A DNA stretch of 64,000 nt from Protoeuglena noctilucae (taxonomy: Eukaryota). Where the stretch lies: NCBI GenBank assembly GCA_958009085.1, contig OY253689.1:186001-250000 (forward strand), read 5' to 3'. Shown one piece after another: positions 1 to 64,000 of this stretch. Under the pieces are notes generated by a model, which saw only the letters and a list, made by a program, of their open reading frames with translations, did no database searches and was not told where the DNA came from. The translations under genes were made by a program, and so were the position numbers. Positions within the stretch are counted from its first letter, which is position 1. The number at the start of each line of letters is the position of its first letter.

Positions 1-3000
1 GCCACGCGGGGCCTTGAGAGAGCCCCGATATAAGCTCCTCGGCCACGGCGGGGTGCAGGGCATCAAAGCCATCCAGGATCACCACAGCGGGGCGGTCCGA
101 TCGCGAAACGACCCCGGTCAGCCCACTGTCGCGCCTGCGAGCATTGGACGTGCCAACAGCGCTCTTGACGAGGTTCTATGGTACAATTACTACATGTTGT
201 CGTGTCATGAAGCAAGAATAGCACCGTGATTGGTCCACCGAGCCCATGCAAGGCAACCAGTGACGAGCTGTCTGCGACGCAGCCATTGGTTGGGTGCACA
301 AACAAAACGTCTCTCTCACCGGTCCGCTGGAAGCGCCCCTGACTCGGGCCCCGCCTCAGCCGCCGCTTCTTGGAAGGAATCTGCCGCCCACCGCGCCTCC
401 ATGGCGTGCAGCGGACCCAGCACCAGCTTCTGCATCGTCTTGCGCATCAGCGCCACGTCTGGCAAGTCCTCCAGGGAGGCCCGGCGCGCCAGGGTCGACC
501 TGCACGACATGGCGAGATGAGGGTGATTTGGTCAGCCTGAGCGTTTTAGAGCCAGAGCGTCACATGAGTCGGCGGCGCCCTCCTTGAACCCACTCGCCCC
601 CACTCACCCCAACAGCGTCTGCCATCTCTCACCCTCATCCCCCGTCACCCACTCACCCCGGCAGTGTCTGCCATCGCTCACCCTCATCCTAGTGACCCAC
701 TCACCCCAGCGGCGCTTCCTTGGCCCACTTGCGCCGAATGGACCCCATGGACGCCGGACCCGACGACCCGTTCCTCTTCCCATTCATCACCACCGCATCC
801 ATCGACCGCCGCGCGGAGCTCTTGGACCGTGATTCCTTTTCCCGGGCCACAGTGGATGGCTCTGGCCCCGCAACCCCCGTCAGCCTTCGCCCGTCCGTCC
901 CCACCCCCCGCGTCTCGTCGATGCTGTCCTGATTCCAGCTGCGGGAGCCACGGTGGGGGCCCGGGGCGGCGTCCTTCTTGTCCCCGCGGGACGAAGCCAG
1001 GCCCTGCGGAGGGTGCGAACATCAGGTATAGGACGGGTGGACAGGTGCTCTTGGTTAGTGGTGACATCCCTTGCGGGAGCATGGTGGGACGGCGGCAGGG
1101 CGACCTTGCAGACGTTATGATATCAACGTCTGGGTCTGTGGCATTGGGACTTCGTGACGAGAGAGCAGGTTGCATCGCAGTGCGCCTCACCAGTGCGCGT
1201 GACACGGACGACAGGCCCCGGATGATGCCCCGCATGAAGCTGCTGCCCTTGCTGGCGGTCGTCTGCGTCAGGCTCAGCTCCCGCGCGCCCTGGAGCACCT
1301 CGGCGCAGACGTCGCGGTCGCGACACGCCAGTTGCAGCGCCAGACGCTCCACGACCGTGCGCCAGTCGGCCCCGCGCCCGGTCGGCGACGACACGGACGC
1401 CAGAATGCGGCCCCCGAAGGCCCCCCGCTGCTCCAAGGAGCTCGCAAGCACGGACTTCCCCGTGCCGGTCCCCGCCAGGTACGCCACCACGCGCGCCGCG
1501 TGGCCCGGCGCGACCTTGGGCCCCACCGCGCTCTCTAGCTCCCGCTCGAGCGCAGCCATGGTGCCGTCCAGCCTCTGCATGGCCACCTGGCACCGCTCCC
1601 CGAAGCCGTCCCCGCACAGCACCCCGTGCAGCTGCCTTAGCTGCGCCATGTGCTTGGACCGTAAGCTGTGGGCGGCCTGCAAGTCACGGGCCCACGTTGT
1701 TTGGTGAACAAAGGCATTCACCAAACATGAAGCCAGGCACGATGAGCTGTGAACAAGCAGCGACGTGTTGACCGCACAGGCAGTGAAAGCCACTCGTCGT
1801 GAAACGCACCCTGACGCGGTCGCGGGCCTCTGGCGTCAGACTGGACGCCGTCCGCGCGTCGACCCCAAACTCGGCAGCCAGGCACGCCAGGAGCTCTCCG
1901 ATCGAGTCCGGCGGCGACAGGCGGTGGCGCGTGTAGATGCGGCAGCACGCCGCGTGCAACGCCAGCAGGGCGGGGGCCGTCACCCCCAATGACGCGTGCC
2001 TGCGCGTGACGGGAAGGGCCAGGGTGGCCGTGACTGGCATATCGCACCGGCGACCATCGAAGCTGTCGATAGAAGCGGCCGCTGCGCCACGCACCAGTCC
2101 GTGAGGTGGGGTATCACGTAGCCGGCCAGGAAGGGCGACCGTGGACCGGTCCCTCGGCTCCCGTAACTGCTCCCGTTCATGGCGGAGGTGCCGGACCCGT
2201 GCGGGGCGGGCGCCGCGGCCGGCTCCGAGGATCGGTGGTCCCCGATGTCGCCCAGCAGGGCGTCGACCTCCCTCACGAGCTCGCCCGCCGCCCCGTCGGA
2301 GAAAACCATCTCCGCGAATCGGACGGAATCGACCGCCTCTGCCTCCCCCACATGTTGAACCCACCACGCCTTGACCTTTGGGGGTAAAAGCGGCAGGGCG
2401 TGCTCCAGCTCCCGTGGCACCAGGACCAGCGGGAGCTGCCCCCCGCCCTCCGCGTCGTTCTCGCCGACGTCCGTCAGTCGCCGCTGACGCTCCTCGTGGA
2501 TTGTTGGCGGCTGCGCATGGGAAAATTTGCTCAATTAGCCCCCGCTATCGGGAAACTCGGGATGAGTCCTCACGGACGCAGCGACTACCTGACCGCGAAA
2601 GTGTTCTTTGCGTCCATTCAGCGAGCCCTGGGGAGCCAGCGAGTTGCCGGACGCGCGCCGCTGCACGCACCGGTGAGGAGTCCCACGGCGCCTCCTGCCC
2701 AAGCGCACTCCGGCTGGTCTGGGTTGCGGGCTTGCGGTTCCCTCCCAAGCGAGAAAAGACAGGTCGTCCGGTGGGTCCCGGTCCCTGCGCAGGTGGCGCA
2801 GACCGGATTTGCGGTCGACACATGGCACACTGCATGGAGCGGCGCGCCCCGGCCCATGCGGCGCCCGCAGGTGGCGGTAATGGGTTTTGAATCGTTAACG
2901 GCTTTAGGTTTTGTGCGCAAGCATCAACGGCAGCCGTGGCAGGAGGCACGCTGCATGCTGGTGCCGTGAATGGCTCACCGGCGCGTGAAGCGGGCGCCCC

Positions 3001-3190
3001 TCGGCGTCTCCCACTTTCGAGGAGGAGCACCCCATCTCGTCCAGCCCCTCCCTCCGGCCGCGGTGGCTTCAGCTGCACATGTAGCACCACCCAAGCACCG
3101 CCTCCAGGTGGGCCACGCTAAGAACGGCAGATAGCCCTCAGCGTGGTGCATGCGTGGTATCAGGCCATCATCGCGGGTCGTGACTATCAT
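1..3190 (-). CDS. NACHT/STAND-like P-loop NTPase, multi-exon, 3' part runs off the window; start uncertain
   Basis: Walker A YLAGTGTGKS at 1452-1472. Walker B-like AVVILDGFDAL at about 56-88 on the minus strand. Exons are linked by GT-AG introns (e.g. donors near 2586 and 2978). The 5' exons and start are tentative. Confidence 0.6.
590..710. repeat. Intronic tandem repeat, ~47-49 bp unit, about 2.5 copies
   Basis: Unit CCACTCACCCC...GTCTGCCATC.CTCACCCTCATCC recurs. On the minus strand each copy carries a GG|GTGAGTGG donor-like site. Confidence 0.75.
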
Positions 3191-3325
3191 GATGGTGGCT
3201 CCTGACCACGCTGGCGGTGGCACTGCTCGGGAACAGCTGTGGCTCGTTCACGTGCGCAGGCCCCTGCAGTTGTTCCACTTCATCAGAGGGAGGCAGCACG
3301 TGAATTCAGTGCGATCTCTTCACGC

Positions 3326-5690
3326 ATGACTCTGGGCAAGGTGGGAGTCGCAGCTGGCTCCACGATTTTCATCACGAAGTCATCTACTCAATGTGACATG
3401 ATCATCTGCACACTCAGGATGGGGACCACCCGCCGTGGGTCGCGGGCGGGGGGCCGGGGGGTCCACGGAAGCCATCTGCGGACGACAGCTCGTCCATCCT
3501 CAAGCGGCAGATGACAGAAATCATGCATACGCGTCCTCTTGATAATAGGTACAAGGATCTTGGGCTTGTGCAGGGCATCCGCGCGCTGCGTGTGCCCTTT
3601 TACTCTGTGACGATCCTTGCCTGGCCTGATGATCGGCGATGCTGCCGCGCAGGGGCTTCGATCCGGCTCAGGTGGCAAAGAAGAGCAAGAGGAAGGTTCT
3701 TGGGACCGGCGCATTCGCCACTGTCTATCGCATGGACTACCGCTGGCCGAATGGCATCGTCCAGCCCATGGCCGTCAAGGTGACGCTGAGATGCGCCCTT
3801 TGCGAATGACAGGGGCTATTCAGCAAGGTGCCGAAGATGACTTCCTAACGTCCTCCGCTCGCTCCCTATATCCCGCGGATTGTGCCGCTCGACCAGCTCG
3901 AATGGAGGCGCTCGTTCACATGGGTCGCAATGTTTTCCCGCAGGTCCTGGAGAAGGGGCTGCTGAACGACGAAGGCAAGGCGCAGGACCTGGCTTACGAA
4001 GCGCGCATCCTCAGCGGCTGCAGTCACTCCTCGATCGTGCAATTCGTCGGCTGGGGCGTGCTTCACCGGGACTCGAGCCACGCTGAGACCATGACGCTCG
4101 AGGGCCTCCTGCAGTCGGACGCGGAGGTCTTTCTCGCGCAGGAGTACGCCGCCGGCGGCACGCTCAAGGTGCGCGGCGGCCCGGCAACGCGCACTGCACC
4201 TGCCCACTGAGCATGCGTAGGAAGGTTGATTTGATCGCGATCCCGCCCGCGCAGGGCGCCATCATGGAGATGATGTCTGGGCAGAGCCGGCGGCGATATG
4301 ACTGGCTGGACGCCGTCAGGTGGTTCTTGGACGTCGCCGAAGGCATGGCGTACTTGCACGGGCGAGACCCCCTGATCATCCATCGCGACCTGAAGCCCGA
4401 GAACATCCTTCTCACGTCGGGGGTGTACCGAGAAGCGCGTGCCAAGCTCGCGGACTTCGGCCTGGCCAAGCTGGTGGTGGTCAAGGGCGGGGACGGACCC
4501 ATGGCAAGGTGACGCGCCATGGTCTGCAGCATCGGCGGGCTCCCCTAGGGAACCCGTTCGCATCTCTTCTCCCGCGTGTGGGTGCCCCAGCGCACAGAGC
4601 GGGGAAGGATGTTTGCGTCCCTTCTCCCGCTTCTGCAGTGGCGCCCCGACCATCGCTGTAACCCACCCTTGCCCTGGGCGCAGGCTACTGGCGGGGGCAG
4701 GAGCCATGGGGAAGGCGTCCAAGCCGTTGAAGCGTTCGGAGTACCTGGGTCTGAAGGAGAATGCCAACAGCAGTGGGCGGGCGCGGTCGGAGTATCGAGC
4801 GTGGCGGGAGCGGCAGGAGTTAACATCGCAGGGGTCCTTTCGGGTCAACGCGCAGCAGAGTGCCGGGCTGGCTCCGATCGTGGAGGGGCTGCCCGTATCG
4901 GGGCTGCCTATGGTGCACGTCACGGACGACGAAGGCGGGGGGCGAAGGGCGCGTGGCGTGCGCGCTGGGCCAGAGGAGAAGGGCGGGGCGGGGGGCGAGG
5001 AAGGCGACCCGGAAGGCAGCTGGCGAGGCCAGGGAGGGGTTCTCGAGAGCCTGGACATCCTGGGCAAGCTCAGCGTCAAGAAGGTGGGCCCTTGCCGAGA
5101 CCGGCCATGGCCGATGTCAGTGCGCGGGAGAGGTGGCCGAGCGTTTGCGGAAAAGGGCGATTTCTCTGTGCGTGCAGAAGCTGCAGATGGCGGCACAGAT
5201 GATGACGGGCAAGACAGGCAGCGCCATGTACATGGTGAGGAAGGGAGGGTGTTTGAGAAGATGCGCCCAGCCGGAGCCATGGGAGGAACCCGCCTGCCGT
5301 TCCCTGGCGCAGGCACCAGAGGTTTTCCTCAACCAAGCTTACAACGAGCGCTCGGACGTCTTTTCCTTCGGCATGATGCTGCTTGAAGCGCTGCGAGGAG
5401 TCCTCAACATCGTATACCTGGATTACGCGGGTGGGCAGATGGCGCAGGCGACGATGGACTACGCGGCGCGCATGGCGAGCGGTTGGAGACCACAAATGCC
5501 CGAGGAGTGGCCCTCGGAGGTCCAGGGGCTGATCACGCGGATGCTTCACAAGGACAGCGCGGAGCGGCCTTCCTTCGAGCAGGTCGGAGACGCGCTCAAC
5601 GGGTTCCTGGTCTCGGGCCTCGTCGAACAGTACGTCAACGAGCGCGCGGCGAAGAGGCATCCGGTTGCTTGCACATGCTCTCTCATGTAG
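3326..5690 (+). CDS. Tyrosine-kinase-like (TKL/Raf-like) Ser/Thr protein kinase with C-terminal CaaX
   Basis: Spliced motifs: LGTGAFATV (~3708), [12 protein letters not shown] (4381), DFG (4453), TGSAMYM|APE, SDVFSFG, RPSF. Ends CTCSLM-stop at 5690. Start inferred as MTLGK|GT intron at 3326. Confidence 0.9.
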
Positions 5691-5694
5691 CGGC

Positions 5695-5753
5695 TGTGCG
5701 CGCTTAAAGTGCAGTGCGCAGTGCGCAGTGCAGTGCGCGCAGTGCGCGCTTAA
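5695..5753. repeat. Short (GTGCA/GTGCGCA)n repeat flanked by direct GTGCGCGCTTAA copies
   Basis: Directly visible immediately after the kinase stop codon. Confidence 0.7.
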
Positions 5754-5967
5754 CGGCCGCTTTGCCGTCAAGAAACCCCTCTGACATCAGGGGCATTTGC
5801 GGCAGCTTTCCGGACTCGTGCCTCGCGTCGCCTTCCACGCTTTTTGTGAAAAGGAAGCAGCGAAGTGGCGCTGAGTTCAGGACATCGTCGGCCGAGACGA
5901 ACGAAACTTCTCTCGCTCATTTCGTTCCACGATGCCGTGGGTGTAGGGTGGGGAGAAGACGACAAGG

Positions 5968-8900
5968 ATGTTGCGCGTACCACGGTGCAGCAGTTACAGG
6001 TGAGAAGCCCCCAGACATGCGCAGGGAAGGCGCTGCGTTCATGGCCTGCGTGATAAACTGCCGCTTGCGGCCTTTGCAGGGTGCTGCGGAGGCGTGTCGT
6101 CTGCTACGGCGGAGCGCTTCTCTTCTCCCTGCTCTGGGCTTGTCACGCGTGGCTGTCGGATGGGTCGAAGGATCGCCTGGGACGCCGCCTTGCGAGCAGC
6201 GGCTCGTGCTCCAACTTCTCGCCCCCCGTCGGTGACGATATGCAGCATGGATATTTAACATGGATATGTCCCTCTCCGCTTCGCCGGCCCGCAAAACCAG
6301 CCGCCCCAGCATGTGGGCCCATGCGTTGAACCCTGGAGGAGCCAGAGCTCTCCTTCCCCCCCACTTGCACTCCTCTCGCGTCGCAGGGGAGTGGGAGCGC
6401 CGAGGCGGAGTCGTGGTGTGGTTTGCAGCGACCATCTACCTCTTCCTCGGCATTGCCATCGTGTGCGACGATTACTTTGTCGCATCCCTTGAGGCCGTCT
6501 CCAGTGCCCTCGGGCTGAGGTGCGCGCCATGCCAAGAATGCTTCGCTGCAAACCCCGGCTTGGCTTCGGGCGTATCATTCCCACATGTACGAGCAGCCGT
6601 CATCGCTCAGTCCAAATGCCCTTGCAGTGAGAATGTTGCGGGTGCCACCTTCATGGCGGCCGGCTCCAGCGCCCCAGAGCTCTTCTCGTCGCTCGTCTCC
6701 CTCGTCAACCCATCCACCGGGGTGAGGATACGCAATCACTGCTGGGGCGCACCGGGCTCATACCCGAACCACGCTGCCGTACCTGCACACCCGTCCCGCT
6801 TGTGATTTCAGAGCGACTTGGGCGTCGGCACGATCGTCGGGTCGGCCATCTTCAACATCTTCGTGATCATCGGTGCCACGGGCGTGTCCACGGGCATGGC
6901 GATGCAGCTGGACTGGCGGCCCATGGTGCGCGACGTGGCCTTTTACACCGTGGCGATCGCTTCCATCATCGGCATCTTCTCGGATGGCAAGGTGAAGGGC
7001 GCGCCGCAATGGTCTGGGACTCCTTGATGTGGTCCAGGGTGCCAGGCGGACACACGAAAGGCGCACGTTGGCATGAGTTGCAGTGGCAGGGCAGGCACAC
7101 CTCGACCTCCTCTGCTGCCATTCTCGCAGATCTATTGGTACGAAGGACTCATCTCCCTCGCTCTGTATGCCGCGTACATCAGTTTCATGAAGGCAAGCAT
7201 CCAACAGGCCGCTTGTTCACGCGCCCGACCCTCAGCAGCAAGCGCGGCCCGCTCACCCCCCCCCCGCGACCCCCCCTGCAGTACAACGAACAGTACATGG
7301 ACTGGTGCGAGCGCCACTTCCCCCGGTGGATGCCCAAGGCCGCCATAGATGCCCCCGCCGCCCACCACGAGAAAGCCACTGCCCTTCCCGCTGGAAAGGG
7401 CGTGCCAGACTTGGCTGGGACGCCCGCCAAGGTGCGTGACGCCGGTAGCAGACCGACAGACGAAGCTGATAAGTGTCTGCAACTGGAACGGCGCAGCACG
7501 ACTGGCGCAGCACGATCCTTGTGTGAACACGCCCCGGTCTTCGGCATGCCTTGCCGAGCCGCTGCCAGTTGCTGTGTTTTATGATGTTCCGAGAGTATCT
7601 GGTTGCAGGTACCCTCTCCTGCCGCGCCCGCCAAGGGCCCGCAAGGGCGCGTGGTGCCAGAGGAGGTGGTGGTGGATGACTCCGTGCAGGGCGGGAACGT
7701 GGCAGCCAGTGGCGGCCAAGACAGGGGCAAGGCGGACGGCGTGGAGCAGGGAGCGCTCGCCGGAGACGGCAGCACGGAGGGGAACGAGGTGCAGCAGCCG
7801 CCCCCTGTGAGGGACTTCAAGCACACGATGACGGGGGGCGCGGCGCGGTGGCAGTTCGTCACACAGGTGAGGGCGAGGGATCGGGGCCGGGCGTGGTGGC
7901 GGTGGGCAAGCTCTTTGTGGTTCTCCGTGTGCTGGGAAGGCTCAGTGGTGATTGCGCATGAGTGACCATTCGCATGTCTTTGCGTGTTTTTCCAGACCAA
8001 GGTGATGAGCGCGTGGAAGAGCGAGAACCGGAGCGGGACGAGGGGCGATGGGGGCAACGGGGAGGGAGCAGTGGGGGGTGGGGAGGGGCCCGAGCCGTCG
8101 GACAAGGGTACGGAGTCCAGGAGGCAAAAGGAACGAATCCTGACGGTGAACGAGAACCGGTTCGCCAGCGCCATCACTGCCATGGTCCAGGCGAGAGGCG
8201 CGATGGGGAGCGCACAGCGAGTGTAACACACTGCTCCATGTACGGAGAGGGCACCTCTCCACGCCGAGTGAGAGCGGTCAAGGAAAGGCCGCATGCCACC
8301 GCTATGTTGATCCACACCAAGCGACAGCGACGCTGCAGCGCCTTGCACCGTCCACGCCGTCCACTCTGCAGCCACCGGCAGCCACTCCGCTGCATCTCCC
8401 AGGCCCGCTTTTGCGCTTTCTCTCCCCCGCAGGCCCAGAAGGCCGCCAAGCGTCGCAACCTGACCAAGGGGCAGGTCCGGGCGCTGGCGTTGCAGATGCA
8501 GCACCCGCGCAAAGCAACGACCCTCGAGCGCGGGGAGGGTGGCAGGGGCGACGTGGAGGCAGGAAATCTCCCGCGGCAGACGATGGGTACCGGGGCGGCA
8601 GGTTCCGAGGCGGAGGGTGGTGACGACGATGATGACGAGGGTAGCCTCTTCTTGCCCCCCAAGGCAGTGGCTGACTGGCCCGTGTGGCTGCTGTCGCTGC
8701 CATGGTACGCCATGCTGACCGTCACGATCCCGGACTGCTCGACGCCTCGGTGGAGCAAGTGAGGGCATGCGAGAGGGCGGTGGGGCTGGCGAGGCGCATA
8801 CAAGGCATACCCCTGTCACGTCTTCGTCTGCCACCTCCGTCACGTCTCCATGCTTTCCTTCTTCTTTTCTGGCCGAGTTGATCTGCCTGCCTGTTTCGGG

Positions 8901-9870
8901 AATCAATAAACTTCCCGCAATTTCCCTACCAATCACAGCGGTCTCGCACGTTGCAGTGTGAACAGCCCATCGCCCACGCATGCTCTGATGCTCTATCTCA
9001 CTCGCAGGTGGTACTTGCTCACGTTCACCATGTCCATCTGCTGGATTGGCGCCATCTCCTGGTTCATGGTGGAGTGGTGCGGGCGCATCGGGTGCATCCT
9101 CAAGATCCCAGACATCGTCATGGGCGTAACGGTGCTCGCCATGGGCACCTCCGTGCCAGGTGAGACTAATCAGTGCTTGTGCTGGGTTACCTGGGACCTC
9201 ACCTATCCCTCCACCCACCAAATTCATGCACCCACACCCCTCACCCTTCCCTCCACCCACGCCACTCACTCTCCCTCTGCATCCCTCACCCATCCCTCCA
9301 CCCACCAAGCTCACAAACCCTCCATCGCCCTAATTCCACCCAGACCTCCTCTCTTCCATGATCGTGGCCAAGCAAGGCATGGGCGACATGGCCGTGGCCA
9401 ACGCCGTCGGAAGCAACGTCTTCGACATTTGGATAGGCCTTGGCGCGCCCTGGTTCTTCGTCCTGGTCGCCAAGCAAGAGGTCAACCATCTGGCCGACAA
9501 GGACCAGCTGTGGTGGAACGTGTTGATTCTCTTCGGGTCTCTGGCCTTCTACATGATATACGTGGCAGTGGATAAGTTCCGACTGCGCCCCAGCACCGGA
9601 TACGTCTTCCTCAGCATGTACGTCCTCTACGCGCTGTACGAGGTAAGGCAGCACGCAGTTACTGAAACAGAATACACAAGTCCATGTTTGACGCAGACGA
9701 GCGTGAACCGTCACATCTCATGTCTCAGTCCCACGCATCATCTCCCTTTCTTGATGTGGCACTGTTAGGTTCTAGCGACTTCTCTTCATGTCGTCTTTCT
9801 GCAGATCGTGCTTGTGTGGGTGCTGGACATCTATGGCCAGGGCGTGTCCCCCATCAAGGGGCGACACTAG
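5968..9870 (+). CDS. K+-dependent Na+/Ca2+ exchanger (SLC24/NCKX family)
   Basis: Alpha-1 repeat VCDDYF...VAGATFMAAGSSAPELF, GTIVGSAIFN. Alpha-2 repeat MGVTVLAMGTSVP, GDMAVANAVGSNVFDI. Long cytosolic loop, about 13 introns. Ends SPIKGRH-TAG. Confidence 0.92.
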
Positions 9871-10466
9871 GAGAGGTGTCGCAAAGACGTGCGCTGTGCG
9901 AGGGCAGGGAGCATGTAGGGAGACCCAGCGTTTCAGATCCAGTGTTTGGCGGAGGGCGACGGCGGCCGCCGCTCCGCCGCGGCTCTACAGCAGATGCGAA
10001 GGCGTGGCAGTGCTCGCGTAGATGCCGTGATGGTTGTGTTGTGTTATGGTGATCGTTGCATGACCTTGCCATGCCCACCCACTAGCAGTCGTTGCGTTGG
10101 AGCTGCCATGCAGCTCTTGTACAGACTTCCTCAGCTGTTGCGTGCCAGTTAGGACCCCCAACAGCTCTGCTCCCGAGCGTGTCCCCCACTGCTCGCTTAG
10201 GTCCATCGTGATACGATCACTGCGGCACCCCTCGTTCAAAGGCCTGTTACCGCCGCGCAGCAAAGACCGAACGCATGGCGACCTAGACGGACGTCGCGAG
10301 CTCATCGACGATTACACCAGCAGTCCTGCAATCATCTCAGACCGCTGGCGGCACAAACACCCGGCGCGTTCACGCAAGCTGTCACGCAAGCAGACACACA
10401 CCCTGCCTCGACTCTCTGTACAAACTATCCTGTCTCTCAGTGCAGATCCTGTCCTGGTGAGACGTG

Positions 10467-13400
10467 TTAGTACATGTCCTGCACTCTGGCGACGTCCGGT
10501 GCACCCGCAGCCACCCCGCGTGCCCGCAGCAGTGCCCCCGCGACCCTGAGCCCGTCCACGGCCGCGCTCACGATCCCACCCGCATACCCCGCGCCCTCCC
10601 CGGACGGGTAAAGCCCCCTCACTCGCGTGGACTCGAGGGTATCTTCGTCTCTCACGATGCGGACCGGGGCGCTCGTGCGCGTCTCGACCTGCGGATGCAA
10701 AACGTGCCGGGGTTGAAACGTGCTGTCTGGCACGCGCACCCGCAAAACTGCTTCAGGGGCCGCAACAGCAAAAGCTTTTGCAACAAAGGGCCTTTGCTCT
10801 GACCGCATGTCTTCATGCTATGCGCGACCGAGGCCGTTTTATGACGCGTGCGCAGGTGAATCGTGGCAGCATGGCAAACTCTCACCCCGTACAGCACGGC
10901 GTCTTCGTGCACGAAGCCATCGAGCTGTCGGGCGAAGCGGGACAGGGCGGCGCGCAGGGCGGCCGTGATGGGTGGCGGGTACAGTTGGTCCAGGCGAGCC
11001 GAGGTGGCGCCCAGGCGGTAAGATGAAGGCGGCAGCGTCTCTGCAGACGTGGCACGGATGGCGCGTTTGAACTGGTAGTGGAAACGTGCTGTGTTGTTGG
11101 TGGCCATGCAGTACATGGACAACATAGCTGGCGCAGTTGGAAACGTGCCGTGCGAGTGCGTCGTTTACAAAACCCTCGACTGGCAGCACGAGTGCCTGAA
11201 ACCCACGCCGCGTCACCTGAGAGCCTGCCGCTGACGAAGTCCGTCACTCTCTGCACTGGCGCCTGGAACTTCCCACCGCCCATCGTCGCCGCCCTTCTCT
11301 CCATCTCCTCCTGTCAGGGCCAAGACGATGCGCATTCCTTTCATTAAAGAGGCCATGGCATGAAAGCCGTACAGGTCACGTGGAGCACAACCACGCATGA
11401 CGGCCCCAGCCCCAGCCACACCCCCCTCCACCCTCACCTGCAGCCGCAGCCCCGCCAGCACCCCGTGCTGCCCCTCATACGGCGCCCAGTCCTCGGGCAC
11501 CACTCCGACCACCAACGCCGAGTTGGCCCATCGGCTGTTGCGCCTACTGAAGCTCATGCCATTCACGCAAAGGTGCATCTCGCTGGTGCTCGTCGGGACC
11601 ACCTGGCCCCCGGGACACATGCAGAAGGAGTAGACGTTGCGACGACGCCATTCGCTGTCCCCAAACCCGCCCTGTCTCTCCCTGCCACCCGCCTCCGCAC
11701 CACCCAATGTGTCGTCAACACCCACCGTCCCATCACTGCGACTCCCCGTCGCCTCATCACTACCTCTTGTGTCATCACGTGCTACCTTCCTTGTCACATC
11801 ACCCACTCCCGCACCCATAGGCCGCCCGTCTGACCCCAACTGCGCCCCCGACGGCCCCTCTGCCCCCACCGCCCCCTTCACCGCATCCCACCGATCCCCC
11901 TCCACGGTCGGATGCTCTCTCATCCACAAATCACGCTCCGCCATCTCCTCCGCACTCGCAGCCACCGGCCCCGTCCCTCCCACAGCCTCCCCTTCGCCTC
12001 TCCTCTCTTCACCGTCGCTGCTCGACCCCGACAGCCCTTCGCCCCCGATGTCCACCTCGGCTGCCAGCCTGTAGTCCGCCACGGGTGCTTTACCCTTGCC
12101 CCGGTCCACGTGCGCCGCCAGCGTGGGGCCGTACTGCGCCTCGTCAATCGCAGACTGGGGGTGCTCAATGCGGAACCCCATTGCGAAGCGCTTGGGCACG
12201 ATCTCCACTCCCGCCTCCAGGAGCTTCTGTGAGATGAGGCGAGAGGGACGTGCATGTGGCAGGGTGCGACATGGGAGGGAGCGACGTGGGAGGGTGCAGG
12301 GTTGGGTCTGAAGCGCAGGCGAGCTGTCGTGCGCGCGAACACGACGGCCCGTGCATGCGCTGTGCCTTGCAACGCCATGATTAGATGACGCGTGTGGGAG
12401 CGCCGCTGTGACATCGATATGTCACCTCATACAGGGGCCGTGCGCTGTGCCCGACTGCCGGGATGACCGCGGAGGCCGGGACGACCTCGCCTCCCCGCAG
12501 CCGCACGCCTCTCACGGCGCCGTCGCGAACGTCGATGTCTGCCACGGTGCACCCGAACCGGACCTTCGCTCCCTGAGACTCTGCGCCACAAGAGAGGACG
12601 AAATGAAGTCACTCTTTCGTGTCATCAATCTTGGGTGAGACATGTGAAGTGGGAGGGAGCAGGATAGGACACCACCAACTTTTTTAGGATAGGGTTCGAG
12701 GGCAGATGACTCACTGGATCCCACAAGCACATCATTTTGCACCTCACGTCCTCTCACGCTTCGTATCCCACACCCGCCTCACCTAGGTGGGCTCGGAAGC
12801 CCTGCAGGATGCGCACCATCCGGTCGGTGCCCAAATGGGGCTTGCCCGCCACGAGGATGGACTCGGGCGCACCGAACCGCACCAGCGTCTGCAGCACGCA
12901 CCGCACGGGGCCCGAGTTGCGCCCGATGCGTGTCGTCAGCTTGCCATCCGACCACGTGCCCGCGCCTCCCTCCCTGCAGAGCGCCGGCGAGTCGAGCATT
13001 CCGCACCCACCCATAGCACGCCCCTGGTCATCCGCGCAAACCCCAAGCACACAGCACTTGCCCGTAGCACAGGTTGCTGTCCGGGTCGAGCTGCCGGCGC
13101 ACGAACAGCGCCCCGATGTCACGCCCGCGCTCCTCCACGGGCTGTCCCTTCTCAAGCACCGTCACTGCAACCCCCGCCTCCGCCAACGCCAGCGCCGCAA
13201 AGTACCCTGCCGGGCCTGAGCCGACGACCACGACCGGCCTGGAGGCGTCAGATGCACCGACGCCGTCGCGTCTGGGCGCGTCCCCCGCCGTGGAAGGCAG
13301 CCCGACCGTCTGCCGCAGGGTGGTGGCAGCGTCGGGTAGCGTGTCGCCTGCCAATGCCTCCATGACGCCCGGGCGGGCGGAGAGGCGTCGGGCGCCAGCT

Positions 13401-13952
13401 GCGACTGCCGCAACGGCCTCGATGTCGACCACATAGTCATAGGCAGGGTTGTTGCGCCAGCGAGGGTCGAAGGACTTGCGCACGACGCGGACGGCGCCGG
13501 CAGCGACAGTCCTGCCTGAGGGGCACCCGAGTGCGCGGGACACCGCGCGCAGCAGGGCCGGCGATGCATCGAAGAAATCCTTGCCCGGGTCGTCCTGGAG
13601 AGGATGGGAGGTGGAGCGGTGCAAAAAGTGACGCGTCGTGGCACTCAGCGCACGCACCGGCGAGCACATGGGGCCTTTCCGGATGTGATATCACCTCAAA
13701 TGGTACGCGCACTCGCATCAGCCGCCACCGCTCTGGCTTGGGAGGCCCCGGAGCAGGCTCTCCGTTGCCTGCAGGGCCCTTGCCCTTGCTGGGCCGCCGC
13801 TGCGTCGTCGTGGGACGAGCGGCCGCTGCGACCAGCCGTGAGACGCGAACATTGCCGTGGCCTGGCCCGAACGATCGCTCGTTAACGAGTGTGCCTGCGG
13901 AACCCAGTCTAACTGTGGGTAGAGCCATGGCGGCCATGGTGGCCGCTGCCAT
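10467..13952 (-). CDS. FAD-dependent oxidoreductase (COG2509 type; Arabidopsis PDE327-like), probably plastid-targeted
   Basis: VVVVGSGPAG FAD motif, GEGGAGTWSDGKL, KPHLGTD, GFRIEHPQ, VYSFCMCPGG, C-terminal GEGAGYAGGIVSAAVDG. Ala/Arg-rich N-terminus. Confidence 0.9.
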
Positions 13953-14342
13953 GGCGCCCCGACACTGGCTCGAGTAACGGATGCAAAGAGTTTCTGTTCA
14001 CGTCCTCGGATACACTTATATGCACGTGAATCCGTACGACTGGCATCTCATTGCAGGAAAAGGTGTTGCTTGGGCACAAGACCAGCTCTGTCTCCGGTCC
14101 CGTGCGCCAGACTCGCTGCAGCACCCCACCCCTGGTCGCTCCCCAATCATCGCGGATCCCTACTCGTGCGGTCGTGTCGCGCTTGCCTGCACACCTTGAC
14201 TCGCTCGTCTCGTCGCCTGCACGTTGCCTGAACGCATGCTTCCCCGACCTTCTGTTAGTAGCTGGCGGTAGGCGTCTTTCGGCGCCCGCGAAGTGGAACC
14301 GCGGCGGGCCTGCGCGCTGGCGGCCCTCGACAGGCCGGCCGA

Positions 14343-16270
14343 ATGGCCGCCCCGAGGAGGCAGCGACGGGCGGGCGGGGTGACGACGCGTTTCTTCGAAC
14401 CCGCTCCCACGAGCGTCACCCTCCCGTCGCCGTCCGCGCCCGCGACCCCGGCCCCGGACCTGCGCGGCTTCGGCATGTCCGGGAGATCCGTGAGTCCGAC
14501 CACGGCGCTCACGCGGGCGTACGCCAACATCGGCTTCATGCCGCTGTCGATGCCGAAACTCGGGCGCGACTGCGACGTCCCCGCTTTCGCCGCGCGGGTG
14601 GATTCCCCGGGGCCTCGCACCGCGGCACCCTGGGACCGGCCGAACGGATCGTCCCGGCCGCCGGACATGGAGATTTCCTCGAGGTAAATTACTTGCGATC
14701 CACTCCTTCCCGCCTAAATCGCCCGGGGGGCTGCTCTGCAAGGGCGCACGCCTTTTGCTCCTGCAGGGCCGCGCGACGGGCGCAGTGGCAGGCCAAGGGC
14801 GTCCGCCAGGGCCTAACGGACACCGTGTCGTCCATCAAGTCCGTCGCCAGCATGCACAGCATGATGGCCAGCTCGCGGCCGCCCCCCTCGCCGACGCGTG
14901 TCCGCCCCATCCCTAACCACGAGGCCTCGGGCTACAACCTGGCCCCAGCCTTCGTGCCCTCCTCCTCCTCCGTCGCCCCGGCGAGCACGGGCCTGAGCGT
15001 CCGGCCGCTCCTGACGCAGTCGCTGCGCGCCGCGCCCCTGCGGGACCACGCGAGGGGCCACGGGGGTGGTCCCGTCGGCGCGGCCTCCAAGCTGGCCATG
15101 GCGCAGTGGGTGTCCGGGGGTGGAGGCGGTGGCGGGGACGGCGGCGGTGATCGCCCGGAGGCGCTTCTGGGCGCCATTCAGGGGGGTTTCGCGCACCGGG
15201 AGGTGGGGCGCATCGGCCTGGGTGTGGGGGAGCTGCAAGCGCGGCGGGATGCGGGAGCGCTGGGGTCCTTTGATCCTTGGCATGCGCGAGACGCCCCCGC
15301 TGCCGCGGAGGCCTTCTTAGGTCGCCGATCGATGGAGGGACCGCTCCCCAGCACGGACCCGCCCAACTCCAAGTTCCGGCCCCACCATCCGAGCGCACTG
15401 CCGGCTTTCCAGGAAAGCTTGCGGCCCTCGGGACTCGTCCGGCCTCCCCGGGGCGCCATCCAGGCGCAGCGCGAGGCGGGGCACGGGGCCGGGGCCGGCT
15501 ACGTGGGCTACGGCCACTCGATGAACGTGGGGTCGACCATTCGGTACGCGGAGCCAGGCACGGCGGGGTTCGCGGAGGCTTCTGAGACTTTCCGGGGCGA
15601 GAAGCCCTTCGGACGCGTGCCGGCGGACCCAACCACCCTGGTGAGCTGCTGGCAGGCAGGGGCACTGGCGCAGGGCGACGCGCTGTGGGACCTGGGTGAC
15701 CCTTTGCAGAGAGCAAGCGTAAGGGAGATGTTCAGGACAATTGGTGCGTGTTTGCTTGCAGCCCCCGGCGAGGGACAGGGCGGCGGCGGCCATCCAAGCT
15801 GCTGCTACTTTCGAGCGGAGGGCAGCCACGCTGGCCAGGTGCATTGCGGCGTGGTGCGGCTGTTGAGGAAGCCGGCGCACCCACCCTGCGCCGACGTGCT
15901 TGCATCTGCTGAGCTGCAACGTCATGCTGTGACGTTGTGGCACATGGGATGAGACGTGCTTTCCAGGGTGCAGCTTGCGACGTGTTCTCAACTTACGTGG
16001 CTCCTCCCATCGGCCTGCAGGTACGAGCACGTTGCGCACGAGGAGGCGGAGAAGCAGCTGGTTTTCTCCCAGGCCAACCTGTTTGGGCACCGCACGGCGA
16101 CGGAGGCGTACGCACGGTCGGTCGCGCGGCGGCAGGACATGAACCAGGCCTTCTTCGCCAATCAGGATCCCGAGGTCCGGTACTCGGGGCTTGGCAAGTT
16201 CGGGAGGAACGCGGAAGCACCCTCCGCCGGGCGCGGGGTCCTTCGTGTTCCGTTTGGCACGGACGCCTGA
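14343..16270 (+). CDS. Hypothetical protein (3 exons, low complexity, ends RVPFGTDA)
   Basis: ATG 14343. In-phase GT-AG introns at about 14684-14766 and 15641-16020. Coding-like GC3 bias. No recognised domain. Confidence 0.6.
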
Positions 16271-16703
16271 GCAAGCTGGGCGATCGTGCTTGGCATCGGC
16301 TTGGTGCATGTGTGGGGTAGGGACCCGACCGCGAGAGCCGTCTCAGTTGGGCCCCGGAGGCCCTCCTGGTCTTTTGTCGACGCAGCCTCGACGAAACGCC
16401 TGGTCAGCAACCCGTTTCCTCATCCACCGTTGGGCGATGTTGCTGTAGATGCTTCCCTTCCACACCGCCTTCACCACGCCCCGATTCCAAACACGCTCCC
16501 GGCAGCGCGTCGTGCTCCCAGACACACCCCGTGGTTGCAGCAAGGCACGGTTCGCTCTCTCCCGTCGTGTTTGTTGAACAGTTCCGTAATCCCTTTTGCA
16601 AGCAGGCACCCCCCCGCATGCTTTGGCCCACCGCTAGCAGGGCTGGGCCCCATCCCATGCCTTCATGCATGGTTTGAAAGGACATGGTGACCTGTTTGGC
16701 TAG

Positions 16704-18005
16704 CTAGCTCGCGTCCCAGAACAGCAGGGGCACCATCCCGAGCAAGCACCCTACGCTAATACCCACGCAGCTCCCCGCCAGCCGCGCCGCACGCACGGAC
16801 CGGTGCCGCCTCTGCGCTCGTGTGAGCGTCGGTAGGCGCCCCGACCCCATCTTGGACAGTGCTGCCTCAATGGAGTCCGCCATGCCCAGCCCCAGCACGT
16901 CTGACGCCATGTTACCCAACCCTGCAGCAGCCATGGTCGACAAACCGAACCACGCACCCAGCGAATGGTCGATCGCCTCCCCCGCCATGATCATCCCGAA
17001 GTTGTCCAGAAACCTACGAACGAAGGGGTGGTGCTATGCTTTCTTGCCACATGCGGGCTTGTGCACAGCACCCGGTCACACGGTCACTGCAGGAGGCCCA
17101 CCCGGGCCTGTGCCAGCTGCCTGACCCAGACTCACAGACACCGTCGCGTGAGTGACACTCACCCGAACCCGACAAAAGGGATCCCTCCCGCGATGGCCAC
17201 CAGCATCAGCTGCCTCGACGACGGCCGCTCTGCCTCCCCGTCTGCCCCGTCATCCTGGGCCTCCCGGGACCCTGACTCAGCCTCACGTGCTGCGTCGTGG
17301 AGACGCAGGGCCTCCTGGAACTCCGCAGGGCTCAGCGACCCGTCCCGGTTCCCGCCCTGGTCCGCCTGACGGAACAACGCCTCCGTATACGCGCTGCGAG
17401 GGTGGCGAGGTGCATGCGGGCGTGGACCAGCCAGGCTATCCAGTCAGATGAGGCATCTGAAGATGCCAGTTATGACATGCATCTTTGCTAGTCAGCTCAC
17501 CTGACTTTCCCTGGGTCCGCGGTCGCACTCGCCACAGCAGCTTGCCGCAGCACTCGCACCAAGGCGATGCGCTGGGCCGCGGTCAGGTGCTCCCCGATGA
17601 GCTTTGCTGCGTTGCCAGGGTCTGCCTCGGCCCTGCGCGGCGAGCGGTTTTGCATCACTAGGCGAGCCCAGCAACAAGAGGCAACAAAGAAGCGAGTGGG
17701 CTGACATTGGACGGACAAGTGGCACGGGCAACTCGGTGTTTCTTCGCTGCATCATAAACCACGCACCATTGCGAGAGGCGGTGGAACGCCGCAACGTCTC
17801 CGGTCACAGATGTTGACAGGGCGGACGGGGACGAGAAAAAGCCCCTCGCGCAGCCCCTGAGGAGAGCGCCGGGTCCCGATTGCGGCTCATAGCTCAAGGT
17901 AGCGTTGGCCACTGCACGGGGTCCCAGAGGCGCGCAGCAGAAGAACACGGGGGATTTCCATGCAACGCCCCCGCTCAAGTCCTTCCCCAGAGCTCTCCGA
18001 AGCAT
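16704..18005 (-). CDS. TMEM65-family mitochondrial membrane protein with an N-terminal EF-hand-like motif
   Basis: GIPFVGFG|FLDN..MIMAGEAIDHSLG..LSTMAAAGLGNMASDVLGLG and GISVGCLLGMVPLLF match TMEM65. ADQGGNRDGSLSPAEF lies upstream. MLRRALG start resembles a mitochondrial presequence. Confidence 0.88.
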
Positions 18006-18216
18006 ATTTGCGCAAGCAGATAACGACGGCAGCGATGAAGAGTGTCGAATTTCAAATCCCGAGTCGATCGACCGTCACCTGGACAAGAAGATTCCGAATG
18101 CCCGCCGAAAATGCCAGAACATGCATGTCCGCCACAGCCAGCGCCTCAAGCACCAGCGCGTCCACATATAGTCAGAGGCCTGACCACCTTCGACGCGCAG
18201 CGCACACTGCGGGACA

Positions 18217-20313
18217 ATGGAGATGTCGGGACTGGTGGCTCCCCGTCCGGGAGCCTCCTGTACGAGCGCCAATCACACGATGCGCTGCGCCTTGTTGAGT
18301 ACCCCACGACTGCATGCAGGCGCATCATTCAGAAGCGGGGCTGCGCGGCCGATGGAGGGGCGCGGGGGGGCGCGGGGCGTCGCAGCTGCTAGGTGAGCGT
18401 GAGGAGGGCGTCTTGAGACCTTTCATGTATCACCGACGGGGAGGAACGCAACAACGATGCTGCGGGAGCTGCGACGAGCTGGCGATGTGGCGCAACGTCG
18501 CCGCGCGCCCCTCCTCTGCAGCGTGGCCGCACAGGCCCCATCCATCCCTGGGCTGGAGCTCCGGCGCCGAAAGCTGGGATCTTCGGACCTGTTGGTATCT
18601 GAGGCCTGCATGGGTGTGTTTTTGACCGCCAGGATGGTCCCCGCGATGCACACAGCGAGCCTCCCCCACACGTCCTCCTAAGCACTTTTCTCCGCAGGGA
18701 CGATGACGTTTGGCCAGCAGAACACAGAGGCCGAGGCGCACGAGCAGCTGAGCTTCGCTTGGGATTGCGGGGTCAACTTCCTGGACACCAGCGAGGCGAG
18801 TGTGGGACGGTCATTGCATGGTCGTGTACGCAGGGGCCTCATGCAGCATCTATGACGCATCTGCTGGGCCTTTGTGCTGCAGATTTACCCCGTGATGCCC
18901 ATGCGCGCGACAGGCGGGCGCACGTCGACCATCATCGGCAAGTGGCTCCGTGGGCGGGCACGGGACACGGTCGTCGTGGCCACCAAAGTCTCGGGGCGCT
19001 CCCAGGGCCTGGAGTGGATCCCCGCGAACCGCACGGAGCCCCGCGGGTCGGAATCGAACCCCCGCGTCGACGCGGCATCCATCCGCGCGGCATGCGAGGC
19101 CGAGCTGCGGCGCCTCAACACCGACTACCTCGACTTGTTCCAGATCCACTGGCCGGATCGCTACGTACCCGGTTTCGGTGCCTCGCGCTACCAGCGCAAG
19201 CAGGAGCGCGACTACGTGCCCTTTGAGGAGCAGGTGGAGGCCATGGGGCGCCTGATCGAGGAGGGCAAGGTGAGGCAGGGGGCACCCTCGTGGATGAAAT
19301 CGATTGGTGAGATAGTGACAGATGGTGCAAGTGTATGTGGGGATGATGCAGTGACAAGGCGCGTTCCATGATACCTGCGCCGTGCGAACCAGCACCAGCG
19401 CTGTTAACCACCAGCTGTCAACCACGCAAGCCTGTCTCCCACGCAGATCCGCCACTGGGGCCTCTCCAACGAGACTACCTTCGGCGTGACCATGCACTGC
19501 CTCACGGCCGACCGTCTCGGGGTGCCGCGGCCCGTGTCGGTGCAGAACTCCTTCTCCCTGCTGCATCGGTCGTTTGAGACGGAGCTGGCGGAGGCGTGCT
19601 CTCCCAGGCACTTCAATTTGGGCCTTCTCCCTTGGTCCGCCATGGCCGGGGTGAGGAGATGGGTTTGTGAATGGGTTTGAGAGGGTTCAGAGGCGCAGCG
19701 CTGACCAATTCATTCACCTGCCAGAGCCCGCAGCGCAAAGCCAGTTGCTTACTTTCTGTCACGTGCTTTCGTGCATACAGGGTGCGCTGTCGGGCAAGTA
19801 CCTCGGGGGCAAAGCTGACCCGAACTGGCGACTGGAGATTTGGAAAAGTCGATACCAGCGCTTCCGCAACGATCGGGCGTTGCAGGCGACCGAGGAGTAC
19901 GCGCGGGTGAGCAGAGCACGTTTGCTGGCGTGGCGCGCCGCCGCAATGAACTGAGTGCCTAATGCCTATCCATCCGACACACCCGTGTCCGCTCCTGCGC
20001 TGCAGATTGCGAAGGAGGCGGGCATCACGCCTGCCCAGCTGGCCTACGCCTTCTGCCGTTCGCGGGACTTCATCCCAAGCACGATCATTGGTGAGATTCA
20101 CATGCAATGCTTATCAAACGATAAGCTGTTGCCTGCCCGCGCTCCTACCAGCACTGTGAGATGTCCCTTCTGTCCCCGCTTTGCGCAGGGGCGACGACCA
20201 TGGAGCAGCTGAGGGAGAACCTGGGGGCGTTTGCAGTCACGCTGTCCGAGGACACGATGGCTGCCATCGACGACGTGCACCTGCGGATGCGGGACCCCTC
20301 CCAAATGGACTGA
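18217..20313 (+). CDS. Aldo-keto reductase, Tas-like, organelle-targeted
   Basis: LGSSDLLVSEACMGTMTFGQQNTE, FLDTSE|IYP, VATK, DYLDLFQIHWPDRY, GLSNET. The catalytic D/Y/K/H residues are present. Confidence 0.92.
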
Positions 20314-20395
20314 AGCCCAGGATTTTTTCACGACGATGGCGCAGCGTGGGCGAGGAGGCTGGCAATAGTGCCGCACCCTTTTTGGTCTTCTGCGC

Positions 20396-20400
20396 TGTAA
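20396..20400 (+). promoter_or_regulatory. TGTAA chlorophyte-type polyadenylation signal (AKR 3' UTR)
   Basis: TGTAA about 83 nt after the AKR stop codon. Confidence 0.5.
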
Positions 20401-20470
20401 CGATCGAGTTTTCGCCGCACAATAGTCGAAGATGTTCAAGCGTAGAGGCTGAGATAGAGACCTAACCCTC

Positions 20471-21905
20471 CTAGTACACGAAAGGGAACACGGCTTTCCA
20501 GTGCGGCGGCGTCTGAAACTTGGCTCGGTACCACGCCAGGTGCCCCAGCGCGGACACCGACAGGTTGCCGACGACGAACCCGAGCACCTGCGCAGTGGAT
20601 AGGCGTGTCTGGCTTCATCAACGTGGGTGTTCGTATCTGCAGGCCCACCCACGTGCACGTCGATATCGACCCACGTGCTCACCGCCAAGATGCTGGCCGC
20701 GTGCACGGGGCTCGCGGGCTGGAGCAGGCACGGCAGAGCGAGTCCGACGTAAGAGATGATTTCGGCCGTGTAGTGCGGGCAAGCGACCCACTCAAACGGC
20801 CCCCCTTTCGGCAGCACGTAGGTCCCGGGGGGCAACCCTGACCTGCGGCGCACCATACCGGCAACGCAGGCACTCATCGCGCCACTATGGGCCGTCTTTT
20901 ACAGATCGTTTGTCCGCAAGCGGGGGCTACGCTGTGGCCGGTGCGCACACGCCCTCCACAGCACGCTCCGCGCTCGCTTACGCACCTGACAATGGCCAGC
21001 TTGTAGTGCACCCACGCCTGGACCACCTGGCCCGTAACGAAGAGAGCGAGCGCGACGGAGCTCGCCACAGGGGCGCCCGCGACAATCGCCGCGATGGCGG
21101 CGGTTGCAGTGCGCGGCAGGCTGCCGGTTGCCGTCAACACTGTCGACAACGCGGGCCCTGCAGCAACCAGGGACTCGACGGCCTGCGTCGAGCACGTGGC
21201 GCCGGCGAGCGTCCACGGCATGGCGACGTAGTAGAGGGTCCCGATGGCCCATGCTGCCACGTGAATGCGAGACCCCGGGCGGTGCGTCGTGAGGCTCAGC
21301 GTCTCGGCCAGACGCCGCGTGACGTGAAGCCAGAACAACGAGAGGACCGCCAGCTGCAGCTGACCGCAGTGACTCCCTGCGTGTGAGGCGAAAAAGCACA
21401 GCAGGTCTACTGCGAGCGGCACCGTGCCAAGTTCGCCTGTTGCAGAATCCAGCATACAGGGTCGCACAAGCATTCCGTTGCACATCACCTGGGCGTCCGA
21501 CGACGAGGGCAGTGCCGAGGAGAGCGAGGGCGGCGACAAGGAATCCCACGACTGCGAGAGGGATCCAGCGGCCGTATGTATATCAACAGGTCATTCATCC
21601 GGCGGCCCATCCACGGCCTCAGTGACGCACGCACCGTAAAAGGTGTCGAAGAACCAGCGGGGCACGCTCAGCCGCGACCACCACGTGTCGGCACTGCGCC
21701 GTTTCTCGCTGCCTGCTTGGGGACCGCTCGGGTCCACCTTGCCCATTCTAGCGATGGGATCGAGCCACCGTCGCAGCGCCGACGGCATCGGCAGCAAGTA
21801 CAACAGGGCGAGTGCGGCGGATGCCGCCCATCCGCACAGGAGCGGCCAATCTGCATCGATAGGGAGCGATGTGGTCCCCAGATCGGCCATCGAGTCTCGG
21901 CGCAT
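20471..21905 (-). CDS. Polyprenol reductase / steroid 5-alpha-reductase family (SRD5A3/DFG10-like)
   Basis: LSVPRWFFDTFY, HVTRRLAE, YVLPKGGPFEWVACPHYTAEIISY, C-terminal WYRAKF...KAVFPFVY-stop. The start may be 21905 or 21890. Confidence 0.88.
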
Positions 21906-22290
21906 GTTGTCTACAGCCACGGGTTCTGCGATCTGAAAGCATGCATCCAGGGTCACCCGCATGGGAAGCCATGGCTGTAGGCCTCCCCCACACGCTGTTT
22001 TACCACCCTGTTATCGCCATGCAGCACAGAAGACAAAAGCCAGGGCACCAGTGCCCGCGGGCAGCGATGTCTGACTGCTGAGGATCCAAGGAACGGGGTC
22101 GCGGCGTATGGCGAGCTCCGGCCAGCCGGGTATGCCACCGTCAGATCAGCAAGCGTGGTCAGAACTGGCCTGGTTCGCCATCCGAGCGTCAAGTCCGAGA
22201 GCAGGCGTTTCTGAACTCGCATCGGCTGCTGCGACTACAGCACCAGGAGACTAACAAAGCGCTACGAGGCTTGCACAGCGTCCGCAGCTG

Positions 22291-23695
22291 ATGCACGCAA
22301 TCAGCTGCGGCTTGTCGCCGCGGACCTCGGCTCCCCGACAAAAACGAGCACGACAAACGCGTGTGCGGGCGTTTCGACCCCCGGGGTCCTTCAATGATCT
22401 ACTGAAGCAGGTCAGAATCGGAGCGGGTCACGGACAGGCAATCTCGTGCGATTTGATGCCCTTTGTGCCCATCATCTCATCGCCTTGGCTGCTAGCAGGC
22501 TCAGGTCGGTACGCAGCGTGCGCTCGAAGATGGCGCCAACTTGCTAGAGATCGAGTTCCCTCCAGCGGGCCTGTGTGCCGTGCCGGGGGATGGGGAGGGT
22601 GCCAACGAGATGTCGTGGAACATGGGCTACCTGAGGACCTTCTTGACGATGTTCAACCGGCGAGTTCCACCTGCACGGCTCTGGTTTATGCTCAGAGCCC
22701 CTCCTGCCCTCCATCGACCCGATGGTGCCATGCCATGTCGCAGGGAGGCGGACAAGACGCGGGTGTTTTTCCCCGACAAAAGCGAGATGCTGGTGGCAAA
22801 ACGGGGGAAGGGCATCGACCCCAACGCAGGGAGTTGGGTCATCGAGGCGCAGTTCCAGGACACGAGGTTTCAGGCAAGAGGGCTTGCTACATGAAAACCT
22901 TTCCAGGGGACTGACAGCAGCAACTGCCGGTGCTGCCGCTTCTGCTGTCGGGGTGGACGTCACGCTGCAGTGCCATAGATAGATACTGCACACCCGCAGC
23001 TCGACTTCCTCACTAACCCCACGGGCCTGCTCGACATCGGCCTGGACTTGAAGAAGGTGGATGTGAAGACCAAGGTGCTCAACTCCTCGGATGCGAGGTG
23101 CGTGTGTCGGCGCTGCCCAGGGAATAGAAACAGTAGGGCATAGAGGCAACAGGGATGCCGGCAGGGCAAGTCACCCTGCCGCGGTTGACACACTCGCGCA
23201 GGTTCGTCTGCGCGTACCCGTCATTCCAGGTGCAGGAGCTCGAGGCCGTCGCCGAGGTGTACCAGGCCGCCAACGGCAGGCCCGTGATTGTGGTAAGCTG
23301 CGGGGTCTGGTTGCCCGCCACGCCTTGCCTCGCGCCTCCGCCCTTGGTTGAGACGAGCTGCGATTCACTGCGCACCCCCGTGGCCCCAGTTCAATGGCGA
23401 GCTCGACCGGTTCCGCACGGGCTACTATCCCTCACTGTTCTATCCCAAGATCGCGCAACTGTCCAAGACCTTCATCCCCGCCTTCAAGCAAGCCTACTAC
23501 CTGCGCAACCTCAAGGGCAGCCGAGCGGGCTGTATCTTCCACGTTTACGGCGAGCCGTGGCAGGTCTACGCACGGAGGTCCTTCGATCCCACGGACGTCG
23601 TGCTGGTGTGGGAAGGGGACGCGATGCCGACGCTCAAGGACGTGCAGCTCAAGATCCTGCCCAACGCGCGCAGCATCGAGGGCCGCGCTGTTTGA
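22291..23695 (+). CDS. LPA3: LOW PSII ACCUMULATION 3-like protein (DUF1995), plastid
   Basis: LEIEFPPAGLCAVPGDGEGANEM, TRVFFPD, FNGELDRFRTGYYPSLFYPK, GEPWQV. Transit-peptide-like N-terminus. Confidence 0.8.
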
Positions 23696-23910
23696 AGGCT
23701 GAGAGGATAGCCTCCTGCCCCAGTAGGCAGCCCCTGGTGCCAGTCCTGCGAATGTGCATGAAACGGGGGGTCTGCCCTGCGCCGAGGGCCGCGGCCTTTG
23801 TCCCTGCGTTCAGCGCGGGTCCCATGTCAGTTCGCGCCCGCCAGTCCCGCCTTGAGAGGCGACGGACAATGTGTGTCGCATGGTAAAGAGGAGTCCGGAG
23901 CTTCAGGCCA

Positions 23911-26784
23911 ATGACGAGCATCCTGGAGAAGCAGCAGGCCGAGCGGCTGCAGAAGGCCGTGCATACTCTGCAGAAGAAGCCAGAGAACAAGACATGCTTC
24001 GATTGCGGAGCACTGGTGCGTCGGTCCCGCGGCTCACTCGCGCGCAAATGAGAGCAGGGCTGTCCGCCCCTGGCCGGCCGCAGATCAGTGCATCGCGAGC
24101 CGTCGCCAGGTTACTCAATGCTTAAGCACATCGCTTGTGCGACCGAGAGCGTTTTGCCTCCGTCGTGCACGCGGGTGGCTCACCTTGCGCACTGTCCGGA
24201 TCCCCCACCCCCGCGCTCCCGCGCCTGGGCGTTGGCCCTCGAAAACCTCGGCGTCTGACTTTGCATCGATCTCCTCGCATCGCAGGGCTCGCCGTACGTC
24301 GTCCTGCCGCACGCGATCTTCGTATGCACGACCTGCGCGGGCGTGCACCGGCAGTTCCCCGGCCGGGTCAAGGGCGTCTCAGGTGTGCGCCATGGTGTCG
24401 TTACGGTGCCATGTTGCCGGGAACTGCATCGCGGGCCGCGCTCACGGCGTCCCCCGCCCTCCCGCGCAGCGTCGACCTTCTCGGCTGAGGAGGTGGCGAT
24501 GATCGAAGAAGGGGGCAACGGCGCGGCCTCGCACGTGCTCTTGGCAGCATGGGACCCCGCGCAGTTACCCCGACCCAAGCCCAACGACACGCAGCGCATC
24601 TACCTCTGGATCCAGGCCGTCTTCGACCAGCGCAAGTTCGTGGCCCGTCCGCCGCAGGTGCGCCGCGGAAGGCCCGCGCAGCACCGTCGCCGGGTTTTGG
24701 TGTAGCGAAGCAATGAATATCCGTGGCCTTTTGCACGCAGTCTGCTGCGCCTGCCCCGAACGGCCACTTGGCCGCGTCCACGAGCTTCACCCAGCGCCAC
24801 GCGGGTGAGCAGCTTGCCCGAATCCATGCGACCTCGCTTTCTTTATGTTTGCCTCTTCTGTATGCGATGATTGCGTCGAGATCCCTTCCGTCGGTGGACC
24901 TGCTCTGCCATCAAACGTGCGCATGCCCTCGCTCCCACGCAGCCGCGTCTGCTCCCGCGCCCGCGGCGCAGCCTGTCGTGGATCTTTTGGGCATGTCGTC
25001 GCCCGCGCCCAAGGCCCCGTCGCCGGGCGTCGGCTTCGCGGCCTTCCAGCAACCCACCCCAGCGGCCCAGCCTGCGCCCCAGCCTGTGCCCCAGCAGCCT
25101 TCTTGGGCGTCCTTCAACACGCCGCAGAAGCCGCCGGCGCCCCAGCCCAACGCCGGGGCGGCCGCGGATGGCGCGTGGGCGACCTTCGACACGTTCGTCG
25201 GACCCCCTGCCGGCCCTCCCCCGGTGCAGCAGAGCAGCGCGCCTGGGCACGCCCCGGCCGCTCACGCGCACCCCGCGGCCCACGCGCCGGCGCCGCAGTC
25301 GTCCCGGGACCCCTTTGCCCCCGCGGCCCAGGCGGGTGCGACTACAAAGGACCCTTTCGCGTCTGCACAGGGGCAGTACCCTGCGCCTCAGCCCATGCAG
25401 CCCCAGCCTCAGGGCCAGTCGTCGCGGGACCCCTTCGCTGCCCAGCAGCAACAGCAGCAGCAGCAGCAGCAGGCCCATGGCGGGCAGGGGCAGGGAGCGC
25501 TGCATGGTGCTTCTGCGACCCAGGCCCCAGGGCAGCAGCAGCAGCAGCAGCAGGGGCACCACCAGGAGGGCCCAGACAGCGCCGAGAAGGCGGCAAAGGA
25601 GAAGTCGCGGTCGGCGCTGCCGGAGGATCTCTTCGCAGAGCCGGCTGCCATGGGCATGGGTGCACCTGGGCCTGCGTTCGGGATGGGTGCGATGGGCGGT
25701 GCTCCGCCGGGCATGGGGGGTGTCCCGCCGGGCATGGGCATGCCCGGGATGGGCATGCCGGGGATGGGAATGCAGGGCGGGTACGGCGGCGCCCCTGGGA
25801 TAGGCATGAGTGGCCCACCGGGCATGCCTCCTGGGATGATGGGGCGCGGGGGCCCTGGGTTCGGGGGCCCTAGTGCGCCAGGCATGGGCATGCAGGGCAT
25901 GGGCATGTCGCCGGGTATGCCCATGCCGATGGGCCCGCAACCGGGCATGGGCTTTGGGGCGTTTGGCCCAACCGGGGTGCCGGGCGCATATGGCATGGGA
26001 CCAATGCCAGGCCAGGCACCGGGGGGGTCCCCTGGGATGGCCAGCGGGGGCTTCCCGCAGAGATGCCTCTCTGGGGCGTTTGGAGGGCCTGGGGGGCCGT
26101 TCCCTGGGGCCCACCCTGCACCGGGCATGGCGCCAGGCATGCAGCCGGGTGTGGGCATGAGCGGGGGCATGAGCGGAGGGCAGCCGGTGTCTGGCCCGAA
26201 CGGTTTTGGGGTCAGCGGCGCACCGGGCGGCTGGGCGGGTAACCCCGCGCCGGGTCCTATGGGGTTTGGGCCCGGGCCGATGGGTGCCGGAGTCGGCATG
26301 GCGCACGGGGCGGGTGCGGGGTACGGTGCGCCACAGCAGGGTGGCGGTCACGCTGCTGTCGCTGCCCCGCAGTCCTCGCAGCCCGACATGTTCGGTGATT
26401 TGAAGCCCTTGCCGGGCCGCGCGCCGTCTGCTCTGGGGTCGATGGGCAGTGCGCCACCGGGGATGGGCGGGGCGCAAGGGCAGGCACAGCCCAGGTGAGG
26501 CTGGGGGCAGTGGAAGGTGGACAGCGGGGACAGTTGGGGTGCGCTGTCTTGGTGGCGGGTTGCTGGGCGATGGGTATGCATGAACTGGGTGGCAATGATT
26601 GTGTGAGCTAGTGCCTTGTGGTCATTTTTTTTGATTTTGACTGGGACGTAACAGCGTCTCCGCTCTCGTGTCCTGCAGCTGGTCGATGGGAGATCACCAC
26701 ATGTCGGGAGGTTATGGAGGGAAGGGGCCGGGTCAGGCGTTGGGCGGGGGCGGTGGCGGCGGCGGGGGCAATCCCTTCGCTTGA
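23911..26784 (+). CDS. ArfGAP domain protein (AGFG/AGD14-like) with Pro/Gly/Met-rich tail
   Basis: ENKTCFDC...FVCTTCAGVHR zinc finger, RVKGVS, GGN. DPF x3, WxxF motifs and polyQ. Ends GGNPFA-TGA. Confidence 0.9.
25443..25553 (+). repeat. Two CAG microsatellites encoding polyQ tracts
   Basis: CAG/CAA runs at about 25443-25471 and 25533-25553 within the ArfGAP exon. Confidence 0.85.
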
Positions 26785-27249
26785 GGCGCGCAGGAGGGGA
26801 GCCTTTAGCTGGAGCAGCGAGCTAAGAGCTCCTCTGGCTCGAGAAACTGGTTGTTTGTTGATTGAGCTTGGGCGCGGTTGGTGTATGCGATGTGAAGTAC
26901 GGCTTTCATGCGCTTGCGTTTAGGTTGCAGTTGGCGCGCGGTTCAACACGCCTGCTAGCGAAGAGAACTTCTCCGGGTAGGGTGGGTGGTCGCAAAAGGT
27001 CGCAAGTGAGATGTGCCAATAATGCATGTCAGTTATGCATGCCCGGGAATCGACGATCGCCGCGCAGGGAAGGGGAGTGGCCTCGCCACCGGAAGGGAAA
27101 GGCCACAGTTAGCTTATGGATGGAGTCGAGGCAACGGAGGGTGTAAAGCCCAGGCAGAAAGCGCTGGGATGGCGCCTAATGACACTAACCGGCCATCGCA
27201 CTATCGGCAATCATGACGTAGGTAGGTGCACGTTGCCTATTGTCGGCTG

Positions 27250-27254
27250 TTACA
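27250..27254 (-). promoter_or_regulatory. TGTAA polyadenylation signal for the PAS membrane protein gene
   Basis: TTACA on the plus strand about 85 nt beyond the stop at 27337. A similar site at 10312-10316 follows the FAD oxidoreductase gene. Confidence 0.5.
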
Positions 27255-27336
27255 GTCCAACGTGACCTATAGAGTTTCTATCCTTAGACATAGGAAACGT
27301 GCAGACTCTAGCAGCAAGCGTATTCCAGGCAGTACG

Positions 27337-30300
27337 TCATCCGGCCTGCACAGAGGTCGCCTGCCCTTCCGCACCAGCCCCGCCCGTCTGTGTTGCGCCA
27401 CCGGGCGCGTCGGCAGTCCCTGCGTCCGCTGCCTCCTCGTGATCTATCAACGCCGGCTCCATCTCCCTTACGATTGCAGCAAGCGCCTCCTCTGCCGCCA
27501 GCTCCCGTGGGAGCTCCGCGATCAGCTGGGCCAACCGGTGCCGCTCCTTGGCGACGAGGAGCTCCACGGGGCGGAAGACCAGGAGGGCCAGGCTGCGGGT
27601 CAGGGGTGGGGAGGCGGCAGGGGTGATGGGGAGCAAGCCAGCAGGGATGGGATGGGGAGGTAGCAGGGACGGGGGCAAGCCAGCAGGGGTGGGGAGGTAG
27701 CAGTGGTATTGCTAACATGGCGCGTGGCAGCGACTGTGAGACAGTGGGCGCAGCTGTTTCGGCATGGGCCTACGTCCCCACAGAGCGATCAGTCCGCACC
27801 TGAAGGCCATGAAGAGCGTGGCGACGAAGAGAATGGCGTGGACTGCCTCAACAGCCCGGATGGTGTTGCCGCTCGCGTTGACCCAGTTGAGGACAACGTT
27901 CTCTGCGTTCTGTACGTCGTCACCGCCGTGCGTGATGAGGAACTGGTACCTGCGTTGAGGACGAATGGAGCGGCATGACAGGGAGGGTCGCTGCTGAGTG
28001 GGCACTCGAGAGTGTGCACACTCGCACACCCGCTGCTCCCGCTGCGTTGGCAATGCTGTTGCGACAGCCATGGTCACTCGCCTGGTGTTGAGCAGGTCCA
28101 GGTTCTGGTTGTCGTCGTAGGGCAGCAGGGACGCCTCTTCCATGAATCGATTGATTAGGGCGTAGAAGCCACGGTTCAGGGACGGCCAGTCGGGCTGCCA
28201 CATGGTCTCGCAGGTCGTTGACTGCGGGCGAGTGTGGGCAAGGGAGAGTGGGGAGAGTGGGCGCTTCGGGCTTGTGGGCGAGCATTGGCGAGTGGGAGTT
28301 GGGTGATGTTGGCCGATCTAAGTGGGCGAAAGCTGGGCGAGCTATGCATGGTCAGGTAAGAGATGTGGAGGTGCATGTGAGACCCGCCCTCCGCGCGCGC
28401 AGGCACTCACGCTGAAGCACTGTGGGTCGAAGTACGTGCTGAGGAGGCCGGAGCTCCAGAACACGGTGCCAGGCGGGATGTTGTACTTGCCGAACAGCGT
28501 GGTGTTGCCCCAAATGAGGGAGTTGACGGCGCTGCGGAGCTGGGCGTTGGATGCCATGATGTCGTCCCTGCGGATGGGCAGGCAAATGGGCAGCAAGGGG
28601 CTCAGAGTGTCTTAGCAGTGGTGATGGAGATGCATGGCGCGTCAGAAGCACCAACCGTGGCGTTCACAGTGCACCAACCCACCCCACACCATATCCACCG
28701 TACGACACCACCCCACCCCACCCCACCTCCCCACACCCCACCCGCCCACCTGGCGCCACCTCCATTCCTCGCCCAGGGCGACCCGTTGCGGGTGCAGACG
28801 GCCTCGATGACGAGCTCCGCGGCGTCGAAGATGATCCTCGAGGTCTTGGCGTTCATGAGGTGCGACACGCGGGTGGGCTCGATCTTCTTAGCGCTGTGCC
28901 CCTGAAGCGCCCACGTCGCCCCCAGCAGCGCGGCCACCGCCGCTGCCCAAGCGAAGAAGGGCAAGAGAATTTTTGCCTCCAACGCCCTGTGTGTCCGCTG
29001 CTTCTCTCGACGTCTCACCACCTGCTCCCACGACTGCACCACCCTCTCGGGGTCCAGCTTCTGAGCCAGCAGCAGCCGCACTGAGGCCCGCGACGCGCGG
29101 CGCTCCCGCAGGGCGTTGGCCTTGGCAGTCCGTGCGGTGGTGTCGGCCCCAGCACCCCCGCCAGCCCCGCTGCCACCGTTGTCGCCACCGCCGCCGGGGT
29201 CGTCGTCCTCCCCATCATCCTCCAGGTCGGCAAACTCGGGGTCTAAGTGCACTGGGCGCCTGGCGAGCTCAGCGAGGAGCCCGCGGGGCACCGCGAGGGG
29301 CACGGCCACCTGGGAGCCTCTCAGCACGAGCACGCGCCTCATGCGACGGTGGATGAGGAGCGTGGCGATGGGCACGAGGGCCCCCACGTCGATAGCCAGG
29401 AATGCCAAGGACAGCACGCCGATCGTGCGGAGGTTGGCCACCGTGCGGTCGACCAGGGCATCCAACAGGGCTTCGTACCTGAGAGACAGAGGCGGGTGTG
29501 TCATGTGAGAGACAGAGGTGGGTGCGTGGGTAGGTGCGTGGTGAAGGGGTGAACGATGGGTGGGGAGTGGAAGTGGACCGAGAGGGGGTGGGTGGAGGTG
29601 GGGCGAAGGAGCGTGAGTGAGGAGTGGACGATAAGTGGCTGGGTGGAGCGTGGGTGGAGATGGAGGGTGGAAAGGGTGGTTCCGTTCCCTTGCACTGCTT
29701 CCTCACCTGGGACTGATGGCATTTTTCGCGTTGAGGTCGACGAATTGGAACTGACTTAGCCGCGCCACGTCCTTGGCTGTCGCCTGCTGGTGAGTGAGCT
29801 GCGAGAGGTGCAGGCTGTTGGCGGCAAAGGTGCGCCCGGCACTCCAGAACGTTGACGTCACGTTCTCGACTCTGGCGTAAGCCAAGTCAGCGGCCGTTAG
29901 CTCTGAGAGGTGCATGTCTTCGTTGAGCCACAGGCCCTGCGGGGGGCAGAGGAGATGTCGCAGAGTGGGCGGGGATGCGGGTGCAGGCGTGGGTGCGGGT
30001 ACGGGTGCGGGTGCGGGCGTGGGTGTGGGTGCGGGTACGGGTAATAGTGTTGCGTGAGCTGTAAGTCATGGCTTCTCCGCTCTGCTCCCCTAGGCACTCA
30101 CCTCGAACCGTGCCTTCCAGTGCCCGCTGAAGGCGTTGACTGTCTCATAAAGCTTCACGTGTTGGCTCAGGAACGTCTGCGTCCTTTGTGCCATCTTCGC
30201 CTGGTTGGTGTGGAAGTCAGTGCTGGGGATGTCGAGGCCGACGGACATGCCCTGGAGGAAGTGCGCGAATCTCCCAATGTCGATGGCGTTCTGCGGGGGC

Positions 30301-33300
30301 GTCAAAGGTACCTTGGCAGTTGCTCACACGCAGTGTCAGCAAGGCAGCAACTTGTGCACAAAGCATGCCACAGAAACGTGTGGTCGCGATCCGAGCAGCA
30401 CCTCCACTATCGCTGCCCCAGCGTTGCATCCCCGCCCACTGCCCTCGCCTTGATGTTGGTGCCGCAGAGGTCGATGTAGTTGAGCAGGATGTGGTTCTTA
30501 TGCACGTGGTCCAGGATGAGCCCAAACACGATGGCCTGCACCGCGACAATCGCGGCTGCCACGCCCCACAGCGTGTGCTTGGCCACTCGGAGTGGACGGA
30601 CCATGGGGGACGAGGAGAGGGTCTCAAAGATGCGCTTAAACTTGCGCACCCGAATCTGCGAGCAGAAAGACAACAACTAATGTGTGTTGAGGGGTCGCGC
30701 GTGACACGCTGGTTGGGTGAGTGAGTGGGGGCCTCCTGCTGAAATGCTGGAGTGGCAAACTGCGCTAGGGTTGTTAGCTGCGAAGAATCATGTAAGTCTT
30801 ATTGTTGGCTCTTTATGCCAGCATCCGCGTGCCAGATGAGCCGCTCGTGCCATGCTATTCCATACCCTGTAACAGGAGCCCTAAGAACACCCAGCTCCAT
30901 CACGTGACTCACCTCGGCAGTCTCGCAGTCGAGGAGATCTGCAGCGATGTCGTCGTCGTCTCCCATGTTCCAGCCCTTGCCCCCGCCCTGCCGCAAGTCG
31001 CCCACCACGCTGCCCCCCGCCGCGCTCTCCCCCGCAATGCTGCCCGACGGGCTGCGCTTCCCGACGCTCCCGGACGCCGCGCCGGATGCCGGGACGCCCG
31101 CGGCGGCGCCGGAACCACCCCTCCTCTGCACATCAGAGGCAGGGCTACCTGGGCTCTCATCGAGGGCCTCCGTCACCACCGTCCCACGCATGCCCTCCTT
31201 TGGCCCTTCACCATTACTCGTCGCCCCCTTGTCGTCGCCATCTGAAGACCCTTTCGGGACACCGCCTGAGCCCCGGGGCTTCACCGCAGCATCGCCGGGG
31301 ATGGCCGTGGCAGGGACCGCATCCACCGCCAAGCTCGCCAGCTCCTTGTGTGGCAATGCCCGCTCCCCAGATCCACGCGCGGCGACCCTGGGGGACTGCA
31401 CCGACCGGTACAGCGAGCCCTTGCGGCGCAGGCCACCCCGGGGGAGCACGTCGCGGCCGTCCGCAGCACGATCCTGGACCCCGTCGCCCCCGCTGTCAGC
31501 GCCCTCCGGACCCGACGAGATTTGAATCGGAGGCACCGACCGCAGTCCCGATGCGCCGCTCGGGCGCCGCGTGCCGGGTGCGGGGGCGGCTGCCGTTGCG
31601 TCCGTGCCGCTCATGCGAGCCTGGCCGTGCCCGCTGGTGGCGGCGTGCAGTCGCCGCAGCGAGGCGTCGGTCGGGGCCTCTGGCTGCGATGCGCTGGGGT
31701 CCAGAAGGGCCGCGACGGGGGCCCGCTCGCCGCCGCTCTCCACCCACATCCGCACGAGCTCCAGCGATGCAGGGGCAGCTGATGCCGGGCACTCGCCGCC
31801 AGAGGTGGAGTGCGCCCCGACTTCGGAGGCACGCGTCACGCTCGCCGCCGGGCGCTCAGCAGCCCCATCACTGGCGCTCTGCACGTTGGCGTCTGCACCA
31901 CCGCCCGTGTTCGCAACCACAGCACCCGCCCCCAGCACAGCCCCGCCCTCCCCTCGCATCGCTCCCGTCGCGCTCCACTCCCTCTGCACGCTCCGCACCC
32001 GCCGCCTCCGTCGCAGATCCAGAGCTCGGCTTGCGGTCCGCGCCTGCGTCATCCTCCGCCTCGGCTGCCGCTGTCACCGGGACCGACCCCGCGCTCGGCT
32101 GCTTGTCTGGGTGGTCCTCGAGAGCCATCGGCACAAGCAAGCACGCGGCTCCATGGTCCCTGGCGGGACACGCCAGCACCCCGACGCGCACTTGGTTCTG
32201 CCCCGCAAGCGTCGCCCCCGGACCCAAGGCTGGGTCCGCGAGCCACGCACCCAGGACCGACGCCTCTGCTGCGTGAGTGCTGCCACCGTCACCATCGCCG
32301 CCACCACCGCCACCATCGCGGTCGCCTCGCGCATCAAGCGACCCGACCACTGCATCTCCCTTCTGCAGCACCTCCGCAGCGGTGTGTGAGGTGTGGAGTC
32401 CGATGCCGCCGACAACGTCGGACAGGTGCCGGTCTGCGATGAGGCTTTCTGGGTCAGCCCCCGCCAGCACGGACAGCGGTCCCTCCCACGCCACGACCGT
32501 GCCGTTTGAGTCCAGGTGCAGCACGCAGCCGAGCATGGGCAGGGGCCAGAGGTCCACGACATAGACGCCTTTGTCTGGGAGGGTCTGGTGGAGCTGCGCG
32601 ATGGCTGGGGACGCGTCGTGTGTTGGATGTCTTGTATCCGATGCAGGGGTGCGTACCCAGACAGGGAGGGGCGAAGTGGACGGGACGTCGCGGGGGTGCA
32701 CCGCAGGCCACGTGGCGAGGACGGACGCGGCGTTGGGGCTGCTGGCCAGGAGCTGCGGGAAGCAAAGGGGTGGATGCATCGGTGCGTGATTGGGCACATG
32801 GATGGGTGCGTGGGAGCGTGGGTGCTTCTGCACACGCCTCTGAGCCAGGTCAGCAATATTGGGTCAGCATTGCCAGGCTGGCAGCTTGGCATTTGCCAGT
32901 GGTGACAATAAGCAAGCAAAGCACCTCTGCGGCGTTGACGCCTTTGAAGTCCTTGACGGGCGCCCCGAAGACAGCGGTGCAGGCAGACTCAACGGAGGCG
33001 ACCAGACCCGCATTGTCAATCTTGACGCGGAGGCCCGAGGCAGGCAAGGCGGTGCCTGGGGACACAGACAGGTCGGGTGATGGTGGGAAAGGTGATGGGG
33101 TCAGGTGATGCGGTCATGCACTGTGGAGGTGACCGTGGCAAGCAGTATAGGCACCGCCCACTGTACGTGCACTCTCAGTCCGCACCGTCTCAACATGAAA
33201 CTCACCTCCCGAGGCATGCAGCAGGCGCGCAACGTGGCTCGCGGCGCCATCCGCGTCCGCGCGACCCCTCTCCAGGCAGACGCGCACGCTTTTGCTGGCG

Positions 33301-36300
33301 CCCGATCTGGCCACCACGGCCCCCACCGCGCCGCAGACTGCCTCCAGGCCACGCCCGTCGGCAGCAGCGGCTGCCGCCACACCCCGCAGCTGCTCCGGCA
33401 GCAGGTCCACGAGCGTGGCGGCCTCGAGCTGCGCGCGATCGGCGCCGAGGAGTCGCTCCGTCGGGGCGTTGGGCGCCCGCAGCCGCCACCCGGGGCCCAG
33501 AGAGACGTTGGGTAGGTCCTCCTGGGTCCTCCTCAGCGTGATCACAGCCAGCCGCACGTCGGGGGGTCCCAGCGTGGCCAGGGTGACGCTCACGGGGACC
33601 TCGGCACCCCCGCGTGCGACGGCGGTGGTCGCGAAGGCCTCTGGGCCTGCGGGGTCGTCGATGGCCGGGGCCTGGGCCAGCTGGGTCGTGAAGGACATAG
33701 TTGGGAGGATTTCAGCCAGGGGACGCCCAGTGATGCCGTCGGGGGTGTGCCCGAACAGTGCGGTGAAGTTGCGAGAGACGGAGACCACGGAGCCGGCCAC
33801 TGAGACGTACATGCGGCCTTCCTTGGGGTCCTCCTCGGGCTTGCGGATGACAGCCATGAACACCCCGCCTCCCGACTGCAGAGAGGGGTGCGGGGCTGAT
33901 GGTGAGCTGGGGCTATGCTGCTGGTGAGCCCGTGTGGGGTGAGCCTGTGCAAGCACATGTGGGGTGGGTGAGCGTGTGCAGGGGCTGCTGGTGAGTCTGT
34001 GCGGGAGCTACTGGTCGTGCCGAGGGCTGATGGTGAGCTAATGAGCTGGTGGAGCGGGCATGCGGGGTTTCTTGTGTTGGCATCGCATCACAGCCGGCAC
34101 ACCTGGGCGACCTTGGTGACGCAGATGCTAATTGGGAAGAGGGAGCGGTCGCGGTGGAGTCCGACCATGGTGCGCGTGGCGTTGAGGATCCGGGGCTCCC
34201 CCGTGACCGCGTAGGCCTTGACGAAGCGGTCGTGCTGCTGGGCAAAGGGCGGCGGCATGAGCGCGGCCACGTTGTGCCCCAGCATCTCCGACGCACGGTG
34301 CCCGAACTGACGCGCGGCCGTCGCGTTCACGAACGTCACCAGGCCGTCCCCGTCGGCCACCACCACGCCGTCCCGGGCTTCGTCGATGGCCCGCCCCGCC
34401 CTCGCAGCGTCACCCGCGCCCTGCCCCTCCTCCCCCATCGCCTCCATCCCAGCCTCCGCCTCCACCTTCTCCGCCTCCATCACGTAATGTCGGGCCAAGG
34501 GGAGGTTGCCACGCACGTCCTCCAAGAACCGGGCGTAGAGCTGCGGGGGCGGAGGCGGGGTGCGCCGATGTGGGTTGCATCGTGGGCACAGGGGCAACAG
34601 CAGCTGTAGACCATTTGCCTTTCGTCGATTACAAGCCCTCAGGTTCCCATCTCGTCGCAAGCAACAGGACCCAAGCTCACGCGCTCCCCCTATGCGCTCC
34701 CTACATGAGCTACCCCACACCCTCCCCCACTCGCCATCATGAGCCGCGGGTGGCGTGGGTGGCGCTCAAGCATAGCCTTGAAGCTGGCTTCGGTAATGCG
34801 CTCCCTCATGTCGAGCCGGGTGATGCCCCGGGATACGTCGTCAAGCCCTGCCTCGTGCTTGCCCATTGCCTTCCACAGGTCCCGGGCAGTCTCGACCGTC
34901 TTCCTGCGTTGCCACAGGAAGCCTCACGAGGAGTTGCTGTCATCCTCAACCACCAACAGGACCCTCGCATACCCCTTGTTGCTACCCAGCCTCGGCGGCT
35001 CGGTGGTGCAGTCAAAGCCCAGCGCGGCGGCGCTTTGACGAACGCTGTGCAGGCACAGCGGCGCATCCAGCTCAGCCCCGGCCCATGTGTGTCCCTCACT
35101 TGTGTGCCTGCCACAGCGTGCGTAGGCCGCTCTGCAGCTGCACGTAGCCGCTCCAGTCGAGCGACCCACTCCCCTGCGACCCCTGCCGATTGCGGATGTC
35201 CCTCTCCAAAGCCATGAGCTCCAGGCGGTGCGTCTGCGATCACACGCCACAGGAAGGGCCATAGGTGAGTCATTGTGCAGGCTGCGGGTGCGACCCGTGC
35301 CATGCTGCACACTTGCGCCGTCGCTGTGCAAGAGCAAGGGACACATGGGGTCGGCGTGCGCACATGTGGTAGAAGAGCATCTGGCCCATGGCTGACCATC
35401 CAAGCACAGCCTTCCCTCTACACAGCCATCCTCACCGCAGCCACGTGAAGGGTGCCGGCCTTTTGGATTGACGACTGCGCTGAGTGGAGGTCGCCCAGGT
35501 GGTACCCCTGGAGCCTCCCGAGTGCCATGGCGGCGGCCGCGGACTCGGGAAAGATGAAAGCCGCGTGGTTGACGGCGGCACGGCAGCCCTCGAGGGCGGC
35601 CGGGTCAGGCTGGCCCTGGGAGCCATGCTCGCGTAGCACCCGCAGCAGCAACTGCGGACGGACGGACGGGAGAGAAAGTGTCCTGCAAATGTCCAATATA
35701 CACCGCCGACTTGGTCACGCGAGACGCAGCACTCACGTCCGGCTCCTCTTGATCCGTGAAGCGATGGAGGCGCCGCTGGGTGTTGGTCAGGTCGCGGATG
35801 GCGGCAAACTTGGCAATGACCCTCCCAGCTCTCCACAAGCGAAGGCCCGCGAGTGCGCCCGCCGCCACGGCGAGGGCAGCAGAGGCGATGACGAGGGTGG
35901 ACACCGGATGCGGCGCTCCAGACGACTTGAGCGCGGCAGACAGGAAGAGGCCGAAGAGTGCGCCGGACGCGCCAGCTCGCGCGATGGCGTGGCCGTGGCC
36001 GAGGAAGGGGACCCGCAGGACATGAATGTACGCGATCCAGAGCCACGCCAGCGCGGCGAGCCACCCTGCCAGCGACCGACTGGCGCCGATAGTGAGGTGG
36101 ATGGCGACCTGCGAGGAGCGCTCGGGGGCAGGGCATTGAGCCATCCCTCCAGGGGCTGTTGCTCAAGTCCCCACCTTCCCCGCTGCCGGTCTGACTGGCT
36201 CACCAGGGCAAACATGCTGAGGGTCTCGGTGCGGGCTGCGATGGAGATGGACCCTGACATCAGGGGCACGTCAGTCGTGGGCGAGAGCTCGCAGTCCTTG

Positions 36301-37475
36301 AGGACCAGGGCGATGTGGATGGGGATGTGCACGCACAGGCAGACGAGTACGCCGGCCACGGCGAAGGCCGCGCCCCCAGGCGAGGTGCACTGGTGGGATG
36401 GGAGGAACAGGTTGGCCCCGGCCACGCCCGTGATGCGGCCCGTCCAGTCACAGGCTGCGGGTGCCAGGAGAGCGCTGACGGCCGGCACTCCGAAGACTTT
36501 GAAGAAGCCGGCCTCGATGACCCGGAGCAGGAGCTTCTCTCCTCGAATCAGGCTTCGCCCCCGCTTGGTCGCCACATACACGTGCGCGCAGAGGGCGACG
36601 TAGAGGAACGCCGCGGCCACCGGGCAGAGCAGGAGACCGACCATCACGTTCGCATCGCCTGAGACCTTGACCCACCCGCTGCCCTGTGGCGAGAGAGAAG
36701 GGTTGAGGGTTATCACGTTCGCATCGCCTGAGCCCTTGACCCACCCGCTGCCCTGGGGTGAGAGAGAAGGGTCGAGGGTTGGGATATGAGTAGGAGGAAT
36801 GGGTGGAGTAGGTGCAGCGGGGTTGAAGAAAAAGTTGCCATCTACCTGGAGCCGCAGGGCCCAGCGGCCCACGGGTGTGTCCCATGAGATGTCGTATCCC
36901 CAGAAGGGGTGAACCGCGAAAACAGCCAGCACTGATGTGAGGTAGAGCGCCGTCAGCGCCTGCGGGGGAGACGAGAGCCGCTCGTTCTCCCACCTCCCAC
37001 TGCTCAGCACGTCTGCATGTGCTTGCGACGCGGAGACGCGCAGCGGCGCGTCTCTCTCGCCGCGTAACCATCGCGCATCGCCTGCCCTCGTACCTGTAGC
37101 TTCCATGACTTTTCCAGGCCCAGACGGGGTGCGGCGAAGACGCAAGCGAACGTTGACTCCAGCACCGCCCCGTGGCGCCCGAGATGCATCCCGCCCGCGT
37201 CGCCCAGCTGGGAGAGGCCAGCCATCGAGGAGGCATCTCCAGCGCTGTGGTCATGCGAACCCAGGGAGCTGCGGGGGCCCCAACACGATGGTTACAGTCC
37301 GGGGGGTCGGGGGGCTGCCGCGAGCACCGGAAGGGCGTGCGGGGTTGCTAGGGTCATGAACGGGTCCATTTGAACGATGATATAGAGGAGGAGTGGTGTG
37401 AGGCCAACCAAACCTCCGCAAGACTCACCTTCCGTCCAAAAAGGACGAGCCCCCAGCGCTGCTCTGTTTATCCAT
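27337..37475 (-). CDS. Large multi-pass membrane protein with TPR-like region and multiple PAS domains (tiny-macrocyst TmcB/C / algal FixL-like FXL family)
   Basis: N-terminal TM helices (35800-36960), then LDWSGYVQLQ...AHK and RHPRLMM|LYARFLEDV. PAS domain DGVVVADGDGLVTFVN...MPPPFAQQHD (34105-34380). Further PAS-like repeats (33220-33830, 32900-33030, 32300-32540). C-terminal TM segments and LVFRPVE...LIAELP. About 20 introns. Start MDKQSS at 37475. Confidence 0.85.
27618..27703. repeat. Intronic tandem duplication (~40 bp, GCAAGCCAGCAGGG...GGGGAGGTAGCAG)
   Basis: Two imperfect copies are directly visible. Confidence 0.65.
29968..30042. repeat. Intronic (GCGGGT)n hexamer microsatellite
   Basis: About 12 imperfect copies. 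Confidence 0.8.
36643..36780. repeat. 69-bp tandem duplication spanning a splice acceptor and exon start
   Basis: Copies 36643-36711 and 36712-36780 differ at about 4 positions. On the minus strand the unit translates TL(D/N)PSLSPQ|GSGWVK(G/V)SGDANV. Confidence 0.9.
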
Positions 37476-38148
37476 GGCGAGCGCTAAACACAGCGTCCGC
37501 TAGTCGCGTCGTGACAACGACAGCAGATCCTTGTGCTCAGCGTGAAGAATCGCCTCAGACTTTCCTGATTGGCGACCTGGGAAGAGTTGACATGGGCGGA
37601 GATGCGGTCGCTCGACAAGGACACCTTGCATCTCCTCTCTCGCAACTACGCAATCACTTCTGTCTCATGTACCTTGCGAGAGACGACTGGGCCCTTTGAG
37701 GAGATGCGGCGCAACGTGGGGGCTCTCGCGGCCTTGACACGAGCAGCCGCAGGGGTCACTCGCATCCACGGCGCTCGTCTTTACTTCATTCGAGTACGAT
37801 CACGTCCTCGTTGAGCGGGAAAACGGCGCAAGCTCGCGACAAGGTCGGTTCCCAACTTCCACGACGCTCTGTCGCGAGGCTGGTGCGCAATCCCCTCGCC
37901 TTCGTTTCGACATATGCTCGGGACTCGGTAAAGGCAGGCCTTGTCTATGTTTCCTGTTGCCAGGGAACGGCACTGGCATTGACTGACCTCCCGGTCTCAA
38001 CGGCGTCTGCCTCGGCTAATTCAGCTCATTGGCTTTATGATGCAAGCTTCGTGGGTGTCGGATCCAGCTGTTCCCGCCGGTCCCAGCCTGGTTTGGCATG
38101 TGCAGGCATGTATGAAAAGCTCTCTCCGCCCAGGGTTACTTTATCAAA

Positions 38149-39912
38149 ATGTTTGGCGGTGTGGAGTACGGGAACATCCCAGCACCAAGCCGTGACTTGT
38201 TCCGGTCGTCTAAGACCCCGGGCGCGGACGCTGCAGCTGTGAAAGTGGTGAGTGTTTGTGCGCGCCTCCCCGCGCCTCTTTGCGTTTTTCGAGGCTGCAT
38301 TCGTGCGCACCCACCGCTTCGTAAACATATGATTGCAGGAGGCCTACTTGCGCAGCGAATCCATCCGGCTCGAGCACCGCAACTTGGATTGCATTCCCGA
38401 CGGCCTGCTGAGCAACCACGTCGTGCGGCTCGTGTCGCTGAAGGTCGGTGCCGAAACTCCTCTGGTATCTTACAGTCTCAGGCCTGCATCCGCGTGCTCT
38501 GCAGGGCCGCGAGCGAGCCGTGTGTCCCTCTCACGCAGGGAAACCGACTTCAGAGCCTTCCCGAGAGCGTCGCGTCATCATGGCCGCGGCTGGAGAAGCT
38601 GAACCTCGCGAATAACAAACTCACGGCGTTGCCAGAGTCCCTGGGAGCTCTCCCTGCCCTGCGCGAGCTCAACGTGGATGGCAACAACCTGTCGAGCCTG
38701 CCGGCGTCGCTAGCCCTCCTCCCAGCCCTGACGACGCTCCATCTCAACGGGAACCCCCCCTCGTGCCGCGTCGGTCCGTCCAAATACCTGTCGGACGTCT
38801 GGTACGGGAAGGAAGGGGAGCAGTTTGTCCCGGTATCGCTCGCGGACCTCCCAAAGAGGACCGCTGCGGTGCTTGCCGCGCTACAGGAGGTGCGAGCACG
38901 TGCATGGAGCGCACAGTTGGCGACAGCGCTCAGCATAGCGGGCGACGTTGACCTCTCGCAAGCGGTGCGCCTCGCAGGGTCTCCCAGCCGACCAGCGTGC
39001 GCGTGCGGAGGAGGCTCGGCGCGCTGCGGAGCAGGAGCGTCTCTTAAAGCAGGCGAAAGCGGTCTCGTCATCGGGGGATTTGGCTGCGGTGGAGGCTCTG
39101 CTGGCGCGAGTGAGGGATGCAGGCGTGGCGCCAGAGAAGACCCGGGCATTGGAGACCCAGGCAGGTCTGCTGCGCGACCTGGACGCCGCGACGGCCGCGC
39201 GGGACGCGGACGCCATCTCCCGCGGCCTCGTGGCCTTCGAGGCTGCCGTGGGGTCCCGGGCACGCGACGCTTCAGGTCCCACCGTGGCGGCCGCGCTGGC
39301 GGCGCGCCACGCCTTGCGCCTCGAGGCGGCAGAGCGGGAGCGGCAGCAGCGGGCGCGTGCGGCGGGGCCCTCGTCCCCTCCGCGGGCGCCCGGGGCGCGG
39401 CCCGGGGCCTCGGAGGCTTCCCCAGGCAAGGGCGGCCGTGCGGGGGTGCGGCCCGAGCCCAGCGGCCGCTCTGCCGGGGGGCTGTCTGGGGAGCGGTCGG
39501 GCAGCCAGAAGGCTTTCAAGAAGGAGATCGCGTACGAGTCGTGGCTGGAGGCCAAGCGCAAGGAGGAGCAAGAACAGGCGAGTGGCACATGTGGCAGATG
39601 TGACGTTCACATCCTGGGTGGCCTGTGTGGGGACACTTGCGTTTAGACAAGGGGAGATGGAATGGTCTGATGACGTCGTCTTTGTGACTTCCTCTTCCTG
39701 CGCAGATGGCGGCCATCAAGGCATTGAAGCGACGGGAGGTGAAGCGTGGGCATGCCGCATCCGTGTCGAGGGCGAGGGCGGAGCAGGACCTCTACAGTCG
39801 CGAGGCCGGGTGGCCGTCCGCGGTGGTCGAAGTCACGCCGCAGCCGAGGGACGTGCGGAGAATCGTCGAGTCGAGGAAGTACCGGCCTGGGAGGCAGGCG
39901 GCCCGAGCCTAG
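38149..39912 (+). CDS. Leucine-rich repeat protein with C-terminal coiled-coil
   Basis: LQSLPES..LEKLNLANNKLTALPESLGALPALRELNVDGNNLSSLPASLALLPALTTLHLNGNP. AYESWLEAKRKEEQEQ coiled coil. No signal peptide. Confidence 0.85.
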
Positions 39913-40160
39913 CCTAGGTAGTTTTAGAGATGCTTGACGGAGAGTAGACCATTTTTCGACGACAGCCGACAGAAGCATGTCAATCGCGAACGCGGAGTGG
40001 CGGGGGAAAGAGAAGGGGCGGCACGCGACCTGCTACTGTGCGGAGCGACGCTTCCCAAGCGCGCTCGACCGACTCGTCGTGAGCCGGCCGTCCCACAAGG
40101 ACGAGACGCAAAGTGGCACGATCCCACACGAAGCAGAGGAAGGGGCAGTCGCCCCCGATA

Positions 40161-41759
40161 TCACCGGATGCGGAGCGTGTCCCCCGGGTAGATGACGTCC
40201 GGGTCCCGAAGCTTGTCGGTGTTGCGCTCGAAAACGTCGAGGTAGTTGATGTTGTAGCACCCCGCGATGTCGCACAGCGTGTCGCCCTCCTGCACCTCGT
40301 AGTACACGGGTCGCGACGCCCACAGCCACCCCAGCACGCCCGCGGCGACCCCCAGAGCCACTGCGGGAGTGGCGGCGGGGTAGCTTTGAATCGACAACAC
40401 ACCGGCCAGAGGTGCACTCGGTGCGGTAGACGCGGTGGGGTCCATACAGCCCCACCTCCCTGCCAGCCCTCACCTGCCACAGGCACGGGCACACCGCCCC
40501 CGCCGCCCCCGGTTGCGCCCGAGCCCCGCGTCTTCGCCGACCCGTTCGCGGCCTTGTCTCCCATCGGACTCGCTGCCTTGCTGTCCGCCGAGTTTCTGCA
40601 AGGAGCCATCAAACGGATACAAACGCTCAATGTTGCATGTCGCGGGACCGCCACGTCGTAGGCTGTGTGGCATCCGCGCAAGCGAAGGCAGACAGCCACG
40701 TGATTCGCGCCCGCCACCTGCTGCGCTTCTTCCGACCCCCCCCGACCCCGAGGAGCAGGGACAGGCCCCGCTGAACGCCCCCCGCCACCGCCCCCAGAAT
40801 CCCTGCCAGCGGGTTCCCCTTCGGACTCTCCACCGGCTCGACAGGTGCCCGCTGCTTCTTGGAGCCCCGCGTCTTGCTGGTCGCCGCCACGGATGCCCCG
40901 GTCTTGGTGCTCCCCCGGGGGGACATGGGCGTGCGGGGCGTCGCGATGGAGCGTCCTGGGGTGCCCACCGCCGCGAAGCGCATCACGACGCACAGCTTGG
41001 CCACGGGGCGACCGGCCGGGTCCCTCAGTTCCAGCCAAGAGGGCCGGCCCTCGTACCCAGAGGGGTTCCTGAGGACACAGCAGGGTGTGACGCAGATGGA
41101 ATGGCGAGCGAGCGCTGCGATGGGCGATAGCTGCCCTGTGCAGCCGGCGCCACAAGCAGGGAACTGCTCTCGACGTCTTGGCGAGGCGCGGAGGCGCGGG
41201 TCACTTGAGGTTGACGCGGCACGTGCCGAGGACGAGGTCTCCCTTCGGGGCGACGTGCAGCATCTCCACGGTGGCCTCCGAGGTCTGGATGTCGTCGATG
41301 ATGAACTCCAGGTCCTTCATGAACTGCGCGGGGGCCGGGCAAGGCCGCGGCGTCGCGGGTGCGGAGGGGTCGCGACGGCTCGCATGGGCGTTGTTGGCCG
41401 CGCCGCGCACTCGCCTTGGGGGTCAGGCCGCTGGAGTTGCCGGTCTGGTACTCCTCGTTGCCAATGGATATGCGCACGTAGAAGACCGGGGGGCTCCCGA
41501 CATCGGCCACGACGTGGGTTGCCTCTGCAAGCACCGAGCGGATGCGCGGCCTTTTGAACCCCCAGGGCCCTGGTGCGCTGCGAAGGGCGCTGTGACAGGA
41601 CGATGCTCGAGAAGGTGCAAGTACGAAGCCAGTCTTCGCCCCGAAACTACGCGCGGGGGCCTGCATGGGCCGCGGCGCATGAGCATGCAGGTCCCCGCGC
41701 CTCTGCGGCGCGTCGTCGTCACCGATGACCGAGACGGCCAGCTTCCCCCTCGTTGTCAT
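40161..41759 (-). CDS. C2 domain - linker - single TM - LysM domain protein
   Basis: Spliced N-terminus MTTRGKLAVSVI|EATHV..FYVRISIGNEEYQTG..LTPK|FMKDLEFIIDD..ATVEMLH..GDLVLGTCRVNLK..WLELRD..AKLCVVMRF follows the C2 strand pattern. Hydrophobic AVALGVAAGVLGWLWA. LysM YEVQEGDTLCDIA...DPDVIYPGDTLRIR-stop. Confidence 0.8.
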
Positions 41760-42103
41760 GGCGGCCGGGGCCAGACGCCTTCGCCTGTCCCGCCGAGTCG
41801 GCCTTTGTCCTCTTGATGCAGCGCCTGAAGGGCCAAAGTGAGAGGACGACGTCGCAGCGTCCCAGAGCTAGGGTCAGGAGCTCGTGGTGTTTTGCGGGGA
41901 ACGAGCGCCGCGACGCCGTGACGCTGACGCGGGCGCCCCCTCCCTGGCAGGGGTCATACCCTGATCCCCGTGCGTCTCCGGGTCTCCACCCACGCGTGCT
42001 GTGGATGGCCTGAGGGAGATCGCCGGCGTCGGGGAGCGGCGCGCTGGACACCTGTTGCGCTTTTTGGTCCCTGCGGGGTCGGGTGTGGGTCGCAGGGGTC
42101 GCG

Positions 42104-44972
42104 ATGAGCTGGAGGCGGTCTTTTCGATTGCGGAGGGTGCTGGGGAATGGGATCCGCACGTGCTCGGGCGCCCTAGCCCAGCGGACGAACGCGGGGGGCC
42201 TGGCGACGCACGCAAGGTGGGTGCTCGCGCTCTCGCCGCTTCATTGGCTCCGATGCTGACGAGGGACGAGGCCACCTCTGTCCCTCGGCGGCCTCGTGGC
42301 CGTGGCGAGTCGTAGCGGGCCCTTGCATCGCCGATTTCCCTCCTCCTCGCGCACCTTGGCCCCGAGCTTGCGTCCGGCAGAGTTAAGTTGCAGTCGAGCC
42401 TCGCCATCGCGCCTCCCGAGGCCTGTGCCGCGACCCCCCCCAGCAACTAACCCTTTTCCGCTTCTTCCCGGGCCCCGGGGCCACACCGTCCGCCTCACTG
42501 TTGTCCCCAAGTAGTTGGATACCCCTTGCATCCGGTGGCTGGGTCGGAGACCCCGGGGGGACCGCCGAGGGCGCGGGACGCGGCGTGGACACGCTGCCTG
42601 CGTAGACGCCCCGGGATCTGGCCGCTCCACCCTCGCAGGCATGCCGGACAGCCATCCCTGGCTCTCTGGACGAGGACGGGGGCGGCGGGCCAGCAGATGG
42701 TGCAGACGAGACGCTTTGCGGGGCTCCCTCCCCACGAAGAGCTCAAGGTGCTGGCGCATGCCTCGCGCGCCGCAGCTGGGGCCCGGATCCCGAAGCTGAG
42801 CGTCGAGACAGCGGGAGCAGGTCCAGACTCCCTTCTCCTCGCGCCGCAGATGCCGGCGCTGTCCCCGACGATGAACCAGGGCAACATTCTCGAGTGGAAG
42901 AAGAAGGAGGGCGAGAGCATCGCGCCCGGCGACGTCATCTGCGTCATTGAGACGGACAAGGCGACGCTGGACTGGGAGGCGCAGGAGGAGGGCGTTTTGG
43001 CGAAGATCCTGGTGCAGGCGGGGGCACGGGACGTGCCGGTGGGCAAGCCGGTTGCGGTTCTGGTGGAGGACGAGGGGGCGGTCGCATCCTTCGCGAACTT
43101 CTCTCCGAAGGCGCAGTCGGCGGCGGGGTCGTCGGGGGCGGCGCCGGCGGAGGAGGAGCCAGCGGAGTCGAGCGGGGGCGGGGGCGGGCAGTGGCCGGTG
43201 CACCAGGTGGCGCAGATGCCGGCGCTTTCTCCGACGATGAACCAGGGCAATATCCTCGAGTGGAAGAAGAACGTTGGGGACACGATCGCCCCAGGGGACG
43301 TCATCTGCGTGGTGGAGACGGACAAGGCGACGATCGACTGGGAAGCTCAGGAGGAGGGTGTCATCGCCCAGCTCCTCGTGCCGGCCGGCACGAAGGACAT
43401 CCCCGTGGGCAAGCCCGTCATGATTCTGGTCGAGGATGAGGCGGACGTCAAGGCATTCGCGAACTTCACGGCCGCGGACGCGGAGGGCGGCGCGCCCAAG
43501 CCTAAGGCGAAGGCCGAGGCTCCTAAGAAGGGAGCCGTGAGCGACAAGGCGCCCAAGAAGGAGGAAGGTGAGAGGGGTGGGGTAAGACCCCAGCAGGCGG
43601 CGGTGGTCACGAGCCCTGCGTTATAGACGGGAGCGCAGGTATGAAGACTTGCCAAGCAACGAACAAACCATTCCTTCCGGCTCTTCCTCGCAGCTCCCAA
43701 GCCCGCCGCTGCGGCGGCGCCCCAGCCCCGCTCTGCGCCGTCCCCGGGGGGCCGCGTGGTGGCGACGCCGTACAGCCGCAAGCTGGCGCAGGAGAAGGGC
43801 GTGTCGCTGTCGCAGGTGCAGGGTTCGGGTCCCAACGGCTGCATCGTCGCGGCGGACGTGGCGGGCTACCAGGGCCCAGTGGGCGCGCCGGGGGTGGCGG
43901 CCGCGGTGGGCGGGGCGCTCCCCGCCGGGGACTACAGGGACGTGCCGGTGTCCCAGATCCGCCGCGTGATCGCCCGGCGCCTGTTGGAGAGCAAGCAGAC
44001 CATCCCGCACTACTACCTGACCGTGGACGTCAGCCTCGACAAGCTCACGGCGGTCCGCAAGCAGCTCAACGACCAGCTGGCCTCCCGGGGGACCAAGCTG
44101 TCCGTCAACGATTTCGTCGTCAAGGCCGCCGCGCTGGCGCTCCGGGAGGTGCCCGAGATGAACGCCTCCTGGCAGACCGAATTCATCCGGCAGTACACGG
44201 TGAGCTGCGTGCGGGCGGGCAGCCGTAGAGTGTGCGCGGCGGGCGGCCATGGTGGCCATTTGTGCTGTTCGGGTGGCTTTGCTTGTCTCGCTCGCCGGCT
44301 GCGAGAGCGAGTGACTCGCCACATTGTTTTCTCGATCGTCTGCGCAGAGTGCGGACGTGACAGTGGCCGTGCAGACGGACTCCGGTCTCATGGTGCCCGT
44401 CGTCAAGGGGGCGCACAACAAGGGGCTCACGGCTATCTCCGCCGAGGTCAAGGACCTGGCCGCCAAGGTGCGTGGGCGGTTCGCATGCACATAGGCCCCT
44501 GACACTCACAGCACTGCGGATGCGCCTGTGGCTTTACAACCAAACATACTTTTTCATAAAGGGGGCGCAGGCGCGCACGGTTCTCACCCGTGTCATCTCA
44601 CGCAACCTTTTTGGTTCTCTTACCCGCGCCTGTCTGTTGTCATGACTCCCCGCACGGCCCCCTTTTTCGCAGGCGAAGGAGGGGAAGCTGAAGCCGCACG
44701 AAATGGAGGGAGGCACGTTCACCGTGTCCAATCTCGGCATGTTCGGGATCCGGAGCTCCGCCGGCGTGATCAACCCGCCCCAGGCCGGCATTCTGGCCGT
44801 GGGCGCCGCCCGGCCCGAGGTGGTGATGACGGGCGACGGGGGCTTCCGGGAATCGCAGGTCGTCTCCTGTACCGTGTCGTGCGACCACCGCGTGGTCGAT
44901 GGGGCTGTGGGGGCGCAGTGGCTCCAGGCGTTCAAACGCTACATGGAGGACCCGATCACGATGATCCTCTGA
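42104..44972 (+). CDS. DLA1: Mitochondrial pyruvate dehydrogenase E2 (dihydrolipoamide acetyltransferase) with two lipoyl domains
   Basis: Two MPALSPTM...ETDKAT lipoyl domains, E1/E3-binding [15 protein letters not shown], catalytic [20 protein letters not shown] presequence. Confidence 0.93.
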
Positions 44973-45231
44973 GAGCTGCCCACGGTGTCGTGGAGAGCTG
45001 GCGGGCGTGTCGGGGACCACCGGGACGCAGCAGAGCTTCGATCGTGGAGGGCTGGGTGCGCGCGGCTGGTGAACGGCTGGCCTGCGCTGCGCCGACGCCA
45101 GGGATGTTTGAAACGCACTGCTGCTCGACCGCGATGACAGTCTCAGCTTCGCGAGGACGCGGACATCGTTGCGATTTCCCGAGAGATGATTGCTGCGGAA
45201 GCCCCGCACAGCTGGTAGCGCGCGGGCGTTG

Positions 45232-46596
45232 ATGGGATCGAAAGCGGAGCTCCTCGAGCTCGTCGGGGTCGTCGTGAAGCATTTTGAGGGGGAGGGCGCG
45301 GATCGCAAGCGCGCTCAGGATGCGCTCGAGGTCCTGCTTCGGAAGGACGTGTCCGTGAGCGACCTGACGGAGAGCAAGGCCGGCAAGCTGCTCAAGCGCG
45401 TGGCCAAGCAGGGCGACGCGAGCGTGGCATCGCTGGCGAAGCGGGTGATGGACAAGTGGATGGACGTCATCAAGGAGGCGGTGAAGAAGGACGAGAACGG
45501 GAAGGCGTCGCAGGATGAGAAGGGCTGGCAGTCTCAGTCGAGCCAGCCCGAGGGGCCCGCCAGCGGTCGCGGGAGCGAGGCGGGGACGGCCCCCGTGGAG
45601 TTTCAGCGAACAGGGAACGAGAAGCGCGACAAGGTGCGCGAGAAGCTCATTGAAGCTCTCGGCAGGGACGGCACCGCAGAGGCCGCAGTGGTCCGGACGC
45701 GGGCGCAGGAGATTGAGGAAGCCATGTTCGAACAGGTGCGCTGGAGGGGCCCTCGGGTCTTTCACAACCACTTCTTGCCTGTCAAGTCCCCGCTGCCTGT
45801 TCGCAGTGCGGCTTCCAGCCTCAAAGCAAACTCCACGCACCTGGCTTGAGTCTCTGCGATGTAATCCTTCGGTTTTCTGTGCGCAGTTCGGCAGGGTCGT
45901 CGAGAAGCCTTACCTGGACAAGTACCGCGCGCTCTCGTACAACCTCCGCGACCCGAAGAACGCGAGCCTGCGGTGCGTGGCAATGGGCGTCACCGATTCT
46001 GCAATACTCTGATCGCATGGCCGTGACTGGATAGCCAAAGATGAGGTTGAGATGTCGAGCGTGTTTCCATGTGCGCGCTTGCAGGAGGGAGGTGCTGGAG
46101 GGGGAGCTGGAAGCGGTGCGGCTGGTGACGATGCGGGCAGAGGACCTGGCGAACGCCGAGACGCGGGGGCTGTTCGAGGAGATGCGGAAACAGCGTTTGA
46201 GAGCGGAGATGCAGGTGCGGGGCTGGCCTGGGGCGAGGCGGGCCGGGGCAGCTTCGGCGCACTCTGCACGGCACGTTACACGTTGCGCAACCCACGCGGT
46301 GGCCTGCCGACCCTTCCGTTGCAGGCGGCTCCGGAACAGGTCACGACAGACGAGTTCAAGTGTGGGAAGTGCGGGAAGCGCAAGTGCACGTACTACCAGA
46401 AGCAGACGCGGTCCTCGGATGAACCCATGACGACCTTTATCACGTGCGTCAACTGCGGCCACAAGGCGAGCGGCATGCGGCAGCGGCTGATATTGTGCCA
46501 GCAAGGCACACTCACGCATGTGGCAGCTCACGGCACTCTCCGCACTGCAGCACAAAGCATACGTTCCTCACTTCCCTGCAGTGGCGCGAGTGCTGA
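45232..46596 (+). CDS. TFIIS: Transcription elongation factor TFIIS
   Basis: N-terminal LW domain, RDKVRE...[13 protein letters not shown], zinc ribbon CGKC...[25 protein letters not shown]-stop. Confidence 0.93.
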
Positions 46597-47395
46597 TGAC
46601 TGCGAGACGTCGGCAGCGAGCGGGGAATGGAGCCTTGGGCTTTGTGCCACTCCCGTTACCGCTCGCGGTGTCTGCTGGGTTGCTCCAACCAGCCATTGTG
46701 ATTGATGTGTCATATTCTGCTGCATTGCCCTGCACGCGCCTGCACGTTGGTTGGGCAGCGTTCAAGGAAACTACAGGCTGCGCCATGCGGAAATGGGACA
46801 AAACGAACCACGAATGCCTGGGTGCTCAACATTGGGCAGACAAGCAGGCTGACTGCTCCAAAATGGTGCGGATGCTCATGGCTACACTGCCGGACAGGGG
46901 AGCGCGGGAGCACATGCGGCTCGCATCGAACACACAGCGGGCGGCTGTGCCACGAGACCCGACTGTTCCTCATCGGATGGCTGGCGCCGTGAAGCGGCGC
47001 TCTGCGTTGCTTGGCAAACAAGACATCACAGGCAGCCCGCACACGGTCGCAGTCCACGTGAGCGTGAGGTGCCGCAGCGGGTGCAAAGAGGACCGGGCCA
47101 TGCCGAACCACACGTGAAGGGCAAGGCCAGATGTGGCGAGTCATGCTGCTCGACGGAGAGAACAGCCCGTCGTTAGGGTGGCGGACCAGGGGTCAAGAGT
47201 CGCACCCGCGCGTCCGGGAGGCAGTGGATCAGAGGCCGCAAGCCAGGGACCCATCACACACGCGCGCATGTCACGTCCCCACCGCAAAATGGGCGGCGAG
47301 GGCGGGCATCGCCGCCCCGGATACGGGCAAACGAGAAGAATGGGACATGCGGGTGGGTGAGCCCAGCTCATCCGCGCCAGGGTATTGGGACGCCG

Positions 47396-49778
47396 TCAGT
47401 GAGCCTTGGCCGAGGCGCGTTGGATGGGCGGCTTGCCGTTCTGCTCAGACACCTTGACCTTGGACACCCTGCGTGGAACACACGGCGTGCATGCCGATTC
47501 GTAAACCACCCATTCCACGAAGCTCCACCACGCAACGCAGCACAAAGGGCCTGCTCCGCTGCATCGCGACTCGCGCTCCTCGACCCCTGCGCACAACGCG
47601 AGTATCATTCACATCCACCCAGTCAAATGGCATTCCAAATCACCTGGTTCCAAGAACCTCGACGCTCTTGGTCATCTCGGGCCCCGCCTCTCCGTTCGAG
47701 ACCGGGCTGGCTCGCGAGTCCCGCTTGCGCCCGTAAGAAGCCTCCTTGCCGCGCTCGACCCCCTGACCCGACGTCCCCTCCTGCGACGACGTCACGCTCG
47801 TCCGGCGCCGGAAGGAAATCGAGTGCTTGACCCGCTGCGCAAAGGTCGCCACCCGCGAAGTGCCCGCTTCCCCGTTCTCCTTCCCGGACACTGCCTTCCC
47901 GCCGTCCCGCGACGGCGCCACCTTGCCCGCTCCCGCCTGCGACGCGGCGCCCGCCGCGTTCCGCGTGAATATCCGAGACAGCACCGACCCCTGCCCCCGC
48001 CCCGCATCCTCCCCGTCTGTTGCGGGGCTCTTGGCTCCCCCCGTCTTCCGCGTCTGCGGCGATCGCCAGGAATGACGTCCACGATCGCAAACGCACGAAC
48101 CAAGGCTCCCAGTACCGGTAGGCAGGTGCATGAAGGGTGCACGCAGGGAGCTGGAGACCCGCCCGCCGCCCGCCTCTCACCTCCTCCCCGCCCGTCGTTG
48201 CCTTTTCCAAGGCCGGCGTCTTGCCGAGCGCCTCGTTGATGGCGCTCGTCGTGGCGACCAGCTCCGAGTCCCTTGGCTCCTCCACCTTGGGCGGCGCAGT
48301 CGGCATGTGCATGCGTATCCACGGGTGAGCCAACAGCTCCGCGCAAGTGGGGCGAGCCTTGGCGTCCCTGAGAGGGAAGGTAGCGGGGTGCGTGAGCCGG
48401 GTGCATTCGGGTCTAGGGGAGGCTGGCAGGTGCGTGGGGAGATATAGCGCTGTCGGTGTCTTTGCGCTCGCGACGGCAAGGCAACGTGGGTGGTAGCAGG
48501 GCTGGTCTGGGGACATAGCCCGGCTCGGTTGGTCGTCAGCAAGTCATGCGAGTCCCTGCGCACTCACTTGGTCATGCACAGGTTGAGAAAGTCCCAACAG
48601 ACGCGGGAGGGCCGGAAGCCCGCGGGCGGCTGCAGCACAAGCGAGTCCTGCTTCGACTTCAGGTCGTTGACGTCCTTGGCGCTGAAGGGTGGCCAGCCGA
48701 AGAGCGTTTCGTACACGAGCACCCCCAAGGCCCACACGTCGGCCCCTGTACCGTAGACCATCGCGAAGTTGTTCTTGTTCTCCCATGCATGGACCTTGTC
48801 CGCGCACGCGAGCACCTCCGGAGGCATGTAGTCGAGCGTCCCGACGCGCGAGACGGGCCGCTCGTCCGTGAAGCGGATGGACAGGCCAAAGTCGGCCAGC
48901 TTGACCGTCCCATGGTCGTCAATCATGATGTTCTCGGGCTTGATGTCGCGGTGGATGACGCCCAGCTGGTGCAGGTGTCGCAGCACCTGCAGGCCGGGGG
49001 CGGGCCGCACCTCTTGCCGGGTACAGCTGCCGCCAACGCAACCAGCGCCTCACGGAACCTGGGGCCCCCCGCACCTGGAGCATCGGCCAGGCGACCCTGC
49101 GGACCGTGGAGGCCTCGTCGAGGTGCTTGCGGTCCTCGAGGTACGCGAACAGATCGCCGTGCGGCATGAACTCCAGGACGAGGTAGTGGTTCTGCGCGTC
49201 CCCGAACGCGGCGTACAAATCGATCGCGTGCGGGTGCTTGATCTTGGAGTGAATCGCGATCTCCCGTGCGATCTGCATCTCGAGCACTTCGTGAACATTC
49301 TGCGCGCGCGAAGGGACGCCCAGCCGGTCACTTCGGCCGCGGCCCACGCTACCAGACCGGCCGTCGCATGCACCCGCCGCGGGGCGCCCATGCAAGGTAT
49401 TTCAGCTGCCACGCGGCGTCAACGGACCATCGCACATCCGTTCCCCGCGAGCGTCGCGATGGGGGCGGGCGCGCGGCCTGATGCGGGCGTCGGCAGGTCG
49501 CAACTTGACGGCCGCGCTTGCGGGCCACTTCTCGCCTTCTTGTAGACCTTAATGACGCAGGGATGGCTTGTGAGGCGACATTGAGCTTGATAGACGACGG
49601 AAGCGAACCCCGAGCCGAGCTCCCGGCCGATCTTGAACTGGCTGAGCGACCATCGGGCATCTGGGCGCGCGTCCGTCATCAGGGGCGGGCACGCCGCGCA
49701 AATGATCGCATCGCCCTTGCGCAGGGCGTCCGTCGTGACCTCAGGGCCATGGCCCGTCCGCGAAACGGGGAGGCTCAT
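47396..49778 (-). CDS. Aurora-like Ser/Thr protein kinase; 5' end uncertain
   Basis: [70 protein letters not shown]...HPW. Last exon VSKVK...AKAH-stop at 47396. Confidence 0.88.
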
Positions 49779-50732
49779 CCTGCGTGGGAGCGCGCGAAAG
49801 CATTACTTCGATGGAGGAGGGGCGACAGAGCCCAGGCGGGCCCCTGCTTTCCTTGGGAGGGAAAGGTTTCTATGGACGTCAACATCCCTCGGCCCGGCAG
49901 CGTCCAAATGATCCAAGCCCGCGCCACCTAAGGCACGCATGCCACCGTGCGCAGTCCCGCCACATTCCTGGGCAAGCACCGGACGCGCCCGTCCGCGGCC
50001 CACCAGGGAAACCTGATTTTGCCAAGCAGCAGCGCACTGGATGGCCAGGAGGGCCAGACATGGAAGCGCAGGGCACGAAGAAACGACGAGTGGCAGAGGG
50101 ACGTCACGAAGCAGCGCCCCTCCCAATGCTTCATGACAAAAATGCTTTTGCGATATCCATGTGTCCGCTAGGCCCCCGACCTTCGAAGGGAGCCAAAAGC
50201 GGCAAGACGTCGCTTCACCCGCGCATGACTGCTGCGCCTCGCCTTGAGAACGCCCGTCAGAGAACGGCGGATGCAGTTGCCACTGCCGGGCGGCCCGGGC
50301 ACGGCGTCCGCGCTGCAGCCCCTCCCTGCGCGCTACCGCATGGCCACCAAAGCGCGCCTCTCCACGTCTCAGCCGTTTATCTAGCGATTGCCTCGACAAC
50401 TGGATAGAAAGGCAGCTGCAGGCACACGACTCCAGCGGGTGACGGCGCTCAGTACGTCATGTGTAGCCCCCAGGAACAGGTCAACGGCACTCTGGGCAGG
50501 CCAGTTACTGCACATGCGGATTCGCACACGAAACTGCACACGGACAGCGCCGGGGGAGCCCAAGTTGTGGACGAAGCGCCGAAGCCCTCGTCGACGTCGC
50601 CAGGACTGGCTGTGCCAAGCGAGCCGCTGTTATGTCCGCCAGCGCTGGGCCCTGCAATATTCCTGTTCGATCGGTGGAAAGGCGATACCCGCCCCTGCCT
50701 GGCTGAAACTCTCACAGGCGGCCTGGGCGGCG

Positions 50733-53243
50733 ATGTCTTGGCTAGCGCTGAGCGCCAGGGCGGCGAGGGCCGCGGGCCTGGCTCCGCGATGCAGAGCCGA
50801 GGCGCTGGGGAAGCGATGCTTCCGGCGGGTCACCTCGGCGCGGGCGTCCATGGCCGTGGAGGAGCGCCAGAGTGCAGAGGCAGCGACCACCAGCGCGCAG
50901 CCCTCATACCGCGCCTACCTGGACTTCAAGCACATCCGGGACAACGCCGACGCAATTAAGCAGAACTGTCAGCGCCGAAAAGCAGGTGAGGGAAGGGATC
51001 GCCGCGGGGTTGCGCGCGCTTCGCCCCACGCGGCCAGTCCCGTTCATCCGTTCCCTGCCGTCGCCATGCGAAGCCGGGACGGCATCCACCTCGCCGTTCA
51101 TGCTGCTGCCTGCATTTGCAACTATTGCACCTGCCCCTCATCGCTGCAGCGGTCGACATCGACGCGGTTGTGCGGCAGTACGAGGAGTACCTCCAGCTCA
51201 CGGCCCAGGTGGATGCGCTGCGGGCGAAGAGGAACGACAACAGCAAGGCGATGAAGGGGAAGCTGGACCAGGAGGTGACGCGGGCGGTGGCGCAACGGAT
51301 GGGCCTTTGCAAGCGACTGCTGGGAGCCGGAGAAAAGCTTTTTGAAGAGCCTGTCGCTCCCGCAGACCCGGAACAAGTTGATTGAGGAGGGGAAGCGCCT
51401 CAAAGACGACATCGCGAGCTTGGAGGAGCGGCTACGCGCCGCAGGTGGGCCTAGCGGTCTTGACAGAAATGGGCTGCGACGTTTGGGACGTCGATGTCTG
51501 GAGAGAGGCAACGGTGGCTTTCTTGCTGGCTCGCAGAGAACGAGCTGCAGCTGGAGGCCCAGAAGATTCCGAACGGCACGCACCCGGACGTGCCCACGGG
51601 AGGGGAGGAGAACGCGGCGGTGCTCATGGAGGTCGGCGCCCCTCGGCAGTTCGAATTCCCCATCAAGGTGACGGGCGCACGGGGACACGGTAGCAGACCT
51701 GGCTGCTTCACGTAAAAAGAAATGCCGAGTCATCCAATATGAGCGCCACTGATCATCTTGCGCCCCAGGTGCGTGTCCGGCCCAATGCACCTCGACGCAA
51801 TTGCTGCACCTACGCATGCACTCAAGACCTCGTAGCTGCAACCATGACGCGCTGCGTATCGGCTTCCCACAGAACCACGTGGAGGTGGGGGAGGCCCTGG
51901 GGCTGGTGGACTTTGACCGGGGAGCAGAGGTGTCCGGGTCCAAGTTCTACTACATGAAGGGCATGGGGGCCCTGCTGGAGCTGGCGCTCATCAACTACGC
52001 CATGGCCAAGTGCCTGGCCAAGGGCTTCGTCCCGTACACCACGCCGGACCTCGGTGCGTGCGGGAGGCATGCGGGCGGGGTGACGTCAGCGGCAGGGTGG
52101 CGTGACGTGACCTGATGCGTCACGCTATGTCACACTGAATCTGTGCTTTTGCAAGTCACCGTGTGCGGCTCCGTGGCGCCGATGCCAGTATGAGCCTACG
52201 CCCCGTGACCTGCAGTGCGCGCATCTGTGATGGAGAAGTGCGGGTTCCAGCCCAGGGGAGACTCGACGCAGATATACTCGGTGGCCGGGAGCGACCTGTG
52301 CCTGACGGGCACTGCCGAGGTCCCCTTGGGTGGGGTGTACATGGACCAGACCCTGGACGAGGCCCAGCTGCCCATCCGCATGTGCGCGTTTGGCCACTGC
52401 TTCCGAACTGAGGCTGGCGCCGCTGGGATGGCCGGCAAGGGGCTCTACCGCGTCCACCAGTTCTCCAAGGTGTGACTTGTTTGTGGAGTAAATGTCGCAC
52501 GGAGCCCCGGACTTGGCACATGTGCACCCGGAGGCCGCGAGCGTTGTGTCTGAGGCGCACGTGCCATGACTCGAAGCGACACCGCCTGCGTTGCATGTTC
52601 CATCTCAGTACCAGTCGCACGGCCGCACGTGCAGTGGAGGTGTATATGTGACTGCGCCACGATGCGCCGCTCCCCGTGCCACGCAGGTGGAGATGTTCGT
52701 GGTGTGCACTCCCGAGCAGAGCGACGCGCTGCACCAGGAGCTCCTCGAGCTCGAGCGGGAGATGTTCGCCGACCTCGGCTTGCACTTCAAAATCCTCGAC
52801 ATGCCCACGCACGACCTCGGAGCACCCGCGTACCGCAAGTTCGACGTCGAGGCGTGGATGCCGGGGCTCGAGCGGTACGGCGAGATCTCGAGCGCGTCCA
52901 ACTGCACCGACTACCAGTCCCGCAGGCTCAACATCCGGTACAGACCCGCCAGCGAGGCCGCCGACCCAAAGCGGGCCAAGACCCAGTTTGTGCACACCCT
53001 GGTGAGTCTGCACATATGAACGTGAAGAAAGTGACTGCGGCTGGCTTGGGGATCACACGTGGAACTGGCACGGTCGATGGAACACTGGCGCTTTCCCTGC
53101 AGAACGCGACTGCCGTCGCTGTGCCGCGGATGATGGTGGCCATCCTGGAGAATTTCCAAGAGGCAGACGGCACCGTCAACATCCCCGAAGCCCTGCGGCC
53201 GTATCTGCCGGGCAACCCTGCCAAGATCTCCCCCAGCAAGTGA
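50733..53243 (+). CDS. Organellar seryl-tRNA synthetase
   Basis: [81 protein letters not shown]. Transit peptide present. Confidence 0.95.
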
Positions 53244-53572
53244 CGTGTCCCATGCGCAGCGGTAGGGTAGGCATGGCAGCTCTACTCTTTGTGAAACTCC
53301 ATCCGCAAGTGGGTCCTGGCAGGCGTCTTCAAACGCGGCGGAGCTGTGCCGATGCGCTATGCTGGGACCGGGCAGGCAGCTCCGCTGTCCCGGATGGGTC
53401 GGGCGCCGCAAAACAGACCATCACAACTCCCCGTCGCCACGATCCTCATGTCGTGCATCGAAACAGCGACTACGTCGCCTGGGCCGCGGCCCCAGGCCTT
53501 CCATGAACCCAGCGCAGGCCGCCCCAAGTCTTTGGCTCGTGTGTCTCTGGCCGTGTGCCAGGCAGGTGCCCC

Positions 53573-54993
53573 TCACGCGTGCTTCGAGTCACCGATGATG
53601 TGGCCCCTGCGTGGAACCGACTTACGATGCGCTTATCGTCTCCGCGCGCCGGCGACGACGCTCGCGAAGCAAGGCGCAACCGTGTCGCCCAACACTGCGT
53701 CGCCCCAACCGCCTCACCCAAAGAACGGGCTCATCTCGAGGATGACGTCGCCGTACGACACCGGCTCCCCGTCCTCGACGACGAAGGCCCCGACCTCCCC
53801 CGCCTGGGGCGCGAGCACAGGCTCGAAGATGCCCAGCTTCTCCACGTACGCCAGAACCTGGCCCTTCTTGACCGTGTCGCCCTCCTCCGCCGAGTTGCCC
53901 TTGCCGACGCGCTTCCCCTTCACGTACTTCCCGCGCCGCATGATGCCCACCGTCGGGGCCGTCACCGGCATCACCGTGCCGTCGTCCTCCTCCTCCGCGT
54001 ACTCCTCGACCGACGATGCTGCCGGGGCCGGCCGGGGCTCCGGGGACTGCGTCACGACCGGCGCGGGCGCGGCGACGGCGACGGGGGCCGCGGCCTCCGT
54101 CCGACGAACCACGCGCATCTGGAAGGCGCCGATCTCCAGCTCCACCTGCGGCGCGCGGCGTGGCAGCCGAGACCTTGATCCTTCCCACGGCGGCAGCCGG
54201 GTGCTCGGGCGGAGCGCCCTCTGGGTGAAATCGCACGTACTCAGCATCTGCAAGACGCGGCGGCTGTGGCGGGGCGGGAGCTCGCCTGCGCAAACTGGGT
54301 CTGGTCGCAAATCAGGTCGATTAGCGTGACGACCTGCTCGGGCGTGAGGCCGTCCTTCTCGTGGCCCTCCCGCACCTTGACCTCCACCGGCTTCACTGCG
54401 AGTGGAAGCTGCGGGCGCATCGCCACCCCGCGCTGTAGGAGGTCGGCCCAAGCCAAACTCGCGGCCAGACGGGCGTGGGCCGGGATTGCAGCGTATCCGC
54501 GCGTCACCCCAGGCGCGGTGAACCAGGAACGGAGCGATGATACAAAGCGCTGCGCCGCCCGGGCCGCACGGGGTCGCTCGCGAGCGGCACCACGCCGTTC
54601 GAGGGCCCTCGGGGGTGGACCGGCGGGACGCGAGCTCGGAACGACCAAAAGCTAGTTATTCAGACGAACGGAACTGCCATCGCATTCCGCCCGTGGGAGG
54701 TCGGTCCCCACATTCACCGCAGCCCCCCAAATGGCATCCGCAGGCCCCGCCCCGGCGTGGCAGGGCCTCACGCCGCCACGACTCGGTCGGATTTGACCGC
54801 GATCGACATCCCAAGAAATCCCAACGTCCAAGGGCGCGCCCCGGGGCCCCGGCGCCTCTATCGAGTCCTCGCCTTCGGGCTTGGCCTCCGTGGTCGTCCG
54901 CACCGCCGAGTGCGCCACGAGCCTAGTCCCCCGGGAGCATCCCCGCACCCTCGCGCCCGCGCAGGCGGGGGCCGCGACGGTCGCCAGCGGCAT
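53573..54993 (-). CDS. BADC: Biotin-attachment-domain-containing protein (BADC; non-biotinylatable BCCP-like), plastid
   Basis: ICDQTQFAQ|VELEIGAFQMRV, VTAPTVGIMRRG, EGDTVKKGQVLAYVEKLGIFEPV (no EAMK). Last exon PFFG|GHIIGDSKHA-stop. Confidence 0.85.
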
Positions 54994-55260
54994 TGCGCCC
55001 GACCTACGGTTCCCGAACGCGAAGCCAGAATCCAGGGACGGGGGGCGTGGAGAGACGACCGGCCGCGAGCTCCGAAGCGCCTGCTGAGATCGGGCGGAGG
55101 CGGAGCGCGGCAAAAAACGGCGTCCGACATCTGCCAGTACACAGCCCTGGCGTCGCTCATCGGGGCCCTCCCGGCATCCCGCGCCGCAGTGATGACCTGA
55201 CTGTGCACGAATGGAACCCCTTGACGAGCCCGCAATCCGCATCTACCCGCCTCCGTCGTC

Positions 55261-57073
55261 ATGTTCGCCTCTGCCGTGACCGCCCGCCCTGCCGGGGCCG
55301 TTGCGGGGCCCCGGTCGCGGCAGCGGACGGTGCGCGTGTGCGCGGTCGCGGAGACCACGCGCTCTGCGCAGGGCAGGAAGCAGGTGCGCACCCGTTCCTC
55401 TCCCGGAGCGGGGAGCAGTTTTGCTTAGCAGAGGGACGTGTTATCTGGCGCGCTGCGCCCGATGCCCCTTCCCAAGCACGCGACGCTGCGCGCATCGAAT
55501 GCGATACTCACATTTCGTCGTTGCGCTAACCCTCCCGCGGATCTGCAGCGCCATCCAAGCCAGGCAAGCAAGACGCGGTGCAATCTCCGTGCCAACCGTC
55601 CCTTGCCCGCAGGCCGCGTCGCCGAAGGGCACCCCCGAGCCCTATCCCATGGACCAGTCCTCTAGGCCCCGCCGCAACCGGCGCAGCGAGGTCAGTGGCG
55701 CTTCCCAGCACCAGAGCCATGATGTCGCTGCTATGGACTGCAACTGAATGGCCCCCTGCCCCGGCTGTTCCGCAGGCCATCCGCCGCGGCATCCGCGAGA
55801 CCTTCCTGGGTCCCGAGCACTTCATCCTGCCCATCTTCGTCCACGAGGAGGGTGAGAGCGCCTTCTGTTGCTCCCGCTGTCGACCCCAGCAGCAAGACAG
55901 CTAGCTTGCACTATTGGCCGCCCCACCCTCTGAGCTGCCCCCCCCCCCGTGCGCCTCCGGCCGTAGAGAAGAACGTGCCGATCCCGTCCATGCCTGGGAT
56001 CGAGCGTCTCTCGTTCAAGAACAGCGTCAAGGACTACGTGGCGCGGGCACGGTCCCTGGGCGTCAACCAGGTGGTGATCTTCCCCAAGACTCCCGACCAC
56101 CTGAAGTCGCCCATCGGGGAGGAGGCCTTCAACCCGGACGGCCTGTCGCAGCGGACCATCCGCCTCCTCAAGGACTCGTTCCCTGACCTCGAGGTCTACA
56201 CGGACGTCGCACTCGACCCGTACAGCACGGACGGCCACGACGGGATCGTGCGCGACGACGGCGTCATCCTCAACGACCAGACCATCGAGCTCCTTTGTCG
56301 CCAGGCCGTCTCCCAGGCTGAGGCCGGGGCGGACTGCGTGGCGCCCTCGGACATGATGGACAGCCGCGTCGCCGCCATCCGCGAGAGCCTCGACATGAAC
56401 GGCTTCACGGACGTCTCCATCATGTCCTACACGGCCAAGTACGCCTCCGCTTACTACGGCCCGTTCCGTGACGCCCTCGACTCTGCCCCGCGTGCCGGCG
56501 AGACGGGGCGCGTCATCCCGCCCAACAAGCGCACGTACCAGATGGACCCCGCCAACCTCCGCGAGGCCCTCCGGTTAGTGTTTTCGCGCCGACGCGGGAG
56601 CGGCCACAAGCTCACACCCACTACGCTTGCGCAGGGTGGGCGGGTCACGCCGCGCGCCGCTTAGGCGGGCACGGTGCCCGGGCGTCCCCCTCGACTGCCA
56701 CCGCCGCCCGGTGCCTGATGCCGGCAATCAGCAAGCTGCGGGGACCTGCATCGCGCTCGGCTGCTCCTGCAGGGAGGCGGAGCTGGACGAGATGGAGGGT
56801 GCGGACATCTTGATGGTCAAGCCGGGGCTGCCCTACCTGGACGTCATCCGGTACCTGCGGGACAACACGACGCTGCCGGTGTCCGCGTACCACGTGTCTG
56901 GGGAGTATGCCATGCTCAAGGCGGCAGCGGAGCGGGGGTGGCTGAACGAGAAGGACGTGGCGCTGGAAACGCTCATGTGCTTCCGCCGCGCGGGGGCCGA
57001 CATCATCCTGACCTACTTCGCGGCACAGGCGGCCGAGTGGATAGCGGGGGACAAGATGCCGCGCCTCTACTGA
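55261..57073 (+). CDS. HEMB: Delta-aminolevulinic acid dehydratase (porphobilinogen synthase), plastid
   Basis: [22 protein letters not shown] (Asp-rich plant/Mg type), [42 protein letters not shown]. Confidence 0.96.
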
Positions 57074-57193
57074 GCCCATATGTCCAGCCAGGCCCACACT
57101 CGGGGCCACTTGCGTCACGTCTCTTCATTCACGAGGGCATCCCTTTGCAATAATCCGAACATCTTGAAACGTACGGTCCATACTAAGCACTAC

Positions 57194-57859
57194 TCAATTC
57201 TGCCCGCCGCCTTTCGCGCCTTGGTCCCCGAACATCTCAATGGCGGTGGCGGCCACCCCTGCGAGGGAAGATGCGATCCTACGGGGTTCGGATGCCAGGC
57301 TCTGCCGCGGCGCAAGTAGCTGCGGCTCCAGCAGCCCTCAGCGCACCTAGCAAGTCGGTGAAGGTCCCCACGGCTCCCCGAAGCATCTTGGGGTCGGTGG
57401 CGCAGAAGTGGATCAGGACATCGTTCCCCTCGGACTTCACTACCTTTTGCACGTTCGCAGGATGCAGCTGCGGTTGCAAAATGGATACAGGGGGCCACCT
57501 CGGCCTCGCTGCGGAAACCCAACAGCTGCCGTGGCGCAGACAGGCTGCGCAACCGCATTCACGGCCCGTTGGGATGCCGACGGAAAGAAACTTCGCAGCA
57601 ATCACCTCCTGGTCGACGCTCAGGGCCCTTGACACCATCAGGGCATGCTCCGGAGTGGCGAACGTGACTCGCGACGAGTATTCGTACGGCTGCGGGCAGA
57701 GTGCGAGCGATGAGTCAGCTGCAGGTATCTATGTCATATCATGCGTCCATTCACAGCCGATTTTCGCTTTCAGGCAGTCGCCTGGTCTCTGGGCAACCAG
57801 AGACTCGCCTTCTCCGCCGCCTTCTCCGCCGCTTTCTCCCCTACCTCCTCCTCCCCCAT
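57194..57859 (-). CDS. PCC1: KEOPS complex subunit Pcc1/LAGE3
   Basis: YSSRVTFATPEHALMVSRALSVDQE|LHPANVQKVVKSEGNDVLIHFCATDPKMLRGAVGTFTDLL|GVAATAIEMFG. Confidence 0.85.
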
Positions 57860-58235
57860 CGCAACGAGCTGCACCCTGTCTTTGCACACACCCAATCAGA
57901 CTTGGGGCGCGCGGAGCTGAGCGTGGAAAGCGGCAGGAATACGCTGGGGAGGCTGAAGTCAATCCTGGCCCACGATTCGGGTGGATGGATGGCAGCCTCG
58001 AATGCCACACGCACAAAGAATGCACAGCCTGCGGCTGCTCCGCGGTTTTTGCCTAAAGCTCTGCAGGTCAAAGCGCATGTCTCTGGTGTCAGTGACCTGC
58101 CCTCTGTAAAGCCGCCGGGCCTCGCACCGACTCGATCGTGTCCTGTCACGCGCGCCTGCGCACTGGGGTACGCCCATAGCCCTTCAATTTTTTTCAGCTG
58201 CTCCTTTCCTGGCTAGCTCGAGCGGTGCAAGCGCG

Positions 58236-59114
58236 ATGGCTCCGCGCGGGCAGGGGCGGGGCAGGGGCGGCCGCTCTGTGACCGCACAGCCGGGGCCCCA
58301 GACGCCAGCGCTCCCAGGAGGCCCTGGTCGGGGCACGCGAGGTGGGTGTTTGGGCCTGTTTGGGACACGCGAGCGTTGCCCGGAACTGAAACATGCAGCG
58401 ATCAATTATGTTGATGGCGAGAAATCAATCGGCCTGTGCGTCGGTGCGTCGCAGGGCGCGGGCGCGGGGTGGGAAGGGCAGGCGCTATGCAGCAAGCTCC
58501 GGCACCTGTTCCGCGCCCGGCGCGCACGGTGACCACGAGGACTCCTCTAAAACCGGCCGGAGGAGTCACGAAGGCCACATTTGCGCCGCCGAAGACCTTG
58601 AACGAGCGGGGTGAGGGGCACGCTGGGGCCTGCTGACAACAGAGCACTGCTGACCCGTTGTCCTCCACGCATGTCCATGTCCTGCACGCAGTCACGATGC
58701 TCATGCAGGAGCAAGCTCTCAGGCGGCAGCAGGCGCAGCAAGGTGCGTCCATGCCAGCGTACGTGCAGGGTTTCCGTCTGCCTTTCCGCATGCACGAGCG
58801 TCGCCTCCTGCTCTTGCGCCGCAGCCGTCCAGCCCTACGCGAGCCAACAGGTCACGATTCCTGGGAGCATGCCCAGCATGGGGCGTGGCGGGGCCAGGCC
58901 CCGCGGGTTGAGGCCGGCACCGCAGCCCCAGGTCATCATGCCGGGCCCCGTGCCGCCCGCGGCGACGGCAAGGAACCCTCCTCGCCCGGCGGCGGCAATG
59001 GGCATGGCGGCGACTAGGAGCGCGGCGGCGGGGAGGGGCGGGGCAGCGAGGGGCGGGGCGGTCGTGCGCGGTCGCGGCGTGCGAGGGCGTGGCCGGGGGC
59101 GTGGGCGCGGGTGA
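58236..59114 (+). CDS. Small RG/RGG-rich protein, possibly RNA-binding
   Basis: Four in-phase exons. RG repeats at both ends. Internal PPKTLNER|VTML. Confidence 0.65.
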
Positions 59115-59146
59115 CGTGTTTTCAAACGGTGCCTTTGTCAATGTGC

Positions 59147-60433
59147 TTACGAGGCTACGGCCCCGATCGACCTCTGACGACTTACAGAGTTGTCTGGTGG
59201 CCTCTGGGCCCCCGATGGCCGCCCCGTGCCACTGATATGTGTGCCTGACGCCGCGATGAGCCTCGTCTCCATCTCAGCCACCTCCTGCTCCAAAGTCATC
59301 GTGCGTGCCTGCCGGCGCACGAGTGACGACTGCCGCCGCGCCGCCGCGTGCTGCGGCCAGGAGACGGCAGTGAGTTGAGACGTACCCCGCCAGGTCCCGC
59401 AACCAAGATAGCGAGGCAGCCAACAGAGCTGTGCATAGCCAGGTCCTTCCTTGGCAAGCCAACAGCCGGGACACTCGAGGCGCTCCAACTCACGTCGACG
59501 CTCTCCCGCCCGCCCTCGACGTCTCGGTCGGCTGCAGTGTCCCCTGGACCACCGCGGGCGGGGTCGCTGTACGTGGGCGCCATGGGGATCACCCCCACGG
59601 CGTGCACATACGTGAAGGCCTCCTTGCCACCCTCGTACTTGACCGGGAGCTGGCTCCGTTCCTCGTTCCAAGCCAGCGCCTGCAGGTTGCGCAACGAGGT
59701 GGGCGAGGCGTGGACAGCGTGGGGCATCCGGGCCACGGCGGTGGAACACTCGCAGGCGTTGTTGCTAATGCCTCATACAGGGTCCAGTATCATCGTCACC
59801 ATGTAAGAGTCCGCGTCGCACCTTAAGCACGGCCCGTTCGCTGCCGAGCAGGGCGCTGTCGGCGGGGAAGATGGCCCGGGCTCTCTGGAGGCACTGCTCC
59901 AGTGACCGATAGACGTATAGGCCGCCCCGGTGACCATCCACGATGCGCTGCATCACCGTCGTGCCCGTCCGGTACTCGGTCACTCCGTCAAACACCGACA
60001 CGGGCACGCCATCCCGTATCGCGACCACCTTGTAGCAAGTAACGGCCCAGGTTGGGGGGCGCCGCGAGACGATGCAGGGCGTAAGCTGGGGCAGCCACGC
60101 GGCACCTGATGGCGACGGGGCGTCCTGTGATCGGCCCCAGCCCTGCGCCGCCTCTGCCGCGTTGCGGATGGAGGCCCTCAGGTCCTGCTCAAACTCATAC
60201 TCTCTGCGCGCAAGTAGCGGCGGCGAGCTGCTCGGCGCGAGATGAAACGCACACCGCGCGACGACACCGGGCGTGGCGGCGCCCTACCCAAGCGCGAAGG
60301 ATAACGAATGTGGCCCGTTGCCCAGCGCGTAGTCCCTCCCCGTCCCGCTCGCGTCCACGTTCAAGCGGGCCCGGAGGTTGCCCAGGACGCTAGCTACTTC
60401 GATGTCCAAGTCGAGGCTGTCTTCGCCCCGCAT
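59147..60433 (-). CDS. Hypothetical protein with a globular YK...SVFDG.TEY..G...H.GG.Y domain and C-terminal coiled coil
   Basis: Exons MRGEDSLDLDIEV..., CYKVVAIRDGVPVSVFDGVTEYRTG..HRGGLYVYRSLEQCL..FPADSALL, ..KEAFTYVHAVGV.., TLEQEVAEMETRL. Confidence 0.65.
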
Positions 60434-60802
60434 TCGTCCCAGAGTCGCGTGCTCCGAGCGCGAGTTGCAGGTGCAGCAGTAACAGAGTACAACGAGCGAC
60501 TCCGCCACGCCGGAATCTCGCCGGACGCCTGAGGCTGGCTGGCCGCTGGCAGAGAAAAAACCCCGTGCCAGAGCTCCGCAAGACTGCCCTGGATCAGTCA
60601 CTGCCTGGTCCCATGTCCACGTACCTGCCTGACGCGTGGAGATGGCGAAGCGGTTGTAAAGCAAGACGACTTGCAGCGAGCAGCTCGCCGCCCACGCATG
60701 CTGAGTCGCATCCCCACGGCAGGCGCTTGATTTCCCAACTTGTCCGGCATCTGACCAAGCGGCAGTCGCAGGGCCGCGGTGGCTGGGTCGCGGTGCTGCG
60801 CC

Positions 60803-61868
60803 ATGGCGGAGTTCACGATGAACGGGGTGGGCCCCAGCGGCCCCGCGTCGACTTCGGGGATGCCATGGTACAACACCGCAGCGAGGTGACGTTGCCAGTC
60901 CTGCGGAGCGTCCGCGCTGCGATGCGCGCCCTCCCCAGCTCACAGCGTCGCCCGCTCCGCCCTTTTGCAGCGGGTACGCCGGGTCTCAGGCCCGGCCGCC
61001 TCCGCCCATGAGCCAGGGGAACGGGAGAGTCCCGATCGAGGACGAGGAGCCTCTCATTCAAGGCACGCGGCGCTGTACGCGTCGCGCAGGCAGCGCCCGT
61101 TCCCGCAGACGGAGCTCCCGCGGATCCCGATCTCTGAGCGAAAGCCTTTGCTTGTCGTGCGCAGAGCTGGGGATTGATTTGGGCGGGGTCACGAAGCGCC
61201 TGATGCTCGTGCTCACGATGCAAGCGGCCAAGCAGCCGCAGCTCATGGCGGAGGCAGACGTCGCGGGGGCGCTGGCGGTGCTGCTGGGGATAAGCGCGTT
61301 GCACCTGTTCTTGGGGAAGCTGCACTTCGGGGTGATTTTGGGTGAGCAAGCGACTGAGGCTCTGCGGCACACGCTGGGACTCAGCGCGGCGAAAGGCGTG
61401 CAGGAAGACAAATTGCTAGCGCTCCGTTCTCGCAGGATGGACCGTCGTCGCTGCCCTCGTCATGTCATGGATGTTCTCGCTCCTCGCCCAGCCGACGTTC
61501 TCTGGGCCTCAGTCGCAACCCCCGGGTGCCTTCCGCACCCTGTGCATCCTCGGCTACTGCCTCATCCCCATGGTCGGCCTGGCCGTCGCGGCGGTCTTCT
61601 TCAACGCTGGGCTGCTCCTGGCTGGCATCGCAGGCGAGTGTGCAGAGACTCTGCCCCGTGCGCACCCTCGCCAGCCCAAAGGCGGCCCCCGCCAAAGCCC
61701 AGTCCCCCAGCCTCCCTCGCAGCCTTTTGCGTGCTCTGGTCGTCCTATCTCGTGGCGGTCATCTTTACGGGCTTCGTCGAGGAGCTCAAGGGCAACCAGA
61801 CCCTCGTCATGTTCCCTGCCCTCCTCTTCTACGCCATGATCGCCATCCTCACGCTCTACCGCCGCTAG
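60803..61868 (+). CDS. Yip1-domain Golgi/ER membrane protein
   Basis: EDEEPLIQ|ELGID, DVAGAL, GKLHFGVILG, LCILGYCLIPM, WSS, LVMFPALLFY. Confidence 0.88.
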
Positions 61869-61970
61869 TGAGGCCCCTCGCGGGCTCAACTCCTACCCCG
61901 AACACTTTGACAGTTGCATTCAATTCGCAAGCCCGGTTCACCCAACGGTTGGCGCGAAAGTCGAGAGAGT

Positions 61971-63371
61971 CTAGTGGCCCAGGGTCCCTGCGAAGGCCTC
62001 GACGGCGCGCTTGCGCTCGTCCTCGATCTCCTGCGCCGAAGAACAAGGTCCAAATGGTCAGCTGCCCACGGTGCCGCCTTCGTCGCACCGTGCGCTGTGC
62101 CCGTCACCCACGCAGCCCGTATGTATCACCTTGAGGCGGTCCGTGCACAGCTCCACCTCCTCCTGCTCGTACTGCTTCAGGAGCGACCCCTTCTCGTCCA
62201 CCCCCAGCGACTCCCACAGGCCCGTCTTGGCCAGCTCGGCCGACAGGGCCTTCATGCCCTCCTCGCTCGAGAAAAGCACGGGCTTGCCCAGCTTGCTCTC
62301 GGCCTGGTCGAGCGCGCGAGAGAAGGCCGTGTACGCCTCCGGGAGCAGGTGCGGCTCCGCCTGGGCCTTGAACTGCACGCGGGGTCGGGGGTACCCACGG
62401 TCTCAAAGGGCGCACGTCCGTGAAAAGAGGGCTTGGACTGCAAAGGCGACGCCATCGGTGCCAACGGCGCGGTATCTGACGTCGCCCGAGCGCTGCGGGT
62501 GCACCTTGCGGACGGAGTCTTGCGCGTTGCGGACCAGGAGCTCGCGCTGGAAGGCAACCTGGTGCCACCGCTGGAGGATGCCGTGCTTGTCCTTGAGCGA
62601 AAGGACGCTCTTGACGAAGCTCGCCACGCCGCCCCCGTTGGACGAGGAGGGCGTCTCGATGGCCTCCACGGCCGCCTGCGAGGGAGGTGCGGGGTCTGCC
62701 CGTCCTGCCCGGGCCCGCGGGCGAAAGCGGACGGCGAGTCGCGCGGCGCCGATCAACGACCACGCTCCCGTGCGGGACCGGCGGCGGGCGACGCGCCTTG
62801 AAGCCCTCGACCGCCTCCATCTCCTTCACGGCCGTGTAGATGAGCGGATCCACGTTGGCCTTGGCCGCCTCCGCGTCCCAGGACTCGTACTTGGCGCGCT
62901 GGGCGGCCCAGAACTGGTCGTGCTCCTTGTCGCGCGCCCCGGACGACAAATCGGCCTGGTACTGCTTCTTCTTCGCTTCGAGCGCCTCCTTCTCCACCTG
63001 CTTCACGAACTGCTCCAGGCTGGACACCTCCTGGGGAGCCGCAGCCAAAAACCGCCCTGCCAGCGGCGTGTTCCCAGCGGCCCGGGCCAGGCCCGCGCCC
63101 AGACCCTGCGGAGGGAGGGCTGGCAGGCATTGCGGGCGCCACGCGGGGCGCGAGCCGGCTCCCCGCACGCTCCTCGCGCGGCATGCTGCATTTGAGAGCG
63201 ATCGTTGCCACGGGGGGCGTCATCCGGCCCAGAACGCAGCGCAGGCCAGCGACACAGTGCCGGACTGGGCCGATGCGGCACCCAGCGCGCGGGGACCCAG
63301 TGCAACGCCCAACGATGAGCCCACGAGCTCCGCGGGGCCCTCACCGAGCCGAGAATCCTCCGCAGCGACAT
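61971..63371 (-). CDS. Mitochondrial ATP synthase 24-kDa subunit (FAd/MGP1-like)
   Basis: ALDQAESKLGKPVLFSSEEGMKALSAEL...LKQYEQEEVE...EIEDERKRAVEAF resembles my recollection of the plant FAd C-terminus. MSLRRILGS presequence. Confidence 0.7.
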
Positions 63372-63652
63372 CGCCCCGACCGCCGCGCGAGGTCGCCTGT
63401 CCCGGCTAAGAGCGAGTCAGCGGAGAGTGGGGCGTGGTGGGCGGGAACAGGCGAAACACCCGACCGGGGAGTGCCCCGTGTCACTGGCACCGACCGCGGG
63501 GCTCATCGATTCGCGATGCCACTCGGGTTTCACGCGCTGTACATTCCTACGACTAGACGACTGGCGGTGTTGGAAAAGCATTCCAGGGTTTCGTCAGGGG
63601 TGGCATTCCTGGCCCGAGCTCTTCGAAGAAGGGGCGCCGGCCCCCCGAAACC

Positions 63653-64000
63653 ATGGCCGCAGACGTAGCAAACGTCCACGGGGAGGATGCGGGCGCGAGC
63701 GAGCATGAGCTCGCGCGGCTGAAGCAGTCCTTCGCGTTTTGCGGGTTAGAGCGAGAAATGCTGTTTGACGGGGCCAAGTGGCTGGTCAAGGGGGCTACGG
63801 GGAACGACCACTTGTCGCAGGTGGGGTCGCGGCAGAGGCGGGATCGCCGCGCGCTGCGGCCGACCGACTCGAAGGGGTCTAGGGTTGGGGCCCGGTGGAG
63901 TCGCTTGGCGGGGGAAAGGAGAGGCACCGTTGCTCAGCTGAATTTATCGCCAGCAAATCAATTCGATGGCGGGGTCTCGGCGGCTGAGAGGGCCCCAGCG
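63653..64000 (+). CDS. 5' part of an unidentified gene (exon 1 MAADVANV...NDHLSQ, then intron)
   Basis: ccATGG start context, open frame to CAG|GTGGGG donor at 63821. Divergent from the FAd gene. Confidence 0.5.
   Translation, partial: MAADVANVHGEDAGASEHELARLKQSFAFCGLEREMLFDGAKWLVKGATGNDHLSQVGSRQRRDRRALRPTDSKGSRVGARWSRLAGERRGTVAQLNLSPANQFDGGVSAAERAPA

Follow-up and report, generated by a model that had tools for sequence, protein, structure and literature searches.

GC-AG introns in the window

The stretch of Protoeuglena noctilucae DNA analyzed here (the window: 64,000 nucleotides of contig OY253689.1) raises the question whether introns beginning with GC form a regular class in this alga and, if so, what allows their donors to be recognized. 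Abundant GC-AG introns in some GC-rich algae were termed an enigma in 2011 (PMC3033335), and the best-studied green-algal case was afterwards reported to consist mostly of introners; in plants and animals, published shares of U2-type GC-AG introns amount to 0.4–1.2% (PMC1557818, PMC6310983, PMC2490688).

An earlier note on this DNA had listed 14 main GC donors and four probable extras; each of the 18 coordinates marks a G that is followed by C on one of the strands. The word AGGCRAG as such shows no enrichment (30 occurrences in the window versus 25.2 ± 5.2 in shuffles), and the evidence is therefore splicing rather than motif count. Splicing was assessed with a self-trained gene model in which GA and GG donors were built in as decoys (called in 0/787 cases in training and 3/232 held out) and which reproduces 15/15 joints seen in RNA. 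At a posterior above 0.9 the share of GC introns in the window was 18/118; at a posterior above 0.5 it was 21/127, two calls at 5657 and 41700 included. The former joins a kinase gene to the Na/Ca exchanger gene, fell to 0.17–0.19 with GT flanks and was rejected; the latter is a candidate donor with a posterior between 0.23 and 0.86. All 14 main sites and the extras 8191 and 49535 reached a posterior of 1.0, compared with 0.68 for 57808 and 0 for 55564. When a prior of 1% GC was combined with GT flanks, 12/14 main sites kept 1.0, with 30448 reduced to 0.89 and 13061 to 0.59.

The introns lie in genes of diverse function. Two interrupt a Na/Ca exchanger gene on the plus strand (7193..7281, with the Na_Ca_ex domain in an upstream exon, and 8191..8432; posterior 1.0 with all three priors for both), and two a DUF1995 (LPA3-like) gene (22660..22743 and 22874..22999, plus strand; posterior 1.0, DUF1995 in the last exon). 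In a Tas-like aldo-keto reductase, the exons flanking the intron 18796..18882 (plus strand; posterior 1.0) match Tas residues 20-51 and 52-164 without a gap. Three lie in PAS-domain gene sequence on the minus strand: 30291..30448 (posterior 0.89–1.0), 34541..34734 (donor ATG|GCGAGT; posterior 1.0, PAS in the next exon) and 27950..28081, which the earlier list lacked (posterior 1.0 with all three priors). Introns with a posterior of 1.0 were also modeled in a putative LRR gene (39578..39705, plus strand) and a putative C2 gene (41324..41414, minus strand), both so named in the earlier note; Pfam gave no match on the two exons of the putative C2 gene that were scanned. The TFIIS zinc ribbon gene is split at 46466..46581 (plus strand; posterior 1.0): its exon spans Pfam positions 1-37 of 39, and splicing to WREC-stop completes the domain. 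A protein kinase gene carries the intron 49300..49535 (minus strand; posterior 1.0, Pkinase in the next exon). The Pcc1 gene, identified by its Pcc1 match, has a possible GC-AG intron at 57690..57808 (minus strand), whose donor competes with one at 57781 (posterior 0.34) that is likewise GC.

The weakest of the 14 main sites is the probable intron 12974..13061 (minus strand) of a FAD-dependent oxidoreductase, where a GT sits 4 nt downstream of the GC donor. Its splicing yields YG|EGGAG, a junction present in 82/129 homologues having the upstream motif. The own-species database match for this gene is an unspliced read-through.

RNA evidence for GC donors

Contigs from three marine metatranscriptome runs of one study (X1, X2, X4) were compared with positions 44001-64000; the 15 joints assessed are those listed, and at least 30 further joints exist in the comparison. 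Eleven of the 15 are GT-AG and four GC-AG, a proportion biased upward because this interval was picked for its candidate sites. None of the four GC-AG joints has a GT-AG alternative inside its ambiguity range, and each was found in 3/3 runs: 54146..54285 (minus strand, donor CAG|GCGAGC) in a BADC-like biotin-attachment-domain gene with Biotin_lipoyl in the next exon; 54396..54872 (minus strand, 477 nt, AAG|GCGAGG) in the same gene, whose donor at 54872 had not been listed before; 61063..61164 (plus strand, AAG|GCACGC) in a Yip1 gene; and 62676..62796 (minus strand, AAG|GCGCGT) in a gene named in the earlier note as putative FAd. The extra site 55564 is no donor in the RNA isoform; it sits inside a GT-AG intron of the porphobilinogen synthase gene (55384..55612, plus strand; 3/3 runs). 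Of the eight sites that the earlier note had placed in this interval, three were thus confirmed as GC without a GT reading, one was replaced by a GT-AG intron, and four (46466, 49535, 57808 and 61634, the latter being the donor of a second Yip1 intron, 61634..61722, plus strand, posterior 1.0) are absent among the RNA joints listed.

In two of the four RNA-proven GC donors +4A is missing, compared with 10/128 GC among the model's donors whose single mismatch is at +4; weaker GC donors may therefore be undercounted by the model. Altogether, seven GC sites are backed by RNA, a database protein or homologues; the U1C protein P0121 is identical to the gene model spliced at a GC donor. A DNA run over 44001-64000, possibly the assembly's own sample, contained no alternative letters. 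A joint 48955-57813 in this run, with one side of 20 letters, was discarded as a repeat artefact.

Share of GC donors and dependence on donor context

Beyond the window, the share was sampled in 57 stretches from 23 contigs, corresponding to about 2.4% of the genome (66% GC). According to the gene model, 163/1030 introns (15.8%, CI 13.7–18.2) are GC-AG, with an even share from contig to contig and no heterogeneity across 41 stretches (chi-square p 0.84). The share is therefore well over the 1–2% at which the earlier note would have withdrawn its claim; its own estimate of about 10% (14–18 of some 140 introns) was right as to a high share and too low as a figure. Its expectation that standard prediction would mis-annotate such genes was borne out, as restriction to GT donors altered 95/185 multi-exon models, i.e. 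half of them; the U1C and Prp8 genes each contain GC introns themselves. Neither length nor the GC content of the interior differed significantly between GC and GT introns, and local GC content was uncorrelated with the share of GC introns (rho 0.15, p 0.33).

The share depends strongly on the donor context. Each of 1057 modeled introns was scored for its core matches at donor positions -2, -1, +3, +4 and +5 (AG|GYRAG): the donor was GC in 142/320 (44%) of those with 5/5 matches, in 25/563 (4.4%) with four and in 0/174 with three or fewer. The neutral share would be approximately 51% (GCG:GTG ratio inside introns, 1.05). GC donors carried -2A in 91%, -1G in 99%, +4A in 87% and +5G in 96%, versus 57%, 89%, 64% and 82% in GT donors, and the consensus AG|GCRAG given in the earlier note agrees with this strong-context bias. 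The donors of GC introns were closer to the U1 consensus than those of GT introns also with GT flanks imposed; when GC and decoy donors were all scored in this way, 104.8 GC donors were expected in the full-match class and the weak class was at decoy level. GA and GG donors were absent from the gene-model calls made with decoys. Unused AG|GCRAG occurred in exons 32 times and unused AG|GTRAG once (a model-based and partly circular count), from which GC appears still to be the weaker signal. Relaxed recognition, as suggested in the earlier note, thus applies insofar as GC is accepted, almost solely at donors otherwise fully matching U1. This sharp link to U1 pairing provides a quantitative, testable rule.

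Spliceosomal RNAs and proteins

The earlier proposal of U1 or U6 variants was not supported by the snRNA genes: a search with the Rfam profile and of the DNA revealed one U1 copy with a canonical 5' end, and U6 (ACAGAGA box) and U5 (loop 1) have canonical sequences as well. A tRNA-like stretch adjoining U6 is not a tRNA according to ARAGORN. The U1 match of 65.9 bits lies under the gathering score of 69.5, and four loci read ATACTTGCCTG, which might be taken for a variant U1; this number equals that of the chance control (4), and the loci gave no U1 match at E<=5. It is extremely improbable that a variant U1 or U6 pairs with the GC donors or that the calls are artefacts of assembly or prediction: most GC sites do rest on the gene model, but the decoy rates, the uniform DNA run (with the reservation as to its sample) and the seven independently backed sites speak against it. 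Nor do the GC introns fit the U12-type (minor) class; U11 snRNA was not found at E<=1, and GCATCC-type donors were missing among the 30 commonest GC donor words, all of which are GCRAG-like.

Unlikely, though less so, is an altered spliceosomal protein (U1C, Prp8 or another U1/U5 factor) that is less strict at +2 as the main cause, in line with the protein or modification causes suggested by Iwata and Gotoh for other algae (PMC3033335). The U1C of Protoeuglena noctilucae has S11, F12 and V19, where T11, Y12 and S19 of human U1-C contact the duplex; among other U1C N-termini S11 occurred in 0/47 and V19 in 0/33, and at five human positions (1524, 1566, 1577, 1588 and 1593) one Prp8 exon departs from the human and the 8xi2 chain alike. 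However, U1C positions 11, 12 and 19 are variable (F12 in 13/47 homologues, S19 in just 22/33), single alanine changes at the U1C contact residues are reported to leave yeast growth unaffected (PMC4383343), and the exclusion of weak-context GC donors and the lack of GA and GG donors speak against it. Loss of METTL16 or SNRNP27 was rejected as a cause, since a METTL16-like gene and SNRNP27 were both found.

Proposed origin of the GC donors

The GC donors are probably those of U2-type introns in which, under the GC bias of the genome, +2 drifts to C at sites where pairing of the flanking positions makes up for the loss. In ordinary major-spliceosome introns the unchanged U1 5' end would still choose the donor; a C at +2 would cost one base pair and be tolerated as long as none of -2, -1, +3, +4 and +5 is mismatched. 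T and C would be nearly interchangeable at donors of this kind, and substitutions biased to G and C would let +2 drift to a nearly neutral share of C. The overall share of about 16% would follow from the strong context of about 30% of donors. Earlier work has proposed both that GC donors are compensated and that they become fixed neutrally where the context is strong (PMC1557818, PMC2490688). The GC-biased change at +2 that the earlier note had considered fits the data, C/(C+T) being 0.60 for introns and 0.83 for fourfold sites; an origin in place by T-to-C change, and its near-neutrality, appear plausible, and the spliceosome may accept +2C somewhat more readily than the spliceosomes of land plants or mammals do. 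Neither an orthologous intron nor a T/C polymorphism at +2 was observed that would show the direction of change. CpG is scarcely depleted (o/e 0.95), but the 10 DNA_methylase matches gave no support to a loss of methyltransferases. Genomic GC content is not a sufficient predictor of the share, given the low value published for Micromonas RCC299 (64% GC, 1.5–2.7% GC donors), the report that mammalian GC donors scarcely track local composition, and the lack of a local correlation here.

The most perfect donors deviate from pure neutrality: of 30 CAG|GYRAGT sites 25 were GC and 5 GT, which tops the neutral share and is unpredicted by drift alone. Predicted U1 pairing averaged -10.8 kcal/mol for GC sites given a U at +2 and -8.1 kcal/mol for GT sites, and the GC share climbed steadily with the predicted pairing energy. 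Strong GT donors avoid +6T (14/178, 7.9%, versus 16.4% background; p 0.001), and strong GC donors are enriched in it (47/142). Such a pattern might be expected if selection held U1-donor pairing within a stability window and favored +2C as a means to loosen otherwise perfect donors; as the explanation of the GC donors this is quite improbable, the counts being small and model-derived and the avoidance of +6T being attributable also to U6 pairing or other constraints. The conjecture that in this lineage +2C is preferred, and not just tolerated, at the strongest donors, an unchanged U1 having to pair within narrow limits of stability, with perfect GT selected against and GC serving as a genome-wide tuning mismatch without introners, is rather unlikely.

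Introners and other GC-donor-rich genomes

An alternative to compensated drift at +2 is that the GC introns descend from an old introner invasion whose copies have decayed, comparable to the cases of Micromonas pusilla and pelagophytes. In Micromonas pusilla CCMP1545, 25.6% of donors are reported to be GC, 79% of them in introns of one introner family, D-IE1 (PMC4815162, PMC3879977, PMC3033335), introners of Pelagomonas and dinoflagellates bear GC donors, and introner signatures are described as weakening over time. The introns sampled here lack the family structure, terminal repeats, target duplications and length peak of introners. Only 4/167 GC introns had a blastn partner among the 1057 introns, compared with 53/890 GT introns; the GC introns showed no positional information past +7, no length peak, no enrichment of inverted or direct repeats at their ends and, in those sampled, no target-site duplications, and the next exon started without GC bias. 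Among the 40 genome-wide matches listed, which one repeat dominates, there was no GC intron from 44001-63999. Eighty U1C loci, none of them from a close relative, yielded no intron, whether with a GC or a GT donor, that corresponds to the U1C GC intron. Small families could escape a sample of 2.4% of the genome; an introner origin is nonetheless very improbable. With one canonical U1, about 16% GC donors and no introner family detected, this compact genome removes the confounding effect of introners.

Like Micromonas pusilla as described (about 66% GC), Protoeuglena noctilucae is a GC-rich marine green alga with a canonical U1 5' end and many GC donors, which escape GT-only predictors. In contrast to it, where introners carry the motif AG|GYGCGT and 9.7% GC donors are reported for regular introns, the share of about 16% is found here without a detected family and with AG|GCGAG. 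High genomic GC and many GC-AG introns are also combined in Chlorella sp. (7.7%, half the share found here) and Aureococcus anophagefferens (39.6%) according to Iwata and Gotoh 2011 (PMC3033335); the Aureococcus U1 is reported to be canonical, too, but in pelagophytes GC donors are linked with introners (Pelagomonas), none of which were found in our sample. In the haptophyte Emiliania huxleyi GC donors likewise constitute a major class, with which gene predictors fail to cope, at the far higher share of about 50–55% (as cited in PMC7779022, PMC4815162). "Exceptionally high", as the earlier note put it, therefore holds relative to 1–2% and not relative to these algae. In comparison with the plant and animal GC-AG introns described, the share is more than tenfold higher, whereas the stronger U1 match at the other donor positions and acceptors as in GT introns are common to both. 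Protoeuglena noctilucae represents a new, apparently introner-free case among GC-rich algae with many GC donors. It appears to belong to another algal class than Micromonas pusilla: a porphobilinogen synthase tree (43 rows, a single gene) groups it with Pedinophyceae sp. YPF-701 (support 100/99), which suggests, for this one gene, a placement with the Pedinophyceae.

GC-AG introns in transcripts and conserved proteins

Contigs of three marine metatranscriptome runs from one study and of one DNA run were aligned on positions 44001-64000, a section picked for its candidate sites; the contigs prove presence only. Fifteen splice joints were considered (14 tabulated, each present in all three runs, and a 15th from another table; 30 further joints were unlisted): 11 were GT-AG and four were readable solely as GC-AG, i.e. 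the introns at 54146-54285, 61063-61164 and 62676-62796 and one at 54396-54872 (minus strand) that was absent from the GC donors listed in the earlier note. An extra donor proposed there at 55564 is contradicted by these joints: it sits within a GT-AG intron. The DNA run, which may stem from the assembly's own sample, revealed zero differing letters on this section. The 54396-54872 intron is unusually long, and one metatranscriptome run (X2) contained an unspliced 443-nt contig across it (depth 4.4; spliced form, 206.6) that may represent pre-mRNA, retention or DNA.

The exons on either side of the GC donor at 18796 match Tas residues 20-51 and 52-164, and the TFIIS exon ends two profile positions early, its domain being completed by WREC-stop across the GC intron. 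The junction at 13061 yields a motif present in 82 of the 129 homologues with the upstream motif (150 homologues examined); it is the weakest site because a GT lies 4 nt downstream. At 13057-13061 (minus strand), several homologues among database proteins P0124-P0272 run on into differing residues directly after the same motif, and their sequences suggest that other algae may have introns at or near this position. Outside the window, the JGI/IMG protein P0121 is identical to the U1C gene model, which requires one GC donor, and a Prp8 GC intron maps precisely to the boundary of human residues 1505/1506. In these sampled stretches, genes for splicing factors thus contain GC introns of their own: one of three introns in U1C (L044:1872), two of 14 in Prp8 (L143:2407 and 8097) and one of eight in a METTL16-like gene (L058:1906).

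Genome-wide share

A self-training gene model allowing GT and GC donors, with GA and GG as decoys (GC, GA and GG each starting at 5%), was trained on the window and forty 10-kb stretches; the starting weights came from the analyst's soft reading of the window, which itself lay within the training set, and RNA joints were never used as labels. The model recovered all 15 RNA joints (posterior ≥0.87). At a posterior >0.9, 128 of 798 introns were of GC type, found in 37 of the 41 stretches at a homogeneous share (p 0.84). With decoys set to the GC prior, the 787 calls comprised 126 GC introns and no decoys; sixteen held-out stretches gave 35 GC, 194 GT and 3 decoys. The pooled share of 163/1030 (15.8%, CI 13.7-18.2; coding-region introns, ~2.4% of the genome), together with the four GC-only joints, bears out the high frequency claimed from the sequence: abundant GC-AG introns in Protoeuglena noctilucae are real and well supported. 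Gene models rich in GC introns occurred at L010:4134-5342 (minus strand, 4/5) and L007:3-6688 (minus strand, 5/17).

Donor context and splicing machinery

The GC donor consensus was MAG|GCGAG. Among gene-model introns, GC and GT types did not differ significantly in length, interior GC or acceptor, and GC use tracked U1 pairing at -2, -1, +3, +4 and +5: the GC share was 142/320 with all five positions paired, 25/563 with four and 0/174 with fewer, a dependence that persisted when every donor type was scored with GT flanks. Intron interiors give a neutral GC expectation of ~51%; therefore, assuming mutation-selection balance, the log shortfall of GC would be 0.27, 3.1 and >5.9, respectively. 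CAG|GYRAGT donors comprised 25 GC and 5 GT, and +6T was avoided by strong GT donors. In the modelled introns of the window and L003-L042, +3 was G in 93% of GT donors, acceptors were very strict (-3C 98-100%, -4G 83-86%) and no branch-point word was prominent (CTGAC 8-9%, CTCAC 12%).

The single U1 gene has a canonical 5' end, U6 carries ACAGAGA, and U5 loop 1 is canonical; U1 (G000:C20:523585) and U5 (C20:547394), each found once, lie 24 kb apart on the same contig. Four loci able to encode a compensating U1 end were rejected as chance matches, and a search for U11 found none. A METTL16-like gene and SNRNP27 are both present. U1C departs at residues 11, 12 and 19, which touch the duplex in human (PMC4383343). 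Of 80 homologous loci, 69 gave 47 distinct N-termini; the three residues vary among these, but neither S11 nor V19 recurs there. The substitutions may be a lead to the cause of GC use.

Origin of the GC donors

No introners were detected among the modelled introns: a similar partner existed for 4 of 167 GC introns. GC introns had no common sequence past +7, their lengths formed no peak, and neither inverted nor direct repeats were in excess. When 20 kb of the window was searched against the whole genome, the matches listed included no copy of its GC introns. The analysis shows canonical snRNAs, conditional GC use and no intron families among the modelled introns. GC donors would have arisen where strong donors already present changed from T to C at +2; there this change would be nearly neutral and GC-biased substitution could drive +2 toward C. 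A purely compositional cause is opposed by four results: local GC is uncorrelated with GC share; the equally GC-rich Micromonas RCC299 has a low GC-donor share (PMC3033335, PMC4815162); GC donor words sit unused in exons; and GC exceeds its neutral share at perfect sites. Because of these, added tolerance of +2C or a stability optimum likely also acts.

In the accessible portions of published accounts, GC donors reach 39.6% in Aureococcus, 22.2% in M. pusilla and 7.7% in Chlorella, with canonical U1 (PMC3033335), 25.6% in M. pusilla by another count (introner introns 43.5%, regular introns 9.7%; PMC4815162), ~55% in E. huxleyi (PMC7779022) and 1.2% in plants (PMC6310983; further background in PMC3879977, PMC1557818, PMC2490688, PMC11282704, PMC3488318 and a Pelagomonas preprint). 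Compared with the green algae in these portions, P. noctilucae has the highest GC share in regular introns. The main text of the pedinophyte genome preprint lacks 'splice' and 'donor', PMC12574857 lacks 'GC-AG', and no GC-donor report for pedinophytes was found in a literature search that covered few subscription journals (preprint Table S1 and the Iwata and Gotoh species table may hold figures). P. noctilucae is a new, apparently introner-free instance of a known phenomenon.

Genome and repeat elements

The genome comprises 26.3 Mb in 27 contigs at 66% GC, with a median modelled intron length of ~123 nt. Among named sequences, a porphobilinogen synthase exon is matched best by that of Pedinophyceae sp. 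YPF-701 (81%), with which the spliced protein clusters at 100/99 (tree of 43 rows); this one gene would place the species with Pedinophyceae.

A 58-nt element at 59688-59745 has at least 34 copies (85-92% identical) on many contigs. The frame around it is stop-broken and without Pfam match, which makes the modelled gene 59147-60433 doubtful; the element, which may resemble KDZ-type transposases, is probably a decayed transposon. At L049:165-269, a hairpin weakly resembles several microRNA families, with all matches below threshold, and is likely an inverted repeat. DNA-methylase matches occur in three long open frames of 366-400 aa, each on a different contig (L052, L053, L054); they are unusual for an intron-rich genome and possibly of mobile or viral origin.

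Follow-up and report, generated by a model that had tools for sequence, protein, structure and literature searches.

The 64,000-nucleotide window analyzed here comes from Protoeuglena noctilucae contig OY253689.1 (contig positions 186,001 to 250,000). Its minus strand carries, at window positions 40161-41759, a gene of six exons whose spliced translation gives a 939-nt coding sequence for 312 amino acids with zero internal stops (Table 1). The coding region runs from the ATG at 41759 to the final base of the TGA stop at 40161, exactly the limits proposed in an earlier reading of the DNA made from the letters alone (the sequence-only reading). This ATG is the first in frame downstream of an in-frame stop at 41868-41870, and RNA contigs extend to 41855-41865, indicating a 5' UTR of at least about 100 nt.

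Splicing was examined with contigs of three marine metatranscriptome runs from one study (X2, X3, and X4), and with DNA run X5 for comparison. Four of the five introns were confirmed to the base by RNA. One of these is the GC-AG intron that the sequence-only reading had included in its six-exon model, and the ends of this intron read CT..GC on the plus strand in the RNA contigs. In DNA run X5 the whole stretch was continuous and no intron was skipped. The RNA-supported gene model has modest value of its own, the entry for this gene in the protein database being only a 94-aa mis-called fragment.

Table 1. Features of the MIN1-like gene of P. noctilucae, in window coordinates
Feature	Position	Strand	Evidence
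MIN1-like coding region, ATG to stop	40161..41759	-	end-to-end match to Chlamydomonas MIN1 and family HMM
Exon 1, residues 1-13, start codon and first C2 strand	41723..41759	-	spliced translation
Intron 1, GT-AG, 198 nt	41525..41722	-	joint 41524/41723 in X2, X3, and X4 RNA; absent from DNA run X5
Exon 2, residues 13-49, C2	41415..41524	-	translation and RNA contigs
Intron 2, GC-AG, 91 nt	41324..41414	-	joint 41323/41415 in X2, X3, and X4
Exon 3, residues 50-89, C2	41205..41323	-	translation and RNA contigs
Intron 3, GT-AG, 136 nt	41069..41204	-	joint 41067/41204, cut +1, in X2, X3, and X4
Exon 4, residues 89-206, last C2 strands (ending at about 40957) and basic linker, with Gly-rich hydrophobic segment (about 40741-40809)	40718..41068	-	RNA only over 40807-41068
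Intron 4, GT-AG, 122 nt, predicted	40596..40717	-	reading frame and splice consensus
Exon 5, residues 206-247, linker remainder and helix start	40474..40595	-	RNA over 40474-40529, joined to exon 6
Intron 5, GT-AG, 113 nt	40361..40473	-	joint 40360/40474 in X3 and X4
Exon 6, residues 247-312 and stop, helix remainder (to about 40314) and LysM (Pfam match at about 40167-40301)	40161..40360	-	Pfam LysM, hydropathy, and RNA contigs

RNA contigs end at 40503/40529 on one side of intron 4 and at 40807-40821 on the other. Because no RNA contig covers 40530-40806, the borders of intron 4 are predicted ones. This stretch is G-rich and of low complexity, and the gap in cover argues neither for nor against a join of the C2 and LysM parts. 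The donor and acceptor chosen (CAG/GTGGCG ... CCTTGCAG/A) form the pair with the best consensus, and there are 116 alternative in-frame, stop-free pairs. From homology and the reading frame, we infer that C2 and LysM are encoded by a single mRNA in P. noctilucae. The same region might instead hold the border between two genes, one for a C2-only protein that ends at the stop reached by the exon 4 frame if unspliced (40627-40629), and one for a small signal-anchored LysM protein that starts at an in-frame ATG within exon 5. Both the stop and the ATG are present, and the RNA gap would fit such a border. However, both domains lie on one chain in every full-length relative, including ORFs from assembled transcripts, and the family HMM described below covers the whole spliced model in a single stretch. 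Eleven of 24 relatives scanned passed both Pfam cut-offs (C2 and LysM) in one protein, among them a Coleochaete ORF from a transcriptome (P0060); a Pyramimonas ORF (P0061) passed for C2, and its LysM scored 0.3 bits under the cut-off. The GGG-[RK]KKRS motif that closes exon 4 is also found in the pedinophyte protein P0064, where it is followed by linker, helix, and LysM, all on one chain. We consider two separate genes exceedingly improbable.

Domain anatomy of the encoded protein

The 312-aa protein begins with a C2 domain and ends with a LysM domain; between them lie a basic linker and then one strong hydrophobic helix. The sequence-only reading had recognized this arrangement, and homology, hydropathy, and Pfam searches bear it out. 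The exon 6 translation matched Pfam LysM (PF01476) with an E value of 3.3e-9 (37 bits, cut-off 20.9). LysM starts at residue 266 and spans about 45-50 residues. The core YYEVQEGDxLC...C...DPxxIYPGD is present, and its motif columns are invariant in alignments A1 and A3. The two Cys that had been noted are there (C-x4-C); the first does not vary among 33 family members, and conservation of the second is at least 90%. The Pfam model of LYK4/5 LysM3 matched the exon 6 LysM with an E value of only 0.23.

Pfam gave no C2 match in the separate exon pieces of 36, 39, and 116 aa. Because pieces of this size are too short, single-exon Pfam searches are uninformative for C2, and homologs were used instead. 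The C2 assignment is by sequence homology to the C2 regions of P0064 and of Chlamydomonas reinhardtii MIN1 (71 and 46 of 124 residues identical, respectively), both of which pass the Pfam C2 cut-off (41 and 42.6 bits, cut-off 22). The first C2 strand begins at residue 5, which is aligned with MIN1 residue 3, and the family HMM match also begins at residue 5. No signal or transit peptide was found, the protein opening directly into C2, in agreement with the sequence-only reading on the signal peptide.

Predicted structures were available for two relatives. The AlphaFold2 model of family member P0001 (pLDDT 87.6) has eight strands, a long helix, a helix at residues 172-190, and a beta-alpha-alpha-beta LysM. 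Its best matches in the PDB were the C2A domains of otoferlin and dysferlin (E 7e-10 to 1e-9, target TM 0.81-0.85), which at the level of the predicted model confirms the C2 fold for P0001. In the P0064 model, C2 (1-120) and the helix with LysM (248-312) have pLDDT values above 87, and the linker is disordered. When the family profile was searched against solved structures, the best sequence match was extended synaptotagmin-2 C2A (E 7.8e-14). Aligned to this domain and to the family, the Protoeuglena protein keeps Asp at two of the five positions that we take to be the canonical C2 Ca2+-ligand positions. It is thus plausible that three of the five ligands are missing, as had been suggested when the C2 was said to lack most Ca2+-ligating Asp residues.

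The strong helix spans residues 241-259 (KD maximum 2.03) and is followed by 53 residues. The 18 other members examined have a helix placed in the same way just before LysM, with a KD maximum of at least 1.97 in 15 and lower values in P0008, P0006, and P0076; 48-74 residues follow the helix in other members. The 15 residues before the helix contain two K+R and no D+E, and the 15 after it contain one K+R and three D+E. The N-side flank carries three to eight K/R in the chlorophyte members examined, and the streptophyte members P0059 and P0068 show the opposite charge bias around the helix.

The linker of 114 aa is indeed basic (K+R 20, D+E 4), but its description as Ser/Pro-rich does not hold: Gly (24), Ser and Thr (22), and Ala (15) predominate, with only eight Pro. 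The earlier count of one hydrophobic helix was right for the strong helix and overlooked a second, weaker, Gly-rich hydrophobic segment at residues 176-198 (KD up to 1.52). A folded or helical structure for this segment was considered and rejected, given pLDDT values below 50 in the P0064 model and no Pfam match on exon 4.

Relationship to MIN1 and spread of the family

A profile search with alignment A2 retrieved 36 proteins, including P0017, which is C. reinhardtii CHLRE_12g490700v5 and is named 'Mini-eyespot' in UniRef. By blastp, residues 5-312 of the Protoeuglena protein matched residues 3-322 of the 322-residue MIN1 with 34% identity (E 5e-46). An HMM built from 25 database members of the family, with the Protoeuglena protein left out, matched the spliced protein in one stretch over HMM positions 3-293 of 293 (E 2.8e-64, 211 bits); the best of 200 shuffled controls scored 2.8 bits. 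Among the high-ranking profile matches were giant proteins such as P0039, with lengths of up to 3909 aa and up to 21 stretches; these are generic multi-C2 arrays that score by summation and were rejected as relatives of MIN1.

The two proteins share the order of their parts, a nearly equal size (312 and 322 aa), a C2 that begins at residue 3-5, a linker, a helix placed 5-8 residues before LysM, and the 53 residues that follow this helix. Within LysM, 29 of 50 residues are identical, and the motifs GKL-VSVIEA, PKF-KD, P-GDL--G, PMSP, RPVYYEVQE-DTLC, and YPGD-LRIR are common to both. They differ in the linker, which is unrelated in sequence, and in the Gly-rich hydrophobic segment, which is absent from MIN1 (best second segment KD 0.39 in MIN1 versus 1.52 here). 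The helix is followed by RKR in MIN1 and by SR in the Protoeuglena protein, and in loop 1, where the second Ca2+-ligand Asp would lie, MIN1 has Asn and the Protoeuglena protein Val.

The nearest relative is P0064 (CAG9461275.1) of Pedinophyceae sp. YPF-701, an unnamed, uncharacterized gene prediction, with 43.5% identity over 324 columns. LysM is identical at 35 of 50 residues, and both proteins have a Gly-rich segment followed by GGG-KKKRS. The divergence between them is large, which shows that the alga studied here is a different species from YPF-701. In the gene tree these two proteins are sisters (SH-aLRT 100), and the pair lies inside a starred clade whose 11 rows also include Myrmecia, Tetraselmis, and the Chlamydomonadales, MIN1 among them, so that the Protoeuglena protein and MIN1 belong to one core-chlorophyte clade. 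The first tree was in agreement, with a clade of 16 rows (support 100/98). On the basis of these comparisons, the Protoeuglena gene is likely to be a full-length ortholog of C. reinhardtii MIN1 (mini-eyespot), an eyespot-organizing protein.

Family members range from pedinophytes and prasinophytes to streptophyte algae. Full-length proteins with C2 and LysM were found in the streptophyte algae Chara braunii, Chlorokybus, Coleochaete, and Spirogloea and in one trebouxiophyte, and C2 and LysM were the only Pfam domains in family members. The matches seen comprise one copy per species, and the gene tree broadly tracks species groups, the pattern that an old gene kept in single copy should give. 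A literature search, with most subscription journals outside its scope, found no survey of MIN1 beyond Chlamydomonas; the later work on MIN1 that it turned up consisted of the 2011 papers, a 2015 proteome paper, and a 2024 review. The ORF for PDH E2 that neighbors the gene was 51-59% identical to proteins of many green algae and plants, with 59% for the YPF-701 protein and 64% for one Scenedesmus protein, whose match spanned no more than 27% of the query. None of these is a close relative, and the alga is placed here as a chlorophyte, related to pedinophytes by its MIN1.

Proposed role and comparison with known systems

For the description of MIN1, PMC3084665 and PMC3276157 cite Mittelmeier et al. 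(2008, Eukaryot Cell 7:2100). According to passages of these two papers, it is "a C2/LysM-domain protein" of the eyespot proteome, min1 mutants have miniature, disorganized eyespots with less ChR1 and EYE2, and MIN1 is postulated to act in the attachment between chloroplast envelope and plasma membrane. PMC3084665 also states that EYE2 and ChR1 are still co-positioned in most photoautotrophically grown min1 cells and that acetate restores min1 eyespots, which its authors read as redundancy. Pedinophyceae sp. YPF-701, the source of the nearest relative, has a prominent eyespot according to the relevant passage of PMC12574857.

The sequence-only reading had proposed a candidate novel glycan-sensing membrane receptor of uncharacterized architecture. 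Because the C2/helix/LysM architecture had been described for MIN1 in 2008, the claim of novelty fails, and the discovery value of the locus is small: it adds a MIN1 ortholog in a marine chlorophyte. Among the roles offered in that reading, organelle envelope contact agrees with what the cited passages postulate for Chlamydomonas MIN1, and nothing points to microbial recognition.

If the Protoeuglena protein acts as postulated for MIN1, the helix would anchor it in a single membrane, for which the outer chloroplast envelope is the most likely candidate and the plasma membrane a less likely one. C2 and the linker would then lie on the cytosolic side, and the small LysM on the far side of the membrane, in an intermembrane or extracytosolic space. 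C2 may bind the lipids of the facing membrane constitutively, given that three of the five Ca2+ ligands are apparently missing, and LysM could hold the far end to a putative glycan or glycoprotein partner. If the Gly-rich segment at 176-198 were to span the membrane, LysM would be on the same side as C2. In the cited parts of the MIN1 literature this tether model is a postulate, unproven even in Chlamydomonas. The ligand of the MIN1 LysM, the host membrane, and the topology are experimentally tractable.

To our knowledge, Spirogloea, Coleochaete, Chara, and Chlorokybus have no eyespot, and Zygnematophyceae have neither a flagellate stage nor an eyespot. Because the family occurs in these four algae, a role confined to the eyespot would not be the whole story. 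As an alternative, the MIN1 family might be a general, ancient tether or anchor of the plastid envelope, not specific to the eyespot, whose LysM binds a glycan layer between the envelope membranes. In plastids that still have peptidoglycan this layer would consist of it, and in the others of a different glycan. Chlamydomonas would have specialized the protein for the eyespot only later, and Protoeuglena would use it more generally, to position the chloroplast or to make envelope contacts. LysM modules bind peptidoglycan and chitin, and plastid peptidoglycan genes are kept in some of the lineages with family members. The spread of full-length members into eyespot-less algae and one trebouxiophyte, a gene tree that broadly follows species groups, and a LysM core more conserved than any other part of the protein are all consistent with such a tether. 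On the other side, Chlamydomonas is without most peptidoglycan synthesis genes and yet has kept MIN1 with a conserved LysM, and the sole genetic evidence on the family is an eyespot phenotype. The argument from the missing peptidoglycan genes has also been made, for another envelope LysM protein, in the Chloroplast Protein Atlas preprint. We regard a general envelope tether as unlikely. A fuller version, in which the family is Viridiplantae-wide and predates the eyespot, LysM holds an inter-envelope glycan (ancestrally peptidoglycan), a cytosolic C2, probably working without Ca2+, connects plastid and plasma membrane, and the membrane-active Gly-rich segment found here and in P0064 is a lineage-specific second contact, seems to us slightly more doubtful still.

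The receptor that had been proposed would be a type II protein of the plasma membrane, with an extracellular LysM sensing microbial or wall glycans and a cytosolic C2 signaling. Plant LysM receptors sense chitin and peptidoglycan, the LysM of the Protoeuglena protein is well conserved, the charge bias around the helix is compatible with an N-in/C-out orientation, and a transit peptide is absent. Against this, the characterized ortholog is an eyespot-assembly protein and no immune receptor, the protein has only one LysM, of about 45 residues, and lacks a kinase or any other signaling domain, and one copy per species in the matches seen is at odds with a receptor-like expansion. Such a receptor is very unlikely, and an ortholog of MIN1 remains the preferred identification.

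Plant LysM receptor kinases and LYM proteins have a signal peptide and three extracellular LysM domains at the N-terminus, with a kinase or a GPI anchor at the C-terminus. The Protoeuglena protein resembles LYM/LYP proteins and receptor kinases of the CERK1 type in that LysM adjoins a membrane helix. It differs in the opposite layout, with C2 N-terminal and LysM C-terminal, as the sequence-only reading had pointed out, and in having one LysM and no signal peptide; Pfam found no kinase in the exon pieces or in any family member scanned. 

Tethers of the extended synaptotagmin type carry an SMP lipid-transfer domain and several C2 domains behind an N-terminal anchor, and extended synaptotagmin-2 is a membrane-contact tether. 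Extended synaptotagmins and plant SYT-type tethers share with the Protoeuglena protein a membrane anchor combined with a cytosolic C2 able to reach another membrane, and extended synaptotagmin-2 C2A, which came first when solved structures were searched by sequence with the family profile, was also among the fold matches. The Protoeuglena protein has no SMP, a single C2, a C-terminal anchor, and a far-side LysM. As judged by this comparison, the likeness is one of mechanism by analogy and not one of membership.

In tail-anchored proteins, no more than about 30 residues separate the helix from the C-terminus, and the Protoeuglena protein, with its longer segment after the helix, falls outside this class. 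A second eyespot-assembly protein of the chloroplast envelope, Chlamydomonas EYE2, likewise combines one membrane helix with a LysM; it also has a thioredoxin motif and is located at the eyespot, as reported in the passage cited from PMC3084665.

Gene model and transcripts

G+C content is 61–70% throughout the window, which contains spliced eukaryotic genes. One of these, a MIN1-like gene on the minus strand, starts and stops exactly where the sequence-only reading had placed it, and the gene model agrees with that reading in having six exons and one GC-AG intron. Exon borders were placed by anchors. Joined, the six exons form a reading frame of 939 nt for a protein of 312 aa, uninterrupted by stops; GT-AG borders occur in four introns, and intron 2 has GC-AG.

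Coordinates of genes, exons and introns in the window
Feature	Positions	Strand	Remarks
FAD-depend_C gene (long ORF)	11216–12421	minus	Pfam PF21688, E 1.6e-35
Leucine-rich repeat (LRR) gene	38116–39912	plus	Pfam LRR_4, E 8e-14
MIN1-like gene	40161–41759	minus	ATG at 41759; last base of TGA at 40161
Exon 1	41759–41723	minus	
Intron 1	41525–41722	minus	Skipped exactly in RNA contigs
Exon 2	41524–41415	minus	
Intron 2	41324–41414	minus	Skipped exactly in RNA contigs; gene-strand ends GC..AG
Exon 3	41323–41205	minus	
Intron 3	41069–41204	minus	Skipped exactly in RNA contigs
Exon 4	41068–40718	minus	
Exon 5	40595–40474	minus	
Intron 5	40361–40473	minus	Skipped exactly in RNA contigs
Exon 6	40360–40161	minus	
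Pyruvate dehydrogenase E2 (dihydrolipoamide acetyltransferase) gene	42030–43623	plus	Two lipoyl domains

RNA evidence came from contigs of three runs of one marine metatranscriptome study, and was complemented by the "organism A" run X5. Sampled words of 40000–41900 were present at a fraction of 0.40–0.43 in four RNA runs of the marine study, and all were present in four "organism A" runs. X5 carries 40000–41900 in one piece with no joint and is unspliced DNA. The MIN1-like gene is expressed in the sea, with four introns spliced. Its RNA contigs reach upstream to 41855–41865, indicating a 5′ UTR of about 100 nt.

None of the contigs of the three RNA runs covered 40530–40806, which holds intron 4, the join of the C2-bearing exons to the exons for the helix and LysM domain. 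Without a splice at intron 4, the exon-4 frame runs into a stop at 40627–40629. The chosen donor and acceptor have the best consensus, but there are 116 further in-frame, stop-free pairs. These borders are inferred, and C2 and LysM probably share one mRNA in this alga.

The only database trace of the gene is P0158, a 94-aa "protein" (40161–40445, minus strand) that shares 67 residues with exon 6 at 100% identity. The 27 residues at its start come from intron 5 read as coding sequence, and the entry stems from prokaryote-style ORF calling applied to unspliced DNA.

Membership in the MIN1 family

Searching longer proteins with the exon-6 peptide gave nine matches. Two of these, from [Myrmecia] bisecta (C2 E 1.1e-11) and Chara braunii, passed the Pfam cut-offs for both C2 and LysM, and four more had LysM with a sub-threshold C2. 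A profile built from six of the nine retrieved 36 proteins, including Chlamydomonas reinhardtii CHLRE_12g490700v5, named "Mini-eyespot" (MIN1) in UniRef, and others from Volvox, Gonium, Tetrabaena, Astrephomene, Pleodorina, Haematococcus, Tetraselmis, Pycnococcus, and Cymbomonas. No land-plant protein was among the 36, which were obtained with a word pre-filter and 8000 scored candidates from a database that does include land-plant proteins. When 1.84 billion representatives were searched exhaustively with a profile, 7213 matches had E ≤0.001, 83 of them E ≤1e-30. Among the best 150 of the 7213, at least 19 matched in a single stretch running from C2 into LysM, including proteins of Pedinophyceae sp. 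YPF-701, Pyramimonas obovata, Chlorokybus atmophyticus, Coleochaete scutata, and Spirogloea muscicola. Both Pfam cut-offs were passed by 11 of 24 proteins when two scans were combined. Very large proteins (P0039–P0042 and similar, up to 3909 aa) were rejected as relatives of MIN1; they carry 10–22 tandem C2 domains, with filamin repeats in one, and ranked high only from summed C2 matches.

The spliced model aligned with MIN1 from residues 5–312 to residues 3–322 of 322 (34% identity, E 5e-46), and Volvox proteins aligned similarly. A family HMM of 25 database members, with the window protein left out, matched it in one stretch that spans HMM positions 3–293 of 293 (E 2.8e-64, 211 bits), against 2.8 bits for the best of 200 shuffled sequences. 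The nearest relative was P0064, from Pedinophyceae sp. YPF-701 (43.5% identity over 324 columns). Identity in the C2 and LysM regions was 46/124 and 29/50 with MIN1, and 71/124 and 35/50 with P0064. In the multiple alignment, common motifs extended over the whole length of the window protein and its relatives, and conserved parts were gap-free at every exon junction. A tree of 24 rows paired the window protein with P0064 as sisters (SH-aLRT 100), within a starred clade that also holds Myrmecia, Tetraselmis, and Chlamydomonadales including MIN1; members from prasinophytes and streptophytes lay outside that clade, roughly matching species relations. A 26-row tree was consistent with this.

The interpretation given in the sequence-only reading is partly supported: domain order and family match bear out its C2, helix, and LysM layout, and "organelle envelope contact" was one of the roles it offered. 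Its claim of novelty is refuted on its own terms, since the layout had already been described for MIN1: Mittelmeier et al. in 2008 reportedly recognized a C2 at the N-terminus and a LysM at the C-terminus, with a transmembrane sequence between them, and termed the architecture novel. The observation itself is confirmed, and the window protein is a further MIN1 family member of known architecture.

Domains, fold, and proposed role

The exon-6 translation matched Pfam LysM (E 3.3e-9, 37 bits; cut-off 20.9). Pfam C2 found no match in the three C2 exon pieces, each scanned separately rather than as spliced protein. By sequence profile, the best solved-structure match was the C2A domain of extended synaptotagmin-2 (E 7.8e-14). 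An AlphaFold2 model of the family member P0001, built with 25 aligned sequences (pLDDT 87.6), comprises eight strands and a long helix, together with a helix at 172–190 and a beta-alpha-alpha-beta LysM. Foldseek against the PDB placed the C2A domains of otoferlin and dysferlin on top (E 7e-10 to 1e-9, target TM 0.81–0.85), followed by many other C2 domains. The P0064 model has a confident C2 (1–120) and a confident helix plus LysM (248–312); its linker, including a Gly-rich segment, is disordered, with low confidence.

Judged by the alignments to extended synaptotagmin-2 C2A and the family, the window protein keeps Asp only at the first loop-1 and last loop-3 positions, two of what we take to be the five canonical C2 Ca2+-ligand positions. 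In the last C2 strand, the Cys of E-x-C-L is invariant in 25 members and at least 90% conserved in 33. LysM helix 1 carries C-x4-C, two Cys five residues apart, both of which all 25 members have; among 33, one never varies and conservation of the other is at least 90%, and in the Spirogloea member the second is shifted two residues later. These Cys might serve in a disulfide, in metal binding, or in lipidation.

The strong hydrophobic segment spans residues 241–259 (KD 2.03), with flanking charges of +2/0 before and +1/−3 after. Chlorophyte members examined have 3–8 K/R ahead of the helix, and two streptophyte members show the reverse bias. The linker (residues 127–240), which had been described as basic and Ser/Pro-rich, is basic (K+R 20, D+E 4) but rich in Gly, Ser/Thr, and Ala, with only 8 Pro. 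Within it lies a moderately hydrophobic, Gly-rich segment (residues 176–198; 40741–40809, minus strand; KD up to 1.52) with a mid-segment Arg, followed by GGG-RKKRS. Among 19 family members examined, only P0064 shares it (KD 1.66); in the others the second hydrophobic segment has KD ≤1.09. If membrane-spanning, this segment would change the topology. Its restriction to these two proteins is of continuing interest, as are the ligand, membrane, and topology of MIN1 proteins and their occurrence in eyespot-less lineages.

According to Boyd et al. (2011; PMC3084665, PMC3276157), min1 mutants grown without acetate have miniature eyespots with disorganized pigment granules, and min1 has reduced amounts of ChR1 and EYE2. 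PMC3084665 also reports that EYE2 and ChR1 remain co-positioned in most min1 cells and that acetate restores organization, which weakens a strict tether role for MIN1. The source of P0064 has a prominent eyespot, according to PMC12574857. A preprint contends that in Chlamydomonas, where most peptidoglycan synthesis genes are missing, envelope LysM proteins must bind other glycans.

In the mechanism we propose, the helix would serve as the membrane anchor, leaving the C2 and linker exposed to the cytosol and the LysM on the opposite side, as the charge bias around the helix suggests. The C2 domain would bind the opposing membrane, probably independently of Ca2+, and the LysM would bind a putative glycan or partner. 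The whole protein may contribute to holding the envelope against the plasma membrane at the eyespot. Some algae with family members are not known to have an eyespot; this and the reversed charge bias in the two streptophyte members both count against the eyespot-tether model as a full account.

Neighboring genes

The LRR gene, whose last exon begins at about 39703, is convergent with the MIN1-like gene, their stops lying 248 bp apart. RNA contigs pass through the MIN1-like 3′ UTR into this neighbor; as these unstranded contigs cross from one gene to the other, the two 3′ ends abut or overlap. The E2 gene is divergent, and its RNA contigs begin at 42030–42036, leaving only about 165 bp to where the MIN1-like transcripts have their 5′ end, a spacing that makes a shared bidirectional promoter possible. 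Both the MIN1-like and the E2 protein of Pedinophyceae sp. YPF-701 are listed on one contig of 2,195,762 bases. Judged from this common contig, the linkage may be conserved. The FAD-depend_C ORF is another real gene of the window.
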